From NCBI GenBank assembly GCA_016218255.1, contig JACREN010000044.1, positions 2,489-66,488 of the forward strand: 64,000 nucleotides of DNA. Direction: 5' to 3'. Of the stretch, positions 1 through 64,000 are shown piece after piece. Below the pieces are notes generated by a model. It had not been told where the DNA came from, did not search any database, and saw only the letters and a program-made list of their open reading frames with translations. This DNA is from Candidatus Gottesmanbacteria bacterium. Its GTDB lineage: Bacteria; Patescibacteriota; Microgenomatia; UBA10105; UBA927. A program made the translations under genes and the position numbers. How positions within the stretch are numbered: position 1 is the first letter of the stretch; every line of letters starts with the position of its first letter.

Positions 1-221
1 AATTGAGCAGGAAACCAATTTGAGTTTCTTCTTCTCCAACGGGCCAACAACGCGATGATCGAATTATCAGAAACGTGTCTACTGGTAAAAACTTTCAGCG
101 ATCCGGCTGTTCGGGAACGATTTTTTAGTATCGGAATGGTCAATATTCGCATACTGTATTTCGGATGCTTAAGATAATTCATCTGCGATGATACCTTTGC
201 TTTAAACGTCTCTCGCATGTC

Positions 222-1349
222 TTAAGTCACGCCGAGCAGTTCGCGGATAGAATCGGAAACATACGCGACTTCGCGTTCGCCCAAACAAACACCGCTCGGT
301 AAATTTATTCCTGAATATGCAAGCTCATGCGATACAGAAGTGTTGAATTTTGGTTTTGGATAAATACCAAAATCACTTATGGGGTAAAAAAACGGCCGGG
401 TGTCAATATTTCGAAGCTTTAACGCTATTCGAAGTTCATCACGGCTCAGCCGAAATTTCTTTTCCATGACAATAGAAGTCATCCAATAACTGCTCCGAAC
501 ATCTGTCCTCTCGGGATTCATCGATAATCCTTCAATGGTCCCAAGTCTTGACTTGTACCACGAAAATATCTGCCTTTTTCTTGCTATCAAATCTTCAATT
601 TCTTCAAGTCTGGCCAATCCCAGAGCTGCCTGAATATTTGACATAGGATACATATACCCAATCTCATCATGCCAAAACTGACGCTTTGGATTAATTCCAT
701 GATCCACAAGCGATCTGGCTCTCTCAATCCAGGATTTTTTATTCGTTATCAGCATACCGCCTTCACCTATGGCCAGAAGCTTCGCCCCCTGGAAACTAAA
801 TGCTGCTGTGTCGCTTGTTACTCCTGCATGCTTCCCATTCAGAATACATCCTAACCCCTCGCACGCATCCTCAATGACATACAGTTTATATTTTTTTGCC
901 AACGCCCGTATACCACGCATATCCGCTACGTTTCCGTACAGATGCACCGGCATAATAGCCCGGGTTCGCCTGGTTATATACCGCTCGGCTTTTCTGACGT
1001 CAATGGACCATGTATCACGATCCACATCAACCAGTACCGGTCTGGCTCCCGTATACTGTACAGCATTCGCACATGCGATATAGGTAAAGTCTGGTATGAG
1101 CACTTCATCGCCGGGACCAACGCCAGCAAGAATAAGTCCCATATGAAGTGCACTTGTGCCTGTCGGCATCGCGAGAGCATACGAAGTCCCGACGTACCTT
1201 GCGAATGCTTCTTCAAATTTATATATGTAATCACTGTGATGGAAATTCCATCCATTTTTGGCCGCATCCGTCACGTAAGCTAATTCATGACGACTTATCT
1301 TGGGTCCGGCAGTCAGTATCATTTCGTTGGGCTTCTGCATGCGCTTCAT
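222..1349 (-). CDS. DegT/DnrJ/EryC1/StrS-family PLP-dependent sugar aminotransferase
   Basis: 375-aa ORF. It has the Gly-rich PLP fold signature 'AMPTGTSALHMGL' and the catalytic Lys in 'FSFQGAKLLAIGEGG'. Lys (not His) argues for an aminotransferase rather than an E1-type dehydrase. The real start may be the internal Met in 'MILTAGPK' near 1322. Confidence 0.85.
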   Translation of the reverse strand: MKRMQKPNEMILTAGPKISRHELAYVTDAAKNGWNFHHSDYIYKFEEAFARYVGTSYALAMPTGTSALHMGLILAGVGPGDEVLIPDFTYIACANAVQYTGARPVLVDVDRDTWSIDVRKAERYITRRTRAIMPVHLYGNVADMRGIRALAKKYKLYVIEDACEGLGCILNGKHAGVTSDTAAFSFQGAKLLAIGEGGMLITNKKSWIERARSLVDHGINPKRQFWHDEIGYMYPMSNIQAALGLARLEEIEDLIARKRQIFSWYKSRLGTIEGLSMNPERTDVRSSYWMTSIVMEKKFRLSRDELRIALKLRNIDTRPFFYPISDFGIYPKPKFNTSVSHELAYSGINLPSGVCLGEREVAYVSDSIRELLGVT

Positions 1350-2284
1350 AAATTGATGGTGTTCCGAATAATATATCGCGGCCGGCGCTTTACTTCAAGG
1401 AATATTTTTGCCAGGTATTCTGCTATCACGCTTAAACTCAAAAGCTGGACGCCTCCCAAAAATAAAATAAGAATCACGATAGTCGGTATCCCCCGCGGTG
1501 CATCGCGATAGACAATGATCATGCTTATATTGATTATTATAAGAACCAATGTCATGAGCATGACAAAAAATGCGGTTAATGATATCCATTCAAGCGGTTT
1601 AAATGAAAAATTGATAATGAGAGTTTTTGCCCACCAAAACCCGGACATGAGGGATTCATTTGATCTGCCGGCGTGGCGGGCATCCCTCACATAAGAAACG
1701 CCAATTTGGCGAAACCCCACATACGCCCGAAGACACCGGAGATAATAATCATATTCATCCATAGCCAGAAGCGCTTCCATGGGTTTTCGCCCTATAAGAG
1801 AAAACTCTCCTGCGTCAGGAGGAATGGGAAAATAGGCGAGTTTTTGAAGGAAAAAATAAAATCCCCGATACAGTACGTTCATAAGCGCAGTCGCGCCTCT
1901 TCGTTTCTTTCGTACTCCATAAACGATATCGTACCCCTTGCGCCAATGCAAAATAAATTCACGGATGAGCTCCGGCGGATCCTGTATATCTCCGTGCAAA
2001 AGTACCACTGCTTTTCCCTTCGCATACTGAAGTCCGGCCAAAAAACTTGGCTGGGGCGAACCGAAATTCCGGCTCATGACAATGACCTTTACGCGCCGAT
2101 CCCGCTGGCCAAGAGACGAAAAAATGCTTTCTGACCCGTCCGTTGATGCGTTGTCCACAAAAATAAGTTCAAATTCATACCCCGGTAGGGTTGCAATAAC
2201 CGATTTTACCCGAGTATACATCTCTCGGATATTTCCGGATTCGTTATAACAGGTTACAACAACTGATATAAGTGTTTTTCTCAT
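1346..2284 (-). CDS. Family-2 glycosyltransferase, polyprenol-phosphate sugar synthase type (ArnC/GtrB/DPM1-like) with C-terminal TM helices
   Basis: N-terminal GT-A motifs 'ISVVVTCYNE', 'VDNASTDGS' and 'HGDIQDPP', followed by two hydrophobic C-terminal helices. The ORF track gives 1346..2374. An internal ATG at 2284 ('MRKTLISVVV') gives an ATGA overlap with the upstream gene that ends at 2281. Confidence 0.8.
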   Translation of the reverse strand: MRKTLISVVVTCYNESGNIREMYTRVKSVIATLPGYEFELIFVDNASTDGSESIFSSLGQRDRRVKVIVMSRNFGSPQPSFLAGLQYAKGKAVVLLHGDIQDPPELIREFILHWRKGYDIVYGVRKKRRGATALMNVLYRGFYFFLQKLAYFPIPPDAGEFSLIGRKPMEALLAMDEYDYYLRCLRAYVGFRQIGVSYVRDARHAGRSNESLMSGFWWAKTLIINFSFKPLEWISLTAFFVMLMTLVLIIINISMIIVYRDAPRGIPTIVILILFLGGVQLLSLSVIAEYLAKIFLEVKRRPRYIIRNTINL

Positions 2285-3240
2285 CCGTATTTTTTGTACC
2301 AGGCCAATGTTTTCAAGATTCCTCCACGAAGTGAGTAGTGGGGCATCCACCCAAGATTTTTTATCTTTTCCCAATCAAGGTGCTGATAGGGTATTTCATT
2401 CTTCGAAGTGTTTGCGATAGAATATCGTATTCGCTTATGAAGAATTTTTTCGGTACGCTTAATGAGCTCAATAACTGAACACGACACTTCAGAAGATATA
2501 TTAAACGCCTGTCCTTTAATTTTTCCCATACGTTCTAGTAGAAATACATACGCTCTCGCCACATCACCGACGTAGATATAATCACGTATATATGTACCGT
2601 CGCTTCGTAACACCACAGGAACGCCATGGACCAGACTATTCATAATGCCGGGAATAATTCTACTATTATGCAGATCTCCCGGACCATAAATATTGCCAAA
2701 TCTTGTTATAGCTACAGGAACTCCGTATGTCTGCCAATATGCGTTAGCTATTAAATCAGCAGCGGACTTAGAGACTTCATATGGATGATCACCCCGAAGT
2801 GGATCATCCTCTCTGTAAATTTTTTTCAATTTACCATATGCTTTATCCGATGAAGCAAGTATCACGCCATGGACGCGCGGGGTACGGCGGGCAGCCTCAA
2901 GTATAGAAACCGAACCTAATACATTGGTCCGTATCGCTTCTGCTGGATTTTCATAGGACGTTGTCACGATAGCAGAAGCAGCCAAATGGATAATGCTGTC
3001 TATTTCATATCGAGTCACGACATCAATCACACGATCTGTATCGTTGACATCGCAATGCACACTAATCACTTTCTGATCGAGTTCTTTGGTGATAAAATAA
3101 CTATTAGGATCATGACTCCGGACAGTAGTAACGACTCTATATCCCCTTCCGAGAAGCAATTCAATGACGTGACCGCCGACCAAACCGGTTCCGCCAGTAA
3201 CCAGAACCGTCTGACCCGTCAATCGTTCCATATTTTCCAT
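2281..3240 (-). CDS. NAD-dependent extended-SDR sugar-nucleotide dehydratase/epimerase (CDP-glucose 4,6-dehydratase-like)
   Basis: Rossmann motif 'VLVTGGTGLVGGHV' and catalytic 'YEVSK' (YxxxK). It lies immediately downstream of a glucose-1-phosphate cytidylyltransferase, the usual partner of the CDP-glucose 4,6-dehydratase. Confidence 0.6.
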   Translation of the reverse strand: MENMERLTGQTVLVTGGTGLVGGHVIELLLGRGYRVVTTVRSHDPNSYFITKELDQKVISVHCDVNDTDRVIDVVTRYEIDSIIHLAASAIVTTSYENPAEAIRTNVLGSVSILEAARRTPRVHGVILASSDKAYGKLKKIYREDDPLRGDHPYEVSKSAADLIANAYWQTYGVPVAITRFGNIYGPGDLHNSRIIPGIMNSLVHGVPVVLRSDGTYIRDYIYVGDVARAYVFLLERMGKIKGQAFNISSEVSCSVIELIKRTEKILHKRIRYSIANTSKNEIPYQHLDWEKIKNLGWMPHYSLRGGILKTLAWYKKYG

Positions 3241-3998
3241 TTTGGGTCAGTTTTCCAATACATATTAAGGTTTTCTACATCCGAATATGTGTCCATCGAG
3301 TGCCAAAATCCGCTATGAATATACAGAGAAACCTGACGCTCCTTCACAAGGCGGTGGATTGCTGCGTGCTCATACTCCTCGGGCCGGAGGTAGTTAAAAA
3401 AACTTTTCTTAAATACCATAAAACCGCCGTTTACCCATTCGCGGAGAGACGGTTTTTCAATGAAATCGGTTACAATATTATTTTTATCAACCTTCACCTG
3501 ACCATATTTGCTTCGCGGGTATACACCGGTAATCGTTCCTATGGTATTCTGCTTCTTATGAAAAGAGACGAGTTTTGTGATATCGATATTTCCGACACCG
3601 TCACCGTATGTCACCATAAAATTATCCTCAGTAATATAAGGCTTAATACGTAATATCCGCTCCCCGGTCAGCGTCTCCTGACCGGTTTCAACAAATGTAA
3701 TATTAAAATCGTCAATCCGTTTGTCTTTCTTTCTCAAAGTATGAATTTTCGTTTTACCCGTTCTTGTCGAAAGCGTAAAATCATGCAAAAAATATTTCTG
3801 GTTTAGAAAATAGTCCTTAATCGCATCTCCTTTATACCCAAGAGCAATCACAAAATCTTTATATCCATAATGGGCATAAATTTTCATAATATGCCAAAGA
3901 ATCGGCTTATTGCCGATGGTGACGAGCGGCTTTGGCTTAAACTCCGTCTCCTCTTTTAAGCGGTAACCTATACCGCCGGATAATATTATTGTTTTCAT
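3219..3998 (-). CDS. rfbF: Glucose-1-phosphate cytidylyltransferase
   Basis: 259 aa. N-terminus 'MKTIILSGGIGYRLKEETEFKPKPLVTIGNKPILWHIMKIYAHYGYKDFVIALGYKG' matches the RfbF/DdhA nucleotidyltransferase signature over its whole length. Confidence 0.85.
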   Translation of the reverse strand: MKTIILSGGIGYRLKEETEFKPKPLVTIGNKPILWHIMKIYAHYGYKDFVIALGYKGDAIKDYFLNQKYFLHDFTLSTRTGKTKIHTLRKKDKRIDDFNITFVETGQETLTGERILRIKPYITEDNFMVTYGDGVGNIDITKLVSFHKKQNTIGTITGVYPRSKYGQVKVDKNNIVTDFIEKPSLREWVNGGFMVFKKSFFNYLRPEEYEHAAIHRLVKERQVSLYIHSGFWHSMDTYSDVENLNMYWKTDPKWKIWND

Positions 3999-6116
3999 CT
4001 AAAACAGATCTTCTGGATCCCCTCCGTGATACGGAAATAAAAAGAATATTCTAAATCGTCCGATCACAAATGTACTCTTATTGGCAATACTTTGCAACGG
4101 ACGGCGCTCAGTCAGACGCATATCACCCTCCACCTGATATTTGTTATGCGTTCTGGGTCCTTGAAAAAGTCTCGCAGTAGGCCCTTCATAGAAAAGCTGA
4201 GTGCCATACGGCGGATAGTCGCCAAAAAAATATGGCAGACTGCCCCCAGCAATTGCATTATTTTTCACGATAATCTGATTTTCCTTTTCAAGAAAGGTTC
4301 CTTGTATCGGAATCGCCAACCATTCGCGGAAATTCGGCCACGCGGCTGCTTCTGCCAAAGCATCCTCAACTCCAGCATACCCGCCTAATCGTGGCAATGT
4401 CCGCTGCCACTGGCGCACAGCACGTAAATCGACAGGAGACATCCGCATCATCATTGGAACCCGATCAAACAACTCCTGACCATTTAGCATGACAGTCAAA
4501 AACTGGGTTGCGTTCGGATCCTGTATATCCATGATCAGATACCCATTCAAATCACGCAACCTAGATAACGCTTCGTTTCCCAGGGTAATTTCCTGATGTA
4601 TTTCCTCTCCTTGATTCAATGGTTTCCGCCATTCATGCCAATTCCTGCTTCGTATCTCTGGCGCTATGACAATGGAAATATAGACAATGAGAACACTTGG
4701 TAAAAGTTTCTTCGCCCAGTGATGTGCAATAATAAGCTTTGCGTTGCGATCAATCTTCCAAAGCATCCTCAACGCCCATACAACAATTACTCCTGAGACC
4801 AAAAAATTCACGATCCGCCACACGCGACTGTCAGAAATTAACGGGATTATCCGAAGCTCAATTCCGAGAATATACGGGCCTAATAAAATCCATGACAAGA
4901 AGAGTCCGCACAAACTCAACACCGATTTTCTTGCTGATTGATAATTCCAAAGAAACCGTAACTCCTCTATGCCCGCACCTGCCAACAGCAGTAAAATTCC
5001 CAATACGGGCATCTGATATCGAATTTCCTCCACATAATATAAAGACACGAATACCGTATTCCACAGAATCATTGAACTTATGAGAAGCATAAATCTATGA
5101 CGAAGGGCCGCCCTCGTACCCCACGCTGCCAAAAAAAGTATGCCCGCATGAAGCAGCTGAAGACTCCGCTGGTCCGCAAACGGAAAACTCGTCGCATATG
5201 AATTTGCAGCGTGCCGCCACAACCGGCTTACTCGTTCAAGCTCCAATATAAACAATGAAGCCATATTCTGACGCAATAGTAATCTGGAAAACATATCCAT
5301 CCATCCGGATACTTTGATACCATCCATCCACCATCCGTCTGTTGCCAGCGTATGAGCGTTCATGAATGTACTCGCTATACCGCCAACGCCATAAATACTT
5401 GTGCCGGTAAATGTAAGCATTGCGTTCCATGCAATGACCGGTATTGCGTACCCAGCAATCAGACCATATAGATTTTTTCGCTTGATAGTTCTGTCCATTA
5501 ATAATGGTAGACCGATAAAAAGCATCCCATAATAAGTAAAAACATGACGGATCAAACCCATAATAAATAAAATGAATCCGGCGCCAACGAACCAATAGAG
5601 ATGTTTTTTCCGTAATACAATCCAACTTATGGCAAATACGGTAAGCTGCAACGCTACACCCGTTATCTGTTCCGGCATCCACGAATAGATAAACGCGAAA
5701 AACGGCGTATAAAATGCTCCGACCAAGCCTACAGCAAGCGCAATCCATAGTGGGAACAGCTTCAAGGCGGTCAAAAATAATGCTGATACGAATCCCGCGT
5801 TCAAAATTGGAGCCACGTCGCGTGGTGTCCATTTGGCATTTTCCAGTACCGCAACGTATACGTTATAAAGCGGAGACCCATGCGTGTTTGCACCGGCAAA
5901 ATTATGCTTCAGCGCAGCTATGAATGCGGATTGTTCCTCTATCACAAGTGATCCCACGGCAATGCGCCAAAGGTTGTTTACGGCTATCGCGGCGAGTCGA
6001 TACTCCTTTGCATCTGAAGGTTCGTTATAATCTCCAGTCGCTACAAATTCCAGCCGCACCTGGTATGCAATCCAAAAAAGAAAAAGTGTTATTCCAAGGA
6101 TCAGTATTTTTTTCAT
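3999..6116 (-). CDS. GT-C-type glycosyltransferase, ArnT/PMT-like (GT39/GT83 superfamily)
   Basis: 705 aa with an N-terminal TM helix. The first loop carries an acidic motif 'SDAKEYRLAA' resembling the ArnT 'DExRYA' motif. It also has a 'HGSPLY' element, about 10 predicted TM helices and a C-terminal soluble domain of about 230 aa. Confidence 0.55.
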   Translation of the reverse strand: MKKILILGITLFLFWIAYQVRLEFVATGDYNEPSDAKEYRLAAIAVNNLWRIAVGSLVIEEQSAFIAALKHNFAGANTHGSPLYNVYVAVLENAKWTPRDVAPILNAGFVSALFLTALKLFPLWIALAVGLVGAFYTPFFAFIYSWMPEQITGVALQLTVFAISWIVLRKKHLYWFVGAGFILFIMGLIRHVFTYYGMLFIGLPLLMDRTIKRKNLYGLIAGYAIPVIAWNAMLTFTGTSIYGVGGIASTFMNAHTLATDGWWMDGIKVSGWMDMFSRLLLRQNMASLFILELERVSRLWRHAANSYATSFPFADQRSLQLLHAGILFLAAWGTRAALRHRFMLLISSMILWNTVFVSLYYVEEIRYQMPVLGILLLLAGAGIEELRFLWNYQSARKSVLSLCGLFLSWILLGPYILGIELRIIPLISDSRVWRIVNFLVSGVIVVWALRMLWKIDRNAKLIIAHHWAKKLLPSVLIVYISIVIAPEIRSRNWHEWRKPLNQGEEIHQEITLGNEALSRLRDLNGYLIMDIQDPNATQFLTVMLNGQELFDRVPMMMRMSPVDLRAVRQWQRTLPRLGGYAGVEDALAEAAAWPNFREWLAIPIQGTFLEKENQIIVKNNAIAGGSLPYFFGDYPPYGTQLFYEGPTARLFQGPRTHNKYQVEGDMRLTERRPLQSIANKSTFVIGRFRIFFLFPYHGGDPEDLF

Positions 6117-9055
6117 TGTATCCGCGCAGAATAAACTTCAAGGCTTGAAGGATTCGGAGAGCCGACAACGATAATCTTCCGTAAAATGCTGCCGCTGCAA
6201 TCTAATGCGGTCTGAACCGTTTGTCTTCCATGCTGAAGCGGAAATGAACGAAAGTGCCAAAGCCCCCCAATTAATGTCTTTTGGTTTTGATTCTGTTTAC
6301 TCCAGTCCGCATCCTCCGCGCACACCCAGGCAAGCAACATGGTTTTGTACCGAATAAGCGATGACAATGTTTCCTGTATCGAAAAATCGTTCACATAATG
6401 CCAATTGACCCCCGCAAGTTCAAATATCTTATCCGGAGAGTATTGTCTATTGCTAACCGGCTCAATAACGATCTCATCAAGCGATACAGGTGCGGAAGGA
6501 GTCTGCGTAATAACAATCTTCACCGAACGGTATATTCCAGGTATTACCGTCACCGCATGCATTCCGCCATTATTCGGGCTCCAAGAAATCTTTGTATCCT
6601 CACCTATGCGCCCTATCTTTACGTATGATTCTCCGTAACGCGATCCGTAGACTACGCCCTCTAGCGGCATGCGTTCACTTACCATATTTTTCGGTGTATT
6701 GAGCAATATTCTCCCCACATCTGTAGATTCCGCAAAAGAAAGTATTATCTCTATCGGCAAATTATTGTTTCCTAAATAAAATATTTCATCTGGAGCAGGT
6801 GATGGATCGGAAACAAATACTCCATCGATCAACGATTGCGCACGCACCCGCGCATCGGTTTCATCCAGGCCGGATACAGATGCCCGAATCCCCTGTCGAA
6901 TCAAATCAACCTTCTGGATAGCACGATTGATTTGTATCCGGTCATCCAAATTTATTTCTCCCAGTAGACGATCCTGAAAAGACAGCACAGTGAATGAAGA
7001 AAGGATTTCCTGGATGCTCCTTGCAGCTATCGGCGCGTATTCCTTTATCATCCACCAGAATTGTCCCGGTACGCGAGCTTCTTTTGGAATGATTACCGCA
7101 TCGGAAAATGGAAATTGAACATCCGGCAAAATATTCTGACCGAGAGAAATTTCCAACATCGTTGGCAGGAGCAATCTTTCCCCAATTTCACGGCTTGTAA
7201 GCATCGGGCGCTTTGCCAAATAGAGGGTTCCGTTCGTGTCTATTTTCGTAAATTCCGTCTCGGAAACGGCTTCTTCAAAGACGATGGGTACCGGTATAGA
7301 ATTCTCTTTTTCAAAGAAGATTCTTCTCGCCATCCCGGAAATATTCGCAAACACTGACGTCTCAGGATTAGCATAAAAAGCAAAAAACCTGTCCTTCGTA
7401 TATATGCCGGATTCTATAAGATTGCGGATCTCCCGGACATCATTGCTATAAAATAACTCATCCGTTCGATAAAATCCGTATAGCCACCGCCAGCCGGCAA
7501 CATTGACATCAAGTGCATTCCGGACGGGATTTACGGAATAGATAAGCTTCGGCTTTCCGTCGCGGGGAACCATAGCAAAAAATTTATCGATCAACGCCCT
7601 CTCTTTATTACTGATACCCTCAACTATGCCCCGATGACCCTGAATACTCACCATGCTATTCCCCATCAACACGACGAGAGTTACTATCCATCCGACACGA
7701 CCGAATACGATTCCTTTTTTGCCCCAAAGCCAATAAAGACCCACGCCAAACAGCGTACTCACGCCCACAGCGGCAGCAAAAACATATCTCGCTCCCGGGC
7801 CATACGGAGGTGTTATGCGGGAAAAATAAAACGGAAAAAACAATAAATCGCTTTTTGTAGTGATGTAAAGCGGGACGTAAAACATACTGCTCAAGATCAA
7901 TACGACAGAAAAAACAAGAATTTTCGTCACCCAATGCTGGTTTTTCAACCGAAACAACGCGAGAAAACCGATAATAATAAAGCCGATTAAGGACACCAAT
8001 CCGATCCCATATATCAAATACTGCTCAATAAATGGATTTAACACCAGACTTCCGATCCACATCCGCATGGATGGAAAAGCGCCAATAGCATTTGGCATCA
8101 CCAGTTGAGCCATATAATATGCCAAACGCTCGCTGTAGATATCCCATCGGAACGGAGACGCAACCACAACATTGCTCTTCTTCAATACTCCCTCAAGTAC
8201 TGCAGACCATCCGCCTGGAATAAGACGGATTCCGATAAATCCAAGCCACACCAATCCGATCCCAAAGCTCTCTCCCAGACGCATTATAATGCTGCGTTTC
8301 CGCTTTGCTGGCATCCAGAGGATCGCGAAAAGTCCGAACACCAAACCGGCAATCCGTACAAAACCCATTTTGACTGAAGCGATAAAAAATAGTAATGAAA
8401 GCAGATAATATATACTCGCGCGTTTTTGGGAGTAGCGATAAAGAAAAATAAATGAAAGTATATGAAGACCTAATACCAATGGCATACCCTGGGCATTAGC
8501 CTGCCATGAAAACACATCCAAAAATACCGGTGTAGTGGCAAAATACAATGAAGAAAGGAGTGCAATACTTTTTTTATTACTTATGACAAATACTAAAAAA
8601 TATAAACTCACAGCGGCAAAAATAAACCAAAAAAGAGAAACAATATTGTAGAACCACGCATTTGTACCGAACAAAAGATAAGAAAGTACAAATGACGCGA
8701 ATGGATAGCCGTTTATAATGTAATGGAACGGAAAACCTGCAGCGCCATTAGTAACGGGCGTTAATATAGAAGAGCTGTCTTCGGCAAAAAAATAGTAGCG
8801 GAGAATCAATCCGTGCGCGATAACACCTGCAGTCAGTAGTATTCCAATCTGGATCTTATGCTGAGAAATAGTTCTTGCTATCGGGCGAACGAGGTTGCTT
8901 TGCAATAAAAAAATAACGGCTATCACCATTGGCAACGATTGATCTATCACATAGCTCCACCCGACTCCGATTCGGGACTCAAGCCAAACGTAAAGTCCCG
9001 CATTAAAACTCATTATGCTGTAAAAAATTGCCGCAATAATCCACATTAGCGTCAT
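6113..9055 (-). CDS. Large polytopic membrane protein with a C-terminal extracytoplasmic domain of about 500 aa (GT-C-like, function unknown)
   Basis: 980 aa. The N-terminal ~480 aa are strongly hydrophobic with many helices; the C-terminal half is soluble. It has a 4-nt overlap with both flanking genes. Confidence 0.5.
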   Translation of the reverse strand: MTLMWIIAAIFYSIMSFNAGLYVWLESRIGVGWSYVIDQSLPMVIAVIFLLQSNLVRPIARTISQHKIQIGILLTAGVIAHGLILRYYFFAEDSSSILTPVTNGAAGFPFHYIINGYPFASFVLSYLLFGTNAWFYNIVSLFWFIFAAVSLYFLVFVISNKKSIALLSSLYFATTPVFLDVFSWQANAQGMPLVLGLHILSFIFLYRYSQKRASIYYLLSLLFFIASVKMGFVRIAGLVFGLFAILWMPAKRKRSIIMRLGESFGIGLVWLGFIGIRLIPGGWSAVLEGVLKKSNVVVASPFRWDIYSERLAYYMAQLVMPNAIGAFPSMRMWIGSLVLNPFIEQYLIYGIGLVSLIGFIIIGFLALFRLKNQHWVTKILVFSVVLILSSMFYVPLYITTKSDLLFFPFYFSRITPPYGPGARYVFAAAVGVSTLFGVGLYWLWGKKGIVFGRVGWIVTLVVLMGNSMVSIQGHRGIVEGISNKERALIDKFFAMVPRDGKPKLIYSVNPVRNALDVNVAGWRWLYGFYRTDELFYSNDVREIRNLIESGIYTKDRFFAFYANPETSVFANISGMARRIFFEKENSIPVPIVFEEAVSETEFTKIDTNGTLYLAKRPMLTSREIGERLLLPTMLEISLGQNILPDVQFPFSDAVIIPKEARVPGQFWWMIKEYAPIAARSIQEILSSFTVLSFQDRLLGEINLDDRIQINRAIQKVDLIRQGIRASVSGLDETDARVRAQSLIDGVFVSDPSPAPDEIFYLGNNNLPIEIILSFAESTDVGRILLNTPKNMVSERMPLEGVVYGSRYGESYVKIGRIGEDTKISWSPNNGGMHAVTVIPGIYRSVKIVITQTPSAPVSLDEIVIEPVSNRQYSPDKIFELAGVNWHYVNDFSIQETLSSLIRYKTMLLAWVCAEDADWSKQNQNQKTLIGGLWHFRSFPLQHGRQTVQTALDCSGSILRKIIVVGSPNPSSLEVYSARIQ

Positions 9056-10458
9056 TTATTTTTTGAGTATAATACCAAAGCATCCATACGCATCACTTCA
9101 CGGTAATTCTCTCTCATATACGCCAGAAACGGCCATGTGGAAAGCCCGCGGGGCAAATCCGGATGAGCCCAGTCAAACACAATAGCTGCTGGAGGGTTGC
9201 TAGTAAATACCTTCGTTGTTTCAACAAATGGCTCGAGAATAAACGGCGTAAAATTCGTATATTTATTTGCAGGAAGACGGTCAGACAACAAATAGATCAT
9301 CTCGCTCCCGTAGCTTATAATACGGTCTTGCTTATGCGTATTCTCATTTATCCAGACAGCCATTCTTTTTTCAAAATCCCCCCAGTCAGTCAAATATTGC
9401 TCACGGTGAAAACCGTTATCTCTAACAAAACCATTGTATGCACTCATATACCGTGATACCAACGTCATATATCCTATAAACCCGCACACAATGGATAAAC
9501 GGACCCAAGCAGTGTTCTTTTTATGCAACAAACCACGGATCAAATAACCGGCTGCGACGGAAACAAGAGCAAAACTGGTAAATGTCCGATAGGATAAGTA
9601 TGACGGCAACAAAGACGGAATAAGCGCGACAACAAAAAGTGTCAACAAAATAGCTGTCTTCCGTTGCATCCCCAATTGTTTCCATAAGAAAACACAAGGC
9701 AAAAGAAGAATGCCATATGCAAATTCGATATACAAACCGTCCCCGTGATCCAAAAGAGTGAAATTCCGGTATGGACCAACCACAGTATACAGAGAATAAT
9801 ACAGAAAATCGTACAGTGCTCCACGAAAGAAAAAGTATACCCCTATCAAAATAAACGGAACGGTCAACCCAAAGACATATACAAAGCTGCTCCTCATCAG
9901 ACGACTCATAGATTGCTTCCTAATATATAGATAGAATTGAAAAAACGGCAAGATTAAGACCACAAAAATGGTGTTTTGTTTGGTTGCGACAGTAAAGCCC
10001 GCACATATACCCGCTGCTAATGCCCAAACCGGCCGGTTTGTTAACGCATACTGATGAATCAAGAAAAACAGCAAAAGAACCAATAATCCCACCATTAGTT
10101 CGCCCACTTCCACATTGAGGAAGAGTGGAAACAGAAAGACCAAAAAAAATATACACGCCGGATATACTATCTTTCTGTCAATTCTCTTCAAAACCCACAG
10201 AAATATCGACACCAACAGGCCAAACATTACCCAAATAAATAACTGATACGCTGATCCGCTCGCGCCAAACAGTCTGTACCAAGCTGATAACAAAAACATA
10301 TCGAACGGCATACGAAGCCAAATGATATCCTTATACAGCGTTAATCCCTTTGTCATAAACCAGGGATAAATCACACCGGCAGTCCAAACGTGAAATGGAA
10401 GAAAATATATATTAGCAGTTATCCATAAAAGAGACACGAGATACAACATACCCGCCAT
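9052..10458 (-). CDS. Polytopic membrane protein, paralog of 13104..14486 (GT-C/GT87-like candidate)
   Basis: 468 aa. It shares with 13104..14486 an N-terminal 'ITANIYFLPFHVWT...LYKD' region and a TM 'TKQ(N/T)' element. The start codon is ATG at 10458. Confidence 0.5.
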   Translation of the reverse strand: MAGMLYLVSLLWITANIYFLPFHVWTAGVIYPWFMTKGLTLYKDIIWLRMPFDMFLLSAWYRLFGASGSAYQLFIWVMFGLLVSIFLWVLKRIDRKIVYPACIFFLVFLFPLFLNVEVGELMVGLLVLLLFFLIHQYALTNRPVWALAAGICAGFTVATKQNTIFVVLILPFFQFYLYIRKQSMSRLMRSSFVYVFGLTVPFILIGVYFFFRGALYDFLYYSLYTVVGPYRNFTLLDHGDGLYIEFAYGILLLPCVFLWKQLGMQRKTAILLTLFVVALIPSLLPSYLSYRTFTSFALVSVAAGYLIRGLLHKKNTAWVRLSIVCGFIGYMTLVSRYMSAYNGFVRDNGFHREQYLTDWGDFEKRMAVWINENTHKQDRIISYGSEMIYLLSDRLPANKYTNFTPFILEPFVETTKVFTSNPPAAIVFDWAHPDLPRGLSTWPFLAYMRENYREVMRMDALVLYSKNK

Positions 10459-10498
10459 TGTACAAAAGGGGTATTCATTTTACAATCAAACGGAATCT

Positions 10499-11332
10499 AT
10501 GAACGCAGTGATCTTTACCAGTAGCCATCACATGCTCGCCAATTATATCATTAAGCATTTGCTCTCTATGCATGATCTGAATATCGTTGCGATCGTGGAA
10601 TCCGACGCTGTATATCCGGGCAAAGGAAAGTGGCAGTCGCTTATATTTATGATACGGAAATCCGGATTACAGTATGTTGGATCCCAGATAATCAAATTCC
10701 TTTATTTTCATATCGGAAGCACCCTATACGGCTTCTTTCCCGGCAATAAACCGTCACACATTCTCTATTCGTATCATGAAATAACAAAGACTAAACATAT
10801 TCCTATTTTACTTGAAAAAAATATCAACACACAAACATTCATTACCACAATGCAATCACTCAAGCCTGATCTGTTTGTTTCTATTTTTTTCAACCAGATA
10901 TTCAAAAAAAATGTACTTTCGTTGCCAAAGAGAGGTACTATAAATCTCCATCCGGCATATCTTCCGTCATACCGGGGATTAAGTCCGACATTTTGGGTAC
11001 TTGCAAACGGCGAGCATCATACCGGCATCACCGTGCACCGTATAGACAGTGAGGCAATTGACGCTGGACAAATTTTAGGTCAAATCCGGATCCCCATTCT
11101 TGCACAAGATACGGAATACTCCCTTTATTGGCGATGCGTCCGAATGGGCGTTCCTTTGCTTGAGGATATCATTACTTCAATTGATCGAAACAAACGAAAC
11201 CATGCAAAACCTGATAGCCGCGTTAAGCCTAGCTATTTTTCTCTCCCAAAAAAGTCTGATGTCAATCGATTCTGTGCCCGCGGGAGAAAATTTTTAACGC
11301 TTCGGCAACTCGTCGGTTCCCCGAAGTTTTAA
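10499..11332 (+). CDS. Formyltransferase-domain protein (ArnA-N/Fmt-like sugar-nucleotide N-formyltransferase)
   Basis: 277 aa. 'INLHPAYLPSYRGLSPTFWVLANGEHHTGITVHRIDSEAIDAGQIL' matches the formyl_trans_N catalytic core (N/H/D). It is the only plus-strand gene in the first 21 kb and sits between the aminotransferase genes. Confidence 0.75.
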   Translation: MNAVIFTSSHHMLANYIIKHLLSMHDLNIVAIVESDAVYPGKGKWQSLIFMIRKSGLQYVGSQIIKFLYFHIGSTLYGFFPGNKPSHILYSYHEITKTKHIPILLEKNINTQTFITTMQSLKPDLFVSIFFNQIFKKNVLSLPKRGTINLHPAYLPSYRGLSPTFWVLANGEHHTGITVHRIDSEAIDAGQILGQIRIPILAQDTEYSLYWRCVRMGVPLLEDIITSIDRNKRNHAKPDSRVKPSYFSLPKKSDVNRFCARGRKFLTLRQLVGSPKF

Positions 11333-12016
11333 TGAGGCGATCGTATAAGATATAAACATTGGAATGAATCTTGATTTGCTTTCTCCGTAAGGACGGTTAC
11401 GGTAATATACCGGAATTTCATAAAATGTGCCTCCCGCTTGTTTCACTTTTGTTATTAGCCGCATAAAATAATCTCCATACCCGGCAAATAATCCGGCATC
11501 CGAATTTCCGAGTGAAAGGATAAATTTCCGGTCAACACAAAAAAATCCGCTTAAAAAATCAGTAACAGGAAGATGGAATAACAGTCGAAGATATATATTA
11601 AAAAATCGGCTGAGCCAATACCGTCGCGAGTTCTCCATACCGCCACCGGTAATATACCGCGATCCAATAGCAAGTGTTGCTTTTCGACAAGCCTCACCAA
11701 GCTTCGGAATCACAGATGGATCATGGCTCAAGTCTGTATCCATTACCACGACCTGTTTACCCCTGGCTTTCTGAACACCAAACCATATTGCAGAAGCCAG
11801 TCCCCGCTCTTTTTTTCTGACGAAAACCCGAACTGAACGTTTTCCTCTAAACGCATGTTTACATACCACAGCAGTACCATCAGGACTGCTATCGTCGACA
11901 ACGATAGCTTCATATTTCGCTTTCGCAAACAATGCAGTACGAAAAATGCTCTTTATGAGTGGGATAATATTGCCTTTTTCGTTATAAGTTGGAAGAATAA
12001 CGGAAATATCGATCAT
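11294..12016 (-). CDS. Family-2 glycosyltransferase, DPM1-like polyprenol-phosphate sugar synthase (soluble form)
   Basis: 240 aa with motifs 'ISVILPTYNEKGNI', 'VVDDSSPDGT' and 'VMDTDLSHDP', which are DPM1/Ppm1-type. Its 3' end overlaps the formyltransferase 3' end convergently by 39 nt. Confidence 0.8.
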   Translation of the reverse strand: MIDISVILPTYNEKGNIIPLIKSIFRTALFAKAKYEAIVVDDSSPDGTAVVCKHAFRGKRSVRVFVRKKERGLASAIWFGVQKARGKQVVVMDTDLSHDPSVIPKLGEACRKATLAIGSRYITGGGMENSRRYWLSRFFNIYLRLLFHLPVTDFLSGFFCVDRKFILSLGNSDAGLFAGYGDYFMRLITKVKQAGGTFYEIPVYYRNRPYGESKSRFIPMFISYTIASLKLRGTDELPKR

Positions 12017-13107
12017 ACAACACGCAGAATACGAACTATTTGTTTGCAGATATACCGTATATCCTTTTCTGTCACTTTTGCACTCGACGGTAGGCTCATG
12101 CCCCGATCCGAAATATCATCTGAATTCGGAAATGATTTCTTTTTTTTATACATCGGCAAACGATGCAAGGGTACAAAAAATGGCCTTGTTTCAATTCGTG
12201 CGCGAGCGAGTTCTTCCATAAGATATTTTCGGACCGAACAGGAAGGTAAAAGAATGGAATACATCCAATAAATATTACGTGCCCATTCTATGCCAGGCGG
12301 CAAAACAATCCCCCGAACAGATTTTAGAAGCGTATTGTATAGGGCTGCATGTTTTCGTTTTGCAGTAAGAACGACGTCAATGTGCTCCAATTGCGCCAAG
12401 CCGAATGCCGATTGAAGATTAGTTAATCGGTAATTAAAGCCAATTTCGCTATGCATATATTGTTTCTTCTGATCCTGTGCATGAGCCTTCAGATAGGCGA
12501 TCCGGTCGATAATCCCTTTATTGCCGGATACCACCATGCCTCCCTCACCAGTCGTCATAACCTTATTCCCGTAAAAACTAAAACACCCTACATCACCAAT
12601 GGAACCAACTTTTTTGCCTTTATATAGCGCTCCGTGAGACTCACATGCATCTTCTATTACAAGAAGATCATGTTCCCGCGCAACCGCAAGTATTGGATCC
12701 ATATCCGCGGGATGACCGAACAAATGCGCGACAATAATCGCTTTAGTTTTTTTCGTAATGCTACGTTTAATCGCACCAGGATCAATATTCCATGTCTCCA
12801 TGTTTATGTCTGCTAAAACCGGAGTAGCTCCAGCATAGACAACGACATTCGCTGTTGATACAAAAGTAAAATCCGGTACGATCACTTCATCTCCTGGTCC
12901 AATACCTAAAGCAACCAATGCGAGATGAAGCGCTGCAGTTCCACTCGCAACACTGGTTGCATGAGCCACACCACAAAACTTCGCAAATTTATTCTCAAAC
13001 AGATCGACATACGATCCATGCGATATCCAAGTGGATTTTATACAATCCGTCACGTACTTGAGTTCATTTCCCAAAAGTATCGGTTCTGATGCGGGTATAA
13101 TTTTCAT
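12013..13107 (-). CDS. DegT/DnrJ/EryC1-family PLP-dependent sugar aminotransferase
   Basis: 364 aa with 'ATSVASGTAALHLAL' and the catalytic Lys in 'FSFYGNKVMTTGEGG'. The start is typical, 'MKIIPASEPILLGNELKYV'. Confidence 0.85.
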   Translation of the reverse strand: MKIIPASEPILLGNELKYVTDCIKSTWISHGSYVDLFENKFAKFCGVAHATSVASGTAALHLALVALGIGPGDEVIVPDFTFVSTANVVVYAGATPVLADINMETWNIDPGAIKRSITKKTKAIIVAHLFGHPADMDPILAVAREHDLLVIEDACESHGALYKGKKVGSIGDVGCFSFYGNKVMTTGEGGMVVSGNKGIIDRIAYLKAHAQDQKKQYMHSEIGFNYRLTNLQSAFGLAQLEHIDVVLTAKRKHAALYNTLLKSVRGIVLPPGIEWARNIYWMYSILLPSCSVRKYLMEELARARIETRPFFVPLHRLPMYKKKKSFPNSDDISDRGMSLPSSAKVTEKDIRYICKQIVRILRVV

Positions 13108-14486
13108 AACGTATAAATACCAATCGTGTCAAACTCTTGTTGGAGTGTATAGTTCTGACGCAAAAAGTCAAGGAAACCCCATCCGGAGAGCTCCGGCCAA
13201 TCATCTATCAGTCTCCGGTCGTACACGACCACTTTAGGCGGTTTACTTATCAGCTCTGCAGTGGTCTGAGCAAACGGTAAATAATCAATGGGCATTCCGC
13301 CCACGTACCTGTTAAACGGCAGTCTGTTCGCCCTCATCATTATAATGTTATTTGCCATGTTAAACACTTTTTCTGTTTCTTCGGTGTTATCTCGCAACCA
13401 ACGCGCAGCCGCCAGTTCGTTCTCGCTATAATCTACGAGATATTGATTAGGAGAGAAACCATTATCAAGAATGTATCTTCTATATTCATTGACCGGTCTA
13501 ATGATAGATATCAAAAAAACTATAAAGGCCGAAACAAACAACATCTTTCTGGGGGTATTTCCTTTCGTTTTTATATATGTGTTTGCCTCCAGCAATACGA
13601 ACGCTGCGCCAATACACAACAGTGGAAAAGAGGCGACCAAACGGTATGACCAATACGAGGGTAACAGCATAACAAAAAGTGCCAGTATGAATCCCGATAA
13701 CAAATGTTTTACCTTTGACTGTGAGATACTTGTTCTCGCGATCAACAAAAAAGGCACGAGAATTGCCATATATACGCCTATCATATTCAACGCGGTATTT
13801 ATCCCCCATGCCTTTGCCCACCCTTTGTATATTGTCGCTACAAAAAGAAGACCCTGGATATAGTCATTGAGCGCACCATGAAACCAAAGAAACAGAACAA
13901 CAGCAGCCACTGGCATAAGCACTCCCAGGCTATATAGGCCAATCCATTTCCATCGTTTCCACAAAAAAAGAACCATAACAAGGATCAATACACCCGAAGT
14001 CTGCTTCGTCATAAGGCTTAAACCGGAAAATAGTCCTGCCCAGATAAGCCATATCGGCTTATTGCGCCGGGTTAACTCCCAAGAAGAGAAAAACGTGCAC
14101 AACGCAAAAAAACCAACGAGTATTTCCTCTATCTCTGCGTTTGAAAATAAGGGGAACAAAAACACAATAAACATGCTATAAGCAAGCAGCGCAAGTCTTA
14201 GGGATAATTTCCGGAGATATCCAAACAATAGAAATCCTGTCAGTAGAAATACTACTGCTACGACCAGCTGGTAACTTATTGGATGTACGCCGATAATTTT
14301 ATACACGGCCGCCAGCAGCGATATATCAATCATGCCTCTGTTCCATAGATGATCTCTATACGGCAATAGTCCCCGAAGAAGCAACCATGGCCGATACAAA
14401 CCTTCGGTCCAGGGATAAAAGGGAAGTAAAAAAATATTTACCGTTATCCAGATACTTCCCAAAGCTAAAACGATAAAGGGAATCAT
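13104..14486 (-). CDS. Polytopic membrane protein, paralog of 9052..10458 (GT-C/GT87-like candidate)
   Basis: 460 aa. N-terminus 'ITVNIFLLPFYPWTEGLYRPWLLLRGLLPYRDH' is collinear with the 468-aa paralog. It shares the 'MTKQT' TM element. Confidence 0.5.
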   Translation of the reverse strand: MIPFIVLALGSIWITVNIFLLPFYPWTEGLYRPWLLLRGLLPYRDHLWNRGMIDISLLAAVYKIIGVHPISYQLVVAVVFLLTGFLLFGYLRKLSLRLALLAYSMFIVFLFPLFSNAEIEEILVGFFALCTFFSSWELTRRNKPIWLIWAGLFSGLSLMTKQTSGVLILVMVLFLWKRWKWIGLYSLGVLMPVAAVVLFLWFHGALNDYIQGLLFVATIYKGWAKAWGINTALNMIGVYMAILVPFLLIARTSISQSKVKHLLSGFILALFVMLLPSYWSYRLVASFPLLCIGAAFVLLEANTYIKTKGNTPRKMLFVSAFIVFLISIIRPVNEYRRYILDNGFSPNQYLVDYSENELAAARWLRDNTEETEKVFNMANNIIMMRANRLPFNRYVGGMPIDYLPFAQTTAELISKPPKVVVYDRRLIDDWPELSGWGFLDFLRQNYTLQQEFDTIGIYTL

Positions 14487-14488
14487 AG

Positions 14489-15265
14489 CTATTTCACAGC
14501 CTCAACATAACAAAGAGGCCAAAATAACCGGTATTTCAGAAGTGATTGAATAAATCGCCGAAACCACTTCGGAATAAACGCAATAGGGTAATACATGGGA
14601 AAATACGCGACTGTTTTGACCGTGAACCCGGCTTTTAAGAATAACTGTCGCAATTGTCCCGGCGTAAAGGACTGTTCATAACCGTAATGCAAATATTTAC
14701 CACTCATCCACTTCAAATGAAACCATTCCATGAGTTGCCGAAGAATCGGCACATTAGGTATATCGCCCCGCAACTGATGATATGTAAGAGTGGTAAGAGA
14801 AACGACCGGAACAACGGCGATCATCGTCCCTCCCGGCTTAAGCACTCGATATGCCTCCTTTATCGCTTTCTTCGTACTCCGAACATATTCCAAAGACATG
14901 CAGGACCAAATAAATGAGAACTCATTTTCACGAAATGGCAACGCGAGCAAATTTCCTTGAACAAAAAATCCACGGCTGCCACGTTTTTTGAATAATTGTT
15001 TCGATTTGATAACCGCTTCTTTGGTTATATCTACACCGGTCACATGCCCTCCTGATTGGGCAACCAAGCTCGACACCCATGCAACGCCGCACCCAAGGTC
15101 CAAAAACGAAATGGAGTTCCATTTTCTATGATACTTCAAAAGAAATCGCCAATAGGATTGAATGGTAGGATCTTTTTCTATCACTCGGTCAAGAGATTCT
15201 TTCTTATGTAATCCTTCCCACCGCATCTTGGACAGCAGTACATCTGTGGTAGCTATAGGTTTCAT
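14489..15265 (-). CDS. Class I SAM-dependent methyltransferase
   Basis: Motif I 'FLDLGCGVAWVS' and post-I 'VTGVDI', then 'VLKPGGTMIAV'. The ORF track extends to 15394. An internal ATG ('MKPIATT') at 15265 gives an ATGA overlap with the upstream gene that ends at 15262. Confidence 0.75.
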   Translation of the reverse strand: MKPIATTDVLLSKMRWEGLHKKESLDRVIEKDPTIQSYWRFLLKYHRKWNSISFLDLGCGVAWVSSLVAQSGGHVTGVDITKEAVIKSKQLFKKRGSRGFFVQGNLLALPFRENEFSFIWSCMSLEYVRSTKKAIKEAYRVLKPGGTMIAVVPVVSLTTLTYHQLRGDIPNVPILRQLMEWFHLKWMSGKYLHYGYEQSFTPGQLRQLFLKAGFTVKTVAYFPMYYPIAFIPKWFRRFIQSLLKYRLFWPLCYVEAVK

Positions 15266-16173
15266 GAGATCGATACGTCTGCCATGCCTATCTGATAAAA
15301 ATAATTCTTTCTGCCGCTGTAATACAGAACAAGTCTGTTCCCCTCCCTGTAAGGACATGCACGGCTTGCAGAAATCGCGTCCCATGATCCCCAAGTCACA
15401 TCAAGGACAGGATTAGCCGAATATTTTTTCCAATGAATCAAATCACGACTTTCAGCCGCACCGGTCCGCTCAATACCTGAAGCGTCGATACCGCTGTAAA
15501 ACATTACATACACACCGCCATATTCGATAACTCTGGGATCGGATATGCTTTTCTCATCCCATGCACCCGCACTTCCCACATCCAGAACCGGCTTCGGAAA
15601 CCGTGTAGTAATCGACGACAATGTCTTTCCGGTCGCCAGACCTACCCGTTCCCGCTCGCCGTCATGGCCGGCATAATACATATAGTATATGCCCTTTTTC
15701 CGATAAACCGCGCACCGGCTCACATGCCGCTTTTCCCACCACGCCGCACCGACACGAAAAATCGGATTTGACGGATACCTTCGCCAATTAACGCCATCCG
15801 TGCTATCCGCCAGACCGATCTCTTCCAGCCAGTCTCCAACCCTGCTTCCGTCATAAAGCATGGATATATTTTTTCCGTGGTCAAACACATACGCATGAGC
15901 GGTAAAATCGCTATCCCACGAATCTTCTACTCCGTTTGGTAACGCCACCACCCCCGTTTTTACCCAATGCGTCAGACTCTCACCTCTTGCTGCAAGCGTA
16001 TAATGCCGGATTCCTAATCCGATGCTTTTTCCGGTATAAAAAAGCAAACGGTGCTTCCCCAAGCGGACTGCCACAGGATGATACGCCCACAACGCATCAG
16101 GGGCAAAAAAATTACCGGAAAATATTCCCGGAGAAAGAATCGGCTTAGGATATTTTTTAATCTGAATTCTCAT
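15262..16173 (-). CDS. Five-bladed beta-propeller glycoside hydrolase/phosphorylase-like protein (GH130/GH43-like fold)
   Basis: 303 aa with repeated W-D/E blade signatures: 'SWDSDFTAHAYVF', 'GAWDEKSISDPRVIEYGGVYVMFYSG' and 'GSWDAISASRA'. This resembles GH130 mannoside phosphorylases. Confidence 0.45.
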   Translation of the reverse strand: MRIQIKKYPKPILSPGIFSGNFFAPDALWAYHPVAVRLGKHRLLFYTGKSIGLGIRHYTLAARGESLTHWVKTGVVALPNGVEDSWDSDFTAHAYVFDHGKNISMLYDGSRVGDWLEEIGLADSTDGVNWRRYPSNPIFRVGAAWWEKRHVSRCAVYRKKGIYYMYYAGHDGERERVGLATGKTLSSITTRFPKPVLDVGSAGAWDEKSISDPRVIEYGGVYVMFYSGIDASGIERTGAAESRDLIHWKKYSANPVLDVTWGSWDAISASRACPYREGNRLVLYYSGRKNYFYQIGMADVSIS

Positions 16174-16180
16174 GTTTTGC

Positions 16181-16819
16181 TCATTCAGTATTCTTTTTTG
16201 TAATTATCGCTGCATTATACGCACAAAATGCTCTTGGCATAAGATGTTCCATGATGAACTCGTATATCTTAAACAACGGTAGAAACGCCGAAGGATAGAG
16301 ATGAGCCTCAAAAAAACGAAACGAAATCGTATCCTCACTAAATACAGTCCGCACCAATTTCATAAAGTATGATTGTATAAAATGGTCGTGTCCGCGCATG
16401 CGCACCATATGAGGATAGAATAACGGGTTGTACCGATTACCTTCAACAATCACTACTGACCCGCCCGGCTTACATACCCGCCGCAATTCTCTCAGTCCTT
16501 CTTTGTGTTTATCCGTGCGCTGTCTTCGTTCATCGATATGGTGCAGGACGTCATGAACAAAAACATAATCGAATGCATCACTCTTATAAGGCAATGCGTA
16601 TATGCTTCCCAATGTGAAACGGGACCGAAAACGCCCCATGGCGTTATGTCTGTATATATCTGTACCCCTCCATACTAATCCATACTCCCGTAAAAAGATT
16701 TCTGCGTCAGTTCCCTCACCACATCCCACGTCTAATATAACACTTCCCTTTCTCCAGGAGACTCCAAGCTTATTAAAAAAATCATTCTTATATTGATTGT
16801 ACCGGGTAATACGTTTCAT
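16181..16819 (-). CDS. Class I SAM-dependent methyltransferase
   Basis: 212 aa with motif I 'ILDVGCGEGTDA' and 'VCKPGGSVVIVEGN'. Confidence 0.75.
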   Translation of the reverse strand: MKRITRYNQYKNDFFNKLGVSWRKGSVILDVGCGEGTDAEIFLREYGLVWRGTDIYRHNAMGRFRSRFTLGSIYALPYKSDAFDYVFVHDVLHHIDERRQRTDKHKEGLRELRRVCKPGGSVVIVEGNRYNPLFYPHMVRMRGHDHFIQSYFMKLVRTVFSEDTISFRFFEAHLYPSAFLPLFKIYEFIMEHLMPRAFCAYNAAIITKKNTE

Positions 16820-16832
16820 CGAAGATGAAATA

Positions 16833-17954
16833 TCACAATTTATGATATTTTCTAATGGCAGTATGTCCTAATATAATCTTTACCACCTTTTCCGATACAT
16901 TGACATCGCGGTAGTCAGCGGGAATAACCCGATGTTCCTGGAACTCACCTGTCGCCATTTTAATCGCATCATTTAACGCATCTTTATGAAATCCGGTTAC
17001 GATAATAGACCCTGCATCAAAAGCTTCGGGTCGTTCCGTGGATACCCGCACTTGCACAGCCGGAAAACCTGCGATTGCGGATTCCTCCTGTATCGTACCG
17101 CTATCTGAAATAACACAGAAGGCATTTTTTTCCAGTCTTGCGAATTCTAAAAACCCAAACGGTTTATGACAGTGAATAAGCGGATGCAACGAACCCAATG
17201 ACGCCAGTTTTTTCTGAGTTCTGGGATGCACAGATAGCAAAACAGGCTTCTTATAAGCATCTGCCAGACTACCCAATGAAGCAAATAGCTCACGGATTCT
17301 GTCCGGCTTTTCTATATTTTCCTCTCTGTGAACGCTGACAAGAAAATATCCCCCTGGTATAAGATTCAAATCAGTAAGCACAGTATTACCGGATATAGCA
17401 GAATTATAATAAGCAAGAATTTCCGCGTATGGACTTCCGGTGACAAATATAGTTTTTGGGTGAAGTCCTTCACGGATAAGATACCGCCTGGCATGTTCCG
17501 TGTAACAAAGATTAAAATCGCTGATATGATCCACAATTCTCCGATTTACTTCCTCCGGCACATCCCAATCGAACGAACGATTTCCTGCTTCCATATGGAA
17601 AATGGGAATATGCATCCGTTTAGCGATCACCGCCGACAAGCAACTATTGGTATCTCCCAATACGAGAAGTGCATCAGGCATTTCTTTTTTAAGGACTGCT
17701 TCCGATTGTTCAATTATTCGCGCGATCTGCCCCCCCAGGGAATCTGACTTCACATCCAAAAAGTAATCAGGTCTTCGAAGCTCTAATTCCTCAAAAAAAA
17801 TATCGCTCAATTCATAATCATAACTTTGCCTCGTATAGACCATGATGTGATGAAAATACTCATCCAGTTTCGGCAACACCCGTGATAAACGGATAATTTC
17901 CGGCCGAGTACCAACTATAGACATAATGGTCAATGACTTTTTCTGTTGTTTCAT
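16833..17954 (-). CDS. UDP-N-acetylglucosamine 2-epimerase family (WecB/FnlC/CapG-like)
   Basis: 373 aa with 'MSIVGTRPEIIRL' and 'HMEAGNRSFDWDVPEEVNRR', which are epimerase_2 signatures. Confidence 0.85.
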   Translation of the reverse strand: MKQQKKSLTIMSIVGTRPEIIRLSRVLPKLDEYFHHIMVYTRQSYDYELSDIFFEELELRRPDYFLDVKSDSLGGQIARIIEQSEAVLKKEMPDALLVLGDTNSCLSAVIAKRMHIPIFHMEAGNRSFDWDVPEEVNRRIVDHISDFNLCYTEHARRYLIREGLHPKTIFVTGSPYAEILAYYNSAISGNTVLTDLNLIPGGYFLVSVHREENIEKPDRIRELFASLGSLADAYKKPVLLSVHPRTQKKLASLGSLHPLIHCHKPFGFLEFARLEKNAFCVISDSGTIQEESAIAGFPAVQVRVSTERPEAFDAGSIIVTGFHKDALNDAIKMATGEFQEHRVIPADYRDVNVSEKVVKIILGHTAIRKYHKL

Positions 17955-19006
17955 TTTTTTTGAATTTGTATTAGCTCATCTTGTATTTCAGAGAGCCCGG
18001 ATAATATCCGTACAACCTCTTCAACCTTTGCACGGGGAGTATTTTCAGATGTATATGCCTCCTTCATGGATTCAAGCTTTCGTTCACCGTCCAAAAAATA
18101 ACGGTTGTACTCTAGCCCCTGACTTTCCGGTGGGATATCAAAATAGCTACCACGGTCTACTACCCGAGCAAGTTCTTCACATGTCAAAAGCGTTTCATGG
18201 TATTTCTCTCCTGCCCGAATACCAACTTCGCGATACCCTTTTGCGTGTGAAAAAATTCTGCACACAGCTTCTACTAGCACACCCACAGTACACGCACGCG
18301 ACTTCCGCACATACAGATGTCCATTTTCTCCATTTACAAGCGCATACAATACCAAATCAACCGCTTCCGGCAATGGCAGAAGAAATCGAGTCATCGAAGG
18401 GTTGGTCACAGGCAGGGTGTTATTTTTTTTAACCTGCTCAATAAAAAATGGAAGCACCGACCCCCGCGAATAAAGGACATTCCCGTAGCGCACACCGCAA
18501 AAAACAGTATGCTTGTTTCCACTCTCCGAGAGCTTCCGCGCAGCAGCGACCATAACCTTTTCCATAATCGCCTTAGTCATCCCCATAGCATTTATGGGGT
18601 ACGCCGCCTTATCCGTACTCAAAATCACAACCCTGGATACGTCGGCAGCAATTGCGCTATCCAGCACATTCTGGGTGCCTAATACGTTTGTTTTAACGGC
18701 CTCAATTGGAAAAAATTCACATGACGGCACCTGCTTGAGCGCAGCCGCATGGAATACAAAATCCACTCCGTCCATGGCTTCTGAAACACTAGCTCCATCC
18801 CGCACATCGCCAATAATAAATCTTAAAAGCCGCGAATTATAATAGTTTCGCATGTCAAATTGCTTCTTTTCATCACGGCTGAAAATGACTATCCGTGCCG
18901 GCTCAAGTGACAATAGTTTTTCAATAACCGTATTGCCAAATGATCCCGTTCCCCCAGTTATTAAAATCGTTTTATTTTTTATATGCTCTCTGACGCTTTT
19001 TTTCAT
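17951..19006 (-). CDS. UDP-GlcNAc 4,6-dehydratase/epimerase of the CapD/FnlA/PseB family
   Basis: 351 aa with 'KTILITGGTGSFGNTVIEKLL' and 'IVIFSRDEKKQ', which are Polysacc_synt_2 short-form hallmarks. Confidence 0.8.
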   Translation of the reverse strand: MKKSVREHIKNKTILITGGTGSFGNTVIEKLLSLEPARIVIFSRDEKKQFDMRNYYNSRLLRFIIGDVRDGASVSEAMDGVDFVFHAAALKQVPSCEFFPIEAVKTNVLGTQNVLDSAIAADVSRVVILSTDKAAYPINAMGMTKAIMEKVMVAAARKLSESGNKHTVFCGVRYGNVLYSRGSVLPFFIEQVKKNNTLPVTNPSMTRFLLPLPEAVDLVLYALVNGENGHLYVRKSRACTVGVLVEAVCRIFSHAKGYREVGIRAGEKYHETLLTCEELARVVDRGSYFDIPPESQGLEYNRYFLDGERKLESMKEAYTSENTPRAKVEEVVRILSGLSEIQDELIQIQKK

Positions 19007-20175
19007 AATGATAAAGCACGGATGACATTAATTGTGTATAGAGTGTTGTAGTCAAAACGCCGAACGTACGATATCGCACATTTTCTATATGAGGTATGCA
19101 ATTTTTCGTCCGTCAGGAACCTTACTATAGCACGAACCAATGCTTCTTTTCTATAAGGAACGACGATCCCGCACCTATGAATTTGTATATCGCGGGCGCT
19201 GGCAATTGCATCTGTTACCACTACCGGTAACCCGCATACCATATAGTCCTTTATTTTCCCTGGATCTGCATTTTTTACTTTTTCATCCAGAATATACGTA
19301 TTAAATGGTGCAACACCTACCGCGCCTCGGCATAGTATTCGTTCAAGCTGTTTCCGGTCAGTTACCCAACCGTAAAAGCGGACATACTTTGTGAGATGCA
19401 ATATGGCAGTCAACTTCTGAAGTGCCTCCATCTGCTCGCCCCCCCCGACAATAACTAACGACGCATCTGGTACCTTCTTACGTATATCAGCAAATGCGCG
19501 AATAAGCATATCTACCCCCATATGCATCACAAGGTGACCGGAAAAAACAATGAGACGAGTGTTGATTTGTGACCGCGGCAGGCGCTTCACCTGATCAAAC
19601 CAAATGCCAATCGGAACCGTATGCTGACTACCCATCTCCCCCTTAGAGCGGTGAAATTTCCTCCTCGCAGCAACCATGGCTTCTGACACATTCCATGTTT
19701 CATCAGAATGTCGCACACAAAATAAATCAATTGCATGATACAGTCGATTCATGAATGGATTTGCGAATCGAGTCGGGAAATAATCAATCGTATAATATAC
19801 AACCCGCCGTACTATGCCCAATCGTTTCAAAAATAGCCCCAGAAGTGCGTTCATATTATCAACGCCGATAAACAAATCAAATCTCTTTCCCGCTTGAAGG
19901 ATACGGCCCAGAGCGAATAACGCTTCAAACCCTGAACTTAATACGACATTACGAAACCGCACTGGTGCACGAACACCAGAAACGATGTTATTACCGCGGC
20001 TGAGCTCTGCAAAGGATCGATCAAAATCATGAACATCTGCCATCGGCAATGGATGGCTTATATAAAGCAAATTCCGGCACCCATGAACGCGCAAAAAATC
20101 TCTCATCGCCTGTGAAGCAGAATACACTCTGGCATGGGTAGCCAAAATAATTGACGATTGTTTAATGATATTCAT
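19003..20175 (-). CDS. GT4 (GT-B fold) glycosyltransferase
   Basis: 390 aa. The C-terminal Glycos_transf_1-type region 'LVIVGGGEQMEALQKL...FYGWVTDRKQLERILCRGAVGVAPF' has the E-x7-E-like pattern. Confidence 0.7.
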   Translation of the reverse strand: MNIIKQSSIILATHARVYSASQAMRDFLRVHGCRNLLYISHPLPMADVHDFDRSFAELSRGNNIVSGVRAPVRFRNVVLSSGFEALFALGRILQAGKRFDLFIGVDNMNALLGLFLKRLGIVRRVVYYTIDYFPTRFANPFMNRLYHAIDLFCVRHSDETWNVSEAMVAARRKFHRSKGEMGSQHTVPIGIWFDQVKRLPRSQINTRLIVFSGHLVMHMGVDMLIRAFADIRKKVPDASLVIVGGGEQMEALQKLTAILHLTKYVRFYGWVTDRKQLERILCRGAVGVAPFNTYILDEKVKNADPGKIKDYMVCGLPVVVTDAIASARDIQIHRCGIVVPYRKEALVRAIVRFLTDEKLHTSYRKCAISYVRRFDYNTLYTINVIRALSL

Positions 20176-20987
20176 AGTCCCAATGTCCTACCCAATCCCT
20201 CATAAATCAATGTGGTCGGCTCCCACCCCAATATTTGACTCGCACGCGAAAAGGAACAAATTGGGAGTACTGATTCCTTATTCGGCGATGGCGCATACGA
20301 TACTGAAATTTCTTTTCCAACCAATTTACTCATTGTATGAATAAGCCCATTGATAGATACTCGTTCTCCTGAGCAAACATCGATTACTGGACAAATTTCC
20401 ACCCCTCTATACATAACCGACCGAAATATTGCTAAGGCAGCATCTTTCACATAGAGATAATCACGAATTTGCTTACCATCTCCATGAACCACGATCGGCT
20501 TTCCGGACTGGATTAGGTGAGCGAATGTCGAAATTGCTGAATTATAAAACGGACGGCCACCGGGGCCATAAAGATTCGAAAAACGCAATACTACTGCCCG
20601 CATTCCCCTTGATCTGCTTTCATATCCAATCACCTCTTCAGCGCATCGCTTGCTCCAACCGTAAAAACTATTCTTCCATGCTGCCTGCACGGATGAAGCA
20701 AATATTAGCGCTGCCTTCGGACAGTATAATCGCATCGCTTCCATAAGGCGGACGGTACCTAGCAGATTTACCTTCGCCAGCTTATAATTCGTATCACGGT
20801 TAGCTCCGGCGAGATGCACTACTGCAGACGCTCCTATCAATAATTCCGAAAGGGATTGAGGAATGAATAAGTCTTGCGTTTCTTTTTTTAGAAATGACGT
20901 GGTAACTGATTCTTGCTGAAAGAGTTGCATCACATGAGCACCAAGGAATCCTGTTGCCCCGGTGATAGCAATTTTTTTCGTTTTCAT
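20172..20987 (-). CDS. Short NAD(P)-dependent SDR, sugar-nucleotide reductase/epimerase-like
   Basis: 271 aa with 'KIAITGATGFLGAHV' and 'YGWSK' (YxxxK). Its position after a CapD-like dehydratase suggests a 4-reductase role. Confidence 0.65.
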   Translation of the reverse strand: MKTKKIAITGATGFLGAHVMQLFQQESVTTSFLKKETQDLFIPQSLSELLIGASAVVHLAGANRDTNYKLAKVNLLGTVRLMEAMRLYCPKAALIFASSVQAAWKNSFYGWSKRCAEEVIGYESRSRGMRAVVLRFSNLYGPGGRPFYNSAISTFAHLIQSGKPIVVHGDGKQIRDYLYVKDAALAIFRSVMYRGVEICPVIDVCSGERVSINGLIHTMSKLVGKEISVSYAPSPNKESVLPICSFSRASQILGWEPTTLIYEGLGRTLGL

Positions 20988-21799
20988 ACCATTCTACCCC
21001 TCACAAATCCTGCAAACCCTGCTACCTGTTCAAAACCGAGCATTATAATCATCCCAATCGCATGAACTGGGTCCCGTGCCAATAAGCGCCAATTTCGATA
21101 AAATGCAGGGCGAAACAGATACACCAACTGTGTACCAGTAACGGACAGCGGGTGTTGTGAAATATATTTCGACACTTTCAGACCATAATAAAACTTTTTC
21201 TTCATTAGAGATCGCAAACGTACCCTTCGCTCGTTGTGCATAATATATGAGAAAATTCTTCTAAGGGGGTACTTCTGTTGCATTCTTTGCGGTAAATCCC
21301 AATCCTCGGGTCCGGTCAGCCTTTCATCATACCCGCCGGCGTCCCAAAACGCTTTCTTGTCAAAAAACCGTGCTGCCTCAAGCGTTGCATCTCCTTCATA
21401 ACACCTGCGCTCAAGCGTCTTACAGGCAGCCCAAAATCCCACTCCGGCTGACCGCTCCGGCACAACGATTAATTTCGCATCCGAATTCTTTACCGCCATA
21501 TCGACACATTCAAATACTACAGATTCAGACAAAACCATGTCCGCATCTAAAAAAAAGACGTATCGTCCCCTAGCGCACTTAGCGCCCGCATTTCTCTGTG
21601 CACTCCGCTCCGGCCCATCGGTCAGAACCGCAATCCCAAAGCGTTTCACGATATCGCATGTTTTGTCCGTAGAATGGTTATCTACAACTATTATCTCAAT
21701 ATTCGGATAGGTCTGCCTCTTCACGCTTTTAAGTAGAGACGCAATAACGTCCTCTTCGTTTTTTGTTGTAATAATGATAGATACAGCCGGATATTTCAT
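20984..21799 (-). CDS. Family-2 glycosyltransferase (soluble GT-A)
   Basis: 'VSIIITTKNEEDVI', 'IVVDNHSTDKT' and 'FLDADMV'. The ORF track start at 21859 is a TTG. An ATG at 21799 ('MKYPAVSIIITT') is more plausible and leaves a 65-bp divergent intergenic region. Confidence 0.8.
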   Translation of the reverse strand: MKYPAVSIIITTKNEEDVIASLLKSVKRQTYPNIEIIVVDNHSTDKTCDIVKRFGIAVLTDGPERSAQRNAGAKCARGRYVFFLDADMVLSESVVFECVDMAVKNSDAKLIVVPERSAGVGFWAACKTLERRCYEGDATLEAARFFDKKAFWDAGGYDERLTGPEDWDLPQRMQQKYPLRRIFSYIMHNERRVRLRSLMKKKFYYGLKVSKYISQHPLSVTGTQLVYLFRPAFYRNWRLLARDPVHAIGMIIMLGFEQVAGFAGFVRGRMV

Positions 21800-21864
21800 T
21801 CTGGTGCAATCATTATACCATCGGCGGTTGACGAAGCAGGAAAATCCCCGTATACTCAAACGAT

Positions 21865-22449
21865 ATGAAAAAAATAATCCAATCTTCTTTAGTACTGTTT
21901 ATTTCGGTATGTACTGTTCTATTGATCCCGCTAAGCAAATCGTTTGCCCAAGAGGTTCTCTCCGTACAAAGCGAATCAACTCCTATATATGTAGAATATG
22001 AACTGGCCTTTCCAGGTATGTTGCCGGATCACCCTCTCTATAAAGCAAAAATAATGCGCGACCGAATCATGGCCTTTGTCACCTCCAACCCTCAAAAACT
22101 TGCTGACTTTTATCTTCTTCAGACAGATAAGGGCATCTTAGCAGCTGCTATGTTAGTCGACAAAAATAACTCCAAGCTCGCCGCAACAACAGCGCTCAAA
22201 GCCGAACACAACTTCACTTTGCTGACGCAGCAATTGTTCCGGTTCCCCAAGAAGCCGGAGACAGCCTTTTATCAAAAACTAAAAACTGCCGCTGCGAAGC
22301 ATCAGGAAGTACTCGCATCTCTTGAAAAAAGAACAACAGGTGAAGAAGCAAAAACCTTTGAAACAATTATCGAATTTTCAAAGAAAAACGTGCAGACAAT
22401 CACCGATTTTCAAACGAAAAAGACCTTCGAAGAATCGCTTCTGGAATAA
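21865..22449 (+). CDS. Small secreted protein with a 'Y-x-L-x-[FY]-P-G-x-[LM]-P-[DG]' motif, paralog of 47857..48372
   Basis: 194 aa. The N-terminus is a signal peptide, 'MKKIIQSSLVLFISVCTVLLIPLSKSFAQE'. 'YVEYELAFPGMLPDHPLYKAKIMRDR' aligns with 'YVLPYPGSMPGSKFYLLSRIADS' of the paralog. Confidence 0.6.
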   Translation: MKKIIQSSLVLFISVCTVLLIPLSKSFAQEVLSVQSESTPIYVEYELAFPGMLPDHPLYKAKIMRDRIMAFVTSNPQKLADFYLLQTDKGILAAAMLVDKNNSKLAATTALKAEHNFTLLTQQLFRFPKKPETAFYQKLKTAAAKHQEVLASLEKRTTGEEAKTFETIIEFSKKNVQTITDFQTKKTFEESLLE

Positions 22450-22464
22450 TGCTATAATACCACC

Positions 22465-23415
22465 ATGCAAAAAAGCAGTGTAAATCCGGAGCTGTCCGTT
22501 ATTATTCCTGTTTACAACGAAGAGCAATCACTTCCGATACTGCACAAAGAACTCATTTCGGCACTCGAAAAAATCGGGTACACTTTTGAAATCCTCTATG
22601 TAGATGATGGCTCTACGGATCGCTCCCAAAATATACTCAGACGATTAACAAATCCGCGAGTTCATCTCATTACATTTCGGGCCAACTTCGGCAAATCGGA
22701 AGCACTTGCTGTTGGTTTTAGAACTGTAAAAGGGCGATATATTATCACGATGGATGCGGATCTACAAGATGATCCAACACAAATCAAACTGCTACTCGAT
22801 AAACTCATTTGTGGATATGACCTAGTGAGTGGCTGGCGCGTAAAACGAGAAGATACAAAGACAAAAAAAATCTCAAGCTTTCTTTTTAATAGAGGGACAT
22901 CGCTCCTCTCGGGCGTGAACCTACATGATGCGAATTGCGGCCTGAAAATATTTACCAAAGAAGTAGCGGATCAGATATCGCTTTACGGTGAGCTCCATAG
23001 ATTCATTCCAATTCTGGCTGCCAAAAAGAAATTCCGTGTCGCTGAATTACCTATTCATCACCGCAAAAGAAAATTCGGTGTCTCCAAGTATGGCTGGGAA
23101 CGCGGTTGGCGTGGAATCATTGATTTATTTACCACTCTCTTTGTCACGGATTACGCTACAAAACCTGCACACTTCTTTGGAAAAATTGGACTTCTCCTTT
23201 TCATAATAGGATTTATCATGGACGGATATGTCACCGCTCTAAAAATATTCACCGGCACCACACAGGGAAGAATCCCTCTGTTTCTTGCTGGTATATTGTG
23301 TATGGTCCTCGGAGTACAACTGCTCTCAACAGGACTTATTGCGGAGATGATGACGTACTATTTCCTGCGCCGGAATCCAAAAACCACACCCGGGCACGGC
23401 GGACCTGAACAATAG
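22465..23415 (+). CDS. Family-2 glycosyltransferase, polyprenol-phosphate sugar synthase type (GtrB/ArnC-like) with C-terminal TM helices
   Basis: 316 aa with 'LSVIIPVYNEEQSL', 'VDDGSTDRS' and 'ITMDADLQDDP', plus two C-terminal hydrophobic helices. Confidence 0.8.
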   Translation: MQKSSVNPELSVIIPVYNEEQSLPILHKELISALEKIGYTFEILYVDDGSTDRSQNILRRLTNPRVHLITFRANFGKSEALAVGFRTVKGRYIITMDADLQDDPTQIKLLLDKLICGYDLVSGWRVKREDTKTKKISSFLFNRGTSLLSGVNLHDANCGLKIFTKEVADQISLYGELHRFIPILAAKKKFRVAELPIHHRKRKFGVSKYGWERGWRGIIDLFTTLFVTDYATKPAHFFGKIGLLLFIIGFIMDGYVTALKIFTGTTQGRIPLFLAGILCMVLGVQLLSTGLIAEMMTYYFLRRNPKTTPGHGGPEQ

Positions 23416-25387
23416 GGCACACATTGTCAATTTCTGAAAATAATCCAATCATTGACGCCTTATCTGCTGGAAACGAATAAGAAAGCGATGTATTCCCCAG
23501 AGTGTATGACCTGTCCCCATCACCCATTTGAGTAATAAGAAAATACGGACTGAACCATTTATCTCCGTTTGATGAAACGCCAATTTTTATATTTTCCGGA
23601 GGTATACACCCGTCATTATCGAAAATTAACTCCAATTTTGTAATCTTTACTTCCCGAAGCAGACGAATAATGAGATCTTTCCCTTCTAACGCAAATGCTA
23701 CTTCTTCCATTTGTTGATTACGATACTCTGATTTTATGTTGGCTGGATCATTTTTCCATATCGTCAGAACCGTAGTGCCGTCAACACGTACCTCATAAAC
23801 CGGTTTAAGAAAACGTTCCAAAAATGCCGGCTCGAAGTATCGAAGCGCTTCAAAATCCATAGAGGTAGCCTCCATGATATATTCACCGCGGTGCGCGTAT
23901 CCGCTCCATACACTATCATCAAATATGATATCCGAACGCAAAAATGGACGGGGCAACGCGGACGTTCCCCGATGAACAAGAGTCAGGCGGGCTCCCTGTT
24001 CTGCATACTGATTTAGCCACTGTGCGCCTTGACGATACACGCTACCGAGATCTTCACCGGCAGAAGGGATTCGCAATGCATAAGCCCCACGCAATCCTCC
24101 GATAAGTTCATTTACATAAAGCGTCTCATTGGGATGAATTCGGATAAGCTTCGCGCCAGCAATGACAAATCCTGCAAAAATGAGTATTAAAATCATCACA
24201 CGCCACATACCGGTCAATCTCCAAACTATAAAGCGAGCGCCATACCCCGCTAATAAGCAGAACGCTGGAATATATTCCATGAGAAGTCTTGCACCGCCGT
24301 ATATAGATGTTCCTGGCATGCTTGCGCGCACTATAGGAATCGTCATCCAAAGGATGAGAAGCGTACCGAGCGGAGACGTTCGTCTTATGGTGTATGCGAA
24401 CGCAGCAATAAACCCAATTCCCCCCAATGCAAGAATCACGAGCGGTGTTGTCAACCCGATCCACGCGAGAGGATAGCTATTAAAACCAAAAAATAAATAT
24501 GCCGGCTGATACGGTTGGTATGTTCCAATTGATACGTAATATCCCAATATTTTTTTGAGATGTTCAATTGGCGCCGTCCAAAGAAACGGCCAGGACAAAA
24601 AAAACAGGGAAACTGCAATGACGCCTGCAAATGGAAATAATACAATAATCTTAGTAAGATTTCTTTTTCTTTCGGGTCGTTGAATCAACCAATAATACAA
24701 AAACCACAACCCTGCAATAATCGGCAGAAACGCGCTATTTAATTTCGTAGCCAGCGCAAACCCCCAGGCGATGCCGGAAAAAACAAGAAGCTTCCGGGAG
24801 TTTTTCGTCACCGCACGGTAAAAAAGAAGTACCGCAATGCTGAAAAACACCGTGAGCGGCGGATCCTTCACGTTAAAATGCGTCTCTGCCAAAAAAATAG
24901 GGTAGAGAAAAAGAGACAAGCCGCTCACGATGCCAGCGAGTATTCCGATTTCCTGTATCGCGAACCACACAAGAATTCCAATAAATAAAGAGGACAGAAA
25001 AATTCCAAAAACACTGTACGCTTCAATATCTCCGAGAACGCCAAACACTTCATAAAAAATGGTATTGGCCGCGGCAAACAATATGCCATTGAGCGGCGGA
25101 TGTCCACTATCGTTGAAACGCCAATACTGGGCGGTCATGTTGGGCAACTGATACATTGACCTTCGAGGCAACTGCGGACTATTTCCGATTAGCGGCGATA
25201 AAAAATACGTCAGGTAAGCCTTTCCCCGAACATAATGTGCGGGATCGTCCCAACTGATCCCATAATGAGAAAGCGTCGATAAACCAACAGCAAAGAACAC
25301 GAAACTAAAAATTACTGCGATGAATATATCAAATCGTTTTTTCACGTCTGTTATTGTATTATATACGTATGAAACGGCTGATTCCAA
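23336..25387 (-). CDS. GT-C-type glycosyltransferase, PMT/ArnT-like, paralog of 33352..35397
   Basis: 683 aa. It has an N-terminal TM helix, then 'GISWDDPAHYVRGKAY' and 'NDSGHPPLNGILFAAA', matching the DE-loop plus 'HPPL' architecture of GT39/GT83. The ORF track start is a TTG; a GTG at 25345 is possible. Confidence 0.55.
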   Translation of the reverse strand: MESAVSYVYNTITDVKKRFDIFIAVIFSFVFFAVGLSTLSHYGISWDDPAHYVRGKAYLTYFLSPLIGNSPQLPRRSMYQLPNMTAQYWRFNDSGHPPLNGILFAAANTIFYEVFGVLGDIEAYSVFGIFLSSLFIGILVWFAIQEIGILAGIVSGLSLFLYPIFLAETHFNVKDPPLTVFFSIAVLLFYRAVTKNSRKLLVFSGIAWGFALATKLNSAFLPIIAGLWFLYYWLIQRPERKRNLTKIIVLFPFAGVIAVSLFFLSWPFLWTAPIEHLKKILGYYVSIGTYQPYQPAYLFFGFNSYPLAWIGLTTPLVILALGGIGFIAAFAYTIRRTSPLGTLLILWMTIPIVRASMPGTSIYGGARLLMEYIPAFCLLAGYGARFIVWRLTGMWRVMILILIFAGFVIAGAKLIRIHPNETLYVNELIGGLRGAYALRIPSAGEDLGSVYRQGAQWLNQYAEQGARLTLVHRGTSALPRPFLRSDIIFDDSVWSGYAHRGEYIMEATSMDFEALRYFEPAFLERFLKPVYEVRVDGTTVLTIWKNDPANIKSEYRNQQMEEVAFALEGKDLIIRLLREVKITKLELIFDNDGCIPPENIKIGVSSNGDKWFSPYFLITQMGDGDRSYTLGNTSLSYSFPADKASMIGLFSEIDNVCPIVQVRRARVWFLDSGAGNSTSSSPQ

Positions 25388-27123
25388 TGATTATTTCAAC
25401 CATTTGTACCCTCTTCTTGCTTGAGGCAACACTCCGTATTTTTTGGGTTCCAGCCAACCTTGATCCCCGCTTTAGAAGACACGATATCCAATGGATGGAG
25501 CAAAACGTCGTATACAATTCATACGGATATCGTGATGTCGAATATACCCAAGGAAAGCCGGCCAATATCTTTCGCATCTATAGCCTGGGCGACTCGTACA
25601 CCTTTGGCTGGTATCTGCCGGATACGAAAAATACCTACACGAAGCTTCTTGAACATGATCTGAACGAAAATCAACACATTGCCAGCCAAATCATAAACGC
25701 TGCTTCCCCAGGGTTTTCCATGAAAGAAGAAGTGGATCGCTTTATGGAAGAAGGACGGTACTTTAACCCGGATCTGGTAACGATTGGCCTAAACTATGGA
25801 GACTTTATCACCGTGGGCCAGTTCCCAAACATCATGCTGCCATTCCAAAATGAACTGAACAAATCGTATCTCTATCGGACATCAGTCGGCAGACTCATTC
25901 AAATCATCGAATCTAAACGCCGCCGCGAGTATCTTCTGAATATTTTCCAAAATCCCGACTCTCCGGACTGGAAAGAGGCAGAGAAACTCTTAGTACATCT
26001 TCAAAAAGAAACGGCAGCGATCAATGCAAAGCTCGTTATCGTCCTGTTTCCGCATCTTGATACGGGAAATCCCGACGGACCATATTTATATATACCCATG
26101 CACGAAAAACTTACCGCATTTGCCAAAGAGCACGATATCACACTCGTCGACCCGTTGCCCTTGTATAAAAAATATAAAGACAAGGAGAAACTTGTCCTCA
26201 ATCCCATCGACGCCCATCCGACTAACGAAGCGCATGTATTGGTGTTTCAGGCATTTTTGAGATCGTTTTCATTTTCTTCGTATATTGCGAGCCATCAACC
26301 GTACCAACCACGAAAATTTTCAGTTTCCGTCCGATCCGAACGAGATAGGCTGCCGGCATTCAAAAAAATATGGCATATTAAATCTTCTGATCCAGGTATC
26401 CCGTGGGTGTACATGAATGATGACCAATCAGTTAAAACCATACCCCTTATAGATGCTGCGGCGCGCCAATCACCCATTTATCAGGATACGCTGCAAATTT
26501 TTAAACCGTCTCAGCCCGGCCAGCCTGGCAATACCATCGGCGCGTCGATGAAATATCATATTCTGGCAAAAAATCAATCCCAAGGGCAAATCATAATTCC
26601 CACGATTCTTTACGGATATCCTGTGGTCGGCATAGAAAATATCCAGGGATTATATATAGAAAAACAAGGGGGTACGGTAAAAGAATTTATCACGCCAATG
26701 AATATAAATTTCACCCCACAACAGATCACAATTTTTTATAAACCTGCTGCGGATTACTATGTCTTCCAGCTGGAGCTTGCCGTTGCCGTCAAACAGCTCA
26801 CCGTCACGGCAGATGGCCGAATTGCATACATAACCAAAACATCCATCATCACATACCCAATGAAAAAATCCGATACCCGTATTTCCATCCCGATAGGTGC
26901 TCCAATTGTCGGACTCCCGCAATTTACGGATATGAATGACAGTTACTCGTACGTCATTGATAATGGGGTCTTAACGCGCCTCCAGGAAATACACGTTACG
27001 GACAATCAACTCGATCTGCAGTTTGTCCACCCGATACGCGCGAACGCCGAGATTTCCATTCCCGTGGAACTAGGATATACTATAGACAATAATGAAGTTC
27101 TGACGCTTGACCTTGAACAATGA
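25354..27123 (+). CDS. Membrane-anchored SGNH/GDSL-family hydrolase or acyl-esterase, with a C-terminal beta-rich domain of about 300 aa and unknown function
   Basis: 589 aa. SGNH blocks are 'YSLGDSYTFGW' (I), 'NAASPGFS' (II), 'GLNYGDF' (III) and 'IDAHPTNEAH' (V). It has an N-terminal TM helix. The ORF track start is a TTG; the first ATG is at 25369. Confidence 0.65.
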   Translation: MYYIRMKRLIPMIISTICTLFLLEATLRIFWVPANLDPRFRRHDIQWMEQNVVYNSYGYRDVEYTQGKPANIFRIYSLGDSYTFGWYLPDTKNTYTKLLEHDLNENQHIASQIINAASPGFSMKEEVDRFMEEGRYFNPDLVTIGLNYGDFITVGQFPNIMLPFQNELNKSYLYRTSVGRLIQIIESKRRREYLLNIFQNPDSPDWKEAEKLLVHLQKETAAINAKLVIVLFPHLDTGNPDGPYLYIPMHEKLTAFAKEHDITLVDPLPLYKKYKDKEKLVLNPIDAHPTNEAHVLVFQAFLRSFSFSSYIASHQPYQPRKFSVSVRSERDRLPAFKKIWHIKSSDPGIPWVYMNDDQSVKTIPLIDAAARQSPIYQDTLQIFKPSQPGQPGNTIGASMKYHILAKNQSQGQIIIPTILYGYPVVGIENIQGLYIEKQGGTVKEFITPMNINFTPQQITIFYKPAADYYVFQLELAVAVKQLTVTADGRIAYITKTSIITYPMKKSDTRISIPIGAPIVGLPQFTDMNDSYSYVIDNGVLTRLQEIHVTDNQLDLQFVHPIRANAEISIPVELGYTIDNNEVLTLDLEQ

Positions 27124-27290
27124 AGTGCTTTTTCGGCAAAATAAAAATTATTGGGGAGATATTTGAATTTCTTGGGCATGAACGGCTGTGGTGGCTCGCC
27201 CCGCCGATTATCATATTGCTCTTGTTTGGTCTTCTGTTTGTCCTGTCTCACGGTACGGTGCTTGCCCCATTTTTGTATCCACTATTCTGA
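27120..27290 (+). CDS. Tiny single-TM membrane protein (56 aa) of a family often found next to carbamoyltransferases
   Basis: The ATG at 27120 overlaps the stop of the SGNH gene (ATGA). The product is 'MKCFFGKIKIIGEIFEFLGHERLWWLAPPIIILLLFGLLFVLSHGTVLAPFLYPLF'. It is not called as such in the ORF track. Confidence 0.5.
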   Translation: MKCFFGKIKIIGEIFEFLGHERLWWLAPPIIILLLFGLLFVLSHGTVLAPFLYPLF

Positions 27291-27484
27291 TGAAGAAAAT
27301 TCTTGTTTTGATATCAGATATCCAAATGACGATTATTATGACGATATTTTACCTCGTCATACTTGCTCCCTTTTCACTATTTGTAAAAAGTAAAATTAAG
27401 CCTTTTAAGACAAAAAAAAAGAACAGCAATTGGGAGCGCATACATATTACTTCAAATAATAAAGATCTGATGAAACAATACTAA
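27290..27484 (+). CDS. Tiny single-TM membrane protein (64 aa)
   Basis: Its ATG shares one nucleotide with the preceding stop (TGATG). The product is 'MKKILVLISDIQMTIIMTIFYLVILAPFSLFVKSKIKPFKTKKKNSNWERIHITSNNKDLMKQY'. It ends 7 nt before the carbamoyltransferase start. Confidence 0.4.
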   Translation: MKKILVLISDIQMTIIMTIFYLVILAPFSLFVKSKIKPFKTKKKNSNWERIHITSNNKDLMKQY

Positions 27485-27491
27485 TGCACCC

Positions 27492-29273
27492 ATGAATATC
27501 CTTGGCATTTCCTGTGATTATCATGATAGTGCTGCAGTTCTCGTTCGCGATGGAATTCTGGTCTCCGCAGCCCAGGAAGAACGGTTCACCCGATTAAAAA
27601 ATGATTCCTCCATCCCGCGCCATGCCGTTGATTTCTGCCTTTCACAGGGTAACATCGGGCTGAAAGATATTGATCGGGTTGCTTTTTATGAAAAGCCGTT
27701 CCGAAAATTTCACAGAATTCTGCTCTCATCGTTAGCCACATATCCGGCTGGTCTGCCGTTTTTTGTCGCAGCTATGCGTTCGTTTCTTTTGGAGAAATTG
27801 TGGATCAAAAATAAAATCATTGAAGAACTACATATACCGGAAGACCGTGTCTCATTCGTCCCCCATCACATTTCCCATGGGGCATCAACATTTTTTGCAT
27901 CACCATACTGCGACGCAACCATCGTAACGATTGACGGTGTCGGAGAATGGGCGACCTCAACCATTGGAAAAGGAAAAGATAACAATATCACGGTAATGGC
28001 TGAACAGCAGTTTCCCCATTCTCTTGGGCTTCTTTACAGCACAATCACCGCGTTTTTGGGATTCGAGGTTAATGAGGGGGAATACAAAGTCATGGGCATG
28101 GCACCGTTTGGAAAACCAATATATGCTGACAAAATTTGGAAACTTCTCAACCTGTTTCCAGATAGCAGCTTTCGGTTAAACCTAGAATATTTTTCCTTTC
28201 AGATATCAGAAAGCAGTCCATATAGTTCAAAGCTTATTTCTCTGTTGGGCAAGCCCAGGGATCCCGGCAGTCACTTTTTCACCAAACGCTCCGGTTTTCC
28301 TTCATATTTTGGCAAAAAACCAGCCGACTACGCGAAGCGTTGTGAAGAAAATCAACACTTTGCCGACATTGCCGCATCGCTGCAATACGTAGCGGAGCAT
28401 ATCATATTTTCTGTTATTCGCCACGCCTACACGATAGCGCCATCAAAAAATCTGTGTCTCGCCGGGGGAGTTTTCTTAAACAGTGTCGCAAACGGCAAAC
28501 TTCAAAAAAATACTCCTTTCCAACATATCTATATCCAGCCGGCGGCAGGTGACGCAGGCGGCGCATTAGGCGCTGCGCTTTATGTAAACAGAACCGTATA
28601 TCAATCCAAGCCTTTTATCATGACTCACGCGTATTGGGGCAAAGAATTCTCGGAAACAGAAATATTGCACGCAGCAAAATCATATAATCTCTCCTTTCGA
28701 AAAATACGCAATACGCGCAAACTCAACACAGTCATCATCAATGCGATAATGAATGAAAAAGTCGTCGGCTGGTTTAACGGGCGAAGCGAATGGGGTCCGA
28801 GGGCTTTGGGCAATCGAAGTATTCTGGCAGATCCCAGAGATCCCGCCATAAAGGATATTGTCAATACAAAAATAAAGTTCCGTGAGCCATTCCGTCCGTT
28901 CGCTGCTTCTGTTCTCGCCGGACATGAACATGAAATATTCGATATACCTGCTTCTCCGGGTTTACCCATCAATTTTATGCTCTGCGTGTATCCGGTCAAT
29001 AAGAAATGGCGTAAAAAAATTCCTGCAGTCACGCACGTCAACGGAACCAGCAGACCCCAGGTCGTCAACAAAAAAGATAATAAACGCTACTGGGAGCTTA
29101 TCAACGATTTTTATAAAAAAACCGGTGTGCCATTGCTATTGAATACATCGTTTAACATCAAAGGCGAACCGATCGTGAACACCCCGACTGATGCCATACA
29201 AACATTCCTCACAAGTGAACTCGATCTGTTAGTCATGGGAAATTTCATTATAACAAAACAATCAAATAGCTGA
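27492..29273 (+). CDS. O-carbamoyltransferase of the NodU/CmcH/TobZ family
   Basis: 593 aa. 'ILGISCDYHDSAAVLVRDGILVSAAQEERFTRLKNDSSIPRHAVDFCL' is the hallmark N-terminus of the family. A YrdC-like C-terminal region is present. Confidence 0.85.
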   Translation: MNILGISCDYHDSAAVLVRDGILVSAAQEERFTRLKNDSSIPRHAVDFCLSQGNIGLKDIDRVAFYEKPFRKFHRILLSSLATYPAGLPFFVAAMRSFLLEKLWIKNKIIEELHIPEDRVSFVPHHISHGASTFFASPYCDATIVTIDGVGEWATSTIGKGKDNNITVMAEQQFPHSLGLLYSTITAFLGFEVNEGEYKVMGMAPFGKPIYADKIWKLLNLFPDSSFRLNLEYFSFQISESSPYSSKLISLLGKPRDPGSHFFTKRSGFPSYFGKKPADYAKRCEENQHFADIAASLQYVAEHIIFSVIRHAYTIAPSKNLCLAGGVFLNSVANGKLQKNTPFQHIYIQPAAGDAGGALGAALYVNRTVYQSKPFIMTHAYWGKEFSETEILHAAKSYNLSFRKIRNTRKLNTVIINAIMNEKVVGWFNGRSEWGPRALGNRSILADPRDPAIKDIVNTKIKFREPFRPFAASVLAGHEHEIFDIPASPGLPINFMLCVYPVNKKWRKKIPAVTHVNGTSRPQVVNKKDNKRYWELINDFYKKTGVPLLLNTSFNIKGEPIVNTPTDAIQTFLTSELDLLVMGNFIITKQSNS

Positions 29274-29648
29274 GGCAAATGTATCAGGTTTGGCCTGATC
29301 AAGGGGCTCATTCACAAACGCGAGAAGAAACATTTCTCCCTGGCCGATATTTTCCAGCTTATGCGCGACACCAGCAGGCACAGCGACCATGGTCGGTTTA
29401 TCTCCACTGACCACAACCTCCTCACGCTCATGCGTTTTCAAATCTTCAAATGAAATTTTTGCTTTCCCTTTAATAATGAGAAACCATTCTTGTTTTTTAG
29501 TATGAAAGTGCTGACCGCGTACAACCCCTTTCTTCGAATATGACACAAAGAAATGCTTCATCGCGCGGGATAAAAACGGATATTCGTTCTGTACGAGCCA
29601 GCCGCGTTCATCACGCCGAACTTTCAGAGGATACGTATCTATTTTCAT
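29262..29648 (-). CDS. Cupin sugar-nucleotide 3,4-ketoisomerase-like protein (FdtA/WxcM-C-like)
   Basis: 128 aa with 'ERGWLVQNE' and 'VRGQHFHTKKQEWFLIIKGKAKI', containing the His pair typical of FdtA-type isomerases. Confidence 0.65.
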   Translation of the reverse strand: MKIDTYPLKVRRDERGWLVQNEYPFLSRAMKHFFVSYSKKGVVRGQHFHTKKQEWFLIIKGKAKISFEDLKTHEREEVVVSGDKPTMVAVPAGVAHKLENIGQGEMFLLAFVNEPLDQAKPDTFASAI

Positions 29649-30640
29649 ATCCAGCCCGTTTTTTTCAAAAGTCTAATAATAGCATTCCGATCCATAAAAT
29701 TACCCGCTAAGTCCGTACGATATTCATTATATTTTTTCCGCAATCCGGAAACTCTTTCTCCATACGGGTAAATAACGAAATAATCATTCCTTTCGACTGC
29801 GCGATGCATTTCCTCTTCTGAAACTAAGGCTTCATACAACTGTTCCCCTTCTCGGGAACCAATCCTTTTCATAGGATATTCTTCTCTACCAGTCAAAGCT
29901 TTGCTCATGACAGCGGCTATATCTGTGATTCGAGCAACCGGCATCTTTTTTACAAAAATTTCTCTTCCTTTTCCTTCTGTGGTCGCTGTAAATACTAAAT
30001 CCATAGCGTCTTCTAAGCTGATCAGGAATCGGGTCATATCAGATTCTGTAATGGTCAAAGGTTCTTTTTTATCAATCTGATCTTTAAAAAGCGGCACCAC
30101 GCTACCCCGGCTTCCCACAACATTGCCGAAACGGACACACGTAAATAATGTTTTATCGGTTTTATGAGCAAACAGCAGAATTCTTTCCTGAATGGCTTTT
30201 GTCATTCCCATGACATTTACTGAACGGACTGCTTTATCAGTGCTAATTGCTATGACCTTTTGCACGCCGTTTTGGATAGCGGCTTCCCGCAAGTTAAAGG
30301 CGCCATGAACATTTGTATATACCGCTTCCATAGGATTTTCTTCACAAATCGGCACATGCTTCATCGCAGCGGCATGATAGATAATATCCACTCCGCGGCA
30401 CGCAGCCAGCAATGTAGAAAAATTTCGTACATCACCGATGGAAAATGTAAGGCGATCGGCAAACGCTGACAGATCGCGACGCAATATGTGCTGTTTCCAT
30501 TCATCCCGGGAAAACACAATGATCTTCCGTGGGGAGAATTTCAAAAGATGCCGTACTAAATATTCTCCAAAGCTCCCCGTCCCTCCCGTGACGAGCACTG
30601 TTTTATCATTAAAAAACTCTGCCATCGCTAACGTGTTCAT
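29645..30640 (-). CDS. UDP-GlcNAc 4,6-dehydratase (PseB/PglF/CapD short-form family)
   Basis: 331 aa with 'KTVLVTGGTGSFGEYLVRHLL' and 'IIVFSRDEWKQ'. It is a paralog of 17951..19006. Confidence 0.8.
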   Translation of the reverse strand: MNTLAMAEFFNDKTVLVTGGTGSFGEYLVRHLLKFSPRKIIVFSRDEWKQHILRRDLSAFADRLTFSIGDVRNFSTLLAACRGVDIIYHAAAMKHVPICEENPMEAVYTNVHGAFNLREAAIQNGVQKVIAISTDKAVRSVNVMGMTKAIQERILLFAHKTDKTLFTCVRFGNVVGSRGSVVPLFKDQIDKKEPLTITESDMTRFLISLEDAMDLVFTATTEGKGREIFVKKMPVARITDIAAVMSKALTGREEYPMKRIGSREGEQLYEALVSEEEMHRAVERNDYFVIYPYGERVSGLRKKYNEYRTDLAGNFMDRNAIIRLLKKTGWI

Positions 30641-31725
30641 AGTGCTTTCTCAATAAATTCCGCAATAAAGTGAATCTGTTTTTTTGTAATCTTCGGATGA
30701 ACCGGCAGCGAAAGCGCTTCCCGGCTTAATTGCTCTGCAATCGGAAAGTTGCCGCGAAACCCGCGTACAAGCAGTTCCTTTTGCTGATGAATGGGTACGG
30801 GATAATAGATCCCATATCCTATGCCTGCACCGTCAAATGCGTGAATGAGCGTCTGTCTATTTTTTTCTTTTTGCTCTCTTACGCGTATCGTATATTGATG
30901 ATACACGTGCTGCACGCATCCCGCAACGACGGGCGTAACAAGCTGAGGCATATCACTCAATAGCTCATTATAGTACGCAGCATGCTCTCTTCGAATCTTA
31001 TTAAACCGATCAAGTTTGGCAAGTTGTACCAGACCCAATGCGGCCTGCATTTCCGTCATTCGCATATTATAACCTAAAAAATCATGATAATATCGAACTC
31101 GACCACCGTGGCTTCTAGCCATCTTCGCATAATCATTAATATCCTTATCGTCCGTCACAATCATGCCTCCCTCACCGGTTGTCATATTTTTGGTCGCGTA
31201 AAATGAAAAACAACCAATATCCCCAATAGATCCTGCCTTTTTGCTTTTGTATATGGCTCCATGGGCTTGGCAAGCATCTTCTATGATCTTCAGATCGTGA
31301 CGTCTGGCGACGTCCCGGATTATGTCCATATCACAAACATTTCCAAATAAATGAACCGGCAAAATTGCCTTTGTTCGTTTGGTAATTTTTTCTTCTATCT
31401 TTCCTGCGTCAATATGAAAGTCTTTACCAATATCGACAAACACCGGCGTTGCACCCACATACAAAATCGCGTTGGTCGAAGCGATAAAACTATAGGGGGT
31501 CGTTATCACCTCATCACCCGGACCGATGCCAAGAGCAAGAAGAGCAATATGAAGAGCTACCGTGCCATTTGCCACCGCAACCGCATACCCCGAACCCATA
31601 TAGGAAGCAAATTGCTTTTCAAAAGCCGCCACCGTTTCCCCTTGTGCCAATTGTCCGGAGCGCAGGACCTTGACCACCGCCTGCTCTTCCTCATGGGTAA
31701 AAGAAACATGAGTAATAGGAATCAT
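30637..31725 (-). CDS. DegT/DnrJ/EryC1-family sugar aminotransferase (PglE/PseC-like)
   Basis: 362 aa with 'AVANGTVALHIALLALG' and the catalytic Lys in 'FSFYATKNMTTGEGG'. Confidence 0.85.
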   Translation of the reverse strand: MIPITHVSFTHEEEQAVVKVLRSGQLAQGETVAAFEKQFASYMGSGYAVAVANGTVALHIALLALGIGPGDEVITTPYSFIASTNAILYVGATPVFVDIGKDFHIDAGKIEEKITKRTKAILPVHLFGNVCDMDIIRDVARRHDLKIIEDACQAHGAIYKSKKAGSIGDIGCFSFYATKNMTTGEGGMIVTDDKDINDYAKMARSHGGRVRYYHDFLGYNMRMTEMQAALGLVQLAKLDRFNKIRREHAAYYNELLSDMPQLVTPVVAGCVQHVYHQYTIRVREQKEKNRQTLIHAFDGAGIGYGIYYPVPIHQQKELLVRGFRGNFPIAEQLSREALSLPVHPKITKKQIHFIAEFIEKAL

Positions 31726-32282
31726 ATAGATATTTCAGCTTTACACACAGGGCACATCTGCCCTACCCCCTTTTTCACGAGCTTTGCTCCACAAAGACAG
31801 ACATATCCATGCGCGCGGGCAGGATTTCCATATACCAGGCTATGTCGAGCAACATCTCTTGTCACTACTGACCCAGCGCCTATCATCGCCCATTCTCCGA
31901 TAGTTACCCCTGGAACGATAACGCTACCCGCTCCCACAGATGCACCTCGCTTCACCACCGTCTTGGTTACTACCCAATCCTTGACTCCCTTTGGTTTCTC
32001 TTTTGGTGTCACGGCACGGGGCACTTTATCATTCGCAAAACATACGTGAGGACCCACAAACACTCCGTCTTCTATAGTAACACCCACATAAATCGACACG
32101 TAATTACCTATCTTACAATTATTGCCAACTATAACATCATGATCAATATACACGCCTTTTGCGATAATGCAACTGTTGCCCAATCTCGCATGCTCGCGTA
32201 TTTGTGCGTGATGCCAAATTTTAGTTCTTTCTCCAATATGGGCATTTTTGCTTACCTCCGCAGTTGGGTGAATATATATCAT
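31722..32282 (-). CDS. Left-handed beta-helix (hexapeptide-repeat) N-acetyltransferase (PglD/WbpD-like) with a C-terminal Cys4 tail
   Basis: 186 aa with imperfect hexapeptide repeats, for example 'IGERTKI', 'IREHARLGNSCII' and 'VIVGNNCKIGNYVSI'. The C-terminus reads 'VCLCGAKLVKKGVGQMCPVCKAEISI'. Confidence 0.8.
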   Translation of the reverse strand: MIYIHPTAEVSKNAHIGERTKIWHHAQIREHARLGNSCIIAKGVYIDHDVIVGNNCKIGNYVSIYVGVTIEDGVFVGPHVCFANDKVPRAVTPKEKPKGVKDWVVTKTVVKRGASVGAGSVIVPGVTIGEWAMIGAGSVVTRDVARHSLVYGNPARAHGYVCLCGAKLVKKGVGQMCPVCKAEISI

Positions 32283-33355
32283 AACGTATTATAAAAAAAA
32301 TCGACAACAACGTCACTTGGCCGACTCGTAACTTGCTTGTGACGGCGTAGTCTCCTGTACGAATTCAAAAACCAAACAACTCTCCTCATTTCCAACTTCG
32401 ACAAGTAAGCAGTCTCCCCAATGCCAATATCCTGTTCAATAACTTCTCTTAAAATAAGCATTGGAGTATTGAGAACAAACGTTTCTGTCTGCAACCCACC
32501 GCTGTCAGAAGCTACAAACTGACTGTGTCTGACTGCATGCATAAAATCAACATAATCAAAAAGATAACTGGTAACGAGCGGAAACTTACGTTTTAGCTCC
32601 AATATAGTCTGCCAAACTCCCTGCTTTTTAAGCTCAAAAACAGTATTGGTATGGATCGGCCATATGACGATAAACCCTCGGCGCAAAATTTCCTCCAATA
32701 TTCGGATAATGCGATGCAACCTTTCTTTGTTGAATAAATTTTCTTTTCTATGAAACGTAATGAGTACATATTTTTTTCCAAAAAATTGCTTTATCTTATT
32801 TGACGGTGGTCTTTGCAAAGCCAGTCTCGCCGAATCCAACGCCGTATTTCCGTTGGTAATGAAAATACTCTGCTTTCTCTTGATTGTGTCTGCGTCTCTC
32901 TGATATGGACAAAAACTAATATCGCTATACCTGGATACGACCGTTCGGGTAATCTCCTCAGGAAATGGTTCAAAAAAATTCCAACTGCGAATTCCGGACT
33001 CCAGATGCACGATGCGCGCACCAAACCATTTTGCAATGAGAAAACCCAAAATAGTTGACTCTGCGTCTCCATGGATAAGAACGTAATCATGTTTGGTTAT
33101 AGGAAGCTTACGCGCATTCCACAGCACATGAGGCGCCCAACACAACAGTTCCCAGATATTTGCAAGGTCCCTTTTTTTCATCGTCAGGTAGATATCCGGC
33201 TTGCGAATTCCCAATCTTTTTCTGGTATTTTCTATGATATGATAATGTTGACATATATGTATAAACTGATAGGGTACCCGACGCTTATCAAGCCCCTGCA
33301 TAACAGGAAACGTCTTCATGAATTGTCCCTTTGTGCCGATGAGTATATATATCAT
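32279..33355 (-). CDS. UDP-N-acetylglucosamine 2-epimerase family protein, second copy; a hydrolysing NeuC/LegG-like role is possible
   Basis: 358 aa with 'IVHLESGIRSWNFFEPFPEEITR' and 'FVASDSGGLQTE', which are epimerase_2 motifs. Confidence 0.65.
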   Translation of the reverse strand: MIYILIGTKGQFMKTFPVMQGLDKRRVPYQFIHICQHYHIIENTRKRLGIRKPDIYLTMKKRDLANIWELLCWAPHVLWNARKLPITKHDYVLIHGDAESTILGFLIAKWFGARIVHLESGIRSWNFFEPFPEEITRTVVSRYSDISFCPYQRDADTIKRKQSIFITNGNTALDSARLALQRPPSNKIKQFFGKKYVLITFHRKENLFNKERLHRIIRILEEILRRGFIVIWPIHTNTVFELKKQGVWQTILELKRKFPLVTSYLFDYVDFMHAVRHSQFVASDSGGLQTETFVLNTPMLILREVIEQDIGIGETAYLSKLEMRRVVWFLNSYRRLRRHKQVTSRPSDVVVDFFYNTL

Positions 33356-35352
33356 AATTTCTCTATTCCCTTAGGTCCATAAACACGAACTTGAATATAG
33401 GAAAGTATACAAGAAAGGAAATCGTTTGGAACGATATCGATCATTCGTGCCATTGTAGCCGGAAAAAAATAATACCATGTATTTGGCTTAAAATAAAATT
33501 TTTGATATTGCCCATAGATGCTTTTGAAAAACCGCATATCCTCCTCCATTCTTATTAAGTTCTCCCCATCAGCAATATATTGTACCCCGCCGTCATCCGC
33601 TTTGCTACAGTCCAACGTGTTGTGATCGACCTCTATTCGCGTTATTATTCTTAATCTGTCGAGACGAATTTTTATAAATCCTTCGTTTCGACCGCCTGTG
33701 ATGTCCACATTTGGAATAATCATCTCATTTGAAAGTTCAGGTTTAAAATATGTCGCCTCATTTTTCCAAATTTTCAAAACGGGTATGCCTTCAACGCTGA
33801 TTATATCGACTGGATTCATCATTTGATTTAAATAGAGAAAGTTATATCGCGGCGGCGGAAAATCTACCGACACCATTTCCATCATGTATTCCCCCTCATG
33901 TCTTAATGCAGAAAAATATGCACCAAATCGTATATCCTTCCGGATATACTGCCCTGGAATATTCGAAAGCAGCCCAACAGGCAAACCGACTCGGGCGTTC
34001 TGTTCTGCATGTTTATTAAGCCACCTGATGCCCTGCAGATATACATTTCCCATGGATTCCGCGGCTCCGGGAATCTTGTGTGCAACCGCACCGGATACAC
34101 CGCCAATCAGACTATTAAGAAATAAATTCTCATTCGGATGCATGCGCATCATCGTCAAAAGCGTTGGGACAAACAATAATACAATGACGACCGAAGAAAA
34201 AAATCTGCGCCCTGTTATTTTCACTAGCACTTCTCTACATATATGTGCGCCAAACCCTGTCAACAATACAAGAGCAGGTAAGTATTCCAAAATCTGCCTG
34301 ACGCCGCTATAAATGGATGCGCCCGGCCACATCACCCGCACGATCGGCACGCATAACCAAAATACCACCAGCCAGACAAACCGGCTCTTCTCCTTAAAAC
34401 GACCAGTCAATACTCCAACAAATCCAACAACCGCAAAAAGCAAAGAAACCAGCGGCGTTGATATAACGACAAAAAAGGGTGGATACATATTCCACCCGTA
34501 AAAAAGAAACGACGGCTGATTGGCATTGCCCGTACCTATTCCCTTGTAATACATGATTGTATCCCGCAGTCTTCCGATCGGATCAGACCAAAGATATGGC
34601 CAGGACGAGTAAAAAATCAAAAAAACGATAGCAGGAAAAAGCAAAAAAGACAAAATCATTCTCCGTGTAAAAAAGCGCGTTGGCCGGCAAATAATAAGAT
34701 AGGGCAGCAGCATAAAAGGAACAAAAACAATATTAAATTTTGTTGATAAAGCTAATCCGCATAAAAACGCAGACCACAGCAGCAGAGACGCTTTATTTTT
34801 CGTTATCCCGAGGTAAAAAAAATATACAGTTCCGGCAAAAAATGCGGTTTCTACCGGATCTTTGATATTAAAGCGTGATTCTCCCAAAAAAAGTGGGTAA
34901 AGGGCAAGGGCTAGGGCCGCGATACCTCCAGCAAACGCCCCAAGCGTGTCCCGCCCCATCACAAATACAAGAAACACCAATAAACCGGCAACAAGTACTT
35001 CAAACGCGTGATATGATTCCAAATCTCCCATAATTCCCAACTTCTCATAAAGTATCCGGTTGCTTAATGCAGCAATAATTCCGTTTAGAGCTGGATGCCC
35101 ACCGTCATTTTTCAGAAAATATTGCCCATTGTATTGCTGAATCTTCCATGCGCTTACTCTCGGTCCAATCAAATTCGATGGACGGTAAGAATACTGGCCA
35201 GTCGTCAATAAGTGTAAATATGCCTGACCACGAATAAAATGAATCGGCTCATCAATATTGATGCCGTAATCAGAAAGCGTCGCAACACCCACAACAAAAA
35301 AAACCATCGCTATAATTATTCCCCCAAAATACCGGATTATAAAATTTTTCAT
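33352..35352 (-). CDS. GT-C-type glycosyltransferase, PMT/ArnT-like, paralog of 23336..25387
   Basis: Motifs 'GINIDEPIHFIRGQAY' and 'DGGHPALNGIIAAL', with the same length and architecture as the paralog. The ORF track extends to 35397. The ATG at 35352 gives an ATGA overlap with the GT4 gene ending at 35349. Confidence 0.55.
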   Translation of the reverse strand: MKNFIIRYFGGIIIAMVFFVVGVATLSDYGINIDEPIHFIRGQAYLHLLTTGQYSYRPSNLIGPRVSAWKIQQYNGQYFLKNDGGHPALNGIIAALSNRILYEKLGIMGDLESYHAFEVLVAGLLVFLVFVMGRDTLGAFAGGIAALALALYPLFLGESRFNIKDPVETAFFAGTVYFFYLGITKNKASLLLWSAFLCGLALSTKFNIVFVPFMLLPYLIICRPTRFFTRRMILSFLLFPAIVFLIFYSSWPYLWSDPIGRLRDTIMYYKGIGTGNANQPSFLFYGWNMYPPFFVVISTPLVSLLFAVVGFVGVLTGRFKEKSRFVWLVVFWLCVPIVRVMWPGASIYSGVRQILEYLPALVLLTGFGAHICREVLVKITGRRFFSSVVIVLLFVPTLLTMMRMHPNENLFLNSLIGGVSGAVAHKIPGAAESMGNVYLQGIRWLNKHAEQNARVGLPVGLLSNIPGQYIRKDIRFGAYFSALRHEGEYMMEMVSVDFPPPRYNFLYLNQMMNPVDIISVEGIPVLKIWKNEATYFKPELSNEMIIPNVDITGGRNEGFIKIRLDRLRIITRIEVDHNTLDCSKADDGGVQYIADGENLIRMEEDMRFFKSIYGQYQKFYFKPNTWYYFFPATMARMIDIVPNDFLSCILSYIQVRVYGPKGIEKL

Positions 35353-36413
35353 ACAGATAATAAAACCCCTAACGCCTTCCGGGCCGCCAGATTCCAACTT
35401 CTTCTTTTTGCCTGAACAAGTGCGCCCATCTGCAACACTCTGTATAACTTCTTATCCTGTAATACACGAATCGCTTCACGAGCAAGTGAATCTGGATTCG
35501 GCGCAGTTAGTATGCCGCTCGTTCCATCCATTACGACATCCCGTACTCCCGATACATTATATGCAATCGTTGGGGTACGCACGAGTCCGGCCTCACTCAC
35601 CACCAACCCCCAACCCTCATGAATAGAAGGAAATAAAAGCAAATGAGCCTTTGCCAAAAAGGAAAATTTCTTTGTTTCAGATACCTTACCAAAAAAACGC
35701 ACCGAGTTTTTTCTCCAATGTGATTTTATCGGTCCTTCACCAATCACCCAAAAGTTGGCTTCTGGAAAATGATTTTTGACAAGATCAAAAGCCAATAGAG
35801 CGTCCTCCGTACCTTTTTGTTTATTGATTCTCCCCAAATACACCAACGTTGGATTATTTTCTTTTTTTGTTTTTGGTAGATGTCGAGGCATATCTACACC
35901 CAATGGAATAACTGTAATTCCTCGATCATTGAACCCTTCAGCGATAAGATCGTCCTTTGTTGATTTTGAAATTGTTATAGTCGGAACATTTCGGTACAAA
36001 TAGAAATATATTCTTTCAATCCAACGTCCCAATGCAGCCAAGGGCTTAGGAAACAAAACCGGAAAAAGTTTTTTGGCTACTTCACACGCCAAAAGTACTG
36101 TCTTATTACCTGCATAGAATACTGCAAAAAATGGATACCAATGCACTTCATCTATTACTACATCTGTAGCTTTTTTGAATCGAAAAAAATAATACCAAAC
36201 TGCCAATGCATGCACATTCCACCATCGGCCTCGCCGAAATATTCTCACCCCGTCAATATATTCATCGGGCAAACTTCCCCGATAACCGGCACAAAAGACA
36301 GTAACACTATGTCCCCAGATCACCCAGCGCTTTGCGAGTTCATGCGTGAGTCTTTCAGCACCCCCACCAGCCGGATTTTTGATATCACGCCAATTGAGAA
36401 TGAGGATTCGCAT
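35349..36413 (-). CDS. GT4 (GT-B fold) glycosyltransferase
   Basis: 354 aa with 'MRILILNWRDIKNPAGGGAERLTHELAKRW' and C-terminal 'LFPSIHEGWGLVVSEAGLVRTPTIAYNVSG'. Confidence 0.75.
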   Translation of the reverse strand: MRILILNWRDIKNPAGGGAERLTHELAKRWVIWGHSVTVFCAGYRGSLPDEYIDGVRIFRRGRWWNVHALAVWYYFFRFKKATDVVIDEVHWYPFFAVFYAGNKTVLLACEVAKKLFPVLFPKPLAALGRWIERIYFYLYRNVPTITISKSTKDDLIAEGFNDRGITVIPLGVDMPRHLPKTKKENNPTLVYLGRINKQKGTEDALLAFDLVKNHFPEANFWVIGEGPIKSHWRKNSVRFFGKVSETKKFSFLAKAHLLLFPSIHEGWGLVVSEAGLVRTPTIAYNVSGVRDVVMDGTSGILTAPNPDSLAREAIRVLQDKKLYRVLQMGALVQAKRRSWNLAARKALGVLLSV

Positions 36414-36419
36414 GGGACT

Positions 36420-37280
36420 TTAGCCAATATTAATGCGGAAATTTAGCTCCGGATCATATCGCCATTGCTGACTGTTTAAATTGTCGTAGTACCGTAAAAT
36501 TTTCAGCCGATAAAATACAGCCGCGGTATCCCACAGCATATGATAAATAATATTCCATAAGTTAGCGGATGTAATGCTAGAAGCTCCCGAAAAATCCAGT
36601 TCAACCGGCGCTTCAAAAATCCGACGATACCCTAAATGATGCGCCACTGCCAAAATTTCGATATCAAAGGCAAACTCTTTCACCAACAGCCTCGGCAACA
36701 CATCCTCTAGAACCTTCCGCCGAAAAAGTTTCATTCCCACTTGTGAATCACGGATGTTAAGACCAAACATAACACGTACTACCATTTGATACCCCCACGA
36801 CAACAGCGTTCGGGAAAAAGGATAATGCACTTTTGATACCGGATGCCTCTTGCTTCCGATAATAATATCCGCGTTGTACCAGCGGTAATGTTCCAAAAAC
36901 ATGGATACCCCTTCTGCCCGAATATCGCTTCCGGCATCCAAAAATGCAATCACATCACCCTTGGCTCTGGCCATACCGTAACGCACCGCATATCCCTTTC
37001 CGTGATTATGCTCATATCCTACGACGACGATATGTTTTCTGACAAGCTTACGTGCCCGCGCATATGTCTGATCCTCTTTTCCATCCACAACCACAATGAG
37101 TTCATAGGGAATTTTTATATGCACAAGAGATGCATCAATTTGCCGGATATCTTGCTCTATGCTCTTTGACTGTTTATAAGCGGGAATGATAACGGAGAGC
37201 AATTTTGGATCGTGCTGCATAGGCGTAATATAGCAAAAGCACGCCCAAAAGAGAAGCTGTAACAGCCAATGATACACCAA
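36420..37280 (-). CDS. Family-2 glycosyltransferase
   Basis: 'LSVIIPAYKQSKSIEQDI', 'VVVDGKEDQT' and 'FLDAGSDI'. Its 5' end overlaps the upstream flippase gene by up to 107 nt, so the start is uncertain. Confidence 0.7.
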   Translation of the reverse strand: MVYHWLLQLLFWACFCYITPMQHDPKLLSVIIPAYKQSKSIEQDIRQIDASLVHIKIPYELIVVVDGKEDQTYARARKLVRKHIVVVGYEHNHGKGYAVRYGMARAKGDVIAFLDAGSDIRAEGVSMFLEHYRWYNADIIIGSKRHPVSKVHYPFSRTLLSWGYQMVVRVMFGLNIRDSQVGMKLFRRKVLEDVLPRLLVKEFAFDIEILAVAHHLGYRRIFEAPVELDFSGASSITSANLWNIIYHMLWDTAAVFYRLKILRYYDNLNSQQWRYDPELNFRINIG

Positions 37281-38430
37281 TCACATTTGCAAGTGTACTA
37301 TGAAAAAACCATATAACGCTCGCCTGAGCAACCGCAGCAACGGGCATAAAAAATATCGGAGTTGCTTTGTGCGCACCGAAATAAAACATGGTCACTACAT
37401 TGACGAGGGCGCACACAGACAAAAATAAACCAAACATCGGCAAATAAGACGCAGCACTTACGTATTTTGCTCCGATAAGAGCCCGGATTACAATTTCTGG
37501 AAACATCCAATATACGAAACTGATCCCGCCAGCCAATAGTGCGGTAAGGCCGAGACTATAAAGAAACATCTTATGATATCCGTCTCCCTTTGCGTAGGCC
37601 GCAGACACCAAAGGCAGCATGGTATTGGCAATCGGCGCCGATCCGAAATAAATAATTTTTCCCAGCACGGATAGCGCGGCATACGTACCTGCTTCACCAG
37701 GTAAAAAATGTCTCACTAGAACAACATCAACATTAAAAAAGGCGATCATGCTCATGGTCATAATAAAGCTAATCACCGACTCGCTCCCTATTCTGCGCCA
37801 ACCTATATCCGCGGCAACCACGGAACGAGACATATTCTTTTCGATGACAATTAACGTGTATAAGTATGTAAAAACTCCGGCAAGCACAAATGCTCCAAAA
37901 GCGCCGGTTGACCCCCAACCAACCAATACTGCCAATATCCCCAATGCCAATTTTCCATAAGACTCAATTACATTCGCGACTACCAATTCAAAAAATTTAG
38001 AAATTCCCTGAATAATACTCCTATTCAAAATCTGCAGAAGTCCAAAAAACAATGCGATATCCAAAAATACAAAACTGCCGAATGAAGAAATATGCAAAAA
38101 GGATAAAACAGGTCCCGAGAAAATCAAAAAGATTATACCCCCAATGACCAGTATTTTCCAAAAATACGCCGTCAGCCGGTAATAGAGAAAATTTATTTTT
38201 CCGTGCTCTCCGAATCCCGCAAATTGAGCCACAAATTTGACCATCATCATATTCAGCATCACCAACGGAACTGTTATGATATTGGACAACGAAATCAGAC
38301 TCTGGAGAATGCCGTATTCAGAGGGCGGCAACATGCGGCCAACCAGCAAGTGGTATAGATATGCTCCTGACTGAGCAGCGAAAGCGCCGCCAACCATTAA
38401 CACATTCGCATGAATAAAATCCTTCTTCAT
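37174..38430 (-). CDS. Wzx/MOP-superfamily oligosaccharide (lipid-linked glycan) flippase-like membrane protein
   Basis: 418 aa with about 12 TM helices. The N-terminus 'VGGAFAAQSGAYLYHLLVGRMLPPSEYGILQSLISLSNII' is typical of polysaccharide-biosynthesis flippases. Confidence 0.6.
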   Translation of the reverse strand: MKKDFIHANVLMVGGAFAAQSGAYLYHLLVGRMLPPSEYGILQSLISLSNIITVPLVMLNMMMVKFVAQFAGFGEHGKINFLYYRLTAYFWKILVIGGIIFLIFSGPVLSFLHISSFGSFVFLDIALFFGLLQILNRSIIQGISKFFELVVANVIESYGKLALGILAVLVGWGSTGAFGAFVLAGVFTYLYTLIVIEKNMSRSVVAADIGWRRIGSESVISFIMTMSMIAFFNVDVVLVRHFLPGEAGTYAALSVLGKIIYFGSAPIANTMLPLVSAAYAKGDGYHKMFLYSLGLTALLAGGISFVYWMFPEIVIRALIGAKYVSAASYLPMFGLFLSVCALVNVVTMFYFGAHKATPIFFMPVAAVAQASVIWFFHSTLANVIGVSLAVTASLLGVLLLYYAYAARSKIALRYHSRL

Positions 38431-38434
38431 GTTA

Positions 38435-39118
38435 TCAGGTAAATCTGTATCGGATTAGTGTCCATAATGCGGCGATTCCATCTCTCCATGTCAGCTTCTT
38501 TCCTTCAGAAAATTTTCGTCCGTAATATGAAATAGGCACCTCATAGATCTGATAACCCGCCTTTAGAGTTTTTGCAGTAAATTCAGGCTCAAAATCGAAC
38601 CGCTTCGAACAAATGGTAATTCCCTCTAATACTTGACGGCGAAATACTTTATAGCCTGTTTCCATATCCGTAATATTTGTGTTATAAAGCACATTTGTCA
38701 TAAGAGTAACAAACTTATTACCCATCATATATAGATACATCGTGGACAAATGCGGCCCCAAAAATCGTGATCCATATACCACATCGACTCGAGCGTCATG
38801 GAACGGTTCCAATAGTTTCTCGTAGTCATCTGGGCTATATTCCAAATCCGCATCTTGAATAAGAATAATATCACCAATAGCCTCCACGAAGCCCAATACC
38901 AAGGCCGCACCCTTTCCATTATTGATAGGCGCGTGTATCACATCGCACCGCTTCTCCCATTTTTTTAATATCTCGCCCGTACCATCAGTCGATCCATCAT
39001 TCACTACAATGATTTGCTTCTTCCAGTCTGATAGTTTTTTTGAAAAAACCGCAGACAAAATTTTATCAATGGAAAACGCTTCGTTATAGACTGGTATAAT
39101 AATAGAAACTGTTTTCAT
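38435..39118 (-). CDS. Family-2 glycosyltransferase, DPM1-like polyprenol-phosphate sugar synthase (soluble form)
   Basis: 227 aa with 'VSIIIPVYNEAFSI', 'VVNDGSTDGT' and 'IQDADLEYSPDD'. Confidence 0.8.
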   Translation of the reverse strand: MKTVSIIIPVYNEAFSIDKILSAVFSKKLSDWKKQIIVVNDGSTDGTGEILKKWEKRCDVIHAPINNGKGAALVLGFVEAIGDIILIQDADLEYSPDDYEKLLEPFHDARVDVVYGSRFLGPHLSTMYLYMMGNKFVTLMTNVLYNTNITDMETGYKVFRRQVLEGITICSKRFDFEPEFTAKTLKAGYQIYEVPISYYGRKFSEGKKLTWRDGIAALWTLIRYRFT

Positions 39119-39122
39119 ATTA

Positions 39123-40226
39123 TTAGGCGATAAAATAACCCCGTAAAAATGCGGTAGCGGACAAAATGAAACCCACCATAAAGATCAAAAATGCTAAAAT
39201 CTTTATCCACATATTATGCATGCTTCCGAACATAAAAAAAAGAGGAAAAGCAGAAAGCACATATCTGGGCAATGAAGAGAGGGTACCAGTGAGCGTCGGA
39301 ATAATAAGTATAGCCAACGAATATATAAGATACAACATTCTGACATGGTGTTTATAGCCCCACCACAAAACCCATAATCCTCCTGACAGAACAGCAAATT
39401 CAAATACAGAGATCGCGTAGGTAAGCGAAAACGGAGAAACGGAAGTAAAAATCTTCATATATCTCCAAATAACCTGTGGCAAAAAAATCAATGTATTACC
39501 GCTCCGCTCCGCTCCAAACGCTGGCTGAACGTGAAAAAATGCAAACGGGTCACCGATTGAAAAATACAAATATGCCATATAACTACACAATCCTACTGGA
39601 ATCAATAAAAGACTCGCGAAGGATAATATGGAACGATTCCGCAACTTTTGAGAAAAATATTCACAAAGAATCGCAGGAAATAAGAATATCCCAAACATCC
39701 TTGTGCCGCTAGCAAGGCCGCCGCTAATTCCAGCTAATAACCACCACTTCTTTCTCGAAGAGAATAAACACAAAGCAGAAAGAAATAGAAATAAGCTTTC
39801 CGTGTAAATTGCAGAGAAAAAAAAACTTGTCGGAAATACAAGAAACAGTAATAACCCCCAACGAGCAGTCGACTTATTATAGTCTTCTGCAAGAGCGTAA
39901 AACAACAATATACCCAAATAAAACGATATATGGGAAATTATCAAAGAAACACTTATGTCATTTATACCAGTTAATACCGTAATCCACCGGATGAGCAACG
40001 GATACAACGGAAAAAATGCCTGTTGGTAAGGTCCATATCCCCCTCTCGCAATTGTGAGATAATATACACCGTCTAAATTTGCCCAATAAGAAGGACCCAA
40101 AAACCGCTGATAAAGAGGCCAAAATGCCGGAGCAACCGATTCAATAATCCATAGTGCCACTCTCCAAACAATATACGCAGCACTTACGTTAATTACTATC
40201 CCCAAAGGCTTTTTCATAGGCCCCAA
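39123..40226 (-). CDS. Polytopic membrane protein, GT-C (GT87/DUF2029- or PIG-V-like) mannosyltransferase candidate
   Basis: 367 aa. 'LDGVYYLTIARGGYGPYQQAFFPLYPLL' resembles the D...Y..A...G.(N)PY motif of polyprenol-P-mannose-dependent GT-C enzymes. Confidence 0.45.
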   Translation of the reverse strand: MGPMKKPLGIVINVSAAYIVWRVALWIIESVAPAFWPLYQRFLGPSYWANLDGVYYLTIARGGYGPYQQAFFPLYPLLIRWITVLTGINDISVSLIISHISFYLGILLFYALAEDYNKSTARWGLLLFLVFPTSFFFSAIYTESLFLFLSALCLFSSRKKWWLLAGISGGLASGTRMFGIFLFPAILCEYFSQKLRNRSILSFASLLLIPVGLCSYMAYLYFSIGDPFAFFHVQPAFGAERSGNTLIFLPQVIWRYMKIFTSVSPFSLTYAISVFEFAVLSGGLWVLWWGYKHHVRMLYLIYSLAILIIPTLTGTLSSLPRYVLSAFPLFFMFGSMHNMWIKILAFLIFMVGFILSATAFLRGYFIA

Positions 40227-41229
40227 CAGTCGCGCCCGCTGTCTTTCTCCAGGTGAATTGTCTGACCCATGTAAATTGTTTCTGACGTAATTTCTCCCGT
40301 TCGCCGATGGAAATATTTATTGCAATCTTGATGCCCTGAAAAATCGCATCTTGATCTGATGCGTCTACCCTTATCGCCGGCCCGGCAATTTCGTCTAAAC
40401 TTGACCCTCGTGCACAGATAACCGGACAGCCGCTCGAAAAGGCCTCTAACACTGGTAATCCAAATCCTTCTGCGAAGGATGGCTGAATATATGCGGTTGC
40501 CAGATTGTATATGGCTGCCAACTCAGCATCGGTGACATAACCGGTTCGAATTATATCAGCATCTGCCTGAATTGCATGAATCAATGCATTGATACGCTGC
40601 GTTTCAGATAATGCATCGCTCTTGAACGATTTACCAACCAGAACAAGTTTTAAGCCTTTCGGCTTAGCACGCAATAACCCTATAACATTTTTATTCCAAT
40701 TTACATCACCAACATACAGAAGATATTGCGTTGGCAACTGATATTTTCTTTGTACTGAAGACAGTTCTTTTTTGTCATTTATTGGACGAAATATGTCACC
40801 GGGCGCAAGATAAACCGTATCAATCAAAGCATCCGGAACACCTACTATCTTCTGAATGTCTTGCTTGGAAGCAAAGGAATCTGTAATAATCCGTCGTGCA
40901 CCCCGAAGAGATGCTCTCTGTATATACCATTTCACTTTCCCACGAACACCGCTGGGAAAGTATTCAGGATACACCAAGGGAATAACGTCGTGCACGGTCA
41001 CTACCACTGGTTTGGATTTCACCAACGGGAGAGTAAGAAAAAATGGATCGAAGTAAGGATAATGGACTATATCAGCACTTTTGGGTACTTTTTGTTTTCG
41101 GGTAAAAAAAGAATATGAATGTTTATTTTCATATTTCTGCAACGCCTCTATTAATAATCCTGTATAGGACCCAATGCCTCTATCTCTGTGCTCGCCCTCC
41201 AAAGAGGTGGTATCAATGGCAATATGCAT
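40189..41229 (-). CDS. GT4 (GT-B fold) glycosyltransferase
   Basis: 346 aa with 'YLLYVGDVNWNKNVIGLL' and 'PSFAEGFGLPVLEAFSSGCPVICARGSSLDEIAG'. Confidence 0.75.
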   Translation of the reverse strand: MHIAIDTTSLEGEHRDRGIGSYTGLLIEALQKYENKHSYSFFTRKQKVPKSADIVHYPYFDPFFLTLPLVKSKPVVVTVHDVIPLVYPEYFPSGVRGKVKWYIQRASLRGARRIITDSFASKQDIQKIVGVPDALIDTVYLAPGDIFRPINDKKELSSVQRKYQLPTQYLLYVGDVNWNKNVIGLLRAKPKGLKLVLVGKSFKSDALSETQRINALIHAIQADADIIRTGYVTDAELAAIYNLATAYIQPSFAEGFGLPVLEAFSSGCPVICARGSSLDEIAGPAIRVDASDQDAIFQGIKIAINISIGEREKLRQKQFTWVRQFTWRKTAGATVGAYEKAFGDSN

Positions 41230-42790
41230 ATCTTCTGAGTATACCCAATCCCATCATGCACGACAAACTGACGATCGAGATTAAATCTGCGCCAACCCTA
41301 ATAGGAGTTTCCGCAAACAGAACTTCAATCGCGTGAACTCCCTTTCTCGCCGAGAAAAATATCGTCCCGTCTTCGCTATAGTTAATAAGCTGTTTATTTC
41401 CATCAATCATAACGACCCATCCCGGGAAATACAGACGATTCAGCCGAATCACAGCATCTTCTTCGATATCCGCCACGGCTCGCATAGTAAGTGGCGTTTG
41501 TGTTTGCACAATTATCGTTCCTTTACCTTGCAATACCTCAACGGATTGTGCTGCACGACTTGATTTCCAAGGAGACCATACAGTAGAAAAACTATTGCCG
41601 AGCGATGATGTTCCGTCGGTAAATTCCCTGCGCGACAAATAGTAGGCATCATCACGGTCCATGTAGACAACTGGGTTCATATACTGCAACGAAAACCCGA
41701 TACAGAGAATCGCAAGACCAATCGCAACCCATCGAGCACGAATTCGATAGCTCACATATGCGACAAAAAAGCCAGCTAAAGGCATGACCACTACCAATAA
41801 CCTCCATGGATACTGCACAAACTGCAAAACAGAAAAAAACTCCCATAAGGGGAGAGTTATGGTCTGCATCAACAGAATGACAAATAAAAACAATACGAGA
41901 CCTCCGCTCACCAGTATTTTCAACCATCGTTTTCTTTCAAAAATATTACATACGAACGCAAGGAAAGCCGCCACAACCGCTATGACGCCTAATTGCTGAG
42001 ACATCTCCCCGTCAGGAACGCCTACCTGTGAAAAATTAGTCCCCCAGGAAGGAATCAGCAGCTGGGACAATTCAGGAAAATGTTCACGAAAATTTACGAC
42101 GTTCAAACCCACCATAAAGTTTCTTTCCAAGATAGCGGGTATCCAAAAATATGCGGATAAACCAAGCCCCATCATGGCATATCCGAGATATCGCCACCTT
42201 CTAATGAACAGATAGATAACTACAATAGGAAAGAAAACAATAGAAAGAATATTGTGAGAAAGTATCATTCCTGCAGTTGCCAGGCTTATAACGATCTCTC
42301 TCTGGTGCTCCACGGCTGCCAATAAAAGCATGAACCAGGCCATGAAGATCACTTCCCCGATAGACCCACGAACATATAATTCCACAAACCAGTAAGGAAC
42401 AAAAAGAAATGCGATGGTTCCTACTGCACCTGAAAACTTTCCAAATATCTTTGATAGCCAAACATAGCAAAAAAGACCAGCGGAAAGATACCCGGCCGCC
42501 AGAGCCAACTTGAACGAATCAGTCAAATTCCAACCCAAAGCATGAAAGAAAACACCGATGTAATTCGGAAGCGGGTAGTGAAAATTAAAAAGAGGCAAAC
42601 CGTATCCGCTGTTTAAACCAGGCGCCCACCGCGGGAACCAATATCCTGACCGCAGCATAGTCTCAAATTCATAAAACCGAATCAAATGGTATTCACCATC
42701 ATGAGTCGGAATAAATCCCGGCCTCAAAAGAGGCAATACTGCTGCTATTGATGCGAGCATTAAAATTAAAAATACGATCTTCGTTTTCAT
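41213..42790 (-). CDS. Polytopic membrane protein of the 'HDG' family (GT-C/YfhO- or PTPS-related-like), paralog of 49127..50722 and 59290..60915
   Basis: 525 aa. N-terminal TM helix, then 'PTHDGEYHLIRFYEF...RWAPGLNSGYGLPLFNFHYPLPNYI'. It is collinear with the two paralogs. Confidence 0.5.
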   Translation of the reverse strand: MKTKIVFLILMLASIAAVLPLLRPGFIPTHDGEYHLIRFYEFETMLRSGYWFPRWAPGLNSGYGLPLFNFHYPLPNYIGVFFHALGWNLTDSFKLALAAGYLSAGLFCYVWLSKIFGKFSGAVGTIAFLFVPYWFVELYVRGSIGEVIFMAWFMLLLAAVEHQREIVISLATAGMILSHNILSIVFFPIVVIYLFIRRWRYLGYAMMGLGLSAYFWIPAILERNFMVGLNVVNFREHFPELSQLLIPSWGTNFSQVGVPDGEMSQQLGVIAVVAAFLAFVCNIFERKRWLKILVSGGLVLFLFVILLMQTITLPLWEFFSVLQFVQYPWRLLVVVMPLAGFFVAYVSYRIRARWVAIGLAILCIGFSLQYMNPVVYMDRDDAYYLSRREFTDGTSSLGNSFSTVWSPWKSSRAAQSVEVLQGKGTIIVQTQTPLTMRAVADIEEDAVIRLNRLYFPGWVVMIDGNKQLINYSEDGTIFFSARKGVHAIEVLFAETPIRVGADLISIVSLSCMMGLGILRRYAYCH

Positions 42791-42794
42791 ACTT

Positions 42795-44039
42795 TCATCT
42801 CAATGCTATAATTCCCATTTGATATACAATAACGGAGAAAACGACACCGACAATATATAACGCATTGATCTTGCCCTCTAGGCCAAATAGCAACAAGAGC
42901 ACCAATATTGCGGTAATATCGAGCGAATACCGATATCCGAACTGCATCCACCCGGTACTATAAAGAAGAAGACTGGGAATCATTGTGATAATCGCAGCAA
43001 CCCAGAGAGATAAGATATACGGATCAATTATCAATCGCCCGCGAACTCTACGCCAAAATTTTGCTAAAAAGATTGCCAGAAAAGGAGGCGTCAGATAGAA
43101 AATCGAGCTTCCCTTCAGGTCGAAATTTAATCGCAACCCATGGCTCCAATACAGGGTAGGCAATTCAAAAAACATATAGCGTATATTCGTTGCGACGTGA
43201 GATAGCGACATAATTCCGTATCGCTCGCGCAGGGATGACAGATTTGGCGCTTCGGTAATAAATCGATACCCATATTCCAGTGGATTTCCGAACCGGAGCC
43301 AATTATAGAGAAAAAATATGCCGGTAAAAATACCTAACGGTATTCCGAATATCGCTATCCCATTTCGAATAGCACGCACTTTCTGCTTCCATAAGACCAT
43401 TGCAGAAAGAAAAAAATCCCAACTATAAAGCAAAGCCGGTATACTAACCAGTAGCACAATCGTTGCCCGACCCATCAGAACAACTCCAAAACATAACACC
43501 GAAAAAAAGTATGACCACTGCGTCCGTTTTTTTTTAAATACGCTGTATATACCAAGTGTGCCAAAAAAGTTCGATACCATCTGGTCTACGTGCCAGACCG
43601 AACCGAGAGTCCCCACATAAATATGTGTTGTCCCAAAGGCAAATAAAAACAACGCTAACCACAAAGACGACTCTGACAGATAAGGCAAAAATTCCTGTTT
43701 TATGCGCCGCAGAAGAAAATAAAAAACTACCACATCCGCGCTCGCAAAAAACAAGGTTAAATAAAGCGGTGGAACGAAACGCCCCTTTATGAGCTGAACC
43801 GGAATCAGAAACAAAGCTGGCAACATGCCCCATGGGGCATACCATTTGCCGCCATATTGCACCAAATCATATGTCACCGGCGGATTGACGATATCAAAAC
43901 GGCCTTGCCGAATCGACTGCGCCAACGGATTAAAGTAATCCAAATACCATTTAGGCTGAAACGAAAAACCGGTTGCAATACCAAAAGACAGTACAAAAAC
44001 TGATAGAAAGAGTACAAGTGGTACGCCTATCTTTTTCAT
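42795..44039 (-). CDS. Polytopic membrane protein, function unknown
   Basis: 414 aa with more than 10 predicted helices and no recognised soluble domain. Confidence 0.4.
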   Translation of the reverse strand: MKKIGVPLVLFLSVFVLSFGIATGFSFQPKWYLDYFNPLAQSIRQGRFDIVNPPVTYDLVQYGGKWYAPWGMLPALFLIPVQLIKGRFVPPLYLTLFFASADVVVFYFLLRRIKQEFLPYLSESSLWLALFLFAFGTTHIYVGTLGSVWHVDQMVSNFFGTLGIYSVFKKKRTQWSYFFSVLCFGVVLMGRATIVLLVSIPALLYSWDFFLSAMVLWKQKVRAIRNGIAIFGIPLGIFTGIFFLYNWLRFGNPLEYGYRFITEAPNLSSLRERYGIMSLSHVATNIRYMFFELPTLYWSHGLRLNFDLKGSSIFYLTPPFLAIFLAKFWRRVRGRLIIDPYILSLWVAAIITMIPSLLLYSTGWMQFGYRYSLDITAILVLLLLFGLEGKINALYIVGVVFSVIVYQMGIIALR

Positions 44040-45649
44040 AATCGATATACCGTAACTCTGTCATCACGATAGGAAACCGTAAGATTCGTATCAAATACAG
44101 ATCGGTCTATGATATATCTGAAATTTGCTGGCGGATGTGTCGGAATAGCAATATAATCAATGTTGTTTGATTTTGCATCATGCAAATCAGTATCGCTTTT
44201 TGCCTCAAAAAATCTCGTCGCATTTCTTCTTCGCTCCGATATAGGGTACCCCATCACCTCACCATAATACGTAGCGCCGAAATAGTTTCTTCTGCCGGCA
44301 AGCGTCACCGGATCGAGTGTATCTTCCCGTGAAAGAAAAACGGCGTTGGGAGATGTACTTGTTTTAATCCACTGCATAAACGCATCTGTTGGTGCATCCG
44401 GAACGGCAAACTGAAAATCATTTTTCACCGCCATCATGTCGACGACGCCGGAAGCCGTCAGTAAAATTACCAACACCAAACTCGCGCATTTCATACATAC
44501 ATTTCGCCTCCACATTTCTATAATTGCATATGCGATAAAGATGTTGGTGAAAATCAAAAAATAATTAATCAGTGTATGATTATGATCGATTCTATAGCTA
44601 AGCTGAAACACGTTCGCTATAACAAAAAGCGGTACTACCGACCAAAATAATTTTCGTGCCTTTGGAGCGGCAATTGCTATGGCATATGCCAACACGAATG
44701 GGGCAATGCCTAAATTTTGCCACCAATACGCGAAAAATCCGGCTACAGTCAGCGGCCGTGGCGCTAAAAAACCGGGATTTAACCACTTGTATCCCAAATC
44801 AGGGTCACGATACTGCAAAAGATCCGCTATTCTGGGAAATGCCACGAGAAGTGCCGCAACATACAATGCCGCCAGTCTCTTCCCCTGATGAAAATATATA
44901 AACAGCAAGCCGATCACGATCAAGTTTGCCGCAAAAATCAGTGTATGAATCCAGAAGATCATACCCAATAATAATCCTGTGCCAATAAGCGCAGTAAGCG
45001 GAATTTTCCTCTTATTCATGAGCCGCGGCAATAGATAGACGATTACCCCAAGACTCGTCGCCAATGCCACAATCAGATGCCGTTGATTCAACAACACGTT
45101 CAGCGTAAAAAATAGAGAAATAGTCGATCCGTCAAACGGCCCTTTGTTCAGATAATCAGGCAAATACCAAAACCGCCGTATAAGGTCAGGCCCGATACTA
45201 TTTTGCTTTATAAAATCCACGAATGTCAGATTGCTATGAAAAATAAATAACAAAACGGAAAGTATTCCCGTAGTGACATTTCTTCCGAAGAGAATACCGG
45301 TAAGCCGGTAAATATAAAAGAGTGCCACGGCAAAGGCAAGCGCACTGAGTCCGTTCAGCGCAATATCTATGCGTATACCTGCACGCTCCAATAGGCCGAC
45401 GGTTAAATCAAAACCATAGTGGTACGGGAGAGGCCTCCCGGGGAAAAAAGGCAGCTGAGCAGGGAAATTATTACCCCAGGAAAATGACCGTATTAAAGAG
45501 AGGTGCAACCCGAAATCTCCCAGCTGGTGGCGCGCAATGCGGAACGCATGACCCGATGCATTGTAGCCGAACGATTTATTCATCAGCCAAAATGCAAAAA
45601 GCAAGAAAATGCCAAATAACAGAAGATCACTTTTTTTTATGTGCTGCAT
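44036..45649 (-). CDS. Polytopic membrane protein with a C-terminal soluble domain, function unknown (GT-C-like topology)
   Basis: 537 aa. The N-terminal two-thirds is hydrophobic; the C-terminal ~150 aa is soluble. Confidence 0.4.
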   Translation of the reverse strand: MQHIKKSDLLLFGIFLLFAFWLMNKSFGYNASGHAFRIARHQLGDFGLHLSLIRSFSWGNNFPAQLPFFPGRPLPYHYGFDLTVGLLERAGIRIDIALNGLSALAFAVALFYIYRLTGILFGRNVTTGILSVLLFIFHSNLTFVDFIKQNSIGPDLIRRFWYLPDYLNKGPFDGSTISLFFTLNVLLNQRHLIVALATSLGVIVYLLPRLMNKRKIPLTALIGTGLLLGMIFWIHTLIFAANLIVIGLLFIYFHQGKRLAALYVAALLVAFPRIADLLQYRDPDLGYKWLNPGFLAPRPLTVAGFFAYWWQNLGIAPFVLAYAIAIAAPKARKLFWSVVPLFVIANVFQLSYRIDHNHTLINYFLIFTNIFIAYAIIEMWRRNVCMKCASLVLVILLTASGVVDMMAVKNDFQFAVPDAPTDAFMQWIKTSTSPNAVFLSREDTLDPVTLAGRRNYFGATYYGEVMGYPISERRRNATRFFEAKSDTDLHDAKSNNIDYIAIPTHPPANFRYIIDRSVFDTNLTVSYRDDRVTVYRL

Positions 45650-46745
45650 AAAGTCCCATAAAGACGGCGGGCGGGATAAATGTTACCAGTTTTTTTGTAA
45701 GCGGCGTAACCCCACCCCAATTGCGATGATACACAAATGGAGCAAACCGCAACGGTAATCCAAACGCGAAACCCAACGTCGTTATCTGCAGCCATGACCA
45801 CGGAGAACCAAGCGCTACAAATGTCAGCGGCCAAAGCAGGTACCATGCATATATCTCTTCTCGGATGGGAGAAAGAAAAAATATCATATACATCACGATG
45901 GCGCACCATCGCCAAACAGATTCCCATCGTATAGGCTTCCCTTGCACAACCATCGCAAAAGTTACCACATAGACAGGTAATAAAAACACCGTCGCAAATT
46001 TAATCAATATTGAAGCCAAAAGTGCAACCAGTGACCAATACCATCGTTTTCTCGCTATTAACTCAAAACTTAACAGGGCAAAAAACATCATCACAATGTC
46101 ATTGTGCCCGCTCCCCAACGTTTCGATCAGAACCAATGGATTGAGACCGAAAAACGCAACGGAAAATGCACTTTTAGACCTCTTCCATACCAAAGAAAGA
46201 ACACCGACATAAAACGCGGCAGCAAACAATTTGAACATCCCGATAGTGAGCAATAGATTGTTAAACCCCAAAATATATGGTACTCCGGTCAACGCAATCC
46301 ATACGGGTCCATAGAGCGCAACCTTATTGGAAGCATGAAGAAAACGCAGCATTGGTTCATTTGGGATATCGATCGGCATAATGAGATACGGGTTCTCCCG
46401 ATAAAGAAATGTGATTTTTGCCGTCGCAATGTAATTAAATACATCATAGGAAAACCCTGGAAACGAAAACAGCAAAATTGCGGCGCTTACCGACATGAGC
46501 ACAATGACATGTTTTAATAGCATCCGCTTCCGATATATCTGATACAAAAACAAAATATACCCTACAAATAATAATGCCTGGAGCGCTACGTAGGAAACTG
46601 CCGCCCACGGACGCAGTAAAACAACAAATTCATAGAGTAATGGAACGGTACGAATCGGCATATTCGCGTCCACAAAACCCCACGAAAATATACCTACGAG
46701 GATAAGTACTAAGCTATAAAAAACGGACAATACAATAATGTTCAT
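45627..46745 (-). CDS. Polytopic membrane protein, GT87/DUF2029-like GT-C candidate
   Basis: 372 aa. 'FSYDVFNYIATAKITFLYRENPY' and 'ILIKFATVFLLPVY' parallel the motifs in 56551..57813. Confidence 0.45.
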   Translation of the reverse strand: MNIIVLSVFYSLVLILVGIFSWGFVDANMPIRTVPLLYEFVVLLRPWAAVSYVALQALLFVGYILFLYQIYRKRMLLKHVIVLMSVSAAILLFSFPGFSYDVFNYIATAKITFLYRENPYLIMPIDIPNEPMLRFLHASNKVALYGPVWIALTGVPYILGFNNLLLTIGMFKLFAAAFYVGVLSLVWKRSKSAFSVAFFGLNPLVLIETLGSGHNDIVMMFFALLSFELIARKRWYWSLVALLASILIKFATVFLLPVYVVTFAMVVQGKPIRWESVWRWCAIVMYMIFFLSPIREEIYAWYLLWPLTFVALGSPWSWLQITTLGFAFGLPLRFAPFVYHRNWGGVTPLTKKLVTFIPPAVFMGLYAAHKKK

Positions 46746-47860
46746 ATGTGCCTACCCAAAAAGCTGCGGACTGCCTGTGTCCCTAAAATATACGCAACCG
46801 GCAAAAACGGCAGCAAAAAACGGGACGAAACCACACCAAGAGAAAGAAATAGCCCATACAGCAATACCCACCAAACGAGAACGAATAAATAAGGGGAAAC
46901 CTGGAGTTTTTTCTTTAGGATAAAATAAATCAAAATCAAAGACAGCCCAGTGCCTATTGCCCAAGTTATCTGCCAGTCATCTGCGGGTATGACATCCATA
47001 TTCCCCCACCATGTTTGCCACTGATTGAAAAATACAAGCCGCCATACGGAAAAAGGGAACAATAATTTACTTTTCTGGTAGAGAATAATCCACTTCTGAA
47101 AGCCTAAAAAACTTATAAAAGAATATCCGTCAAGAAATGTCCTGGTGTATGAAACTACCAATACTCCGAGAGATACCGGCAACCAAAGAAACAATCGCCA
47201 TACTGATGAAATCCGCTTTTGAAAGATCAAAAATAATACGAAAGTAATACACAGAAGAAATGCCGGAAAATGCGTTTTGGTCGCCATAACAAGACCGAGA
47301 CATAATGCAGTAAACATAAAGCGCTGTTTTGGATATTCCACAATAAATACATAGAGAGAAAGCAATATGAACGGCAGTTGGATAATGTCCAGAAGCGGCG
47401 CGGTAGTCAGCTGGTTAAGAAATAAAGTATCCGATGAAAAAACAGCAATCGGGACGAGCGCCCATGCGGTTGACCGGAAAATCCTTTTCCCCAACAAAAA
47501 TAAACTGACGAGCGTAACGAGACCAAAAGGAATCGCAACAAATTTGTCATTTTTTAATATCGAGATCGACGCGGCGATAAAATATTTCCCGAGCGGCGTC
47601 GTCTCGGAATTTACCAATATGGGATCGACGCCGTGCAAATATGCTCCCGCTGCATAGCTAAATACCGTCTGATCCGGTATTATTGCCGGGTCTTTCGTTT
47701 TCCGGTATTGAGATTCATTAAAAACACGTTCAAAATCCTTGTAAATTCCCTCTGAATAATACGGATCAACGTAGGCACCGATACTTGGAAACAAAGTGGA
47801 ACCAACGCGGATTACGACATACCCGGCCAAAATGCACGATACCCAAAATGAACGCTTCAT
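46742..47860 (-). CDS. Short PMT/ArnT-like (GT39-type) membrane glycosyltransferase
   Basis: 372 aa. 'DQTVFSYAAGAYLHGVDPILVNSETTPLGKYFIAASI' resembles the PMT loop-1 region ('HPPLGK'). Confidence 0.5.
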   Translation of the reverse strand: MKRSFWVSCILAGYVVIRVGSTLFPSIGAYVDPYYSEGIYKDFERVFNESQYRKTKDPAIIPDQTVFSYAAGAYLHGVDPILVNSETTPLGKYFIAASISILKNDKFVAIPFGLVTLVSLFLLGKRIFRSTAWALVPIAVFSSDTLFLNQLTTAPLLDIIQLPFILLSLYVFIVEYPKQRFMFTALCLGLVMATKTHFPAFLLCITFVLFLIFQKRISSVWRLFLWLPVSLGVLVVSYTRTFLDGYSFISFLGFQKWIILYQKSKLLFPFSVWRLVFFNQWQTWWGNMDVIPADDWQITWAIGTGLSLILIYFILKKKLQVSPYLFVLVWWVLLYGLFLSLGVVSSRFLLPFLPVAYILGTQAVRSFLGRHI

Positions 47861-48372
47861 AATATCCGTTTTTGTTTCGCTTCAAAAAATATTTTTGTAA
47901 AATCCAAAAAAACCGGCTCCAGCTTCTCCGGTTTCCACACATATTGAGCAGGTACTTCTGTCTGTATTCCATCTAATGTTTTCAGATGCTTTTCCGAAGC
48001 TTCGCTGATTTTTTGCCGCAATTTGGAAACATTTTTTCCTTCTTTTTCTATCTCATGAAGAAGCCCGGGGAGGACAGTAAATTGCTCATTTGATCGCGTT
48101 AATGCATCGACTGCCAAAACATATTGCTGATATTCAAATAATGTTTTTGCTTCAACCAAATATTTATCCGATAGCTGTAAATGATACTGTAGCGACGCAA
48201 TAGATCCCCAATACCAGTATCGTTTCAACGAATCGGCTATACGGGATAGCAAGTAAAATTTACTTCCCGGCATTGACCCCGGATATGGCAATACATATTC
48301 TGCCCTCACGGTTGTCGTCCACAAAAACGCCGCAAAAACGAGTAATATATATAGAAAATATTGTTTTTTCAT
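47857..48372 (-). CDS. Small secreted protein, paralog of 21865..22449
   Basis: 171 aa. Signal peptide 'MKKQYFLYILLVFAAFLWTTTVRAEY', then 'VLPYPGSMPGSKFYLL'. Confidence 0.6.
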   Translation of the reverse strand: MKKQYFLYILLVFAAFLWTTTVRAEYVLPYPGSMPGSKFYLLSRIADSLKRYWYWGSIASLQYHLQLSDKYLVEAKTLFEYQQYVLAVDALTRSNEQFTVLPGLLHEIEKEGKNVSKLRQKISEASEKHLKTLDGIQTEVPAQYVWKPEKLEPVFLDFTKIFFEAKQKRIL

Positions 48373-49130
48373 TTTTGGCGTACACGATACTTTTGATACG
48401 CTATTGGATAATGCAGTGCCGAGAAAAGCGCGAATAAAAACCCATATATGCCATCGAGAAATCCTTTATGTCGTAAAAAAATAGAGAGAAACGTCTTTAC
48501 CGGCATAACTATTTCATATTGGATATAGGAAGCGATATTTTTTTTCTCGGCCACTCGAGCCAACTCATCAGCAGTCAACGACGTATATGCGTCAGCTTTT
48601 CTCCAGTAGTCTTTCATAGTTCGATAAGAATAATGCTCTAACGGTTCTTTCAGATATCCGACAGGACCTTCCACCACTATTTGTTCGTGGATATTTTTAG
48701 CGGGAAACCAACCCTTACCGCGCTTAAACAGACGCATCACATAATCAGGATATTGTCCGCCCTTATGAAGCCAATGTCCAAGAAAATAATTCCTTCGGGA
48801 AATATAATATCCGTTTTCTTTTGGATTACCGTCGATCATTTTAATGATCTCATTACGTAATTCATGCGTCACCACTTCATCGGCATCCAGCTGCAAAATC
48901 CAAATTCCGCTGCATGCATCCAATGCCTTCTGTTTATTTATGTGAAAAATCGGCGGGTTGGTCGTTTCAATGATTTTCGCCCCGAACGTCTTGGCTATGA
49001 GAACCGTATTGTCTCTCGACCCTCCATCAACAAGCACAATTTCATCCGCCCATCCGGACACCGACGCCAGAGAGCGCCCGATATGCGCTTCTTCATTAAA
49101 TGTTGCAATTGCAACAGAAAGTTTTTTCAT
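48369..49130 (-). CDS. Family-2 glycosyltransferase (small soluble GT-A)
   Basis: 253 aa with 'LSVAIATFNEEAHI', 'VLVDGGSRDNT' and 'LQLDADEVV'. Confidence 0.8.
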   Translation of the reverse strand: MKKLSVAIATFNEEAHIGRSLASVSGWADEIVLVDGGSRDNTVLIAKTFGAKIIETTNPPIFHINKQKALDACSGIWILQLDADEVVTHELRNEIIKMIDGNPKENGYYISRRNYFLGHWLHKGGQYPDYVMRLFKRGKGWFPAKNIHEQIVVEGPVGYLKEPLEHYSYRTMKDYWRKADAYTSLTADELARVAEKKNIASYIQYEIVMPVKTFLSIFLRHKGFLDGIYGFLFALFSALHYPIAYQKYRVRQK

Positions 49131-50722
49131 AATATGAGTAATATCGCTCCGACCACGCTTATGGCATTCGCCGCCTTTCGTAATTTCGTTTCTTGAAAAC
49201 GAACTTCGACCTGATGTTCCCCTGCCGGAACTTCAAACGTCATAAGCCCTCGCCATTCCGGATTCTGAAATTCTACAAAAACCGGCTTTCCGTCAACTGC
49301 CACTTCCCAACCCGGAAAATATAATGTATTTTCGACCAACTTCGCCTTCTGTGATGCAATCACACGATACCTATGGCGTGTCGTTGATCGGGATAATTCG
49401 GTTACGGTCACAAGCCCCTCGACAGCTTCGAGAGCCGCTTTGGACCGAGCCTCCATAAATCTTACAGACCAAATGGGGCTGCTTTCCCCTGTGTCAGTGG
49501 TCCCCTCATAGACACTAGTATAATAACTTTCCGGCTTTATACTATACGCTTGGGCGTGCCACATGGGAAACGTGAAGGCAAAACTCGCGAGTAGTACGAT
49601 ACCGCAAAACATTATTCTTGATGTTTTCCTTACCGATGACACGACCACTCCTCCCAAAGCAGATACAAAAAATACCGTAAGGGTTAATAATCTCCAAGGA
49701 AACTGAAACTTCTGCAAAATAGTAACCTGCTGCCAAATGCCGGACGACCAACCAATCATAAGAAATATTGACAATGCCAGCGATATGAATAAGGGTCCAA
49801 TCATCCACCGTATCACGTTCTTTTTCGATCTGAAAAAGGTCACGGCACTCGCCATAATCACAAACCACTGAGCCATACCCAATTCCTTAGGCAATTCATT
49901 CCCTCCGCCATAATTCCAAGGCGTAAAGAAAAATTTTTGTATTGGCACAAACCGGTCCGAAAAATCACCCCTGGTTACAATATCCCGCAGTGTGTATTTT
50001 CCTTCAAAAAATGCCGGAACCCAAAAAAACGATGCCAGCATAAATCCGATCGCAATAGACCAGACCCCAAAAACGATAAACCAACGGCGTTGGGTGGTCT
50101 CAAAAAAGTTCAAATATACCCCATAGAGAAATATCACAGGAAAAAACATTAAACTTATGGCGTTATGCGAGAGAAGAAGCCCGGCAGTAGAAGCCGCGAC
50201 CACCATACCCCACCGACGATTGCCAGAACGCGCCAGCTTTAAAAGTCCCCAGAGCACGAGCGGAAGAAAGACAAACGCAACATGTTCCCCTATGGCTCCG
50301 CGCACGTACAAATCCACAAAACGATACGGAGCAAAGCCATACAGCACTGACGCGGCTAGTCCAGCAATGCTGCCCCATTGAGACCCTGCCCATACGAACA
50401 TTGCGATCATGCTTATTATATACGCCGCTGCAAACACCAGTTTGGTCGCATCAACGAATGAAAACCCTACAAAATGAAAAAACGACGCGACATATGATGG
50501 CAACGGATATAAAAACATGAGAATCGGATGTCCGTATCCCCAATTAAGATTTCCTGCCCAGCGAGGAACAATATGCCCTTCGGAAAGAGACTGATAAAAA
50601 TTCGCTATACGCGTTACATGGTCCTGTCCGTCATGCGTAACAGGTAAACCGGTATGCAATAAATCCCAAAGAGGGAGTAGTGAAAATACTATGATAACGA
50701 ATAGCCACCAACGTGTTTTCAT
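49127..50722 (-). CDS. Polytopic membrane protein of the 'HDG' family, paralog
   Basis: 531 aa with 'PVTHDGQDHVTRIANF...RWAGNLNWGYGHPILMFLYPLPSYV'. Confidence 0.5.
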   Translation of the reverse strand: MKTRWWLFVIIVFSLLPLWDLLHTGLPVTHDGQDHVTRIANFYQSLSEGHIVPRWAGNLNWGYGHPILMFLYPLPSYVASFFHFVGFSFVDATKLVFAAAYIISMIAMFVWAGSQWGSIAGLAASVLYGFAPYRFVDLYVRGAIGEHVAFVFLPLVLWGLLKLARSGNRRWGMVVAASTAGLLLSHNAISLMFFPVIFLYGVYLNFFETTQRRWFIVFGVWSIAIGFMLASFFWVPAFFEGKYTLRDIVTRGDFSDRFVPIQKFFFTPWNYGGGNELPKELGMAQWFVIMASAVTFFRSKKNVIRWMIGPLFISLALSIFLMIGWSSGIWQQVTILQKFQFPWRLLTLTVFFVSALGGVVVSSVRKTSRIMFCGIVLLASFAFTFPMWHAQAYSIKPESYYTSVYEGTTDTGESSPIWSVRFMEARSKAALEAVEGLVTVTELSRSTTRHRYRVIASQKAKLVENTLYFPGWEVAVDGKPVFVEFQNPEWRGLMTFEVPAGEHQVEVRFQETKLRKAANAISVVGAILLIL

Positions 50723-52245
50723 GGTTCTACGGAAACTGCCGATAATGCAGGCGTACCGTCAAGCAAATAAAACCTTGCTGCAGTAACGGCGTTATCAGGA
50801 AAATCCTTCACATTCCCAATGTATAGCGTCCGCGACGCAGGCTTTTCCTGTTTCCATATGATCGGCCGGAAATCATATTTACCAATACTATGCGTTTCCG
50901 CATACCCACCACTCTTCGTTCCTCCTAGGCGCTGATACATGCCCGGATCAAATCGCGTGTAATACAAATACATCATATAGGACTGGTATGTCTGGTCGGC
51001 ATTGGAAAATACAATTTTTCCGTATTGATCTTCCCTAGCCACTGCATACGGAATAGCTTTCGATAAGGCATATAAAAAAGACCGCGACTGTTCTTTAGGA
51101 AAAACAACGTAGTAATTTCGGTAGAAAGATTGCAAACTCACAGCAATCAAGAATATAAAAACTACTAGACTCAGTGTGTTGATTCTCCTGAGAGCTGCAT
51201 ACACAGAGAGCAAACCAAATGCAGTAAAGATTTGCCATGTGGGCAAAAACGCGTATGAACGCATGGCATGAGGCGTTTGCGTAGCAACAGATGCGGGTAG
51301 CGGCCCAAGAACAAACCATAAAAATACAAGTTGTTTTCCGCGCGTATTAATATCGCGGTGGAAAAGAAACGCAATAATTCCGATCAGAATAAATGGAAGT
51401 TCCCAAACATATAAAAACCCCATATTCGGTACCTTAAATGATTCTCTACCCGAGTTAGTAAAAAGCCATTTTATCTTGAAGTGGGATACATAATTTTCAA
51501 CAAATATTTTACCGTTCGTTATCTTTTTTTGAGTCAAATCAAATGCACTTGTCCCCTGAAACCGTACCAGAGCCGAGGGCGAAAAAATGGACCAAAAAAT
51601 AAAAATAAGAAATGGGGTAAAAACGAGAAGCGGGACAACAAATTTCTTATATGATGCTCTATATATAGCGAGGAGTCCGAGTCCAAACAACGGCACAAAA
51701 ATTTGGCCGGCATAATAACTTATGATTGAAAGAGCAAAAAAAAGCAGAGCGGTAAGCAGCCGATCTTTCAAAAAAAACATCACTCCGAGAACAAGGAACG
51801 AAAGATACGCGTTGGATTCATGACCCAATCGGGAAATATAAATATGCCAGGGACTAATTGTCAAAAGAAACGAAACGAGTAGTCCGACGTTTTGTGCATT
51901 TGCTGTTTGTTTTGAAAAAAGATGATATACGATTTGATATGTTGCCCATACTGTAATGATCGACAAAATAACCGCAGGCAGCCTCACTGCCGTTACCTGA
52001 AGATTAAAAATCGTAACGAACGGCACAACAAGCAGTAAGTACGTTGATCTGCGCCAGTCATCGTACGCGCGCTGTGATATGAGGGGAAATACCCCGTACT
52101 CATCTACGCCGATTTTCGAAACGGAATAGGCGTTGTATCCTATGGACGCTTCGTCCATGGAAGCGCTCGGTGGCACGTTTCCCAAATTCCATAATCTCAA
52201 AAAGGCAGCCAAAGTCACTATCGCAATCAATAATAATTTTTTCAT
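50719..52245 (-). CDS. ArnT/PMT-family (GT39/GT83) GT-C glycosyltransferase
   Basis: 'PPSASMDEASIGYNAYS' and 'VRLPAVILSIITVWATY'. The ORF track extends to 52353. The ATG at 52245 ('MKKLLLIAIV') gives an ATGA overlap with the SDR gene ending at 52242. Confidence 0.65.
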   Translation of the reverse strand: MKKLLLIAIVTLAAFLRLWNLGNVPPSASMDEASIGYNAYSVSKIGVDEYGVFPLISQRAYDDWRRSTYLLLVVPFVTIFNLQVTAVRLPAVILSIITVWATYQIVYHLFSKQTANAQNVGLLVSFLLTISPWHIYISRLGHESNAYLSFLVLGVMFFLKDRLLTALLFFALSIISYYAGQIFVPLFGLGLLAIYRASYKKFVVPLLVFTPFLIFIFWSIFSPSALVRFQGTSAFDLTQKKITNGKIFVENYVSHFKIKWLFTNSGRESFKVPNMGFLYVWELPFILIGIIAFLFHRDINTRGKQLVFLWFVLGPLPASVATQTPHAMRSYAFLPTWQIFTAFGLLSVYAALRRINTLSLVVFIFLIAVSLQSFYRNYYVVFPKEQSRSFLYALSKAIPYAVAREDQYGKIVFSNADQTYQSYMMYLYYTRFDPGMYQRLGGTKSGGYAETHSIGKYDFRPIIWKQEKPASRTLYIGNVKDFPDNAVTAARFYLLDGTPALSAVSVEP

Positions 52246-53306
52246 GAAAGTTTTTTTAAGAGCGTAAATATCCCCATTTTCGGCAAGCTCCGATTTGCCG
52301 AGATGTTGCTCGATCCGATCTTTGTAAATTCTTTTTTGTGCTGGATATACCATTCGTAATTTTCAACGAATGAATCTATATTCGTTTTTCGAGGCTTCCA
52401 TCTCAACTTTTTTTTGATTTTGGTCGTGTCTGCATACATCGATTGGCCTATCATCGAATACTGATAAACCCCCAAAGGGGAAACATTGAGCCGATCCAGA
52501 ATGGCAAGTGCGACTAACGCAGGAAATTTTGGCAATGAAATGATTTTCGACGAGCTTTTTGCATACGCTATAACGCTCTGATATAACTCTCGAAGCGTCA
52601 TAACGCCGTCCCCACCAATAGTATAGATATCAAAACCAGAAATACTTGCCGCTTTCTCAAGAGCAGTGCACACATCTCCCGCATCGACAAACTGGTACTT
52701 ATTCAATCCGTCACCCAATACATAGACATTGCGATTTTCCGATATAAATTCAAACAGAATAGCCTGAAGCCCCAATCTGCCAATACCTGAAATCACCGGA
52801 CAGCGGAATATCTGTATATTCATACGGTTTTTGTATTTCTCAAGTTCCTCTTCGGCCTGCTTCTTGCTTTTTCCGTATGTTTCCACTGGAAGAGTATGGG
52901 TGTTCTCTGTCACAGGCAAATCTCTGGGCACACCATAAGTCACATTGCTGGAGGTAAATATGAACGATTTTACACCGGTTCTTGCCGATTCAGCAGCCAA
53001 AAATTTTGTCCCTTCAACATTCGTTTTCCATATCATCTCATCGGAATCTGCCTTGTTTGGCATAGCGGATGCTAAATGAAAGACAATTGCAAACGGCCCA
53101 TACCTATCAAAACATGCATGGATATCGCTTTGGGAAAGAATGTTCCCCTTGCAAAAGGATGCAGTCTTGGGGTACTTCTTCGTCCCATCACGATCTAGCT
53201 TGTCGAATATGACAACATCATATCCACCTATACGCGATAAATACTGAACAAGATATGAACCCAAAAAACCCTCTCCGCCGGTGATAAGAACACGTTTATT
53301 ATTCAT
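52242..53306 (-). CDS. NAD-dependent epimerase/dehydratase (extended SDR)
   Basis: 354 aa with 'KRVLITGGEGFLGSYLVQYL' and 'YGKSK' (YxxxK). Confidence 0.75.
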   Translation of the reverse strand: MNNKRVLITGGEGFLGSYLVQYLSRIGGYDVVIFDKLDRDGTKKYPKTASFCKGNILSQSDIHACFDRYGPFAIVFHLASAMPNKADSDEMIWKTNVEGTKFLAAESARTGVKSFIFTSSNVTYGVPRDLPVTENTHTLPVETYGKSKKQAEEELEKYKNRMNIQIFRCPVISGIGRLGLQAILFEFISENRNVYVLGDGLNKYQFVDAGDVCTALEKAASISGFDIYTIGGDGVMTLRELYQSVIAYAKSSSKIISLPKFPALVALAILDRLNVSPLGVYQYSMIGQSMYADTTKIKKKLRWKPRKTNIDSFVENYEWYIQHKKEFTKIGSSNISANRSLPKMGIFTLLKKLS

Positions 53307-53312
53307 GCATGG

Positions 53313-54935
53313 TCAGTCGGCAATTTTTATAGCTTCTTTCCCGTCCAGATAACGAATCGTCATGAGGCCGGGACCCGGAATTTCACCCGGCGTGCCAATG
53401 TACAGCACCGTACCGTCTTTAACGTCCGTGTCCCAATGAATGGGACGGAATTCGTATATATCAAATGTATTTCGCACCTCTGCAAATCCGCCGGACGAAG
53501 TACCTCCTTTAGCCAGATACTTGACCGGATCATACTTCAAAAAATAGAGAAAAAACATATGCGGCTGCTCAAGTTTTGTGGAAACAACAATTTTTTTATA
53601 TCTGTCTTTCTGTATCTTTGTGTACTCGACGGCCTGAGCGTATCCATACTGCCATGATGAAGAATATTCCTCATTCAAGTGGCCGAAATACATATGGAGA
53701 TAATACAGAACATTCACAGCAAAAAGCGCGGTAACAAAAAGACGAAGAATATAATCTTTATATTTAAAATAACGCTTATAAAAATTTATCAGCCCCACTG
53801 CCGTAAATATCTGAAATGTCGGTAAAAATACGAGCGTCCGTATGGCATGAGGCAATTCAGTAGTTGGTGATGCCGCGATCGGTGCGATCAAAAACCATCC
53901 GAATATGATGCGTGCTTGTCTGCCTCTTTGCCGCGCCAATATAAACATGCCCCACAACAGGAACGGCAACTCTGCTAAATACAATAACCCCATATCAGGA
54001 GCATGATGACGCGCGTTATCCCCGGTCAAAAACAGCCATCGCAGTGAGTAATGAGAGAGATATCCACTTGTCAATGTTTTTATCCAGACGATACGCCGGT
54101 TATCGAACATGACTCCCCACGGATTATTCGCTTTCTGATCTTCTTCAAGTTTCCATACGCTTCTTGCCAATAATCCGGTCTGATCTGCCAGAGAACTGGT
54201 CCCGCGCAGCCGCATCAGCGTATTCTGATTCATAAATACCGGCACGAGCGGCGCCACAGTCATCAATCCTACGATTGCCGCTATCACTACGTTTACCCGC
54301 ATCCGAAAAAGTTCCTTTCGGTAATTCAAGACGAGAATCACCAAGAGCAATGGGAGAAATATCCGCTCACTATGATATGCATAAAATCCCAAACCAAACA
54401 AAAATGCAGACACCGATAACCACCGTCTGCTTAAAACGCCTTTCAAAAAAAATACTACGGCCCAAATGTTTATCGTGACACCGATATTTGCTTCAAAAGC
54501 AATACGGGAAAACTGAATGTGCCAGGGTGAAATAGCCAACAACAACATTGCTGTTACCGGAATACCAAATAAAGACTCCTTATTTGCACGTTTTAACAAT
54601 TCTTGTGTTAGGAAATAGGTTCCGATGACCGCAAGTATTCCTGCAATCACCGATGGAAGCCGAACAGCCCATGTATTTAACCCAAACAAGGCAACCGAAG
54701 GGACGGTTAAATACATATATAGTGGTGGCTTATAGTCGTCGAAAGATCGAAGCGTGAGCGGAAACCACGTACCGTACTCATCGCGGCCGGTTTTCAGCAC
54801 CGAATATGCATTGTATCCAAGCGCTGCTTCATCCCAGTCAGGACTTGGTGGCACTTGCCCAAGCTGCCATAATCGCAGCCAAGCAGCAACTAAAACGATG
54901 ATAAAGATACAAAAATAGGAAAATTTCTTGCTCAT
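53313..54935 (-). CDS. ArnT/PMT-family (GT39/GT83) GT-C glycosyltransferase
   Basis: 540 aa with 'PPSPDWDEAALGYNAYSVLKTGRDEYG' and 'AVRLPSVIAGILAVIGTY'. It is a tandem paralog of the flanking genes. Confidence 0.65.
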   Translation of the reverse strand: MSKKFSYFCIFIIVLVAAWLRLWQLGQVPPSPDWDEAALGYNAYSVLKTGRDEYGTWFPLTLRSFDDYKPPLYMYLTVPSVALFGLNTWAVRLPSVIAGILAVIGTYFLTQELLKRANKESLFGIPVTAMLLLAISPWHIQFSRIAFEANIGVTINIWAVVFFLKGVLSRRWLSVSAFLFGLGFYAYHSERIFLPLLLVILVLNYRKELFRMRVNVVIAAIVGLMTVAPLVPVFMNQNTLMRLRGTSSLADQTGLLARSVWKLEEDQKANNPWGVMFDNRRIVWIKTLTSGYLSHYSLRWLFLTGDNARHHAPDMGLLYLAELPFLLWGMFILARQRGRQARIIFGWFLIAPIAASPTTELPHAIRTLVFLPTFQIFTAVGLINFYKRYFKYKDYILRLFVTALFAVNVLYYLHMYFGHLNEEYSSSWQYGYAQAVEYTKIQKDRYKKIVVSTKLEQPHMFFLYFLKYDPVKYLAKGGTSSGGFAEVRNTFDIYEFRPIHWDTDVKDGTVLYIGTPGEIPGPGLMTIRYLDGKEAIKIAD

Positions 54936-56554
54936 AATCCCTGATCAAACAACACAAGCGCTGTTTTTCCGTTTAACAATCGAACCGTGGTGATGACCCG
55001 CGCAGAATCCGGTAAATACTGCGGTTCAAGAACATACAATATCCTTGGTTCCATTTTGTCGATCCCCTGCCGGACAAACCGGTATTTACCCAACCGGTGC
55101 GGGTTATAGAACCCGGCCGCATCGAATGCCCCATCCATTGTTTTTCTGTATTCTCCAGGGTCTAATCGTTCATAAAACGCTATATACATATGAGGCCGAC
55201 CGATATTTTCCGTCATAACGATAGCGTCGTATTGATTTTTAATAGGTTCGATTGCACGAATTGCTTCACGATACCCGTACTGCCATTCACCTGAATACTC
55301 CACTACATAATGAGTAAAATAGTTATGCCAATAATACGAAAAGCTAGCAGAATACAGAAACGCTATTGCGCCCAATAAAATAAATTTTTTCTTGGCCAGT
55401 ATAGGATACCGAATAGCGGATAGCAATCCACACGCGATAAATATCTGCCAAACTGGCAGGCTGTTTTCAATGCGGAGTGCATGTGGCGTTTCACGAGCCG
55501 TTGCCGCAGGAATTATTGCGCCTATCAGCCAAGCAGCCAGAAACCATGCCGTGCGTCGGTCTCGCACAAAAAGCCAATATATCCCTGCAATCAATAACGG
55601 CAACTCAATAATATGCAACTGTCCCACATCCTGGATAGAAAATTTCGGGTTCCCGTCGCCACGAATAAACAGAAAACTCGGTTCAAAGTGATCCAGCAGA
55701 TGGAGTAAATAGCTTTTTGTATAGCCGATGCGACGATTATGAAATATTTTAGACCACCAACTGTTTCCATCTGTCTCAATCCGGTGATTTGCAGTCTGCA
55801 CGACGGAAAAGTCAGTAAAAATATTTACCTCTGCAAACCGCAGCCGCGCCTGTGGCGAAATTAGGTATGGCACGATAGGAAACAAAAATACAAAAGCAAC
55901 GATTACTCCAGCAACGAATTGTTTTGTGTGGCGACGCACCTCTTTCCAACAGTAAATAATGAGTAGCACCCCTAAAATAGGTGCAAAGTATCGAGCGCTA
56001 TTAAATGTGTAAATACTCGCAACAAACGGCAACCACGCGACAATAAATAAATGGTTCCTTTCTCGAGCTTTTAATACACACCAAATTCCTAAAACAACAA
56101 AAAATAACGCGGTGTTTGCTTCGAATCCCGCTCGAGACAACTGCATATGCCACGGAGAAATAGCAAGTAAAAATGAAGCAAGAAGTGATAAACGGATCAA
56201 GTGAGGTGATTTGTTAAACAATTCTCTAACAAGGAAATAAGTCAGTAAAACGGTCAAAGTTCCGGCAACAACTGATGGCAAACGTACTGCGAGTTCACTA
56301 AGCCCAAATAATGCAACAAACGGAACAGTAAGATATACTGGCAAGACCGGTTTGTAATCTCCATACGCGACAAATGCATCCAGCGGGAAAAGACGCCCAA
56401 ATTCATCTCTACCGGTCTTCAAAATGCTATATGCGTTGTATCCTATGGAAACTTCATCCCAAGATAAAGACGGAGGTATTTGTGCTACCTTATAAAACCT
56501 GAGGAAAAATGCCAGAACCACTGTCAGTGCCAAGACCGCATAGGTTTTTTTCAT
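54932..56554 (-). CDS. ArnT/PMT-family (GT39/GT83) GT-C glycosyltransferase
   Basis: 540 aa with 'PPSLSWDEVSIGYNAYSILKTGRDEFG' and 'AVRLPSVVAGTLTVLLTY'. Confidence 0.65.
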   Translation of the reverse strand: MKKTYAVLALTVVLAFFLRFYKVAQIPPSLSWDEVSIGYNAYSILKTGRDEFGRLFPLDAFVAYGDYKPVLPVYLTVPFVALFGLSELAVRLPSVVAGTLTVLLTYFLVRELFNKSPHLIRLSLLASFLLAISPWHMQLSRAGFEANTALFFVVLGIWCVLKARERNHLFIVAWLPFVASIYTFNSARYFAPILGVLLIIYCWKEVRRHTKQFVAGVIVAFVFLFPIVPYLISPQARLRFAEVNIFTDFSVVQTANHRIETDGNSWWSKIFHNRRIGYTKSYLLHLLDHFEPSFLFIRGDGNPKFSIQDVGQLHIIELPLLIAGIYWLFVRDRRTAWFLAAWLIGAIIPAATARETPHALRIENSLPVWQIFIACGLLSAIRYPILAKKKFILLGAIAFLYSASFSYYWHNYFTHYVVEYSGEWQYGYREAIRAIEPIKNQYDAIVMTENIGRPHMYIAFYERLDPGEYRKTMDGAFDAAGFYNPHRLGKYRFVRQGIDKMEPRILYVLEPQYLPDSARVITTVRLLNGKTALVLFDQGL

Positions 56555-57813
56555 GTTTCCTTTTCATCGAGATCTTTTAATATTCCCAAAGCGAATATGC
56601 TGGAAAGATATCCTACGTGACTGTTATTGAAATACCTGCTCGCCCACCACCAGACAAATAAAAACGCACCATATCCGATTAACAATCGGGACATTGTCCC
56701 TCGCTTCCAAAGTGCTCCTAGGCTAACGCCAAGTACCGGTATTGCCAGCACAATCTGCCAAACAAAAAAAGGATAGTATGCATGTATATCCCGGACAACA
56801 CCGGCCTCTCGAAGCACCATGCCCAACCCATACCCGGAGACAGGATAGGAAAATGCCGAACCTCCGCTTAAATATAAAATCGTACTTTCAACGAAAGCAC
56901 GATAATCCCACAAAAGAAACGGGCCAGCCAACACAAAAAGAACACCCGTTGCCGGTACTGCGATCTTGACAAAAAACGGCGTAATTTTCTTTAGCGATAT
57001 CCACGCATATATGCCATAAAAAGGAAGTGCCAGCCACACCGTCTGTTTTGACAGGATAGCCAAACTGAATAACAACGAAGACCAGACATACCGTTTCTTT
57101 TCTAGCGAATAGAGCGAACACATGAGCCAGAAAAGGGCAAATATATCGCTCCTGCCTTCAATAAGATAATCAACAGTTGCCGGCGACAACGCAGTTAAAG
57201 CAACGGCAATGAACGCGATTGACTTATTCCTGAACCAAAAAAGCAAAAGTGCTAAAACACCAAACGCGCTGAAAAGAAGCTGCATCCGTCCGTCAAAAAA
57301 TCCAAATAGGGGTATGGCTACCGCATAAAACGGCAATGCAGACAACAAATACCACGGCGGCATGACAAAATGGTAAAGTGCCGGGTTTACGGCTTCTTTA
57401 CCTTCTTCTGCATAATGCCAGCTTTCCAAAGGTGTTCCAAAATATGTTTCCTTATACGGATTTTTGCCCGAAATGAGATACCGCATTGCTGCTTCCTGCT
57501 GGAGGATAATATCGTGCACCCCGTATACCGGAGCAGTTTTGCTCCGGTCCACCATAGCCGTCACCATCGTACCGCCCAATACGATCATAACCGTCACAAT
57601 AAGCAAGACCAGTTTTATCTTTAGTACCCGTATTTCTTTTCCGATAAACCCGGGATACATAGAAATGAGAACATTTATAAGAAGCACGAAAAATAATATG
57701 CCGAATAACCAATATGGTGTACCCGTAACCGGAAAAATTCTATACCGCATCACCACCGGCACCGAGAGAGAGAAAAGAAGCAGCGCGTCCAATGCCAGAA
57801 GATTCATATGCAC
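56551..57813 (-). CDS. Polytopic membrane protein, GT87/DUF2029-like GT-C candidate
   Basis: 420 aa with 'VHDIILQQEAAMRYLISGKNPY' and 'LAILSKQTVWLALPFY'. Confidence 0.45.
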   Translation of the reverse strand: MHMNLLALDALLLFSLSVPVVMRYRIFPVTGTPYWLFGILFFVLLINVLISMYPGFIGKEIRVLKIKLVLLIVTVMIVLGGTMVTAMVDRSKTAPVYGVHDIILQQEAAMRYLISGKNPYKETYFGTPLESWHYAEEGKEAVNPALYHFVMPPWYLLSALPFYAVAIPLFGFFDGRMQLLFSAFGVLALLLFWFRNKSIAFIAVALTALSPATVDYLIEGRSDIFALFWLMCSLYSLEKKRYVWSSLLFSLAILSKQTVWLALPFYGIYAWISLKKITPFFVKIAVPATGVLFVLAGPFLLWDYRAFVESTILYLSGGSAFSYPVSGYGLGMVLREAGVVRDIHAYYPFFVWQIVLAIPVLGVSLGALWKRGTMSRLLIGYGAFLFVWWWASRYFNNSHVGYLSSIFALGILKDLDEKET

Positions 57814-59297
57814 TATCGATTGTACACGTAGATGCGAGCATTTTCCACGTCTGACGTTTTATCTAATTGCCAACCGGTTAGATCCAATACCGGATGTTCA
57901 CCGCCGCAAAATCGTTTGAAGCAAACAATGTCAAGTCTCGTTTTCTCCTTCATATCCGACTCACCTGGACATATTTCTGATTCGCAGACCAAAAATAATC
58001 GCCGGTAATTCGGGTCGCTCATTATCACGGGCTCATTGTGCCGCCATAGGAAGAAATACCGGTAGTGCAAATCAGAAAATGATCGGGATGCAAACAACGC
58101 AAATGAATACGGTGTAGCACCGGACTCATCTCGTATAACGTCAACGACATGGCCAATGCGGGATATATCCCGGGGTCCAGCAGTAAATACATCTGTCTGG
58201 TGGATACTCCAAACAAACAATACTATCGAGATGATAATCAAACCTTTTTTAGGGATAGCCGATTCAAGCGCTTGAAGTACACCACCCATAAATACAAACG
58301 GCAAGGGAAGCATAAAATGCAGATAATGGTCAAATACCGTCCCCTTATATAGGGATATAGCGGCGATGCCGCCGACATACCATACTCCCCAAAAAAATGA
58401 CCAAAACGATCGCTTCCAAAACAGAGCAACGACGGCAAACAATTGAATTGCTATCAGCATATTACGGCTGACGCCAGGAATCATCGTTCCAAATAATCGA
58501 CTCGAGTAATCAATCATCTGTTCCCACATCGGAGCTACAGTAGCCGCCCCGTTTCCACCAGAAGTCAGCATGGTAAAAGCGATTTCCCTCACATCCGCCC
58601 ATGCATGGCTCATTTCATAGACAAAAAACGGCGTAAGCACGCCGAAAAAGCCAATCACACCTCCCACTGCTCCCAGAGCAAGCGGCCAAATACGGCAGCG
58701 CTTGTTTAATGCCATGGCAAGAATCAAAATCAAACTTAACCCGACAAAGATGACATTGGGGTAATGAAGCTGTACTAGAATTCCTACGACTATTCCCAAA
58801 GGCAACAACGAAAACGGAAACTGTTTCTCGTAGGCACGGTAAGCCAGATAAAGGAAAAAAATTACAAAGAGAGGCACTATGGTGGGTTCCCAAAGCGTCC
58901 GGTCAGCTCGAACGATAGACGGAGAAACTGCATACAGCCCGGCTACTGCAATTCCTATCCAGGATCCATACAGTATGGATGCAAACCGGTACAATAATAA
59001 AACAGCTAGAATCCCAAGCATCGCCATAAAAATGCTTGGAATGATGGGATGAAAACCCCCGAAGACAAACGGCAGCCCGATAATATAGTAAAAGGCCGGA
59101 CCCAAAAATTGTCCCGTAAGGACTGGTGGTCCAACTAAGGGCAATTGCCGGACTTTCCAAGCTTCATAAATGATCATTCCCGTCCGGCCTTGATCACCCA
59201 GGAACTCCGTTAAGTCGTTTATACGCCACAGGCGAAAAAACCCCGCAAAGACAAGAAGCACCAATATAAAAACCTTGGTATAATGAACCTTGCTCAT
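57813..59297 (-). CDS. Polytopic membrane protein, PMT_2-like GT-C candidate
   Basis: 494 aa with 'FLGDQGRTGMIIYEAWKVRQLPLVGPPVLTG'. The ATG at 59297 shares a CATG palindrome with the divergent gene start. Confidence 0.4.
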   Translation of the reverse strand: MSKVHYTKVFILVLLVFAGFFRLWRINDLTEFLGDQGRTGMIIYEAWKVRQLPLVGPPVLTGQFLGPAFYYIIGLPFVFGGFHPIIPSIFMAMLGILAVLLLYRFASILYGSWIGIAVAGLYAVSPSIVRADRTLWEPTIVPLFVIFFLYLAYRAYEKQFPFSLLPLGIVVGILVQLHYPNVIFVGLSLILILAMALNKRCRIWPLALGAVGGVIGFFGVLTPFFVYEMSHAWADVREIAFTMLTSGGNGAATVAPMWEQMIDYSSRLFGTMIPGVSRNMLIAIQLFAVVALFWKRSFWSFFWGVWYVGGIAAISLYKGTVFDHYLHFMLPLPFVFMGGVLQALESAIPKKGLIIISIVLFVWSIHQTDVFTAGPRDISRIGHVVDVIRDESGATPYSFALFASRSFSDLHYRYFFLWRHNEPVIMSDPNYRRLFLVCESEICPGESDMKEKTRLDIVCFKRFCGGEHPVLDLTGWQLDKTSDVENARIYVYNR

Positions 59298-60915
59298 GAA
59301 ATCATTTAAACATTATCTTCTCATACTTGCAATTTCTGTTCTTCCGGTCGCAACCGTATTTTTTACTCCTGACCTACCACATACCCATGATGGACCTGTA
59401 CATTTAGCACGAATGGCAGCGTATTACAAGGCACTTACTGCCGGACAAATTTTTCCTCGCTGGGCAAGCGACCTCAATTACGGCTATGGCATGCCGCTGT
59501 TTAATTTTATCTATCAATTGCCGTACCTGATAGCGTCAGTGTTTCTTTTTCTGAACACCAGCCTTGTGTTGTCTTTTAAATACACACTGGCACTGAGTTA
59601 TTTACTTTCCGGTATATTTATGTTTGCTTTTGCCAAAGCGTTCTGGAAAGATGATAAAAAGGCGCTATTGGTCGCACTTTTTTATCAATTCGCGCCGTTC
59701 CGGTTGGTTGAACTTTTTGTACGCGGAAGCTTTGGAGAGATTTATACATACGCACTGCTTCCGCTTGTCCTCTTGGGCCTCACACAAATCCGAGCATATT
59801 TTATCCTCACAAGTGTGGCTTCAGCGCTTCTTATCATCTCGCATAATTCCATGAGTTTGATTTTTTTCGGCGTTTGCGTACTTTTTGTGTTCTTTTTTGC
59901 AAAAACTGCCAAACTACGAGCGCTTTCCTTTATTGCCTTAATCTGCGGCCTTCTTCTTTCTGCCTGGTATTGGCTTCCTGCGATCATGGAACACCGATAC
60001 ACGTACGGCGATCTTTTCATGAAGGATATGTACCGGGACCATTTCGCTCCAATTTGGCAATTTATATTACCCAATTTCATAAATAGCCCGTTACTCCAAA
60101 CCGGCGGTGTAAGCGTTCAATGGGGCATCTTCCACATCGGTGCCGTGTTCCTTTCGCTCGTATTCATTGTTCGAAATAAGCTGTCCGCCTCGGAAAAAAC
60201 TGTAGCGATTTTTTCTCTTATACTTACCACTGGGTCGCTGTTTTTTATGCTATACCCGTCGATATATTTCTGGAAAACTATTCCAATCCTTCGCCAATTT
60301 CAATTTCCCTGGAGGCTTGTCGGACTTGCAGGCTTTACCACGTCATTACTTTCCGTTTATTACCTATCACTCCCAATTTTCCATAAAACGAAGGCCTTCA
60401 CACTGCTACTCACCCTTGTTGTACTATCGACTTCATATTATTGGCTGCCTCCATTAGGTTTTGATCAAGTACGGGATGAGTCTCAATATTGGAATTATCC
60501 CCTGAACACCACATATTTCGGCGAAACAGACGTCATCTGGTCAGCAGGTCCCGCAAAGGCATACCCAAAAGAGCGTGTTGAGGTAGCAGAGGGAAAAGCA
60601 GTTATCTCCGCTTTTACCCAAAAATCTATCGTCCAAACACTCCAAGTCAACGCAACAACCAATGCGACTCTCGTATCACATACTCAATATTTTCCGGGGT
60701 GGCGGGTATTTGTAGATAACAACAAGGTACCCATTCAATTTCAAAACGCCAATTGGAGAGGCCTCATCACCTTCCCCGTTCCGACGGGCCAGCACACCAT
60801 ACACATAAAACTCGGAAAAACCAAAGTACAATTTATTTCGGAAATTCTCTCGCTGTCAACGCTCATACTCATGACGGGAGTTGTATTATGGAGAAGGGTA
60901 GGACGCACGACATGA
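59290..60915 (+). CDS. Polytopic membrane protein of the 'HDG' family, paralog (plus strand)
   Basis: 541 aa with 'PHTHDGPVHLARMAAY...RWASDLNYGYGMPLFNFIYQLPYLI'. The ORF track start is a TTG; the ATG is at 59296. Confidence 0.5.
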   Translation: MLMKSFKHYLLILAISVLPVATVFFTPDLPHTHDGPVHLARMAAYYKALTAGQIFPRWASDLNYGYGMPLFNFIYQLPYLIASVFLFLNTSLVLSFKYTLALSYLLSGIFMFAFAKAFWKDDKKALLVALFYQFAPFRLVELFVRGSFGEIYTYALLPLVLLGLTQIRAYFILTSVASALLIISHNSMSLIFFGVCVLFVFFFAKTAKLRALSFIALICGLLLSAWYWLPAIMEHRYTYGDLFMKDMYRDHFAPIWQFILPNFINSPLLQTGGVSVQWGIFHIGAVFLSLVFIVRNKLSASEKTVAIFSLILTTGSLFFMLYPSIYFWKTIPILRQFQFPWRLVGLAGFTTSLLSVYYLSLPIFHKTKAFTLLLTLVVLSTSYYWLPPLGFDQVRDESQYWNYPLNTTYFGETDVIWSAGPAKAYPKERVEVAEGKAVISAFTQKSIVQTLQVNATTNATLVSHTQYFPGWRVFVDNNKVPIQFQNANWRGLITFPVPTGQHTIHIKLGKTKVQFISEILSLSTLILMTGVVLWRRVGRTT

Positions 60916-63230
60916 AACGCTTTTTCCCATTGTTTGTGTTGCTAGCGATTGTAGCAATCTTTTTTTATAAAACGTTTCTTTATGGTCTCATACCGTTCCC
61001 CGGTGATTTATTGCTTGCGGAATATAAACCGTGGCAATCCTATTCTTTTGCCGGATACGTTCCAGGCTCTATTCCAAACAAAGCACAGTACCCCGACACA
61101 ATCCGGCAATTATATCCATGGCGGACGCTCGCAACAAATGAACTAAGGTCCGGAAGAATGCCCCTGTGGAATCCATATAATTTCTCCGGTACCCCGCTTT
61201 TGGCAAATTTTCAATCCGCAGCATTTTATCCGCCCAACATTCTCTATGTTGTATTTCCCCAAACTGTGGCCTGGAGCATGCTAGTTATCCTGCAACCCTT
61301 ACTCTCTCTCCTGTTCACGTATTGGTATATTAGAAAAATTGACGCTTCGCTACTGGCCGCAATACTTGCAGGCATTTCCTATGCATTTTCTCTATTTGCC
61401 ATTGTATGGCTACAATATAATTCCATCGGGCATGTCATGATTTGGTTACCGCTCATGCTTCTTGCTATCGAATCGCTCAAGCGTCAGCGCACACGATCCT
61501 GGTTTGCACTACTTGTAGCCGCTGAAGCAAGTGCGCTTCTTGCCGGCCATCCACAACTTGGAGGCTATCTGCTTTTATTCGTTCTTGCATATACTTTTTT
61601 TCTGGCGAGGCCATTGATCAAAAACGTTACACTGTCTATGCTGTTTGCATTGGGAATCGCTGCTATCCAACTCATACCCGGTATGGAGCTCGTCTGGTAC
61701 GCCGCCAGAAGTTCACATGAATTTTCCCTTATCTTTCAGAAAATACTTATCCAACCGCAGCAACTATTCATGACAATTATCCCAAATCTTTTTGGCCACC
61801 CTGCAACACGCACCTATTGGCCGCAAGACACTTTTATCGGCAAAGTCACCTATGTCGGTCTCGTCCCGCTCTTTTTCCTTTTGGCAGCATTCCGGATTAA
61901 ATCGCGACACATAAAATTTTTCGGGATCTCTAGTCTCATTGTTCTGGTTCTAGTAACTGCCAATCCGATCACCTTTATCCTCTACAAATTTAATCTCCCA
62001 CTATTTTCCTCAAGCAGTCCGACGCTTATGGAATTTCTGCTTGCTTTTTCACTTGCCGTCATAACGTCTTTAGGCTTAGATGGGTGGATACAAGAAAAAC
62101 ACTCCATCGGCAAACTCGCCCATCGGTCCCTGAGCGTCATTATTTTCTTCATCATCATATGGTTAGGCTTCCGGTCTATTGAACACTCCCGCACTGCCAT
62201 GAATGCAATTCTTTATTCAGGCGTACTGGCAACAATTATACTCTCCGGATTTTTCATAGCAATAACGCGTAAAAAATTTATGATTCCTGTCGTACTACTT
62301 CTTATAGCACTGCATACAACGGATCTCTTTATCCAATTTCAAAAATTCAATCCTTTTGTTCCTGCGTCTTTTGTTTTCCCCCAAACCTCAATAATCCAGT
62401 ATCTTAAAGAGCATGCAGGTAACAATCGTTTTTGGGGTTATGGCACCGCAAGTATCCAGACAAATATAGCAACCCAATATCAGATCTATTCAACCGATGG
62501 ATACGACCCACTCTATCCAAAATGGTATGGTGAACTTCTCAATGCTTCAAAAAACGGCCAAATACTCAAAAAATTTACGAACGATACAAGGTCTGATGCA
62601 ATTTTAGCGCAGGGCTTTGGAGAATTTGACCTGCCAAATAATCAATACCGCTTACGCATGCTTGACGCACTTAGTGTGAAATATATACTCGACAGACCCG
62701 AGAATGGCAGCACTCAAAATACACTGCCGCAAGATCGTTTTCAGCCTGTTGCAGATATTGATGGATGGAAAGTATATGAAAATCTTAAAGCCGCTCCACG
62801 CGCATTTTTGGTTTCCGACTTTGCTACGTACGCCTCACCCAAAGAATTCGAAGACCATTTTTTCTCTAAAGAATTTAACCCTTCAACGGCTATCTTGTTA
62901 GAAAAACCGATCAATGAACGTCTTGGACAAATCAACGGCACATCCGTACAAATCAAAAAATATCAACCAAATGAAGTATCACTCGATCTTGTTTCCAACG
63001 GAAATCTGCTCTATCTTTCCGATACCTATTATCCTGGATGGAAAGCATTCATAGATGAAGCAAATACACCCATCCTGAAAGCAAACTATGCCTTCAGGGC
63101 AATATACGTACCCCGGGGCGCACACACAGTTCGCTTTATATTTGATCCACTATCTTTCAAAATTGGGCTCGTCGTCAGCGTGATAAGTTTGGCTGCTTCA
63201 ATTATATTCCTAAAGAAATATGAAGCATAA
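60912..63230 (+). CDS. YfhO-like GT-C-type large membrane protein
   Basis: 'GDLLLAEYKPW...LWNPYNFSGTPLLANFQSAAFYPPNIL' resembles the YfhO-family N-terminal region. It has many TM helices and a C-terminal soluble domain. The ORF track start is at 60753. The ATG at 60912 ('MKRFFPLFVLL') gives an ATGA overlap with the preceding gene. Confidence 0.5.
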   Translation: MKRFFPLFVLLAIVAIFFYKTFLYGLIPFPGDLLLAEYKPWQSYSFAGYVPGSIPNKAQYPDTIRQLYPWRTLATNELRSGRMPLWNPYNFSGTPLLANFQSAAFYPPNILYVVFPQTVAWSMLVILQPLLSLLFTYWYIRKIDASLLAAILAGISYAFSLFAIVWLQYNSIGHVMIWLPLMLLAIESLKRQRTRSWFALLVAAEASALLAGHPQLGGYLLLFVLAYTFFLARPLIKNVTLSMLFALGIAAIQLIPGMELVWYAARSSHEFSLIFQKILIQPQQLFMTIIPNLFGHPATRTYWPQDTFIGKVTYVGLVPLFFLLAAFRIKSRHIKFFGISSLIVLVLVTANPITFILYKFNLPLFSSSSPTLMEFLLAFSLAVITSLGLDGWIQEKHSIGKLAHRSLSVIIFFIIIWLGFRSIEHSRTAMNAILYSGVLATIILSGFFIAITRKKFMIPVVLLLIALHTTDLFIQFQKFNPFVPASFVFPQTSIIQYLKEHAGNNRFWGYGTASIQTNIATQYQIYSTDGYDPLYPKWYGELLNASKNGQILKKFTNDTRSDAILAQGFGEFDLPNNQYRLRMLDALSVKYILDRPENGSTQNTLPQDRFQPVADIDGWKVYENLKAAPRAFLVSDFATYASPKEFEDHFFSKEFNPSTAILLEKPINERLGQINGTSVQIKKYQPNEVSLDLVSNGNLLYLSDTYYPGWKAFIDEANTPILKANYAFRAIYVPRGAHTVRFIFDPLSFKIGLVVSVISLAASIIFLKKYEA

Positions 63231-64000
63231 ACAAGTATTTCTTCTTGTACTGATCATTTTCCTGGCCGCTTTCCTTCGCCTCTTTCGAGTGAACGAAATC
63301 CCCCCAGGAGTCAATCGGGATGAAGCATCTATAGGATTTACTGCGTATTCTCTCATGCAAACCGGCAACGATGAATACGGAAAACCATTTCCGCTGTCTT
63401 TCCAGTCATTCGGGGACTGGAAACTACCTCTCTATATCTACACAACAATCCCGTTCGTCAAGCTATTCGGCCTAAATGAGCTTGCCGTGCGGTTGCCATC
63501 CGTTATTGCAGGAACGCTTACCGTGTTTCTGACATATTTTTTAGTAAAGGAGCTTTGTAAAGCTTACAACCGTTATATTGCGCTTCTAAGCGCACTTCTT
63601 CTCGCTATATCGCCTTGGCATATTCATCTTTCCCGAGTCGAATCAGAATCCAATGTTGCAGTTTTCCTCACGGTAAGCGCCTTACTTCTTTTCCTTAAGG
63701 GCCTAAAGAATACACCCGTACTCCTTGGGCTCAGTTTCCCAATCTTTGCTCTTACCTACTATACCTATCACGGCAACCATGTATTTACCACACTCCTTCT
63801 TATTAGTCTTTGTGCTATATACCACAAAGATATCCCTCGAAAGCTGCCTGTTTTTGTTGGCGCAATTTTGAGTGTCGTTCTTATAGTATTTATCCTGTCT
63901 CAAACTCTGCTTGGAGCTGACAAAACAAAAATTTCCGGCATAAGCATATTTGGGAGTCCAAATGTCATTCATGAAAATATTGAGCTCCCTCGCAACCGTT
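63220..64000 (+). CDS. ArnT/PMT-family GT-C glycosyltransferase (5' part; runs off the window)
   Basis: ATG at 63220. The product begins 'MKHKQVFLLVLIIFLAAFLRLFRVNEIPPGVNRDEASIGFTAYSLMQTGNDEYGKPFPL...AVRLPSVIAGTLTVFLTYF', collinear with the three paralogs at 50719..56554. It is not in the ORF track because it is open-ended. Confidence 0.65.
   Translation, partial: MKHKQVFLLVLIIFLAAFLRLFRVNEIPPGVNRDEASIGFTAYSLMQTGNDEYGKPFPLSFQSFGDWKLPLYIYTTIPFVKLFGLNELAVRLPSVIAGTLTVFLTYFLVKELCKAYNRYIALLSALLLAISPWHIHLSRVESESNVAVFLTVSALLLFLKGLKNTPVLLGLSFPIFALTYYTYHGNHVFTTLLLISLCAIYHKDIPRKLPVFVGAILSVVLIVFILSQTLLGADKTKISGISIFGSPNVIHENIELPRNR

Follow-up and report, generated by a model that had tools for sequence, protein, structure and literature searches.

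The genes considered here are closest to polyprenol-phosphate (Pren-P) glycosyltransferases (GTs) from several described systems. GtrB (Synechocystis sll0501; structures 5EKP and 9NYC) stands with the Und-P-hexose synthases of the PgfS/CsbB type and combines a GT-A domain with juxtamembrane (JM) helices and a two-TM hairpin. The DPMS of P. furiosus (PfDPMS; 5MLZ), which is grouped here with eukaryotic DPM1 and with Ppm1 and PpgS of mycobacteria, has four TM helices, and TM-less Pren-P GTs also exist, among them human DPM1, PpgS, and GacI. In the Arn pathway of lipid A aminoarabinose (ArnB, the formyltransferase domain of ArnA, ArnC, and ArnT), a sugar is aminated, N-formylated, loaded on Pren-P, and transferred by a GT-C enzyme. 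In Haloferax, AglJ starts a DolP-linked glycan, and AglR and Agl15 are Wzx-like flippases (PMC3871713). Residues are compared below with R202 of PfDPMS, which acts on the donor phosphate, and with R117, R131, and S135, which act on the acceptor phosphate (PMC12690121; PMC12698845).

The window, a 64,000-nucleotide stretch of DNA, belongs to a MAG of Candidatus Gottesmanbacteria, an uncultured CPR bacterium. Judged from its sequence, it probably represents a cell-envelope glycan cluster with four non-orthologous GT2 enzymes of the Pren-P GT class, whose products are predicted to be flipped and then used by GT-C enzymes outside the membrane. Gene neighborhoods suggest that two of the four load unusual modified amino sugars. 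The genes, referred to by their first coordinate, are 1346..2284 (minus strand), 11294..12016 (minus), 22465..23415 (plus), and 38435..39118 (minus). An earlier note on this DNA had proposed four distinct Pren-P sugar synthase genes, and apart from one start codon its reading frames, coordinates, and strands hold up. The proteins are 24–31% identical to one another and each contains a full-length PF00535 GT2 domain (Pfam E-values of 1e-28 to 1e-34). For all four, the best relative of solved structure is a Pren-P GT, aligned across the whole catalytic domain and, for 1346 and 22465, across the TM hairpin too. PgfS, ArnC, AglJ, and PpgS are the top-ranked NCBIfam models for three of the four genes, with the scores of all four far under equivalog cutoffs. 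A neighbor-joining tree groups 1346 with GtrB, 11294 with PfDPMS, and 22465 with ArnC (bootstraps of 100, 87, and 70, respectively). PDB, NCBIfam, tree, and fold comparisons all lead to Pren-P GTs rather than to processive or nucleotide-sugar-dependent GT2 enzymes. A Kyte-Doolittle scan detects two C-terminal TM segments in each of 1346 and 22465 and none in 11294 or 38435, in keeping with the earlier division into an ArnC/GtrB type and a soluble DPM1 type. An equivalent of R202 is found in all four genes, and those of R117, R131, and S135 are all present in 11294 and largely in 22465. A GT-C gene adjoins or faces each of the four.

The 1346 enzyme (312 aa) is of the GtrB type. Its top PDB match is GtrB 5EKP (197 bits, residues 6–308), with an alignment that extends beyond the GT-A domain to both JM helices and the two-TM hairpin, and the NCBIfam model PgfS scores 223 bits against a cutoff of 500. 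D96, Q98, R122, R125, and R197 of GtrB are retained, and D157 and K180 are conservatively replaced by Glu and Arg. Conversely, K132 is replaced by Met, the gate residue W207 by Glu, and D94, the proposed catalytic base, by His. The motif, LHGDIQDPP, in which the first Asp is His, does not fit the DADL pattern; of 120 homologs, 117 likewise have HGD. The frame described earlier, 1346..2374, contains a real GT2 gene, but it is a maximal ORF from a TTG codon. The true gene starts at 2284, where it adjoins the stop of 2281..3240, and its product is 100% identical to a 312-aa NCBI protein.

Unlike gtrB, which neighbors gtrA/gtrC, the 1346 gene lies within a sugar-nucleotide operon on the minus strand. 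This consists of a glucose-1-phosphate cytidylyltransferase-like nucleotidyltransferase (3219..3998; TIGR02623, 264.5 bits over its full length, cutoff 300), an SDR-type NDP-glucose 4,6-dehydratase (2281..3240; 183 and 175 bits to the NCBIfam dTDP-Glc and CDP-Glc dehydratase models), the GT2, a DegT-family sugar aminotransferase (222..1349; Pfam DegT, E = 1.5e-105), and a GNAT N-acetyltransferase gene that runs off the window, leaving only its 5' part (1..218). The last was recognized from the neighbor on Logan contig L086, where the next gene encodes a 220-aa Acetyltransf_3 protein. The reported adjacency of DegT and GT2 is real, but the reported order is not: DegT is downstream, translationally coupled through a 4-nt ATGA start/stop overlap (1346/1349). 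Across the 1346 family, synteny is kept by orthologs of the cytidylyltransferase, dehydratase, GT2, and DegT genes, with identities of 69–70% for the cytidylyltransferase (in L082 and L083), 49–56% for the dehydratase, and 63% for the DegT protein at the equivalent position in L082. DegT is within 5 kb in six of seven contexts and the cytidylyltransferase and dehydratase are present in five of seven; one context (L084) is without sugar genes. The same clade includes naturally fused SDR-GT2 and GT87-GT2 proteins, which were counted toward amino-sugar coupling. The 1346 enzyme, coupled to this pathway, would load an N-acetylated amino-dideoxyhexose. Its donor is probably not UDP-Glc and would probably be a CDP-activated sugar. 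We know of no precedent for the use of a CDP-sugar by a GtrB-type enzyme.

In sequence, the 22465 enzyme (316 aa) comes nearest to ArnC itself, with the canonical DADLQD in its motif MDADLQDDP. Its top PDB match is ArnC 9HWJ (159 bits, residues 9–297), and the NCBIfam ArnC model scores 169 bits. A PMT_2 GT-C gene (23336..25387, minus strand; Pfam PMT_2), paralogous to 33352–35397, is convergent with it. Among 41 long loci related to 22465, 14 have a YfhO-like neighbor. The enzyme is a canonical ArnC/CsbB-like one by sequence, of a kind often partnered in other organisms with a YfhO-type GT-C.

The 38435 enzyme (227 aa, motif QDADLEYSP) is AglJ/DPMS-like and ∼70% identical across CPR. Its best NCBIfam model is AglJ (109 bits, far under the cutoff of 325), and its PDB matches include PfDPMS (66 bits) and ArnC (58 bits). 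The top 16 Foldseek matches of its AF2 model (pLDDT 82) are all Pren-P GTs; against ArnC, the TM score is 0.77 and the rmsd 3.1 Å. The metal-binding Gln of DADLQ is Glu, and equivalents of R131 and S135 could not be placed in the alignment. The gene is part of a conserved CPR block on the minus strand (35349..44039), ordered as an unknown polytopic protein, a YfhO-like GT-C, a GT4, a GT-C, a GT2, a Wzx-like protein, a GT2, and a GT4. This order recurs in four other CPR genomes (L087–L090) with 30–70% identity per gene. Directly 5' of 38435 is a GT-C gene (39123..40226, minus strand; Pfam PMT_2) whose homologs (46–48% identity) bear Mannosyl_trans2. On its other side is a 12-TM Wzx/MOP-like protein (37174..38430, minus strand), a candidate flippase assigned by synteny: it has no Pfam match of its own, and syntenic homologs (30–50% identity) bear PF01943 or PF13440. 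Next is a fifth GT2 (36420..37280, minus strand; 59 bits to PfDPMS), kin to the Pren-P GT clade but with a degenerate catalytic motif, D-A-G-S-D, that is kept in four orthologs, and without an R202 equivalent.

The 38435 enzyme, a highly conserved CPR-wide protein beside a putative flippase and GT-C genes, may start a lipid-linked oligosaccharide instead of making a monosaccharide donor. It would act as an initiator on polyprenol monophosphate, as AglJ does in Haloferax; the GT2 at 36420–37280 and two GT4 enzymes would extend the chain, which would be flipped by the Wzx-like protein before its transfer by a GT-C. We regard this alternative as possible but the less favored account of the gene. 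AglJ as best model, the recurrent block, and the AglJ with AglR/Agl15 precedent argue for it, and no phosphoglycosyl transferase was seen in the block or the rest of the window. The likeness extends to the H. volcanii AglJ/AglR/AglS system, since soluble GTs, GT-Cs, and a Wzx-like transporter adjoin 38435. Nevertheless, a phosphoglycosyl transferase could sit elsewhere in the genome, the GT4 and GT2 neighbors could use another acceptor, and Pren-P-monosaccharides are also flipped by Wzx-like proteins (AglR for DolP-Man). The 38435 enzyme further differs from AglJ in being bacterial and in lacking the C-terminal membrane part, and an AglB-type oligosaccharyltransferase was not identified in the cluster.

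Synthesis of a Pren-P-monosaccharide donor is the preferred reading of 38435 and also of the other short enzyme, 11294 (240 aa, motif MDTDLSHDP). The latter has PfDPMS 5MLZ as its top PDB match (99 bits, residues 3–217); the two catalytic domains are 30% identical, and the fold match has a TM score of 0.68. The top 25 Foldseek matches of its AF2 model (pLDDT 86) are all Pren-P GTs, and both short models are closest to DPMS, ArnC, and GtrB, with both juxtamembrane helices included. D89, D91, R117, R131, S135, and R202 of PfDPMS all have equivalents, and those of R117, R131, S135, and R202 are invariant within the 11294 family. Unlike in PfDPMS, Ser takes the place of the metal-binding Q93 of DADLQ, a position at which family members have Asn, Ser, or Gln, and none of the four TM helices is kept. 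Like human DPM1 and PpgS, 11294 is without TM segments, stopping after the second interface helix, and no small membrane partner gene of the DPM2/3, Rv3632, or GacJ type was seen in the window for the short enzymes.

One or both short enzymes might instead glycosylate another phosphorylated or glycan acceptor, such as a Pren-PP-sugar or, in the manner of GpgS, a soluble phospho-metabolite. In each of the two fold searches GpgS and MpgS rank right behind the Pren-P GTs, NCBIfam scores of 11294 barely separate Pren-P GT models from EpsD (53, 52, and 50 bits), and the absence of TM segments and of a conserved DADLQ Gln fits such a role. We consider it improbable given that the top structural and sequence matches are all Pren-P GTs, that 11294 conserves the Arg/Arg/Ser acceptor-phosphate triad and two helices at juxtamembrane positions, that most 11294-related loci have GT-C neighbors, and that other Pren-P GTs, such as human DPM1, PpgS, and GacI, are likewise TM-less.

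As described earlier, the 11294 gene is directly downstream of a DegT-family aminotransferase gene (12013..13107, minus strand; Pfam DegT, E = 9e-125), to which it is joined by a 4-nt ATGA start/stop overlap (12013/12016). A PMT_2 GT-C gene (13104..14486, minus strand; Pfam PMT_2), with a paralog at 9052–10458 (phmmer, 229 bits), heads this unit. A sugar N-formyltransferase gene of the ArnA N-domain/Fmt-like type (10499..11332, plus strand; Pfam Formyl_trans_N; NCBIfam ArnA, 113 bits) is convergent with 11294, with a 3' overlap of 39 bp. The 11294 enzyme and these three neighbors (14486–10499) are predicted to form a module with Arn-like logic, in which an N-formylated amino sugar would be loaded on Pren-P and transferred by the adjacent GT-C. 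Its GT2 is of the TM-less DPMS type rather than the ArnC type, and no ArnA (UDP-GlcA) decarboxylase domain, ArnD-like deformylase, or ArnE/F was found. Genes in the window score below the ArnC and ArnB equivalog cutoffs. To our knowledge, the CPR host has no lipid A.

Across 80 loci of the 11294 family, DegT is within 6 kb in 56, on the same strand and upstream in 54, and such loci span Chloroflexota, Patescibacteria, Planctomycetota, Nitrospirae, and one archaeon. A formyltransferase is present in 15 loci, a GNAT in 16, and either in 29–31; related loci swap the formyltransferase for GNAT about as often as they keep it. Of the 80 loci, 53 include GT-C-like clusters and 70 include a large polytopic ORF. 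Because DegT and acyltransferase neighbors are conserved, GDP-mannose is disfavored as the donor. The conserved DegT synteny of the 11294 and 1346 families supports the earlier suggestion that amino sugars are put on the lipid carrier. Synteny with DegT and acyltransferase genes is an association and not proof of amino-sugar loading.

That the four genes are ordinary processive or Und-PP-oligosaccharide-elongating GT2s, near DegT merely through a shared glycan operon, is very unlikely and largely refuted: all are PF00535 proteins with generic NCBI names and glycan operons routinely mix GT with sugar-synthesis genes, but matches to PgaC, NodC, WcaA, PglI, and EpsD score lower and cover only the N-terminal ∼100 residues, tree and fold searches put all four with DPMS, GtrB, and ArnC, DegT synteny is family-specific across phyla, and the two generic GT2 genes of the window behave differently. 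These two controls (20984..21859 and 48369..49130), of a different type among the seven GT2 ORFs, match chondroitin synthase or GmaR in alignments confined to the first ∼100 residues.

The Wzx/MOP-like protein is the sole flippase candidate in the window, where no small activator gene is present, nor any GtrA-like gene, of the kind that the earlier note had proposed looking for. It is also the one 12-TM protein that belongs with transporters rather than GT-Cs. Where about 20 GT-C enzymes had been reported, the sequence supports about 14–16. Four further polytopic proteins are unassigned to a family by sequence. The GT-C candidates comprise nine related to PMT_2, four to YfhO/PTPS, one to MptA_B (via a homolog), and two with weak matches to Dpy19 and ALG3.

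Four GT2 genes of the cluster, 1346–2284 (−), 22465–23415 (+), 11294–12016 (−), and 38435–39118 (−), were proposed in the earlier note to encode polyprenol-phosphate sugar synthases. PDB alignments of all four, NCBIfam models for three, a neighbor-joining tree, and AlphaFold2/Foldseek comparisons for the two short enzymes group them with the polyprenol-phosphate glycosyltransferases (Pren-P GTs) DPMS, GtrB, and ArnC, and not with processive or nucleotide-sugar-dependent glycosyltransferases. Each is a genuine ORF with a complete PF00535 domain, and their transmembrane (TM) patterns and quoted motifs are as first described. Only the start of the first gene changes: 1346–2374 is the maximal ORF from a TTG, whereas the annotated protein (312 aa) begins at 2284, where its start overlaps the stop of a dehydratase gene by 4 nt.

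The four proteins (named here by their lowest coordinate) are 24–31% identical to one another in alignments that span 190–324 residues, whereas alignments to two control GT2 proteins of the window (20984–21859 and 48369–49130) are confined to the N-terminal ∼100 residues. In HMMER alignments against all PDB sequences, the best relative of 1346 is GtrB (197 bits; residues 6–308, through the TM hairpin) and that of 22465 is ArnC (159 bits; residues 9–297). The best relative of both 11294 (99 bits; residues 3–217) and 38435 (66 bits, with ArnC at 58; residues 3–206) is P. furiosus DPMS (PfDPMS). In all four, the whole GT-A catalytic domain, acceptor half included, is homologous to solved Pren-P GTs. 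The controls match chondroitin or heparosan synthases and GmaR in the PDB, with ∼100 N-terminal residues aligned. The top NCBIfam models of 1346 and 22465 are PgfS and ArnC; those of 38435 are AglJ and PpgS. Models of processive synthases and of Und-PP-glycan transferases rank below these, with lower scores and with coverage confined to the N-terminal half. NCBIfam by itself does not discriminate in the case of 11294. None of the four reaches the NCBIfam equivalog cutoff for ArnC, PgfS, AglJ, PpgS, or the haloarchaeal DolP-hexose transferase (best scores/cutoffs: PgfS 223/500, ArnC 169/529, AglJ 109/325, and PpgS 69/370) and none is an ortholog of a characterized enzyme.

The tree (224 columns, 100 bootstraps) was built from the two controls, family representatives, and three PDB references taken from the HMMER alignments, so that its outgroup sampling is thin. 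It unites the 1346 family with GtrB (bootstrap 100), the 11294 family with PfDPMS (87), the 22465 family with ArnC (70), and the 38435 family with that of a fifth DPMS-related GT2, 36420–37280 (71), and separates these groups from the controls. With AlphaFold2 models of 11294 (pLDDT 86) and 38435 (pLDDT 82), Foldseek PDB ranks 1–25 and 1–16, respectively, are exclusively DPMS, ArnC, and GtrB. Both models superpose on ArnC and DPMS over 230–260 columns, that of 38435 on ArnC with a TM score of 0.77 and rmsd of 3.1 Å for the whole chain. Juxtamembrane/interface helices after β5 and β7 are present in the models (residues 130–147 and 217–233 in 11294; 128–145 and 211–226 in 38435), and hydrophobic-moment analysis of the C-terminal helices was uninformative. 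In 1346 and 22465, sequence alignment to solved Pren-P GTs continues through the juxtamembrane and TM regions, and a hydropathy scan and alignment identify the C-terminal two-TM hairpin of the GtrB/ArnC subtype. The hairpin is lacking in 11294 and 38435, which have a TM-less, DPM1/PpgS-like architecture.

Residue roles for ArnC, PfDPMS, and GtrB follow two 2025 papers (PMC12690121, PMC12698845). In the Pren-P GT motif D-A-D-L-Q-[DNH], the first Asp is the putative base and the third Asp and the Gln bind metal (PMC12690121); both papers call the first Asp of DxD universally conserved and favor it as catalytic base. The acceptor phosphate is held by R117, R131, and S135 in PfDPMS and by R122, R125, and K132 in GtrB, and the donor phosphate by R202 or R197, respectively (PMC12690121, PMC12698845). 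The donor-phosphate Arg is present in all four proteins. The full canonical motif, DADLQD, occurs in 22465, together with Arg, Lys, and Ser at the acceptor-phosphate positions. In 11294 the motif is DTDLSH, so that Ser replaces the metal-binding Gln; across its family this position is Asn, Ser, or Gln. The equivalents of R117, R131, S135, and R202 are all kept and, R120, R132, and S136 of 11294 among them, are invariant (n = 27 sequences). In 38435 the motif is DADLEY (Gln to Glu), and only the R117 and R202 equivalents can be placed by alignment. The motif of 1346 is HGDIQD; R122, R125, and R197 equivalents are kept and the K132 position is Met. His takes the place of the first Asp in 117 of 120 homologs. 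Among the 150 nearest representatives at 50% identity, 108 have Asp at the base position, and His is confined to the clade of 1346. The HGD clade bears directly on the current debate over which residue acts as the base in GtrB and ArnC (PMC12690121, PMC12698845).

The 1346 gene belongs to an operon with the order glucose-1-phosphate cytidylyltransferase (264 bits to TIGR02623), 4,6-dehydratase, GT2, DegT aminotransferase, and GNAT acetyltransferase, the last read from an overlapping Logan contig. Six of seven contexts of the family have a DegT within 5 kb and five of seven have an adjacent nucleotidyltransferase and dehydratase (orthologs 49–70% identical). Some also include genes for formyltransferase, RfbH-like, TPP-dependent, or transketolase-like proteins, of the kind typically associated with unusual sugars of dideoxy or branched type. 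Sequences of the DegT and SDR proteins were tried as a guide to sugar identity and rejected, as LegC-, PseC-, WecE-, and ArnB-like models (NCBIfam) all score 200–370 bits, below cutoffs. In the wider clade, SDR–GT2 fusions occur in at least 12 of 150 representatives and GT87 (GT-C)–GT2 fusions in two of 150, where GT-C denotes polytopic membrane glycosyltransferases. These fusions support a putative physical coupling of the GT2 to donor synthesis and to use by GT-C enzymes. Four relatives of 1346 (P0363, P0364, P0368, and P0372) are natural fusions that carry, besides a GtrB-like Pren-P GT domain, either a GT87-like polytopic domain at the N terminus or an SDR epimerase/dehydratase domain.

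The 11294 gene is part of a unit in which GT-C (13104–14486), DegT (12013–13107), and GT2 (11294–12016) genes are joined by 4-nt overlaps, with a formyltransferase gene (10499–11332) convergent to the unit (14486–11294). In a scan of the family (one genome per species; 80 loci; neighbors within 6 kb), loci are found in Chloroflexota, Patescibacteria, Planctomycetota, Nitrospirae, a Methanoperedenaceae archaeon, and MAGs labelled "delta proteobacterium" and "Gammaproteobacteria". A DegT homolog is within 6 kb of the GT2 at 56 of 80 loci, upstream on the same strand at 54, and within 150 bp at 22. Within the same 6 kb, 15 of 80 loci have a formyltransferase, 16 a GNAT acetyltransferase, 53 GT87-, YfhO-, or PMT_2-like GT-C clusters, and 70 at least one large polytopic ORF. 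The window module (14486–10499) follows the same logic as the Arn pathway, and Pfam/NCBIfam scans of ORFs of at least 150 aa recover its DegT, formyltransferase, GT2, and GT-C components. The ArnA decarboxylase domain, ArnD, and ArnE/F are absent from the module (the same scans found no polysaccharide deacetylase, ArnA C-domain equivalog, or small EamA/SMR-type pair), and its transferase belongs to the DPMS type, not the ArnC type. The open-access literature searched held nothing relevant on this cluster or on an Arn-like module outside proteobacteria, which is weak evidence of novelty. Two of the families reach far beyond CPR (Chloroflexota, Planctomycetota, Nitrospirae, and Methanoperedenaceae) and form a recurrent, uncharacterized module that combines an aminotransferase and an N-acyltransferase with a Pren-P GT and a GT-C. 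This pattern suggests that extracytoplasmic decoration with amino sugars in an Arn-like manner extends much further than the modification of lipid A.

The sequences most similar to 22465 share 44–50% identity with it and come from diverse metagenomes. In 14 of 41 loci of at least 6 kb, they are followed by a YfhO-like protein, the same arrangement as in CsbB–YfhO systems. Directly upstream of 22465 is one of two genes encoding DUF5667 proteins with a single N-terminal TM segment (21865–22449 (+) and 47857–48372 (−)).

The 38435 family is conserved at ∼70% identity across more than 120 Patescibacteria clusters, and its block is conserved in four other CPR genomes in the order YfhO-like GT-C, GT4, GT-C, GT2 38435, Wzx/MOP-like, GT2 36420, GT4, and PMT_2. 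The Wzx/MOP-like gene (37174–38430 (−)) encodes a 12-TM protein without a Pfam match of its own; the assignment is through the Pfam matches of its syntenic homologs (30–50% identical), which are Polysacc_synt (Wzx/MOP). It is the sole candidate flippase in the window. The adjacent 36420–37280 (−) was considered as a fifth synthase and set aside: it is clade-related, with PfDPMS as best PDB relative, but has DAGSD (conserved as D[AS]G[SG]D[IL]) instead of DADLQ and lacks the R202 equivalent. Its identity among CPR genomes is 56–66%, and in each it directly follows the Wzx-like gene. In Haloferax, AglJ starts the DolP-linked glycan, and AglR/Agl15 are Wzx-like flippases (PMC3871713). The block recalls this system in combining a GT2 and a Wzx-like protein without a phosphoglycosyl transferase, none being encoded in the block or the window. 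By this likeness, 38435 may initiate a Pren-P-linked oligosaccharide rather than make a monosaccharide donor.

Nearly all of the window (43% GC) is a single minus-strand array of glycan genes. Among the ORFs of at least 150 aa, all searched with Pfam and NCBIfam, are seven GT2, four GT4, and three DegT genes. Several sugar-nucleotide routes are encoded (CDP/dTDP-glucose 4,6-dehydratase; FnlA/WbcJ/WecB-like; and PseB/PseC/acetyltransferase/2-epimerase), as are a formyltransferase, a carbamoyltransferase, and methyltransferases. Of 21 polytopic membrane proteins, 14 have sequence support as GT-C enzymes and two more are weak matches. Four others (3999–6116, 6113–9055, 42795–44039, and 46742–47860) have no Pfam match at relaxed thresholds, so the GT-C label is not justified for them. 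Paralog sets among the GT-C genes (50719/53313/54932, 41213/49127/59290, 9052/13104, and 23336/33352, in 9052–14486, 23336–35397, and 41213–60915) indicate probable repeated local duplication. Small GtrA-like flippase genes, which the earlier note suggested seeking, are missing, with no ORF of GtrA size in the window. The only intergenic gaps (1–221, 27124–27491, 29274–29644, and 63231–64000) hold the start of the GNAT gene, a cupin, and a pair of small hydrophobic ORFs that precede the carbamoyltransferase gene; none of these is GtrA-like, and no other small flippase or activator genes were found in the gaps. Pfam searches of the whole window found no MraY/WecA- or WbaP-type phosphoglycosyl transferase, ABC transporter, or Wzy-type polymerase, although four GT4 genes and three GT2 genes not of Pren-P type are present.

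All functions of the cluster are predicted from homology, modeled structure, and gene association. An unlikely scenario is that this CPR group builds and decorates envelope or protein glycans wholly on polyprenol monophosphate, in the manner of haloarchaea and with no phosphoglycosyl transferase to initiate them. The AglJ-like GT2 would begin a glycan, GT2 and GT4 enzymes would extend it, the Wzx-like protein would flip it, and GT-C enzymes would transfer it. Lipid-linked N-acyl amino-dideoxy sugars, one of them made from a CDP-activated donor, would come from three more Pren-P GTs and be consumed by ∼15–20 GT-C enzymes. If so, the clade-wide His in place of a "universal" Asp would be a natural test of the Pren-P GT catalytic base. 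CPR/Patescibacteria depend on surface contact with hosts and, to our knowledge, little is known of their cell envelopes. The cluster supplies four concrete, clonable candidate enzymes for lipid-linked sugar donors, along with candidate GT-C consumers of them.

A WbcJ/FnlB-type UDP-4-keto-sugar reductase is split between genes ∼8 kb apart, with the SDR part in one and the WbuC-like cupin part in the other (20172–20987 (−) and 29262–29648 (−)), each adjoining a different UDP-GlcNAc 4,6-dehydratase gene. A GH130-like protein (beta-mannoside phosphorylase family; 15262–16173 (−)) is encoded within the biosynthetic operon and overlaps a methyltransferase ORF (14489–15394) by ∼130 nt; the start codon of one or the other is therefore probably misplaced. 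The two small hydrophobic ORFs (27120–27484 (+); 56 and 98 aa) overlap in different frames, between the gene for a GDSL/SGNH protein (25354–27123; 589 aa, with a TM segment at the N terminus) and, directly 3′, a NodU/CmcH-type carbamoyltransferase gene (27492–29273 (+)).

Follow-up and report, generated by a model that had tools for sequence, protein, structure and literature searches.

A candidate operon for a lipid-linked, CDP-derived 4-acetamido-4,6-dideoxy sugar in a Candidatus Gottesmanbacteria genome

Candidatus Gottesmanbacteria is an uncultured groundwater bacterium of the CPR, and the locus described here raises the question of which sugar is made, and where it is delivered, by a gene cluster that combines a cytidylyltransferase, a dehydratase, an aminotransferase and a membrane glycosyltransferase. 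The window analysed is the whole stretch of 64,000 nucleotides, and all functions were assigned from sequence and gene context. GT-C-like genes number about ten in the window, which has, apart from the operon's GT2, at least seven genes of the GT2 or GT4 type.

Gene layout and predicted pathway

The first biosynthetic gene of the cassette encodes an RfbF-like sugar-1-phosphate cytidylyltransferase of 259 aa (NT; 3219..3998, minus strand). On the same strand come an extended SDR of 319 aa (2281..3240; Epimerase/GDP_Man_Dehyd match), a putative "type II" Asp-Lys 4,6-dehydratase; a GtrB-type polyprenyl-phosphate glycosyltransferase of 312 aa with two C-terminal TM helices (GT2; 1346..2284; Glycos_transf_2 match); and a PLP-dependent sugar aminotransferase of 375 aa and the perosamine-synthase/LegC type (AT; 222..1349; DegT_DnrJ_EryC1). 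The NT, SDR and AT reading frames are exactly those of the first-pass annotation. For the GT2, a TTG-started frame of 342 aa was rejected as overlong: on contig L001 an independent gene call makes it 312 aa, overlapping the SDR stop by 4 nt. The junctions NT/SDR/GT2/AT overlap by 22, 4 and 4 nt, so that the genes constitute a single, translationally coupled operon that reads NT > SDR > GT2 > AT. Past the window start, the operon goes on into a GNAT N-acetyltransferase gene that starts 4 nt past the AT stop; its N-terminal part lies in the window (1..218, minus strand) and the complete gene, of 220 aa, is found on contig L001 (7156-7818).

The operon most likely encodes within itself the route that leads from glucose-1-phosphate to a lipid-linked, CDP-derived 4-acetamido-4,6-dideoxy sugar for cell-surface decoration, a reading that we favour with modest confidence. 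Judging from homology and conserved residues, the NT would convert CTP and Glc-1-P to CDP-glucose. The SDR would then oxidise C4 and eliminate water across C5-C6 via Asp132/Lys133 to give CDP-4-keto-6-deoxy-D-glucose, a step proposed because of its motif and because the same clade replaces RfbG in rfbF-X-rfbH operons. By analogy with its closest characterised relatives, the AT is predicted to use Lys190 and PLP to aminate C4, yielding CDP-4-amino-4,6-dideoxyglucose with a probably equatorial amino group, as in perosamine and LegC products, and the GNAT, encoded immediately downstream and invariably adjacent, would N-acetylate this amine. The GT2 would move the sugar onto polyprenyl phosphate and, after flipping, an upstream GT-C-like protein of 468 aa, perhaps together with two orphan proteins of 980 and 705 aa, may put it on a surface acceptor, in the manner of the GT-A/flippase/GT-C scheme (PMC8035078). 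All of the cassette's enzymes score below the curated cut-off of the equivalog model nearest to them, and no report of a CDP-4-amino sugar was found in the literature searched.

The membrane glycosyltransferase and its partners

The GT2 had been described as an ArnC-like lipid-carrier enzyme. Its assignment to the lipid-carrier enzymes stands, but the protein is nearer to GtrB than to ArnC: GtrB 5EKP matches residues 6-308, TM helices included, with 197 bits and 35% identity, against 86-92 bits for the full-length matches to ArnC structures. TM-like segments were located at 230-263 and 263-292, and the PgfS model, whose cut-off is 500, gives 223 bits. Homology shows the fold and topology, and the use of this CDP-sugar as donor is something we infer from the operon structure alone. 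We know of no characterised GtrB/ArnC/DPMS-type enzyme that uses a CDP-sugar; to our knowledge, their donors are UDP- or GDP-sugars.

It is conceivable, though on balance unlikely, that the soluble enzymes make a CDP-amino sugar while the GT2, as an ordinary enzyme of the GtrB/CsbB type, loads a common UDP-sugar (Glc, GlcNAc or Gal). Another glycosyltransferase of the island would then consume the CDP-sugar, and co-location would mean that the genes contribute to the same final glycan, without being a donor-enzyme pair. The closest structure, GtrB, is indeed a UDP-glucose enzyme, the window offers the many other glycosyltransferase genes mentioned above, a GtrB-like GT2 is nearby in only seven of the 37 type II loci (absent from 30), and one locus (L010) has NT-SDR-AT-GNAT without a GT2. 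Several observations argue for the GT2 as part of the CDP-sugar route. The gene sits between those of the dehydratase and the AT with 4-nt overlaps on both sides, orthologues of 62-67% identity fill the same slot directly after NT-SDR in L002 and L007, and six of the seven cassettes with this AT type include a membrane GT2. Moreover, the DXD motif of this protein is H-G-D; the first Asp is absent from all of these NT-linked GT2s and kept in GtrB and in the window's other GT2s, which hints at a different donor.

Upstream of the NT, three further membrane proteins are encoded on the minus strand. The first, an orphan polytopic protein of 705 aa whose gene abuts that of the NT (3999..6116), has about 12 hydrophobic segments and could be a GT-C-like partner; it aligned with the window's PMT_2 proteins in hhalign (probability 83%, E 9e-6). 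Searches of Pfam and NCBIfam gave nothing even at E<=1. Only six relatives were found among 5.8 billion proteins, the family keeps its place next to the NT in L087 and L088, and a paralogue comes after the GNAT. The second orphan, of 980 aa (6113..9055), has hydrophobic segments only within residues 1-470, followed by a large C-terminal non-membrane part; it has no family match in Pfam or NCBIfam and 12 relatives. In L087, L088 and L089 its family always adjoins that of the 705-aa protein. No recognisable fold was found in the two orphans (AF2 model pLDDT 43). The third, the GT-C-like protein of 468 aa (9052..10458), is a paralogue of the PMT_2-positive protein at 13104-14486 (31% identity over 459 residues, E 7e-74), and its L088 counterpart is itself PMT_2-positive. 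The block of a GT-C-like protein, proteins of ~977 and ~720 aa, NT and SDR is kept in two other genomes (L087 and L088). No fitting GtrA-type flippase gene was found within the window.

The nucleotide and the 4-keto intermediate

The NT had been called a clear glucose-1-phosphate cytidylyltransferase, which is also its NCBI name. It is RfbF-like, with conserved residues as in canonical rfbF-rfbG-rfbH loci, but "clear" does not hold by score: the full-length match to TIGR02623 G1P_cyt_trans (E 9e-79; also an NTP_transferase match) gives 264.5 bits against a cut-off of 300.25. Over 2-257 the protein shares 40% identity with S. typhi RfbF 1TZF, and it keeps the equivalents of R15, K25 and R111; in the nucleotide-binding loop, T14, a Thr that is nearly universal in the GxGTRL motif, is replaced by Tyr.

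The SDR active site is S131-D132-K133 ... Y154-x3-K158. Asp-Lys is the signature of CDP-glucose 4,6-dehydratase, dTDP/UDP enzymes having Asp-Glu and GMD Ser-Glu (PMC8987622 Table 1). The active-site comparison proposed in the first-pass annotation thus returns the CDP-glucose pattern, with an acid/base pair that is absent from epimerases. In the first-pass annotation, the co-location was to be read as incidental if the SDR grouped with UDP- or GDP-sugar epimerases and the AT with PglE/PseC enzymes; we found the SDR apart from the epimerases and the AT with GDP-perosamine synthase and LegC. The SDR belongs to a distinct clade of ~320 aa, about 30% identical to canonical RfbG (~356 aa, 13 loci); in 41 of the 57 related loci, a member of this clade is encoded directly 3' of an RfbF-like gene. 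In NCBIfam models it is a non-member of the curated RfbG family, missing the cut-offs of both TIGR01181 (183 bits; cut-off 365) and TIGR02622 (175 bits; cut-off 278), and its overall similarity is slightly higher to dTDP-glucose dehydratases than to RfbG.

The AT matches DegT_DnrJ_EryC1 (E 1.5e-105), its best PDB match being GDP-perosamine synthase 3BN1 (276 bits, 38% identity); the LegC family gives 316 bits, short of its cut-off of 420. K190, in FSFQGAKLLAIGEGG, aligns with the Schiff-base Lys region of 3BN1, where RfbH/E1 has His, in agreement with the earlier view that this Lys-containing protein is not an E1-type 3-dehydrase. Most DegT proteins adjoining RfbF genes are of the His type, true RfbH/E1.

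That the nearest characterised relatives of the AT act on GDP-sugars counts against the pathway. Together with the sub-threshold NT and SDR scores, the marginal lead of the dTDP-glucose dehydratase model and the Tyr in the NT loop, it is compatible with a nucleotide other than CDP, the NT and the divergent SDR acting as a pair in the 4,6-dehydration of a dTDP-, UDP- or GDP-hexose within a usual perosamine- or viosamine-like pathway. We consider this quite improbable. The RfbF model leads all other nucleotidyltransferase models by more than 170 bits (next-best family, 91 bits), and 72 positions are conserved in both canonical-locus RfbFs and type II SDR-adjacent RfbFs, with none conserved but different between them. 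The Asp-Lys pair of the SDR also differs from those of the dTDP, UDP and GMD enzymes, and in L023 and L076 an SDR of the same clade is directly followed by true RfbH (638-742 bits; cut-off 423), known only for CDP-4-keto-6-deoxyglucose.

The acyl group and related systems

The GNAT (Acetyltransf_3, E 7.8e-11; GNAT family N-acetyltransferase in NCBI) has orthologues of 43-47% identity adjoining the same AT type in L002, L007, L010 and L031. All seven loci with this AT type have an adjacent acyltransferase, a GNAT in five and a formyltransferase in two. Because the operon runs on into this GNAT gene, its product is likely to carry an acetamido and not a formamido group. Of the CDP-linked amino or formamido 6-deoxyhexose suggested earlier, the CDP-amino sugar route is retained, and acetamido is the likelier acylation in this operon.

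The formyltransferase linked to it earlier (10499-11332, plus strand; Formyl_trans_N; ArnA N-domain 113 bits) belongs to a neighbouring paralogous module (10499..14486, both strands) with a short GT2 (11294-12016), a second Per/LegC-type AT (12013-13107; DegT; LegC family 366 bits; 39% identical to the operon's AT) and a PMT_2 GT-C (13104-14486), these three on the minus strand. No dehydratase was found within this module, which may consequently draw on the operon's 4-keto sugar. Formamido cassettes do exist among the relatives, L006 and L040 having NT-SDR-AT-formyltransferase-GT2 in one operon. The "FdtA-like cupin" (29262-29648) must be withdrawn from the cassette: its match to Polysacc_synt_C (CapF-WbjC C-terminal domain; 97 bits) exceeds that to FdtA (32 bits), and it lies directly behind a PseB/FnlA-like UDP-GlcNAc dehydratase, 25 kb from the operon, and belongs to a UDP-HexNAc pathway. 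A formamido or 3-amino sugar made with the formyltransferase and this cupin is therefore very unlikely, since the formyltransferase, although 6.5 kb upstream, in a module that could share the intermediate and with counterparts in related cassettes, is encoded on the other strand next to an AT, GT2 and GT-C set of its own, and the operon has its own GNAT.

The proposed acetamido route can be compared with four known systems. It shares with rfbF-rfbG-rfbH (ddhA-ddhB-ddhC; CDP-3,6-dideoxyhexoses of Salmonella and Yersinia) the first enzyme family, the order of NT and dehydratase, and the second-step chemistry with its Asp-Lys signature. It differs in its dehydratase clade, in its built-in lipid-carrier GT2 and in having a Lys-type AT and a GNAT in place of the His-type 3-dehydrase RfbH, so that the C3 hydroxyl would be retained and C4 would gain an acylamino group. 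The Arn system (ArnB, ArnA, ArnC, ArnT; undecaprenyl-phosphate-L-Ara4FN) has the same logic of keto-sugar nucleotide, DegT AT and N-acylation, and then of a membrane GT2 loading polyprenyl phosphate and GT-C transfer outside the membrane. However, Arn uses UDP, a pentose, a formyl group later removed by ArnD and a lipid A acceptor, against a CDP-6-deoxyhexose, GNAT acylation and a CPR host here; no ArnD or ArnE/F homologues were seen at this locus. The GtrA/GtrB/GtrC, CsbB-GtcA-YfhO and PgfS systems also have a GtrB-like membrane GT-A with GT-C-like partners alongside, but they use a housekeeping UDP-sugar, and two of the proposed membrane partners here are orphans. We know of no transmembrane glycosylation system of the multi-component kind that has its own sugar-nucleotide biosynthesis or uses a CDP-sugar. 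Finally, GDP-perosamine/N-acetylperosamine synthesis (Per, PerB) and LegB-LegC-LegH follow the same order of 4,6-dehydratase, C4 AT and N-acetyltransferase, and Per and LegC are closest to this AT, although scores stay below the cut-offs of the LegB and LegC models; the starting compound there is GDP-mannose or GDP-GlcNAc and the acetyltransferases are of the hexapeptide-repeat type, in contrast to the RfbF-like NT and GNAT of this operon. Each enzyme type of the operon is familiar, and their combination is one that has not been described before.

Gene order and the first two steps of the predicted pathway

The cassette, from a metagenome-assembled genome of Candidatus Gottesmanbacteria (Patescibacteria/CPR), is composed of four minus-strand genes, all of which had been claimed by the first-pass annotation, and Pfam and NCBIfam agree on the four families: a nucleotidyltransferase (NT, 3219-3998), an extended SDR (2281-3240), a GT2 of 312 aa (1346-2284) and a DegT aminotransferase of 375 aa (222-1349). 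The extent of the GT2 is that of an independent gene call, and a TTG-started ORF of 342 aa was discarded as too long. Consecutive genes overlap by 22, 4 and 4 nt, and the cassette is therefore read as one translationally coupled unit. Positions 1-218 of the window are the first 218 nt of a gene for a GNAT N-acetyltransferase, which in L001, a Logan contig with identical genes, continues the operon beyond the window start; there it is followed (7815-8597) by a second copy of the 705-aa membrane protein found upstream of the NT. The public annotation of the cassette gives a specific name for the NT only.

The NT scores 264.5 bits with TIGR02623, the RfbF equivalog, under its cut-off of 300.25; the alignment runs end to end (residues 1-257 of 259, profile positions 1-255 of 255), and this model outscores any other nucleotidyltransferase model by 170 bits. 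Identity to the RfbF of S. typhi (1TZF) is 40%. Among Thr14, Arg15, Lys25 and Arg111 of 1TZF, which we take to be the phosphate-binding active-site residues (their numbering agrees with the 1TZF alignment), the equivalents of the two arginines and of Lys25 are kept, and that of Thr14 is a Tyr. This is residue 12 of the NT, where the GxGTRL nucleotide-binding loop has a near-universal Thr, present in 13 of 13 canonical RfbFs. The Tyr is common to all close Microgenomates relatives and to all relatives at 64% identity or more; it was considered as a marker of the downstream pathway and rejected, because the change tracks phylogeny and not gene content. A genome scan yielded 80 related loci, whose NTs were sorted by the kind of dehydratase that follows. 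Comparing 13 NTs from canonical rfbF-rfbG-rfbH loci with 41 from loci like that of the window, at a threshold of at least 80% conservation, we found 72 positions conserved in both groups and identical and none conserved in both yet different, so nothing suggests a change of substrate. The HddC paper gives no base-specificity residues for RfbF.

The SDR reaches 174.7 bits with TIGR02622 (RfbG; cut-off 278.45) against 183 bits with the dTDP-glucose dehydratase model, both under their cut-offs, and it is about 30% identical to, and some 40 residues shorter than, the canonical RfbG of related loci. Its PDB matches (dTDP-glucose dehydratases, Thermotoga GalE and RfbG structures) all lie at 110-133 bits, and overall sequence similarity thus does not decide its function. 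The first-pass annotation had proposed that the active site be compared with RfbG, and here the two agree: S131-D132-K133 and Y154-x3-K158 form the signature [ST]-D-K ... Y-x3-K, with Asp as acid and Lys as base. The Asp-Lys pair is listed for CDP-glucose 4,6-dehydratase, whereas dTDP and UDP dehydratases have Asp-Glu, GDP-mannose dehydratase Ser-Glu, and epimerases no acid/base pair (PMC8987622, Table 1). An epimerase was rejected on this ground, although Thermotoga GalE is the third-best PDB match.

In 13 of the related loci the RfbF-like gene is followed by a canonical RfbG (about 356 aa, [TS][TS]DK[CV]Y), and in 41 by a member of a clade of about 320 aa, here called type II, which includes the SDR of the window and in which SSDK[AS]YG is invariant across all 41 sequences. 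Its hosts are Patescibacteria, with further loci in Chloroflexi, Desulfarculus, Omnitrophica and Actinomycetota. In three of these loci (L023, L076 and L081) NT and type II SDR are directly followed by a His-type DegT protein; the two that were scored, from L023 and L076, have 638 and 742 bits with the RfbH equivalog (cut-off 423), and the range of 638-742 bits also holds one DegT protein of L010. The substrate of RfbH (E1) is CDP-4-keto-6-deoxyglucose, so type II SDRs would take the place of RfbG in operons that are otherwise classical. Of the arguments that the NT-SDR pair makes CDP-4-keto-6-deoxy-D-glucose, this order, seen in loci of the clade and not in the window locus, carries the most weight. 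We consider it likely that the first two enzymes of the cassette yield this intermediate.

Several features of the related loci may be recorded here. In type II loci (L002, L004, L006, L010, L087 and others) RfbH often comes after the NT-SDR pair, as do an acetolactate-synthase-like TPP enzyme (19 of 37 loci), an SDR of 290 aa and a transketolase split into halves (eight loci); this gene content points to CDP-sugars of a yersiniose-like, branched-chain kind in CPR bacteria. NTs 64-71% identical to that of the Gottesmanbacteria are found in many records titled 'uncultured Gammaproteobacteria bacterium' (L007, L008, L011, L013, L014, L016, L018, L019 and others) that have CPR-style gene content, and these taxonomic labels look unreliable.

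Proposed amination, N-acylation and loading of the lipid carrier

The aminotransferase matches the DegT family (PF01041) with an E-value of 1.5e-105, and its Schiff-base position is occupied by Lys190 (FSFQGAK), aligned with the Lys region of 3BN1. The hallmark of RfbH/E1 enzymes is a His in place of the PLP Schiff-base Lys, in proteins of about 430-450 aa. With Lys190 instead of His, a length of 375 aa and 156 bits on the RfbH model (cut-off 423), the enzyme is not of E1 type, as the earlier reading had it. That reading had also regarded Lys-type enzymes as the unusual case in CDP-hexose loci, a point borne out by the DegT proteins near RfbF-like genes aligned at this position (n=52), 40 with His and 12 with Lys. 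Among solved structures GDP-perosamine synthases come nearest (276 bits, 38% identity), and among models the LegC family does (316 bits, cut-off 420); PseC and ArnB score below both. Perosamine synthase and LegC are C4 aminotransferases that yield an equatorial amine. As its closest relatives act at C4, the protein is predicted to be a DegT/Per-type nucleotide-sugar aminotransferase acting at the same carbon. A LegB/LegC module for legionaminic acid was rejected, since the scores are far under the cut-offs, the cassette has no NeuB/NeuA-type genes and the NT is RfbF-like.

This type of aminotransferase (at least 40% identity) occurs in six further loci, in each of them adjoining an N-acyl transferase, which is a formyltransferase in two (L006 and L040) and a GNAT in the other four (L002, L007, L010 and L031). 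Counting the window, six of the seven cassettes also have a membrane-anchored GT2. As the acyl partner in the window is a GNAT, the most likely product predicted for the cassette is a 4-acetamido-4,6-dideoxyhexose.

Residues 6-308 of the GT2 align with 28-328 of GtrB (5EKP) at 197 bits, both C-terminal TM helices included; the hydrophobic segments span residues 230-263 and 263-292. This full-length alignment points to a polyprenyl-phosphate glycosyltransferase, more similar in sequence to GtrB and PgfS than to ArnC, whose structures give 86-92 bits; of the proposal of an ArnC-like lipid-carrier GT2, the lipid-carrier type is thus retained and ArnC as the nearest relative is not. Orthologues with 62-67% identity lie directly behind NT and SDR in two related loci, L002 (9999-10964) and L007 (3144-4100). 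The DXD motif (residues ~96-98) reads H-G-D in the GT2 and D-A-D in GtrB; the GT2 still has the second Asp and, behind it, QDPPE. The first Asp is absent in all 11 aligned GtrB-like GT2s near RfbF-like genes, the two orthologues among them, whereas D-x-D is retained in GtrB and in the other GT2s of the window. The altered motif may reflect a different nucleotide, and use of a CDP-sugar by the GT2 is the weakest link of the proposed chain.

Putative membrane partners and other glycan genes of the window

Immediately upstream of the cassette lie three polytopic membrane proteins of 468 aa (9052-10458), 980 aa (6113-9055) and 705 aa (3999-6116), none of which has a family match in Pfam (at E<=1) or NCBIfam. 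A PMT_2-positive GT-C at 13104-14486 shares 31% identity with the 468-aa protein. Among 5.8 billion proteins, the 705-aa family has six relatives and the 980-aa family 12, all unannotated. The order of a GT-C-like protein (~480 aa), a protein of ~977 aa, one of ~720 aa, NT and type II SDR is kept in two other genomes (L087 and L088), and the tailoring genes downstream of this block differ in L087. The 705-aa family has a weak hhalign match to the PMT_2 proteins of the window (probability 83%); its AlphaFold2 model, built on the six-member alignment, is too poor for use (pLDDT 43, pTM 0.28). The two orphan families are always side by side (window 3999-9055; L087-L089), and just after the first TM helix all members of the 705-aa family share the invariant stretch T-x-D-Y-N-E-P-S-D.

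In multi-component transmembrane glycosylation a membrane GT-A works with a flippase and a GT-C, and several systems can share a single flippase whose gene lies elsewhere (PMC8035078). The GT2 and its putative membrane partners fit this scheme, to which the cassette adds a dedicated sugar-nucleotide pathway. As for a GtrA- or Wzx-type flippase, no unassigned gap in the window fits an ORF of ~120 aa except that of the cupin discussed below; since a shared flippase may come from elsewhere, its absence from the window is not disqualifying.

Two further genes had been connected with the cassette by the first-pass annotation, and neither connection is supported. The ORF taken for an FdtA-like cupin (29262-29648) scores 97 bits with Polysacc_synt_C and 32 bits with FdtA; the WbcJ reductase model is a further match, over its C-terminal part. 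The ORF lies directly behind a PseB/FnlA-like dehydratase, 25 kb from the cassette. It is part of a second, UDP-GlcNAc-type block (29262-33355), in which the dehydratase and this free-standing CapF/WbjC-C-terminal-like cupin occur with a PseC-like aminotransferase, a NeuD/PglD-type hexapeptide acetyltransferase and a 2-epimerase-like protein; the cupin is thus assigned, by sequence and position, to a predicted UDP-HexNAc route. The formyltransferase (10499-11332, plus strand) is grouped with its own Arn-like module (10499-14486), which holds a 240-aa GT2 that lacks TM helices, the PMT_2 GT-C, and a Per/LegC-type aminotransferase with 39% identity to that of the cassette. Neither a nucleotidyltransferase nor a dehydratase is part of this module, and we infer only that it might share the CDP-4-keto intermediate with the cassette. 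A similar GT2/DegT pair lies upstream of the NT block in L087.

Glycan machinery on a single strand takes up nearly all of the window (1-64000). GT2 and GT4 genes are interspersed with those for at least ten GT-C-like proteins, the 468-aa paralogue among them; PMT_2 or YfhO matches lie at 13104, 23336, 33352, 39123, 49127, 53313, 54932, 57813 and 60753. Runs of consecutive ORFs of 370-540 aa without significant Pfam match (37174-38430, 41213-47860, 50719-52353, 56551-57813 and 59290-60915) have faint hints of Dpy19, ALG3 and PMT_2 only (E 0.001-0.3) and probably encode further divergent membrane glycosyltransferases. A pathway to a UDP-6-deoxy-L-HexNAc of FucNAc/QuiNAc type seems to be encoded at 16833-20987, where an FnlA-like dehydratase (17951-19006), a WecB/FnlC-like 2-epimerase (16833-17954) and a GT4 occur together with a 271-aa SDR whose match is to the N-terminal half of WbcJ reductase. 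Ahead of a NodU/CmcH-type carbamoyltransferase (27492-29273) come a GDSL-like protein (25354-27123) and two small hydrophobic ORFs (56 and 98 aa); the genes at 27120-29273 hint that the glycan may be O-carbamoylated or undergo acyl editing. Two DUF5667 proteins lie within the glycan island (21865-22449 and 47857-48372), with a third homologue in L089 (3292-3885). The minus-strand ORFs 14489-15394 and 15262-16173 overlap by 133 nt, and the methyltransferase ORF probably begins further downstream than the TTG codon at which it was called.

A proposed CDP-linked amino sugar in uncultured bacteria

In the complete chain, the NT would convert CTP and alpha-D-glucose-1-phosphate to CDP-glucose, from which the SDR would form CDP-4-keto-6-deoxy-D-glucose; the Lys190 aminotransferase would aminate C4, the GNAT would N-acetylate the amine, and the GtrB-type GT2 would load the sugar on polyprenyl phosphate. 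The cassette would thus work like a hybrid, resembling the rfb CDP-dideoxyhexose pathway in its first two steps, the perosamine or Arn pathways in amination and N-acylation, and Gtr/Arn systems in loading of the lipid carrier. None of its proteins reaches the curated cut-offs of RfbF, RfbG, LegC, PgfS or ArnC. The chain from glucose-1-phosphate to a lipid-linked, CDP-derived acetamido sugar is plausible and has good support from context, and we lean slightly in its favour. A broader reading, held as one joint claim, is tentative and rather doubtful: that Microgenomates CPR bacteria use an undescribed CDP-4-acylamido-4,6-dideoxyhexose, that a GtrB-family enzyme with H-G-D has switched from UDP- to CDP-sugars, and that the 705-aa and 980-aa orphans, travelling with the NT-SDR pair, are new membrane glycosyltransferases that transfer the lipid-loaded sugar.

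CDP-sugars are known mainly as 3,6-dideoxyhexoses. In the literature searched, we found no report of CDP-4-amino, viosamine or perosamine CDP-sugars, and nothing relevant on CDP amino-sugar pathways or CPR glycosylation. If the proposal is true, a CDP-linked amino sugar would be a new class of activated sugar, and the cassette predicts the first CDP-sugar-dependent polyprenyl-phosphate glycosyltransferase. Known enzyme logics are recombined here and established principles are not overturned; the sugar, the dehydratase clade and the GT2 would be useful parts for glycoengineering. The cassette also defines a second, widespread clade of predicted Asp-Lys 4,6-dehydratases missed by current curated models. 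CPR bacteria are, to our knowledge, uncultured and their surface chemistry essentially uncharted. As nearly all of the 64 kb is devoted to glycan machinery, its products probably dominate the encounter of the cell with hosts and phages.

Follow-up and report, generated by a model that had tools for sequence, protein, structure and literature searches.

A single locus in an uncultured CPR bacterium with a small genome encodes 21 polytopic GT-C-type membrane proteins together with donor-sugar enzymes, all within a window of 64 kb (the whole stretch of DNA that was analysed). The array points to an elaborate, so far undescribed cell-surface glycan that would be assembled outside the membrane. The contig, 68 kb long and largely covered by the window, belongs to a MAG of Candidatus Gottesmanbacteria (CPR, Microgenomates).

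Locus organization

All 21 genes singled out in the initial annotation were open reading frames, and all encoded polytopic membrane proteins, with at least five and usually 8–15 hydrophobic segments each, as revealed by Kyte-Doolittle analysis (Table 1; genes are named here by their first coordinate). Their summed length was 33.8 kb, or 53% of the window, lower than the ~36 kb of coding sequence estimated initially. Eighteen were found on the minus strand and the last three on the plus strand. Overlaps of 4 nt between start and stop codons joined most genes, indicating an operon structure. Four of the starts were probably over-extended, the likely ones being 52245 for 50719, 60912 for 60753, 35352 for 33352 and 59296 for 59290. 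The 21 proteins fell into ~11 sequence families, several of them without Pfam coverage.

Table 1 Features of the 64 kb window, with the matches or gene content on which each assignment is based.
Feature	Position	Strand	Evidence or content
NDP-amino-deoxyhexose cassette	222..3998	-	DegT aminotransferase, GT2 (1346), 4,6-dehydratase/epimerase, sugar-1-P nucleotidyltransferase; adjoins GT-Cs 3999 and 6113
GT2, candidate polyprenyl-phosphate sugar synthase (PgfS/ArnC-like)	1346..2374	-	NCBIfam PgfS E 3.5e-66, ArnC E 2.4e-31, full length; two C-terminal TM segments at 260-322
Putative GT-C, rare family (705 aa)	3999..6116	-	TM domain and C-terminal soluble domain of ~220 aa
Probable GT-C (980 aa)	6113..9055	-	Large C-terminal extracytoplasmic domain, CBM32/discoidin-like
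GT-C family A, 13104 paralog	9052..10458	-	BLASTP 31% identity, E 3e-72, full length; hhalign 100%
arn-like donor cassette	10499..13107	mixed	Flanked by GT-Cs 9052 and 13104
Formyltransferase	10499-11332	+	Formyl_trans_N; ArnA formyltransferase domain E 1.2e-32
GT2 of arn-like cassette	11294..12016	-	Pfam Glycos_transf_2; NCBIfam PgfS and ArnC ~1e-14
DegT aminotransferase	12013-13107	-	DegT E 9e-125
GT-C, PMT_2 (family A)	13104..14486	-	Pfam PMT_2 35 bits (gathering score 26.1)
Sugar tailoring and cytoplasmic GT block	14489..21859	-	Two methyltransferases, GH130-like, UDP-GlcNAc 2-epimerase, CapD-like dehydratase, GT4, epimerase, GT2
GT2, candidate ArnC/GtrB-like polyprenyl-phosphate sugar synthase	22465..23415	+	NCBIfam ArnC E 1.6e-49 over 7-294 of 316; PgfS, AglJ; C-terminal TM segments at 234-296
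GT-C, PMT_2 (family B, 683 aa)	23336..25387	-	Pfam PMT_2 42.9 bits; WDDPAH after TM1
Glycan modification and diNAc-sugar block	25354..33355	.	TM-anchored GDSL/SGNH acylhydrolase, carbamoyltransferase, cupin (129 codons), 4,6-dehydratase, DegT, hexapeptide acetyltransferase, 2-epimerase
GT-C, PMT_2 (family B, 681 aa)	33352..35397	-	Pfam PMT_2 50 bits; 37% identity to 23336
GT4 glycosyltransferase, cytoplasmic	35349..36413	-	
GT2, PpgS/ArnC-like	36420..37280	-	
Wzx-type (MOP) flippase	37174..38430	-	8 of 10 orthologs match Polysacc_synt_3 or Polysacc_synt, best 3e-19
Short GT2, DPMS/AglJ/PpgS-like	38435..39118	-	NCBIfam AglJ 2.2e-31, PpgS 3.9e-19, dolichyl-P hexose transferase 1.5e-17; conserved across syntenic loci
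GT-C, PMT_2 (367 aa)	39123..40226	-	Pfam PMT_2 31.9 bits; orthologs in syntenic loci
GT4 glycosyltransferase, cytoplasmic	40189..41229	-	Conserved in syntenic loci
GT-C, YfhO/PTPS_related-like (family C)	41213..42790	-	BLASTP to 49127 E 3e-71, to 59290 E 1e-58; hhalign to 60753 YfhO family 99.4%
Probable GT-C (414 aa)	42795..44039	-	hhalign; weakest case of the 21
GT-C, Dpy19/DUF2298-like (537 aa)	44036..45649	-	OST-like C-terminal globular domain
GT-C, PIG-M/GT87-like (family E)	45627..46745	-	BLASTP to 56551 2.5e-6; hhalign 96.7%; family HMM vs 56551 family 1e-9 to 1e-10
GT-C, PMT_2-like (372 aa)	46742..47860	-	hhalign to family D 91-95%
TM-anchored DUF5667 protein	47857-48372	-	Inside array; orthologs in 38/80 loci
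GT2	48369-49130	-	Inside array; orthologs in 61/80 loci
GT-C, YfhO + PTPS_related (family C)	49127..50722	-	YfhO 36.4, PTPS_related 32.7 bits, both above gathering scores
GT-C, PMT_2-type (family D)	50719..52353	-	BLASTP to 53313 36% identity, E 4e-90; DEASIGYNAYS
NAD-dependent sugar epimerase/dehydratase between GT-Cs	52242..53306	-	NCBIfam GalE-like and dTDP-glucose dehydratase-like matches
GT-C, PMT_2 (family D)	53313..54935	-	Pfam PMT_2 53.4 bits
GT-C, PMT_2 + PMT (family D)	54932..56554	-	Pfam PMT_2 45.5 bits, PMT 32 bits
GT-C, PIG-M/GT50-like (family E)	56551..57813	-	Family profile vs GPI mannosyltransferase 1 (23gx_B) E 5.9e-5; weak matches to ALG3 and AZOBR_p60025
GT-C, PMT_2 (494 aa)	57813..59297	-	Pfam PMT_2 27.3 bits (gathering score 26.1); hhalign to 54932 99.2%
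GT-C, YfhO-like (family C)	59290..60915	+	BLASTP to 49127 33%, E 6e-80; hhalign to 60753 family 99.6%
GT-C, YfhO	60753..63230	+	Pfam YfhO 88.3 bits, E 5.8e-25
GT-C, PMT_2-type (family D)	63220..64000	+	41-42% identity to 53313, 54932 and 50719, E down to 5e-54; ORF cut by window end at 64000

Identity of the GT-C proteins

The reading of these proteins as GT-Cs was supported: 19 of the 21 could be connected by sequence, profile or structure to known GT-C families (PMT_2/PMT, YfhO/PTPS_related, Dpy19/DUF2298, PIG-M and STT3), and none scored as a transporter or permease. Nine were above the Pfam gathering score for PMT_2, PMT, YfhO or PTPS_related, and five more (9052, 41213, 50719, 59290 and 63220) were clear paralogs of these nine. 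For 6113 and 42795, the only matches were profile-profile ones (hhalign 92–95% to PMT_2-type profiles), which make them probable GT-Cs. The Wzx flippase family served as a negative control and reached at most 1.4% against the same GT-C profiles. The structure of 44036 was modelled confidently by AlphaFold. Its best PDB matches were all GT-C enzymes, with resemblance to DPY19 and STT3 and further matches to AftA, AftD and AftB.

Each of the 21 proteins has a TM helix at its N-terminus, and the loop behind it bears an acidic residue, in line with the architecture described initially. Where family alignments exist, the acidic residue of this first loop was invariant (D35/E36 in family D; D63, in an IPDET motif, in the 46742 family; D101, in SYDIFNY, in the 45627 family; H100/D101 in the 56551 family; D45 in the 44036 family; D29/E32/D35 in the 3999 family; D34/D58 in the 42795 family; H30/D31, with an invariant THDG motif, in family C) or, in the 6113 family, nearly so (D38). 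Many of the proteins had been called ArnT/PMT-like with a DE element. Pfam PMT or PMT_2 matches were found, as was a DE-type motif in loop 1 of family D; other GT-C types (YfhO, PIG-M, Dpy19) were also present.

Donor synthesis and export

Sugar-pathway genes in the window encode three DegT aminotransferases, dehydratases, 2-epimerases, and formyl-, acetyl-, carbamoyl- and methyltransferases. The presence of lipid-sugar synthases, also proposed initially, was upheld. Both 1346 and 22465 aligned end to end with PgfS and ArnC and had C-terminal TM segments, and 38435, 36420 and 11294 resemble AglJ, PpgS and DPMS-type enzymes. All GT2 matches to ArnC, PgfS and the like were below the NCBIfam equivalog cut-offs, so they do not define the donor specificity of these candidate synthases.

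A 22nd polytopic protein, missing from the initial list, was the Wzx-type flippase 37174, which is not a GT-C (hhalign to GT-C families ≤1.4%). An initiating phosphoglycosyltransferase, a Wzy polymerase, a WaaL or LCP ligase and a GtrA-type small flippase were not found in the window, and thus the pathway is either incomplete here or uses unrecognised parts.

Conservation across Microgenomates

The gene order of the right half (~35–64 kb) was kept across Microgenomates, in loci of Gottesman-, Levy- and Woesebacteria. The recurring order was 60753, 59290, 57813, 56551, 54932, 53313, (52242), 50719 and 49127, followed by 48369, 47857, (46742), 45627, 41213, 40189, 39123, 38435 and 37174. The 80 comparison loci, picked via a family D gene with 10 kb on each side and therefore blind to an absence of the left half, had a median of eight GT-C-like ORFs per ~21 kb locus. 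A genome scan revealed at least 581 relatives of 53313, and those with informative titles were Microgenomates. The array is a lineage trait of Microgenomates and not peculiar to this Gottesmanbacteria genome. From the left half, the 3999/6113 cassette recurred in another MAG, beside a different sugar pathway. The idea of a combinatorial glycosylation machinery is speculation; relatives keep the gene order of the right half, which speaks rather for a fixed assembly line in that part.

Proposed function and comparison with known systems

We consider it highly likely that the window represents one very large envelope-glycan biosynthesis locus. Most likely, its products assemble or decorate an envelope glycan, or surface proteins, one step at a time on the extracytoplasmic side, drawing on polyprenyl-phosphate sugars. 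We infer the donor lipids, order of action, acceptor and core/decoration split as follows. Cytoplasmic enzymes would produce unusual nucleotide sugars (amino, N-acetyl and N-formyl deoxyhexoses, and HexNAc derivatives), possibly carbamoylated or methylated, and the ArnC/GtrB/PgfS/DPMS-like GT2s would charge polyprenyl phosphate with single sugars. A lipid-linked oligosaccharide is probably made by the GT4s and other GT2s and would be exported by the Wzx flippase. On the outer face of the membrane, each of the 21 GT-Cs would add one defined sugar from a polyprenyl-phosphate donor to the growing acceptor, for which a wall-associated glycopolymer and surface proteins are candidates, alone or together. 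The right half would form the conserved assembly line common to Microgenomates, and the rarer modular cassettes of the left half (donor pathway, GT2 and GT-C, in the manner of arn) probably provide lineage-specific decorations.

The array could instead be mainly a protein glycosylation machine, a possible but doubtful reading, in which PMT-, Dpy19- and STT3-like GT-Cs would not build a polymer but O-, C- or N-glycosylate secreted proteins (e.g. pilins, S-layer proteins or Ser/Thr-rich regions), with streptococcal Pgf/GtrB systems or actinobacterial Pmt as models. Protein 54932 matched the PMT family itself, 44036 was DPY19/STT3-like with its OST-like domain, 1346 had its closest counterpart in PgfS, encoded in the protein-glycosylation operon of S. 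mutans, and GT-C-dependent O-glycosylation of membrane proteins is documented in Gram-positives (PMC11092751). However, more than 20 distinct GT-Cs far exceed the needs of any known such system, Wzx, GT4 and GT2 genes together with pathways for many rare sugars are seen more typically in polysaccharide loci, and two small DUF5667 proteins were the only candidate acceptors in the window. The eukaryotic and actinobacterial PMT (GT39) enzymes share the Pfam matches and the DE-type motif with this locus, and DPY19 and STT3 share the fold of 44036, but MIR domains were absent here, the 44036 family consensus had no WWDxG-type OST motif, and identity to solved enzymes was 8–14%. A PDB profile search with family D gave nothing at E ≤1.

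The GT-Cs might also work in separate three-component systems of GT2, flippase and GT-C, each of which decorates a pre-existing, e.g. teichoic-acid-like, polymer with one side-chain sugar. Such systems would yield variable or combinatorial surface patterns, possibly for phage evasion or host recognition; this reading, too, is possible but doubtful. Well-established precedents for three-component glycosylation are YfhO with CsbB and the streptococcal GtrB systems, and GtrA/GtrB/GtrC, CsbB/GtcA/YfhO and PgfS/PgfM show the same pairing of a GT2 polyprenyl-phosphate synthase with an external GT-C (PMC5836110, PMC7389260, PMC11092751). In Bacillus and Listeria, such decoration is precisely the role of YfhO-type enzymes (PMC5836110, PMC7389260), of which the window has four. 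GT2 and GT-C genes adjoin in the pairs 48369/49127, 38435/39123, 22465/23336, 11294/13104 and 1346/3999, and the 3999 and 6113 families are rare and have another donor pathway beside them in the second MAG. In contrast, different candidate phyla of the Microgenomates have kept both the gene content and the gene order of the right-half array, so a fixed pathway fits better than variable decorations. Only ~5–8 GT2s accompany the 21 GT-Cs, where the known systems have one or two GT-Cs, and the window lacks a GtrA/GtcA-type flippase. It also has many more GT-C families, several of them not in Pfam, plus cytoplasmic GT4 and GT2 enzymes and Wzx.

For the stepwise assembly of an envelope glycan, mycobacterial arabinogalactan/LM/LAM is, to our knowledge, the only well-known bacterial case of many GT-Cs acting in sequence outside the membrane. 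There, EmbA/B/C, AftA-D, MptA/B, PimE and Pmt use polyprenyl-phosphate sugars to make a complex glycan of the wall, and the roughly 15–20 GT-C genes are scattered over the 4.4 Mb genome. Here, 21 are found within 60 kb, in another phylum with another envelope; DPA pathway genes (UbiA, DprE1/2) were not seen in the window, and the sequence relationship is not close. The likeness lies in the Aft matches of the 44036 model and in family E, which resembles PimE and PIG-M.

The cassette at 9052-14486 follows the logic of the Arn (PmrHFIJKLM) pathway for L-Ara4N on lipid A, with DegT as ArnB-like, GT2 as ArnC-like, the formyltransferase as ArnA N-domain-like and the PMT_2 GT-C as ArnT-like counterparts. 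However, the matches fell below equivalog cut-offs, and the locus lacks the ArnA decarboxylase domain, the ArnD deformylase and the ArnE/F flippase. The sugar probably differs from that of Arn and is another amino-deoxyhexose. Lipid A is unlikely as the acceptor, since an outer membrane is proposed to be absent from CPR bacteria (PMC6744442).

Divergent GT-C families

Direct Pfam or NCBIfam matches were absent for 3999, and only six homologs were detected among 5.8 billion clusters. An exhaustive HMM search revealed 190 distant relatives. Ten were scanned, of which four matched PMT_2 (three above the gathering score) and one STT3, in each case within the part that corresponds to query residues 85–250; through these relatives 3999 can be linked to the GT-Cs. 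The TGDYNEPSD motif after TM1 was invariant in its family, and its AF2 model was poor (pLDDT 43). Only 12 homologs of 6113 were detected, and these share contigs with homologs of 3999. No direct Pfam or PDB GT-C match was found for 6113. Its family profile matched the 57813 PMT_2 family (hhalign 95.4%, E 1.7e-8) and the YfhO family (91.7%), its weak top hmmsearch matches were all ORFs about as long as family D proteins (~540 aa), and two of 11 orthologs had a C-terminal F5_F8_type_C match. Neither 42795 nor its 25 orthologs had a Pfam or PDB sequence match; its family profile matched the 54932 PMT/PMT_2 family (91.8%, E 7e-7, 242 columns).

That many of 3999, 6113, 42795, 45627 and 46742 share merely a hydrophobic composition with GT-Cs, and are instead other envelope proteins such as polymerases, ligases, transporters or scaffolds, is improbable: all five lacked direct Pfam or NCBIfam matches, their profiles had no PDB sequence matches and the 3999 model failed, but 4 of 11 orthologs of 46742 matched Pfam PMT_2 (best 9.4e-10), remote 3999 relatives matched PMT_2 or STT3, 45627 is tied to the PIG-M-like 56551, the hhalign matches lay in the equivalent N-terminal core region, the Wzx control reached at most 1.4%, and the first-loop Asp was invariant or nearly so.

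Immediately beyond the left end of the window, the contig carries a further 3999-like paralog (P0006, HY948_04615); a GNAT acetyltransferase gene also follows the 222..3998 cassette on this contig.

Organization of the gene array

Each of the 21 polytopic genes proposed in the initial annotation proved to be an ORF; the minus strand encodes 18 of them and the plus strand the other three. The translations were strongly hydrophobic, and hydropathy scans showed several TM segments in all 21, in keeping with the multi-pass architecture claimed for them. GT-C enzymes typically span the membrane 8-13 or more times. Together the genes occupy 53% of the window (33.8 kb): a large share of it, as proposed, but lower than the ~36 kb first estimated. 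Four longest-ORF starts were probably over-extended, and the likelier starts are given in the table.

Most adjacent genes in the window have a 4-nt stop/start overlap, as expected of a single long operon-like train. The minus-strand train runs from position 59297 down to 222, interrupted by three short plus-strand islands. Database proteins identical to those of the window carry the annotation Candidatus Gottesmanbacteria bacterium and the locus tags HY948_04645 to HY948_04825, on a contig of 67,819 bp. An assembly or paralog artefact was rejected, as the ORFs are intact, paralog identity is only 30-42% and gene order is kept in independent MAGs.

To the left of the window, the contig (comparison locus L081, 7156-8597) encodes a GNAT acetyltransferase and the membrane protein P0006 (HY948_04615), a paralog of 3999 with 46% identity. 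Because P0006 lies beyond window position 1, the array continues past the window.

Features of the window, named by their lower coordinate, with GT-C paralog families A to E; Pfam names mark matches above the gathering score.
Gene	Strand	Family	Assignment
1346			GT2
3999	minus		GT-C
6113-9055	minus		candidate GT-C
9052	minus	A	paralog of 13104; arn-like set
10499			ArnA-like formyltransferase (ArnA formyltransferase domain, E 1.2e-32); arn-like set
11294			GT2; arn-like set
12013			DegT aminotransferase; arn-like set
13104	minus	A	PMT_2; arn-like set
15262-16173	minus		GH130-like protein
19003			GT4
21865-22449	plus		small TM-anchored DUF5667 protein
22465			GT2
23336	minus	B	PMT_2
25354-29273	plus		island: TM-anchored GDSL/SGNH acylhydrolase (589 aa) and NodU/CmcH-type carbamoyltransferase (593 aa)
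29262-29648			soluble cupin
33352	minus	B	PMT_2; probable start 35352
35349			GT4
36420			GT2
37174-38430	minus		divergent Wzx/MOP flippase; 22nd polytopic protein, absent from the initial list
38435			GT2
39123	minus		PMT_2
40189			GT4
41213	minus	C	paralog of 49127
42795	minus		candidate GT-C
44036	minus		GT-C
45627	minus	E	GT-C
46742	minus		GT-C
47857-48372	minus		small TM-anchored DUF5667 protein
49127	minus	C	YfhO; PTPS_related
50719	minus	D	paralog of 53313/54932; probable start 52245
53313	minus	D	PMT_2
54932	minus	D	PMT_2 and PMT
56551	minus	E	GT-C
57813	minus		PMT_2
59290-60915	plus	C	paralog of 49127; probable start 59296
60753-63230	plus		YfhO; probable start 60912
63220-end	plus	D	paralog of 53313/54932

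GT-C identity of the polytopic proteins

BLASTP comparison gave about 11 families for the 21 proteins: five groups of paralogs plus six singletons. Homology to GT-C families, by sequence, by profile or, for 44036, by model, was found for 19 of them. Nine scored above Pfam gathering thresholds and five more were assigned by unambiguous paralogy (table). Another five (56551, 45627, 46742, 3999 and 44036) were assigned by other routes, namely orthologs, remote relatives, a PDB profile search or, for 44036, a model. Direct Pfam and NCBIfam scans gave no match for 3999, 6113, 9052, 42795, 45627, 46742, 50719 and 59290. PDB sequence-profile searches gave no GT-C match for the profiles of 45627, 46742, 3999, 44036, 6113, 42795, family D and family C. 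The only profile with such a match was that of the 56551 family (24 sequences), which hit GPI mannosyltransferase I (PIG-M) with an E value of 5.9e-5. Protein 45627 is a paralog of 56551 (BLASTP 2.5e-6, hhalign 96.7%, family HMM ~1e-9), and four of 11 orthologs of 46742 matched PMT_2 directly (best 9.4e-10).

The 3999 family is tiny, with six clusters among 5.8 billion, and its AlphaFold2 model was unusable (pLDDT 43, from a 6-sequence alignment). An exhaustive HMM search yielded 190 remote relatives; among ten scanned, PMT_2 was matched in four and STT3 in one, at the equivalent N-terminal region.

For 44036, 261 homologs were found, some with precomputed Dpy19 or DUF2298 matches. Its AlphaFold2 model (27-sequence alignment; pLDDT 87, pTM 0.89) was a multi-helix TM bundle, and the best 27 Foldseek PDB matches were all GT-C enzymes (DPY19, STT3, AftA, ArnT, PglB, AftD, PimE, Pmt1, AftB). 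The C-terminal globular domain has a fold like those of AglB and PglB. Oligosaccharyltransferases of the STT3/PglB/AglB type carry WWDxG in this domain, but the 44036 family consensus lacks a motif of this type, and we rejected this identity.

The evidence for 6113 and 42795 is of the profile-profile kind only (hhalign). The 6113 profile matched those of the 57813 family (PMT_2; 95.4%) and of the YfhO family (91.7%), and the 42795 profile matched that of the 54932 family (91.8%). As a negative control, 37174 and its Wzx flippase relatives reached at most 1.4% against the same GT-C profiles, which argues that these matches reflect more than shared hydrophobic composition. The C-terminal half of 6113 contains a soluble region of ~500 residues with a discoidin/CBM32-like signal (F5_F8_type_C in two of 11 orthologs; weak PDB matches to GH89 CBM and FN3 regions), which suggests that a carbohydrate-binding module has been joined to the membrane part of the protein.

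The acidic residue reported after TM1 was present as an invariant Asp/Glu (nearly so in 6113) in every family alignment made, that is for families C and D and for 3999, 6113, 42795, 44036, 45627, 46742 and 56551; in families A and B and in 39123 it was seen in the window sequences only. A transporter or permease identity was rejected, since no such family matched any of the 21 proteins; the lone MOP-type protein is 37174. From family membership and the adjacent ArnC/GtrB-like GT2 genes we infer that the 21 GT-Cs would use polyprenyl-(di)phosphate-linked sugar donors.

Gene order in related genomes

Using the family D alignment and one genome per species, at least 581 relatives were detected. 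In an exact-sequence look-up, 53313 itself matched no record. The best 80 loci, picked via the family D gene with 10 kb on each side, came from Gottesman-, Levy-, Woese-, Curtissbacteria and other Microgenomates. In them, the right-half (~35-64 kb) gene order was kept: 60753, 59290, 57813, 56551, 54932, 53313, 52242, 50719, 49127, 48369, 47857, 46742, 45627, 41213, 40189, 39123, 38435, 37174. The related loci, each of ~21 kb, held a median of eight GT-C-like ORFs (range 2-12). Given the family D selection and the 10-kb flanks, these loci speak to the right half of the window and are silent on the left.

Both the 3999 family and the 6113 family are very rare, and their members share contigs. 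The cassette of 13104, 9052, 6113, 3999, nucleotidyltransferase and dehydratase is found again in another MAG, where the genes that follow belong to another sugar pathway; this suggests that the left cassette is exchanged as a module. In another MAG (L121, 13892-18322), the 3999/6113 orthologs are flanked by genes for a DHQ-synthase-like protein and a TPP-dependent enzyme, suggesting that the same GT-C pair is coupled there to a sugar pathway of another kind, branched-chain or carbocyclic.

Many of the related MAG records (loci L002, L003, L006, L009 and others; TPA_asm binchicken assemblies) bear the title 'uncultured Gammaproteobacteria bacterium'. They hold the same Microgenomates-type array with 55-63% identity, so the titles look like mislabels.

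Donor supply and accessory genes

The remaining window genes suit a role in donor supply and glycan assembly. The GT2s 1346 and 22465 are similar to PgfS and ArnC over their full length, and both bear TM segments at the C-terminus. Similarity to AglJ, PpgS and dolichyl-P-hexose synthases was seen for 38435, 36420 and 11294. None of these GT2 matches reached the NCBIfam equivalog cut-offs. Besides these and three GT4s, the window encodes further GT2s, three DegT aminotransferases, CapD/PglF-like and other 4,6-dehydratases and epimerases, two UDP-GlcNAc 2-epimerase homologs, two methyltransferases, a TM-anchored GDSL/SGNH protein, a GH130-like protein, and one each of a sugar nucleotidyltransferase, a hexapeptide acetyltransferase and a carbamoyltransferase. 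The window copy of 37174 had no Pfam match; its assignment as a Wzx-type flippase comes from eight of ten orthologs, which matched Polysacc_synt_3.

The GH130-like protein 15262, similar to beta-1,2-mannobiose phosphorylase and GINT1_N, is encoded amid biosynthetic genes and may be a phosphorylase-type or GT108-like transferase, not a hydrolase. The acylhydrolase and carbamoyltransferase of the 25354-29273 island suggest that the glycan is O-acetylated and carbamoylated. Of the two DUF5667 proteins, which may serve as accessory factors or as acceptors, 47857 keeps its place inside the array in 38 of the 80 loci.

Comparison with known systems

The logic proposed for the window repeats, many times over, that of three-component glycosylation by Gtr and CsbB-YfhO systems (PMC5836110, PMC7389260, PMC11092751) and that of arn. 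Two Gtr/CsbB-YfhO components have counterparts here: the GT2 synthase with C-terminal TM helices (candidates 1346 and 22465) and the YfhO-type GT-C (60753 and 49127, plus the paralogs 41213 and 59290). The small GtrA/GtcA flippase was not found within the window, a provisional result based on the tight gene packing, which leaves as sole unassigned ORF the one encoding the soluble cupin.

The 9052-14486 block shares with ArnBCADTEF the combination of aminotransferase, GT2, formyltransferase and PMT_2 GT-C. However, Arn also has the ArnA C-terminal UDP-GlcA decarboxylase, the ArnD deformylase and the ArnE/F flippase, none of which appeared in the Pfam/NCBIfam results for the window. The block works like arn and is no member of the Arn pathway. 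With Wzx/Wzy-dependent loci the window shares Wzx (37174); an initiating phosphoglycosyltransferase, Wzy and a ligase were not found among the window genes (no Bac_transf, MraY/WecA or Wzy matches). Genes for the initiating phosphoglycosyltransferase and Wzy may lie elsewhere in the genome.

Proposed function and significance

An envelope-glycan locus is the best-supported reading of the window. GT2 enzymes would load single sugars, some of them unusual, onto polyprenyl phosphate; GT4 and GT2 enzymes may assemble a lipid-linked oligosaccharide, to be flipped by Wzx. The GT-Cs would then attach sugars singly on the outside of the membrane, to a polymer, to surface proteins or to both. Protein glycosylation and independent side-chain decoration are both live alternatives for the function of the locus.

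Extending the envelope-glycan reading, we tentatively propose, as a possibility that we rate below an even chance, that Microgenomates share a conserved, operon-encoded line of at least ten different GT-Cs. Working almost wholly outside the membrane, it would use polyprenyl-phosphate sugars to build a complex, lineage-defining surface glycopolymer, and would independently parallel mycobacterial arabinogalactan/LAM. The line would include at least four GT-C families absent from Pfam/CAZy (3999, 6113, 42795 and 45627 types), and in single lineages rare swap-in cassettes (donor pathway, GT2 and GT-C) would add to it and make the surface more diverse. If so, such diversification could matter for host attachment.

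With genomes of about 1 Mb and a sparse metabolism, CPR bacteria are thought to be host-attached, and their envelope chemistry has scarcely been described. Here, a single contig holds 21-22 GT-C genes (~34 kb), more than the whole M. tuberculosis genome, and a comparable scale is otherwise known only from mycobacterial arabinogalactan and LAM assembly. Such an investment implies an elaborate extracytoplasmic glycan central to CPR biology.

The GT-C superfamily is already known, and the mechanism extends known systems; what is unusual is the GT-C density, the conservation across Microgenomates and the several GT-C families without Pfam coverage. The initial annotation had not recognised a described system, and we likewise found no such CPR array in the open-access full text searched (CPR/Patescibacteria/Microgenomates/Gottesmanbacteria literature). 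One Microgenomates genome paper simply counted 29 glycosyltransferase genes (PMC7143001). Méheust et al. listed 35 Microgenomates-enriched families, mostly hypothetical, 14 of them predicted membrane proteins (PMC6744442), and the array may account for some of these 'hypothetical membrane protein' families. The locus offers new candidate GT-C families for structural and biochemical work, predicts rare amino, formyl and carbamoyl sugars, and has in its conserved core array a possible Microgenomates marker.

Divergent starts and strand composition

At 59294-59299, the start codons of 57813 (minus) and 59290 (plus) appear to overlap within the palindrome TCATGA, which leaves no room for an intergenic promoter; alternatively, the true starts lie further downstream. 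The same back-to-back start overlap was seen in locus L004.

Plus-strand GC skew was negative throughout the window (-0.09 to -0.18) and AT skew mostly positive, in agreement with its almost uniform minus-strand coding. Strong compositional disparity between strands has been reported from a complete Microgenomates genome (PMC7143001).
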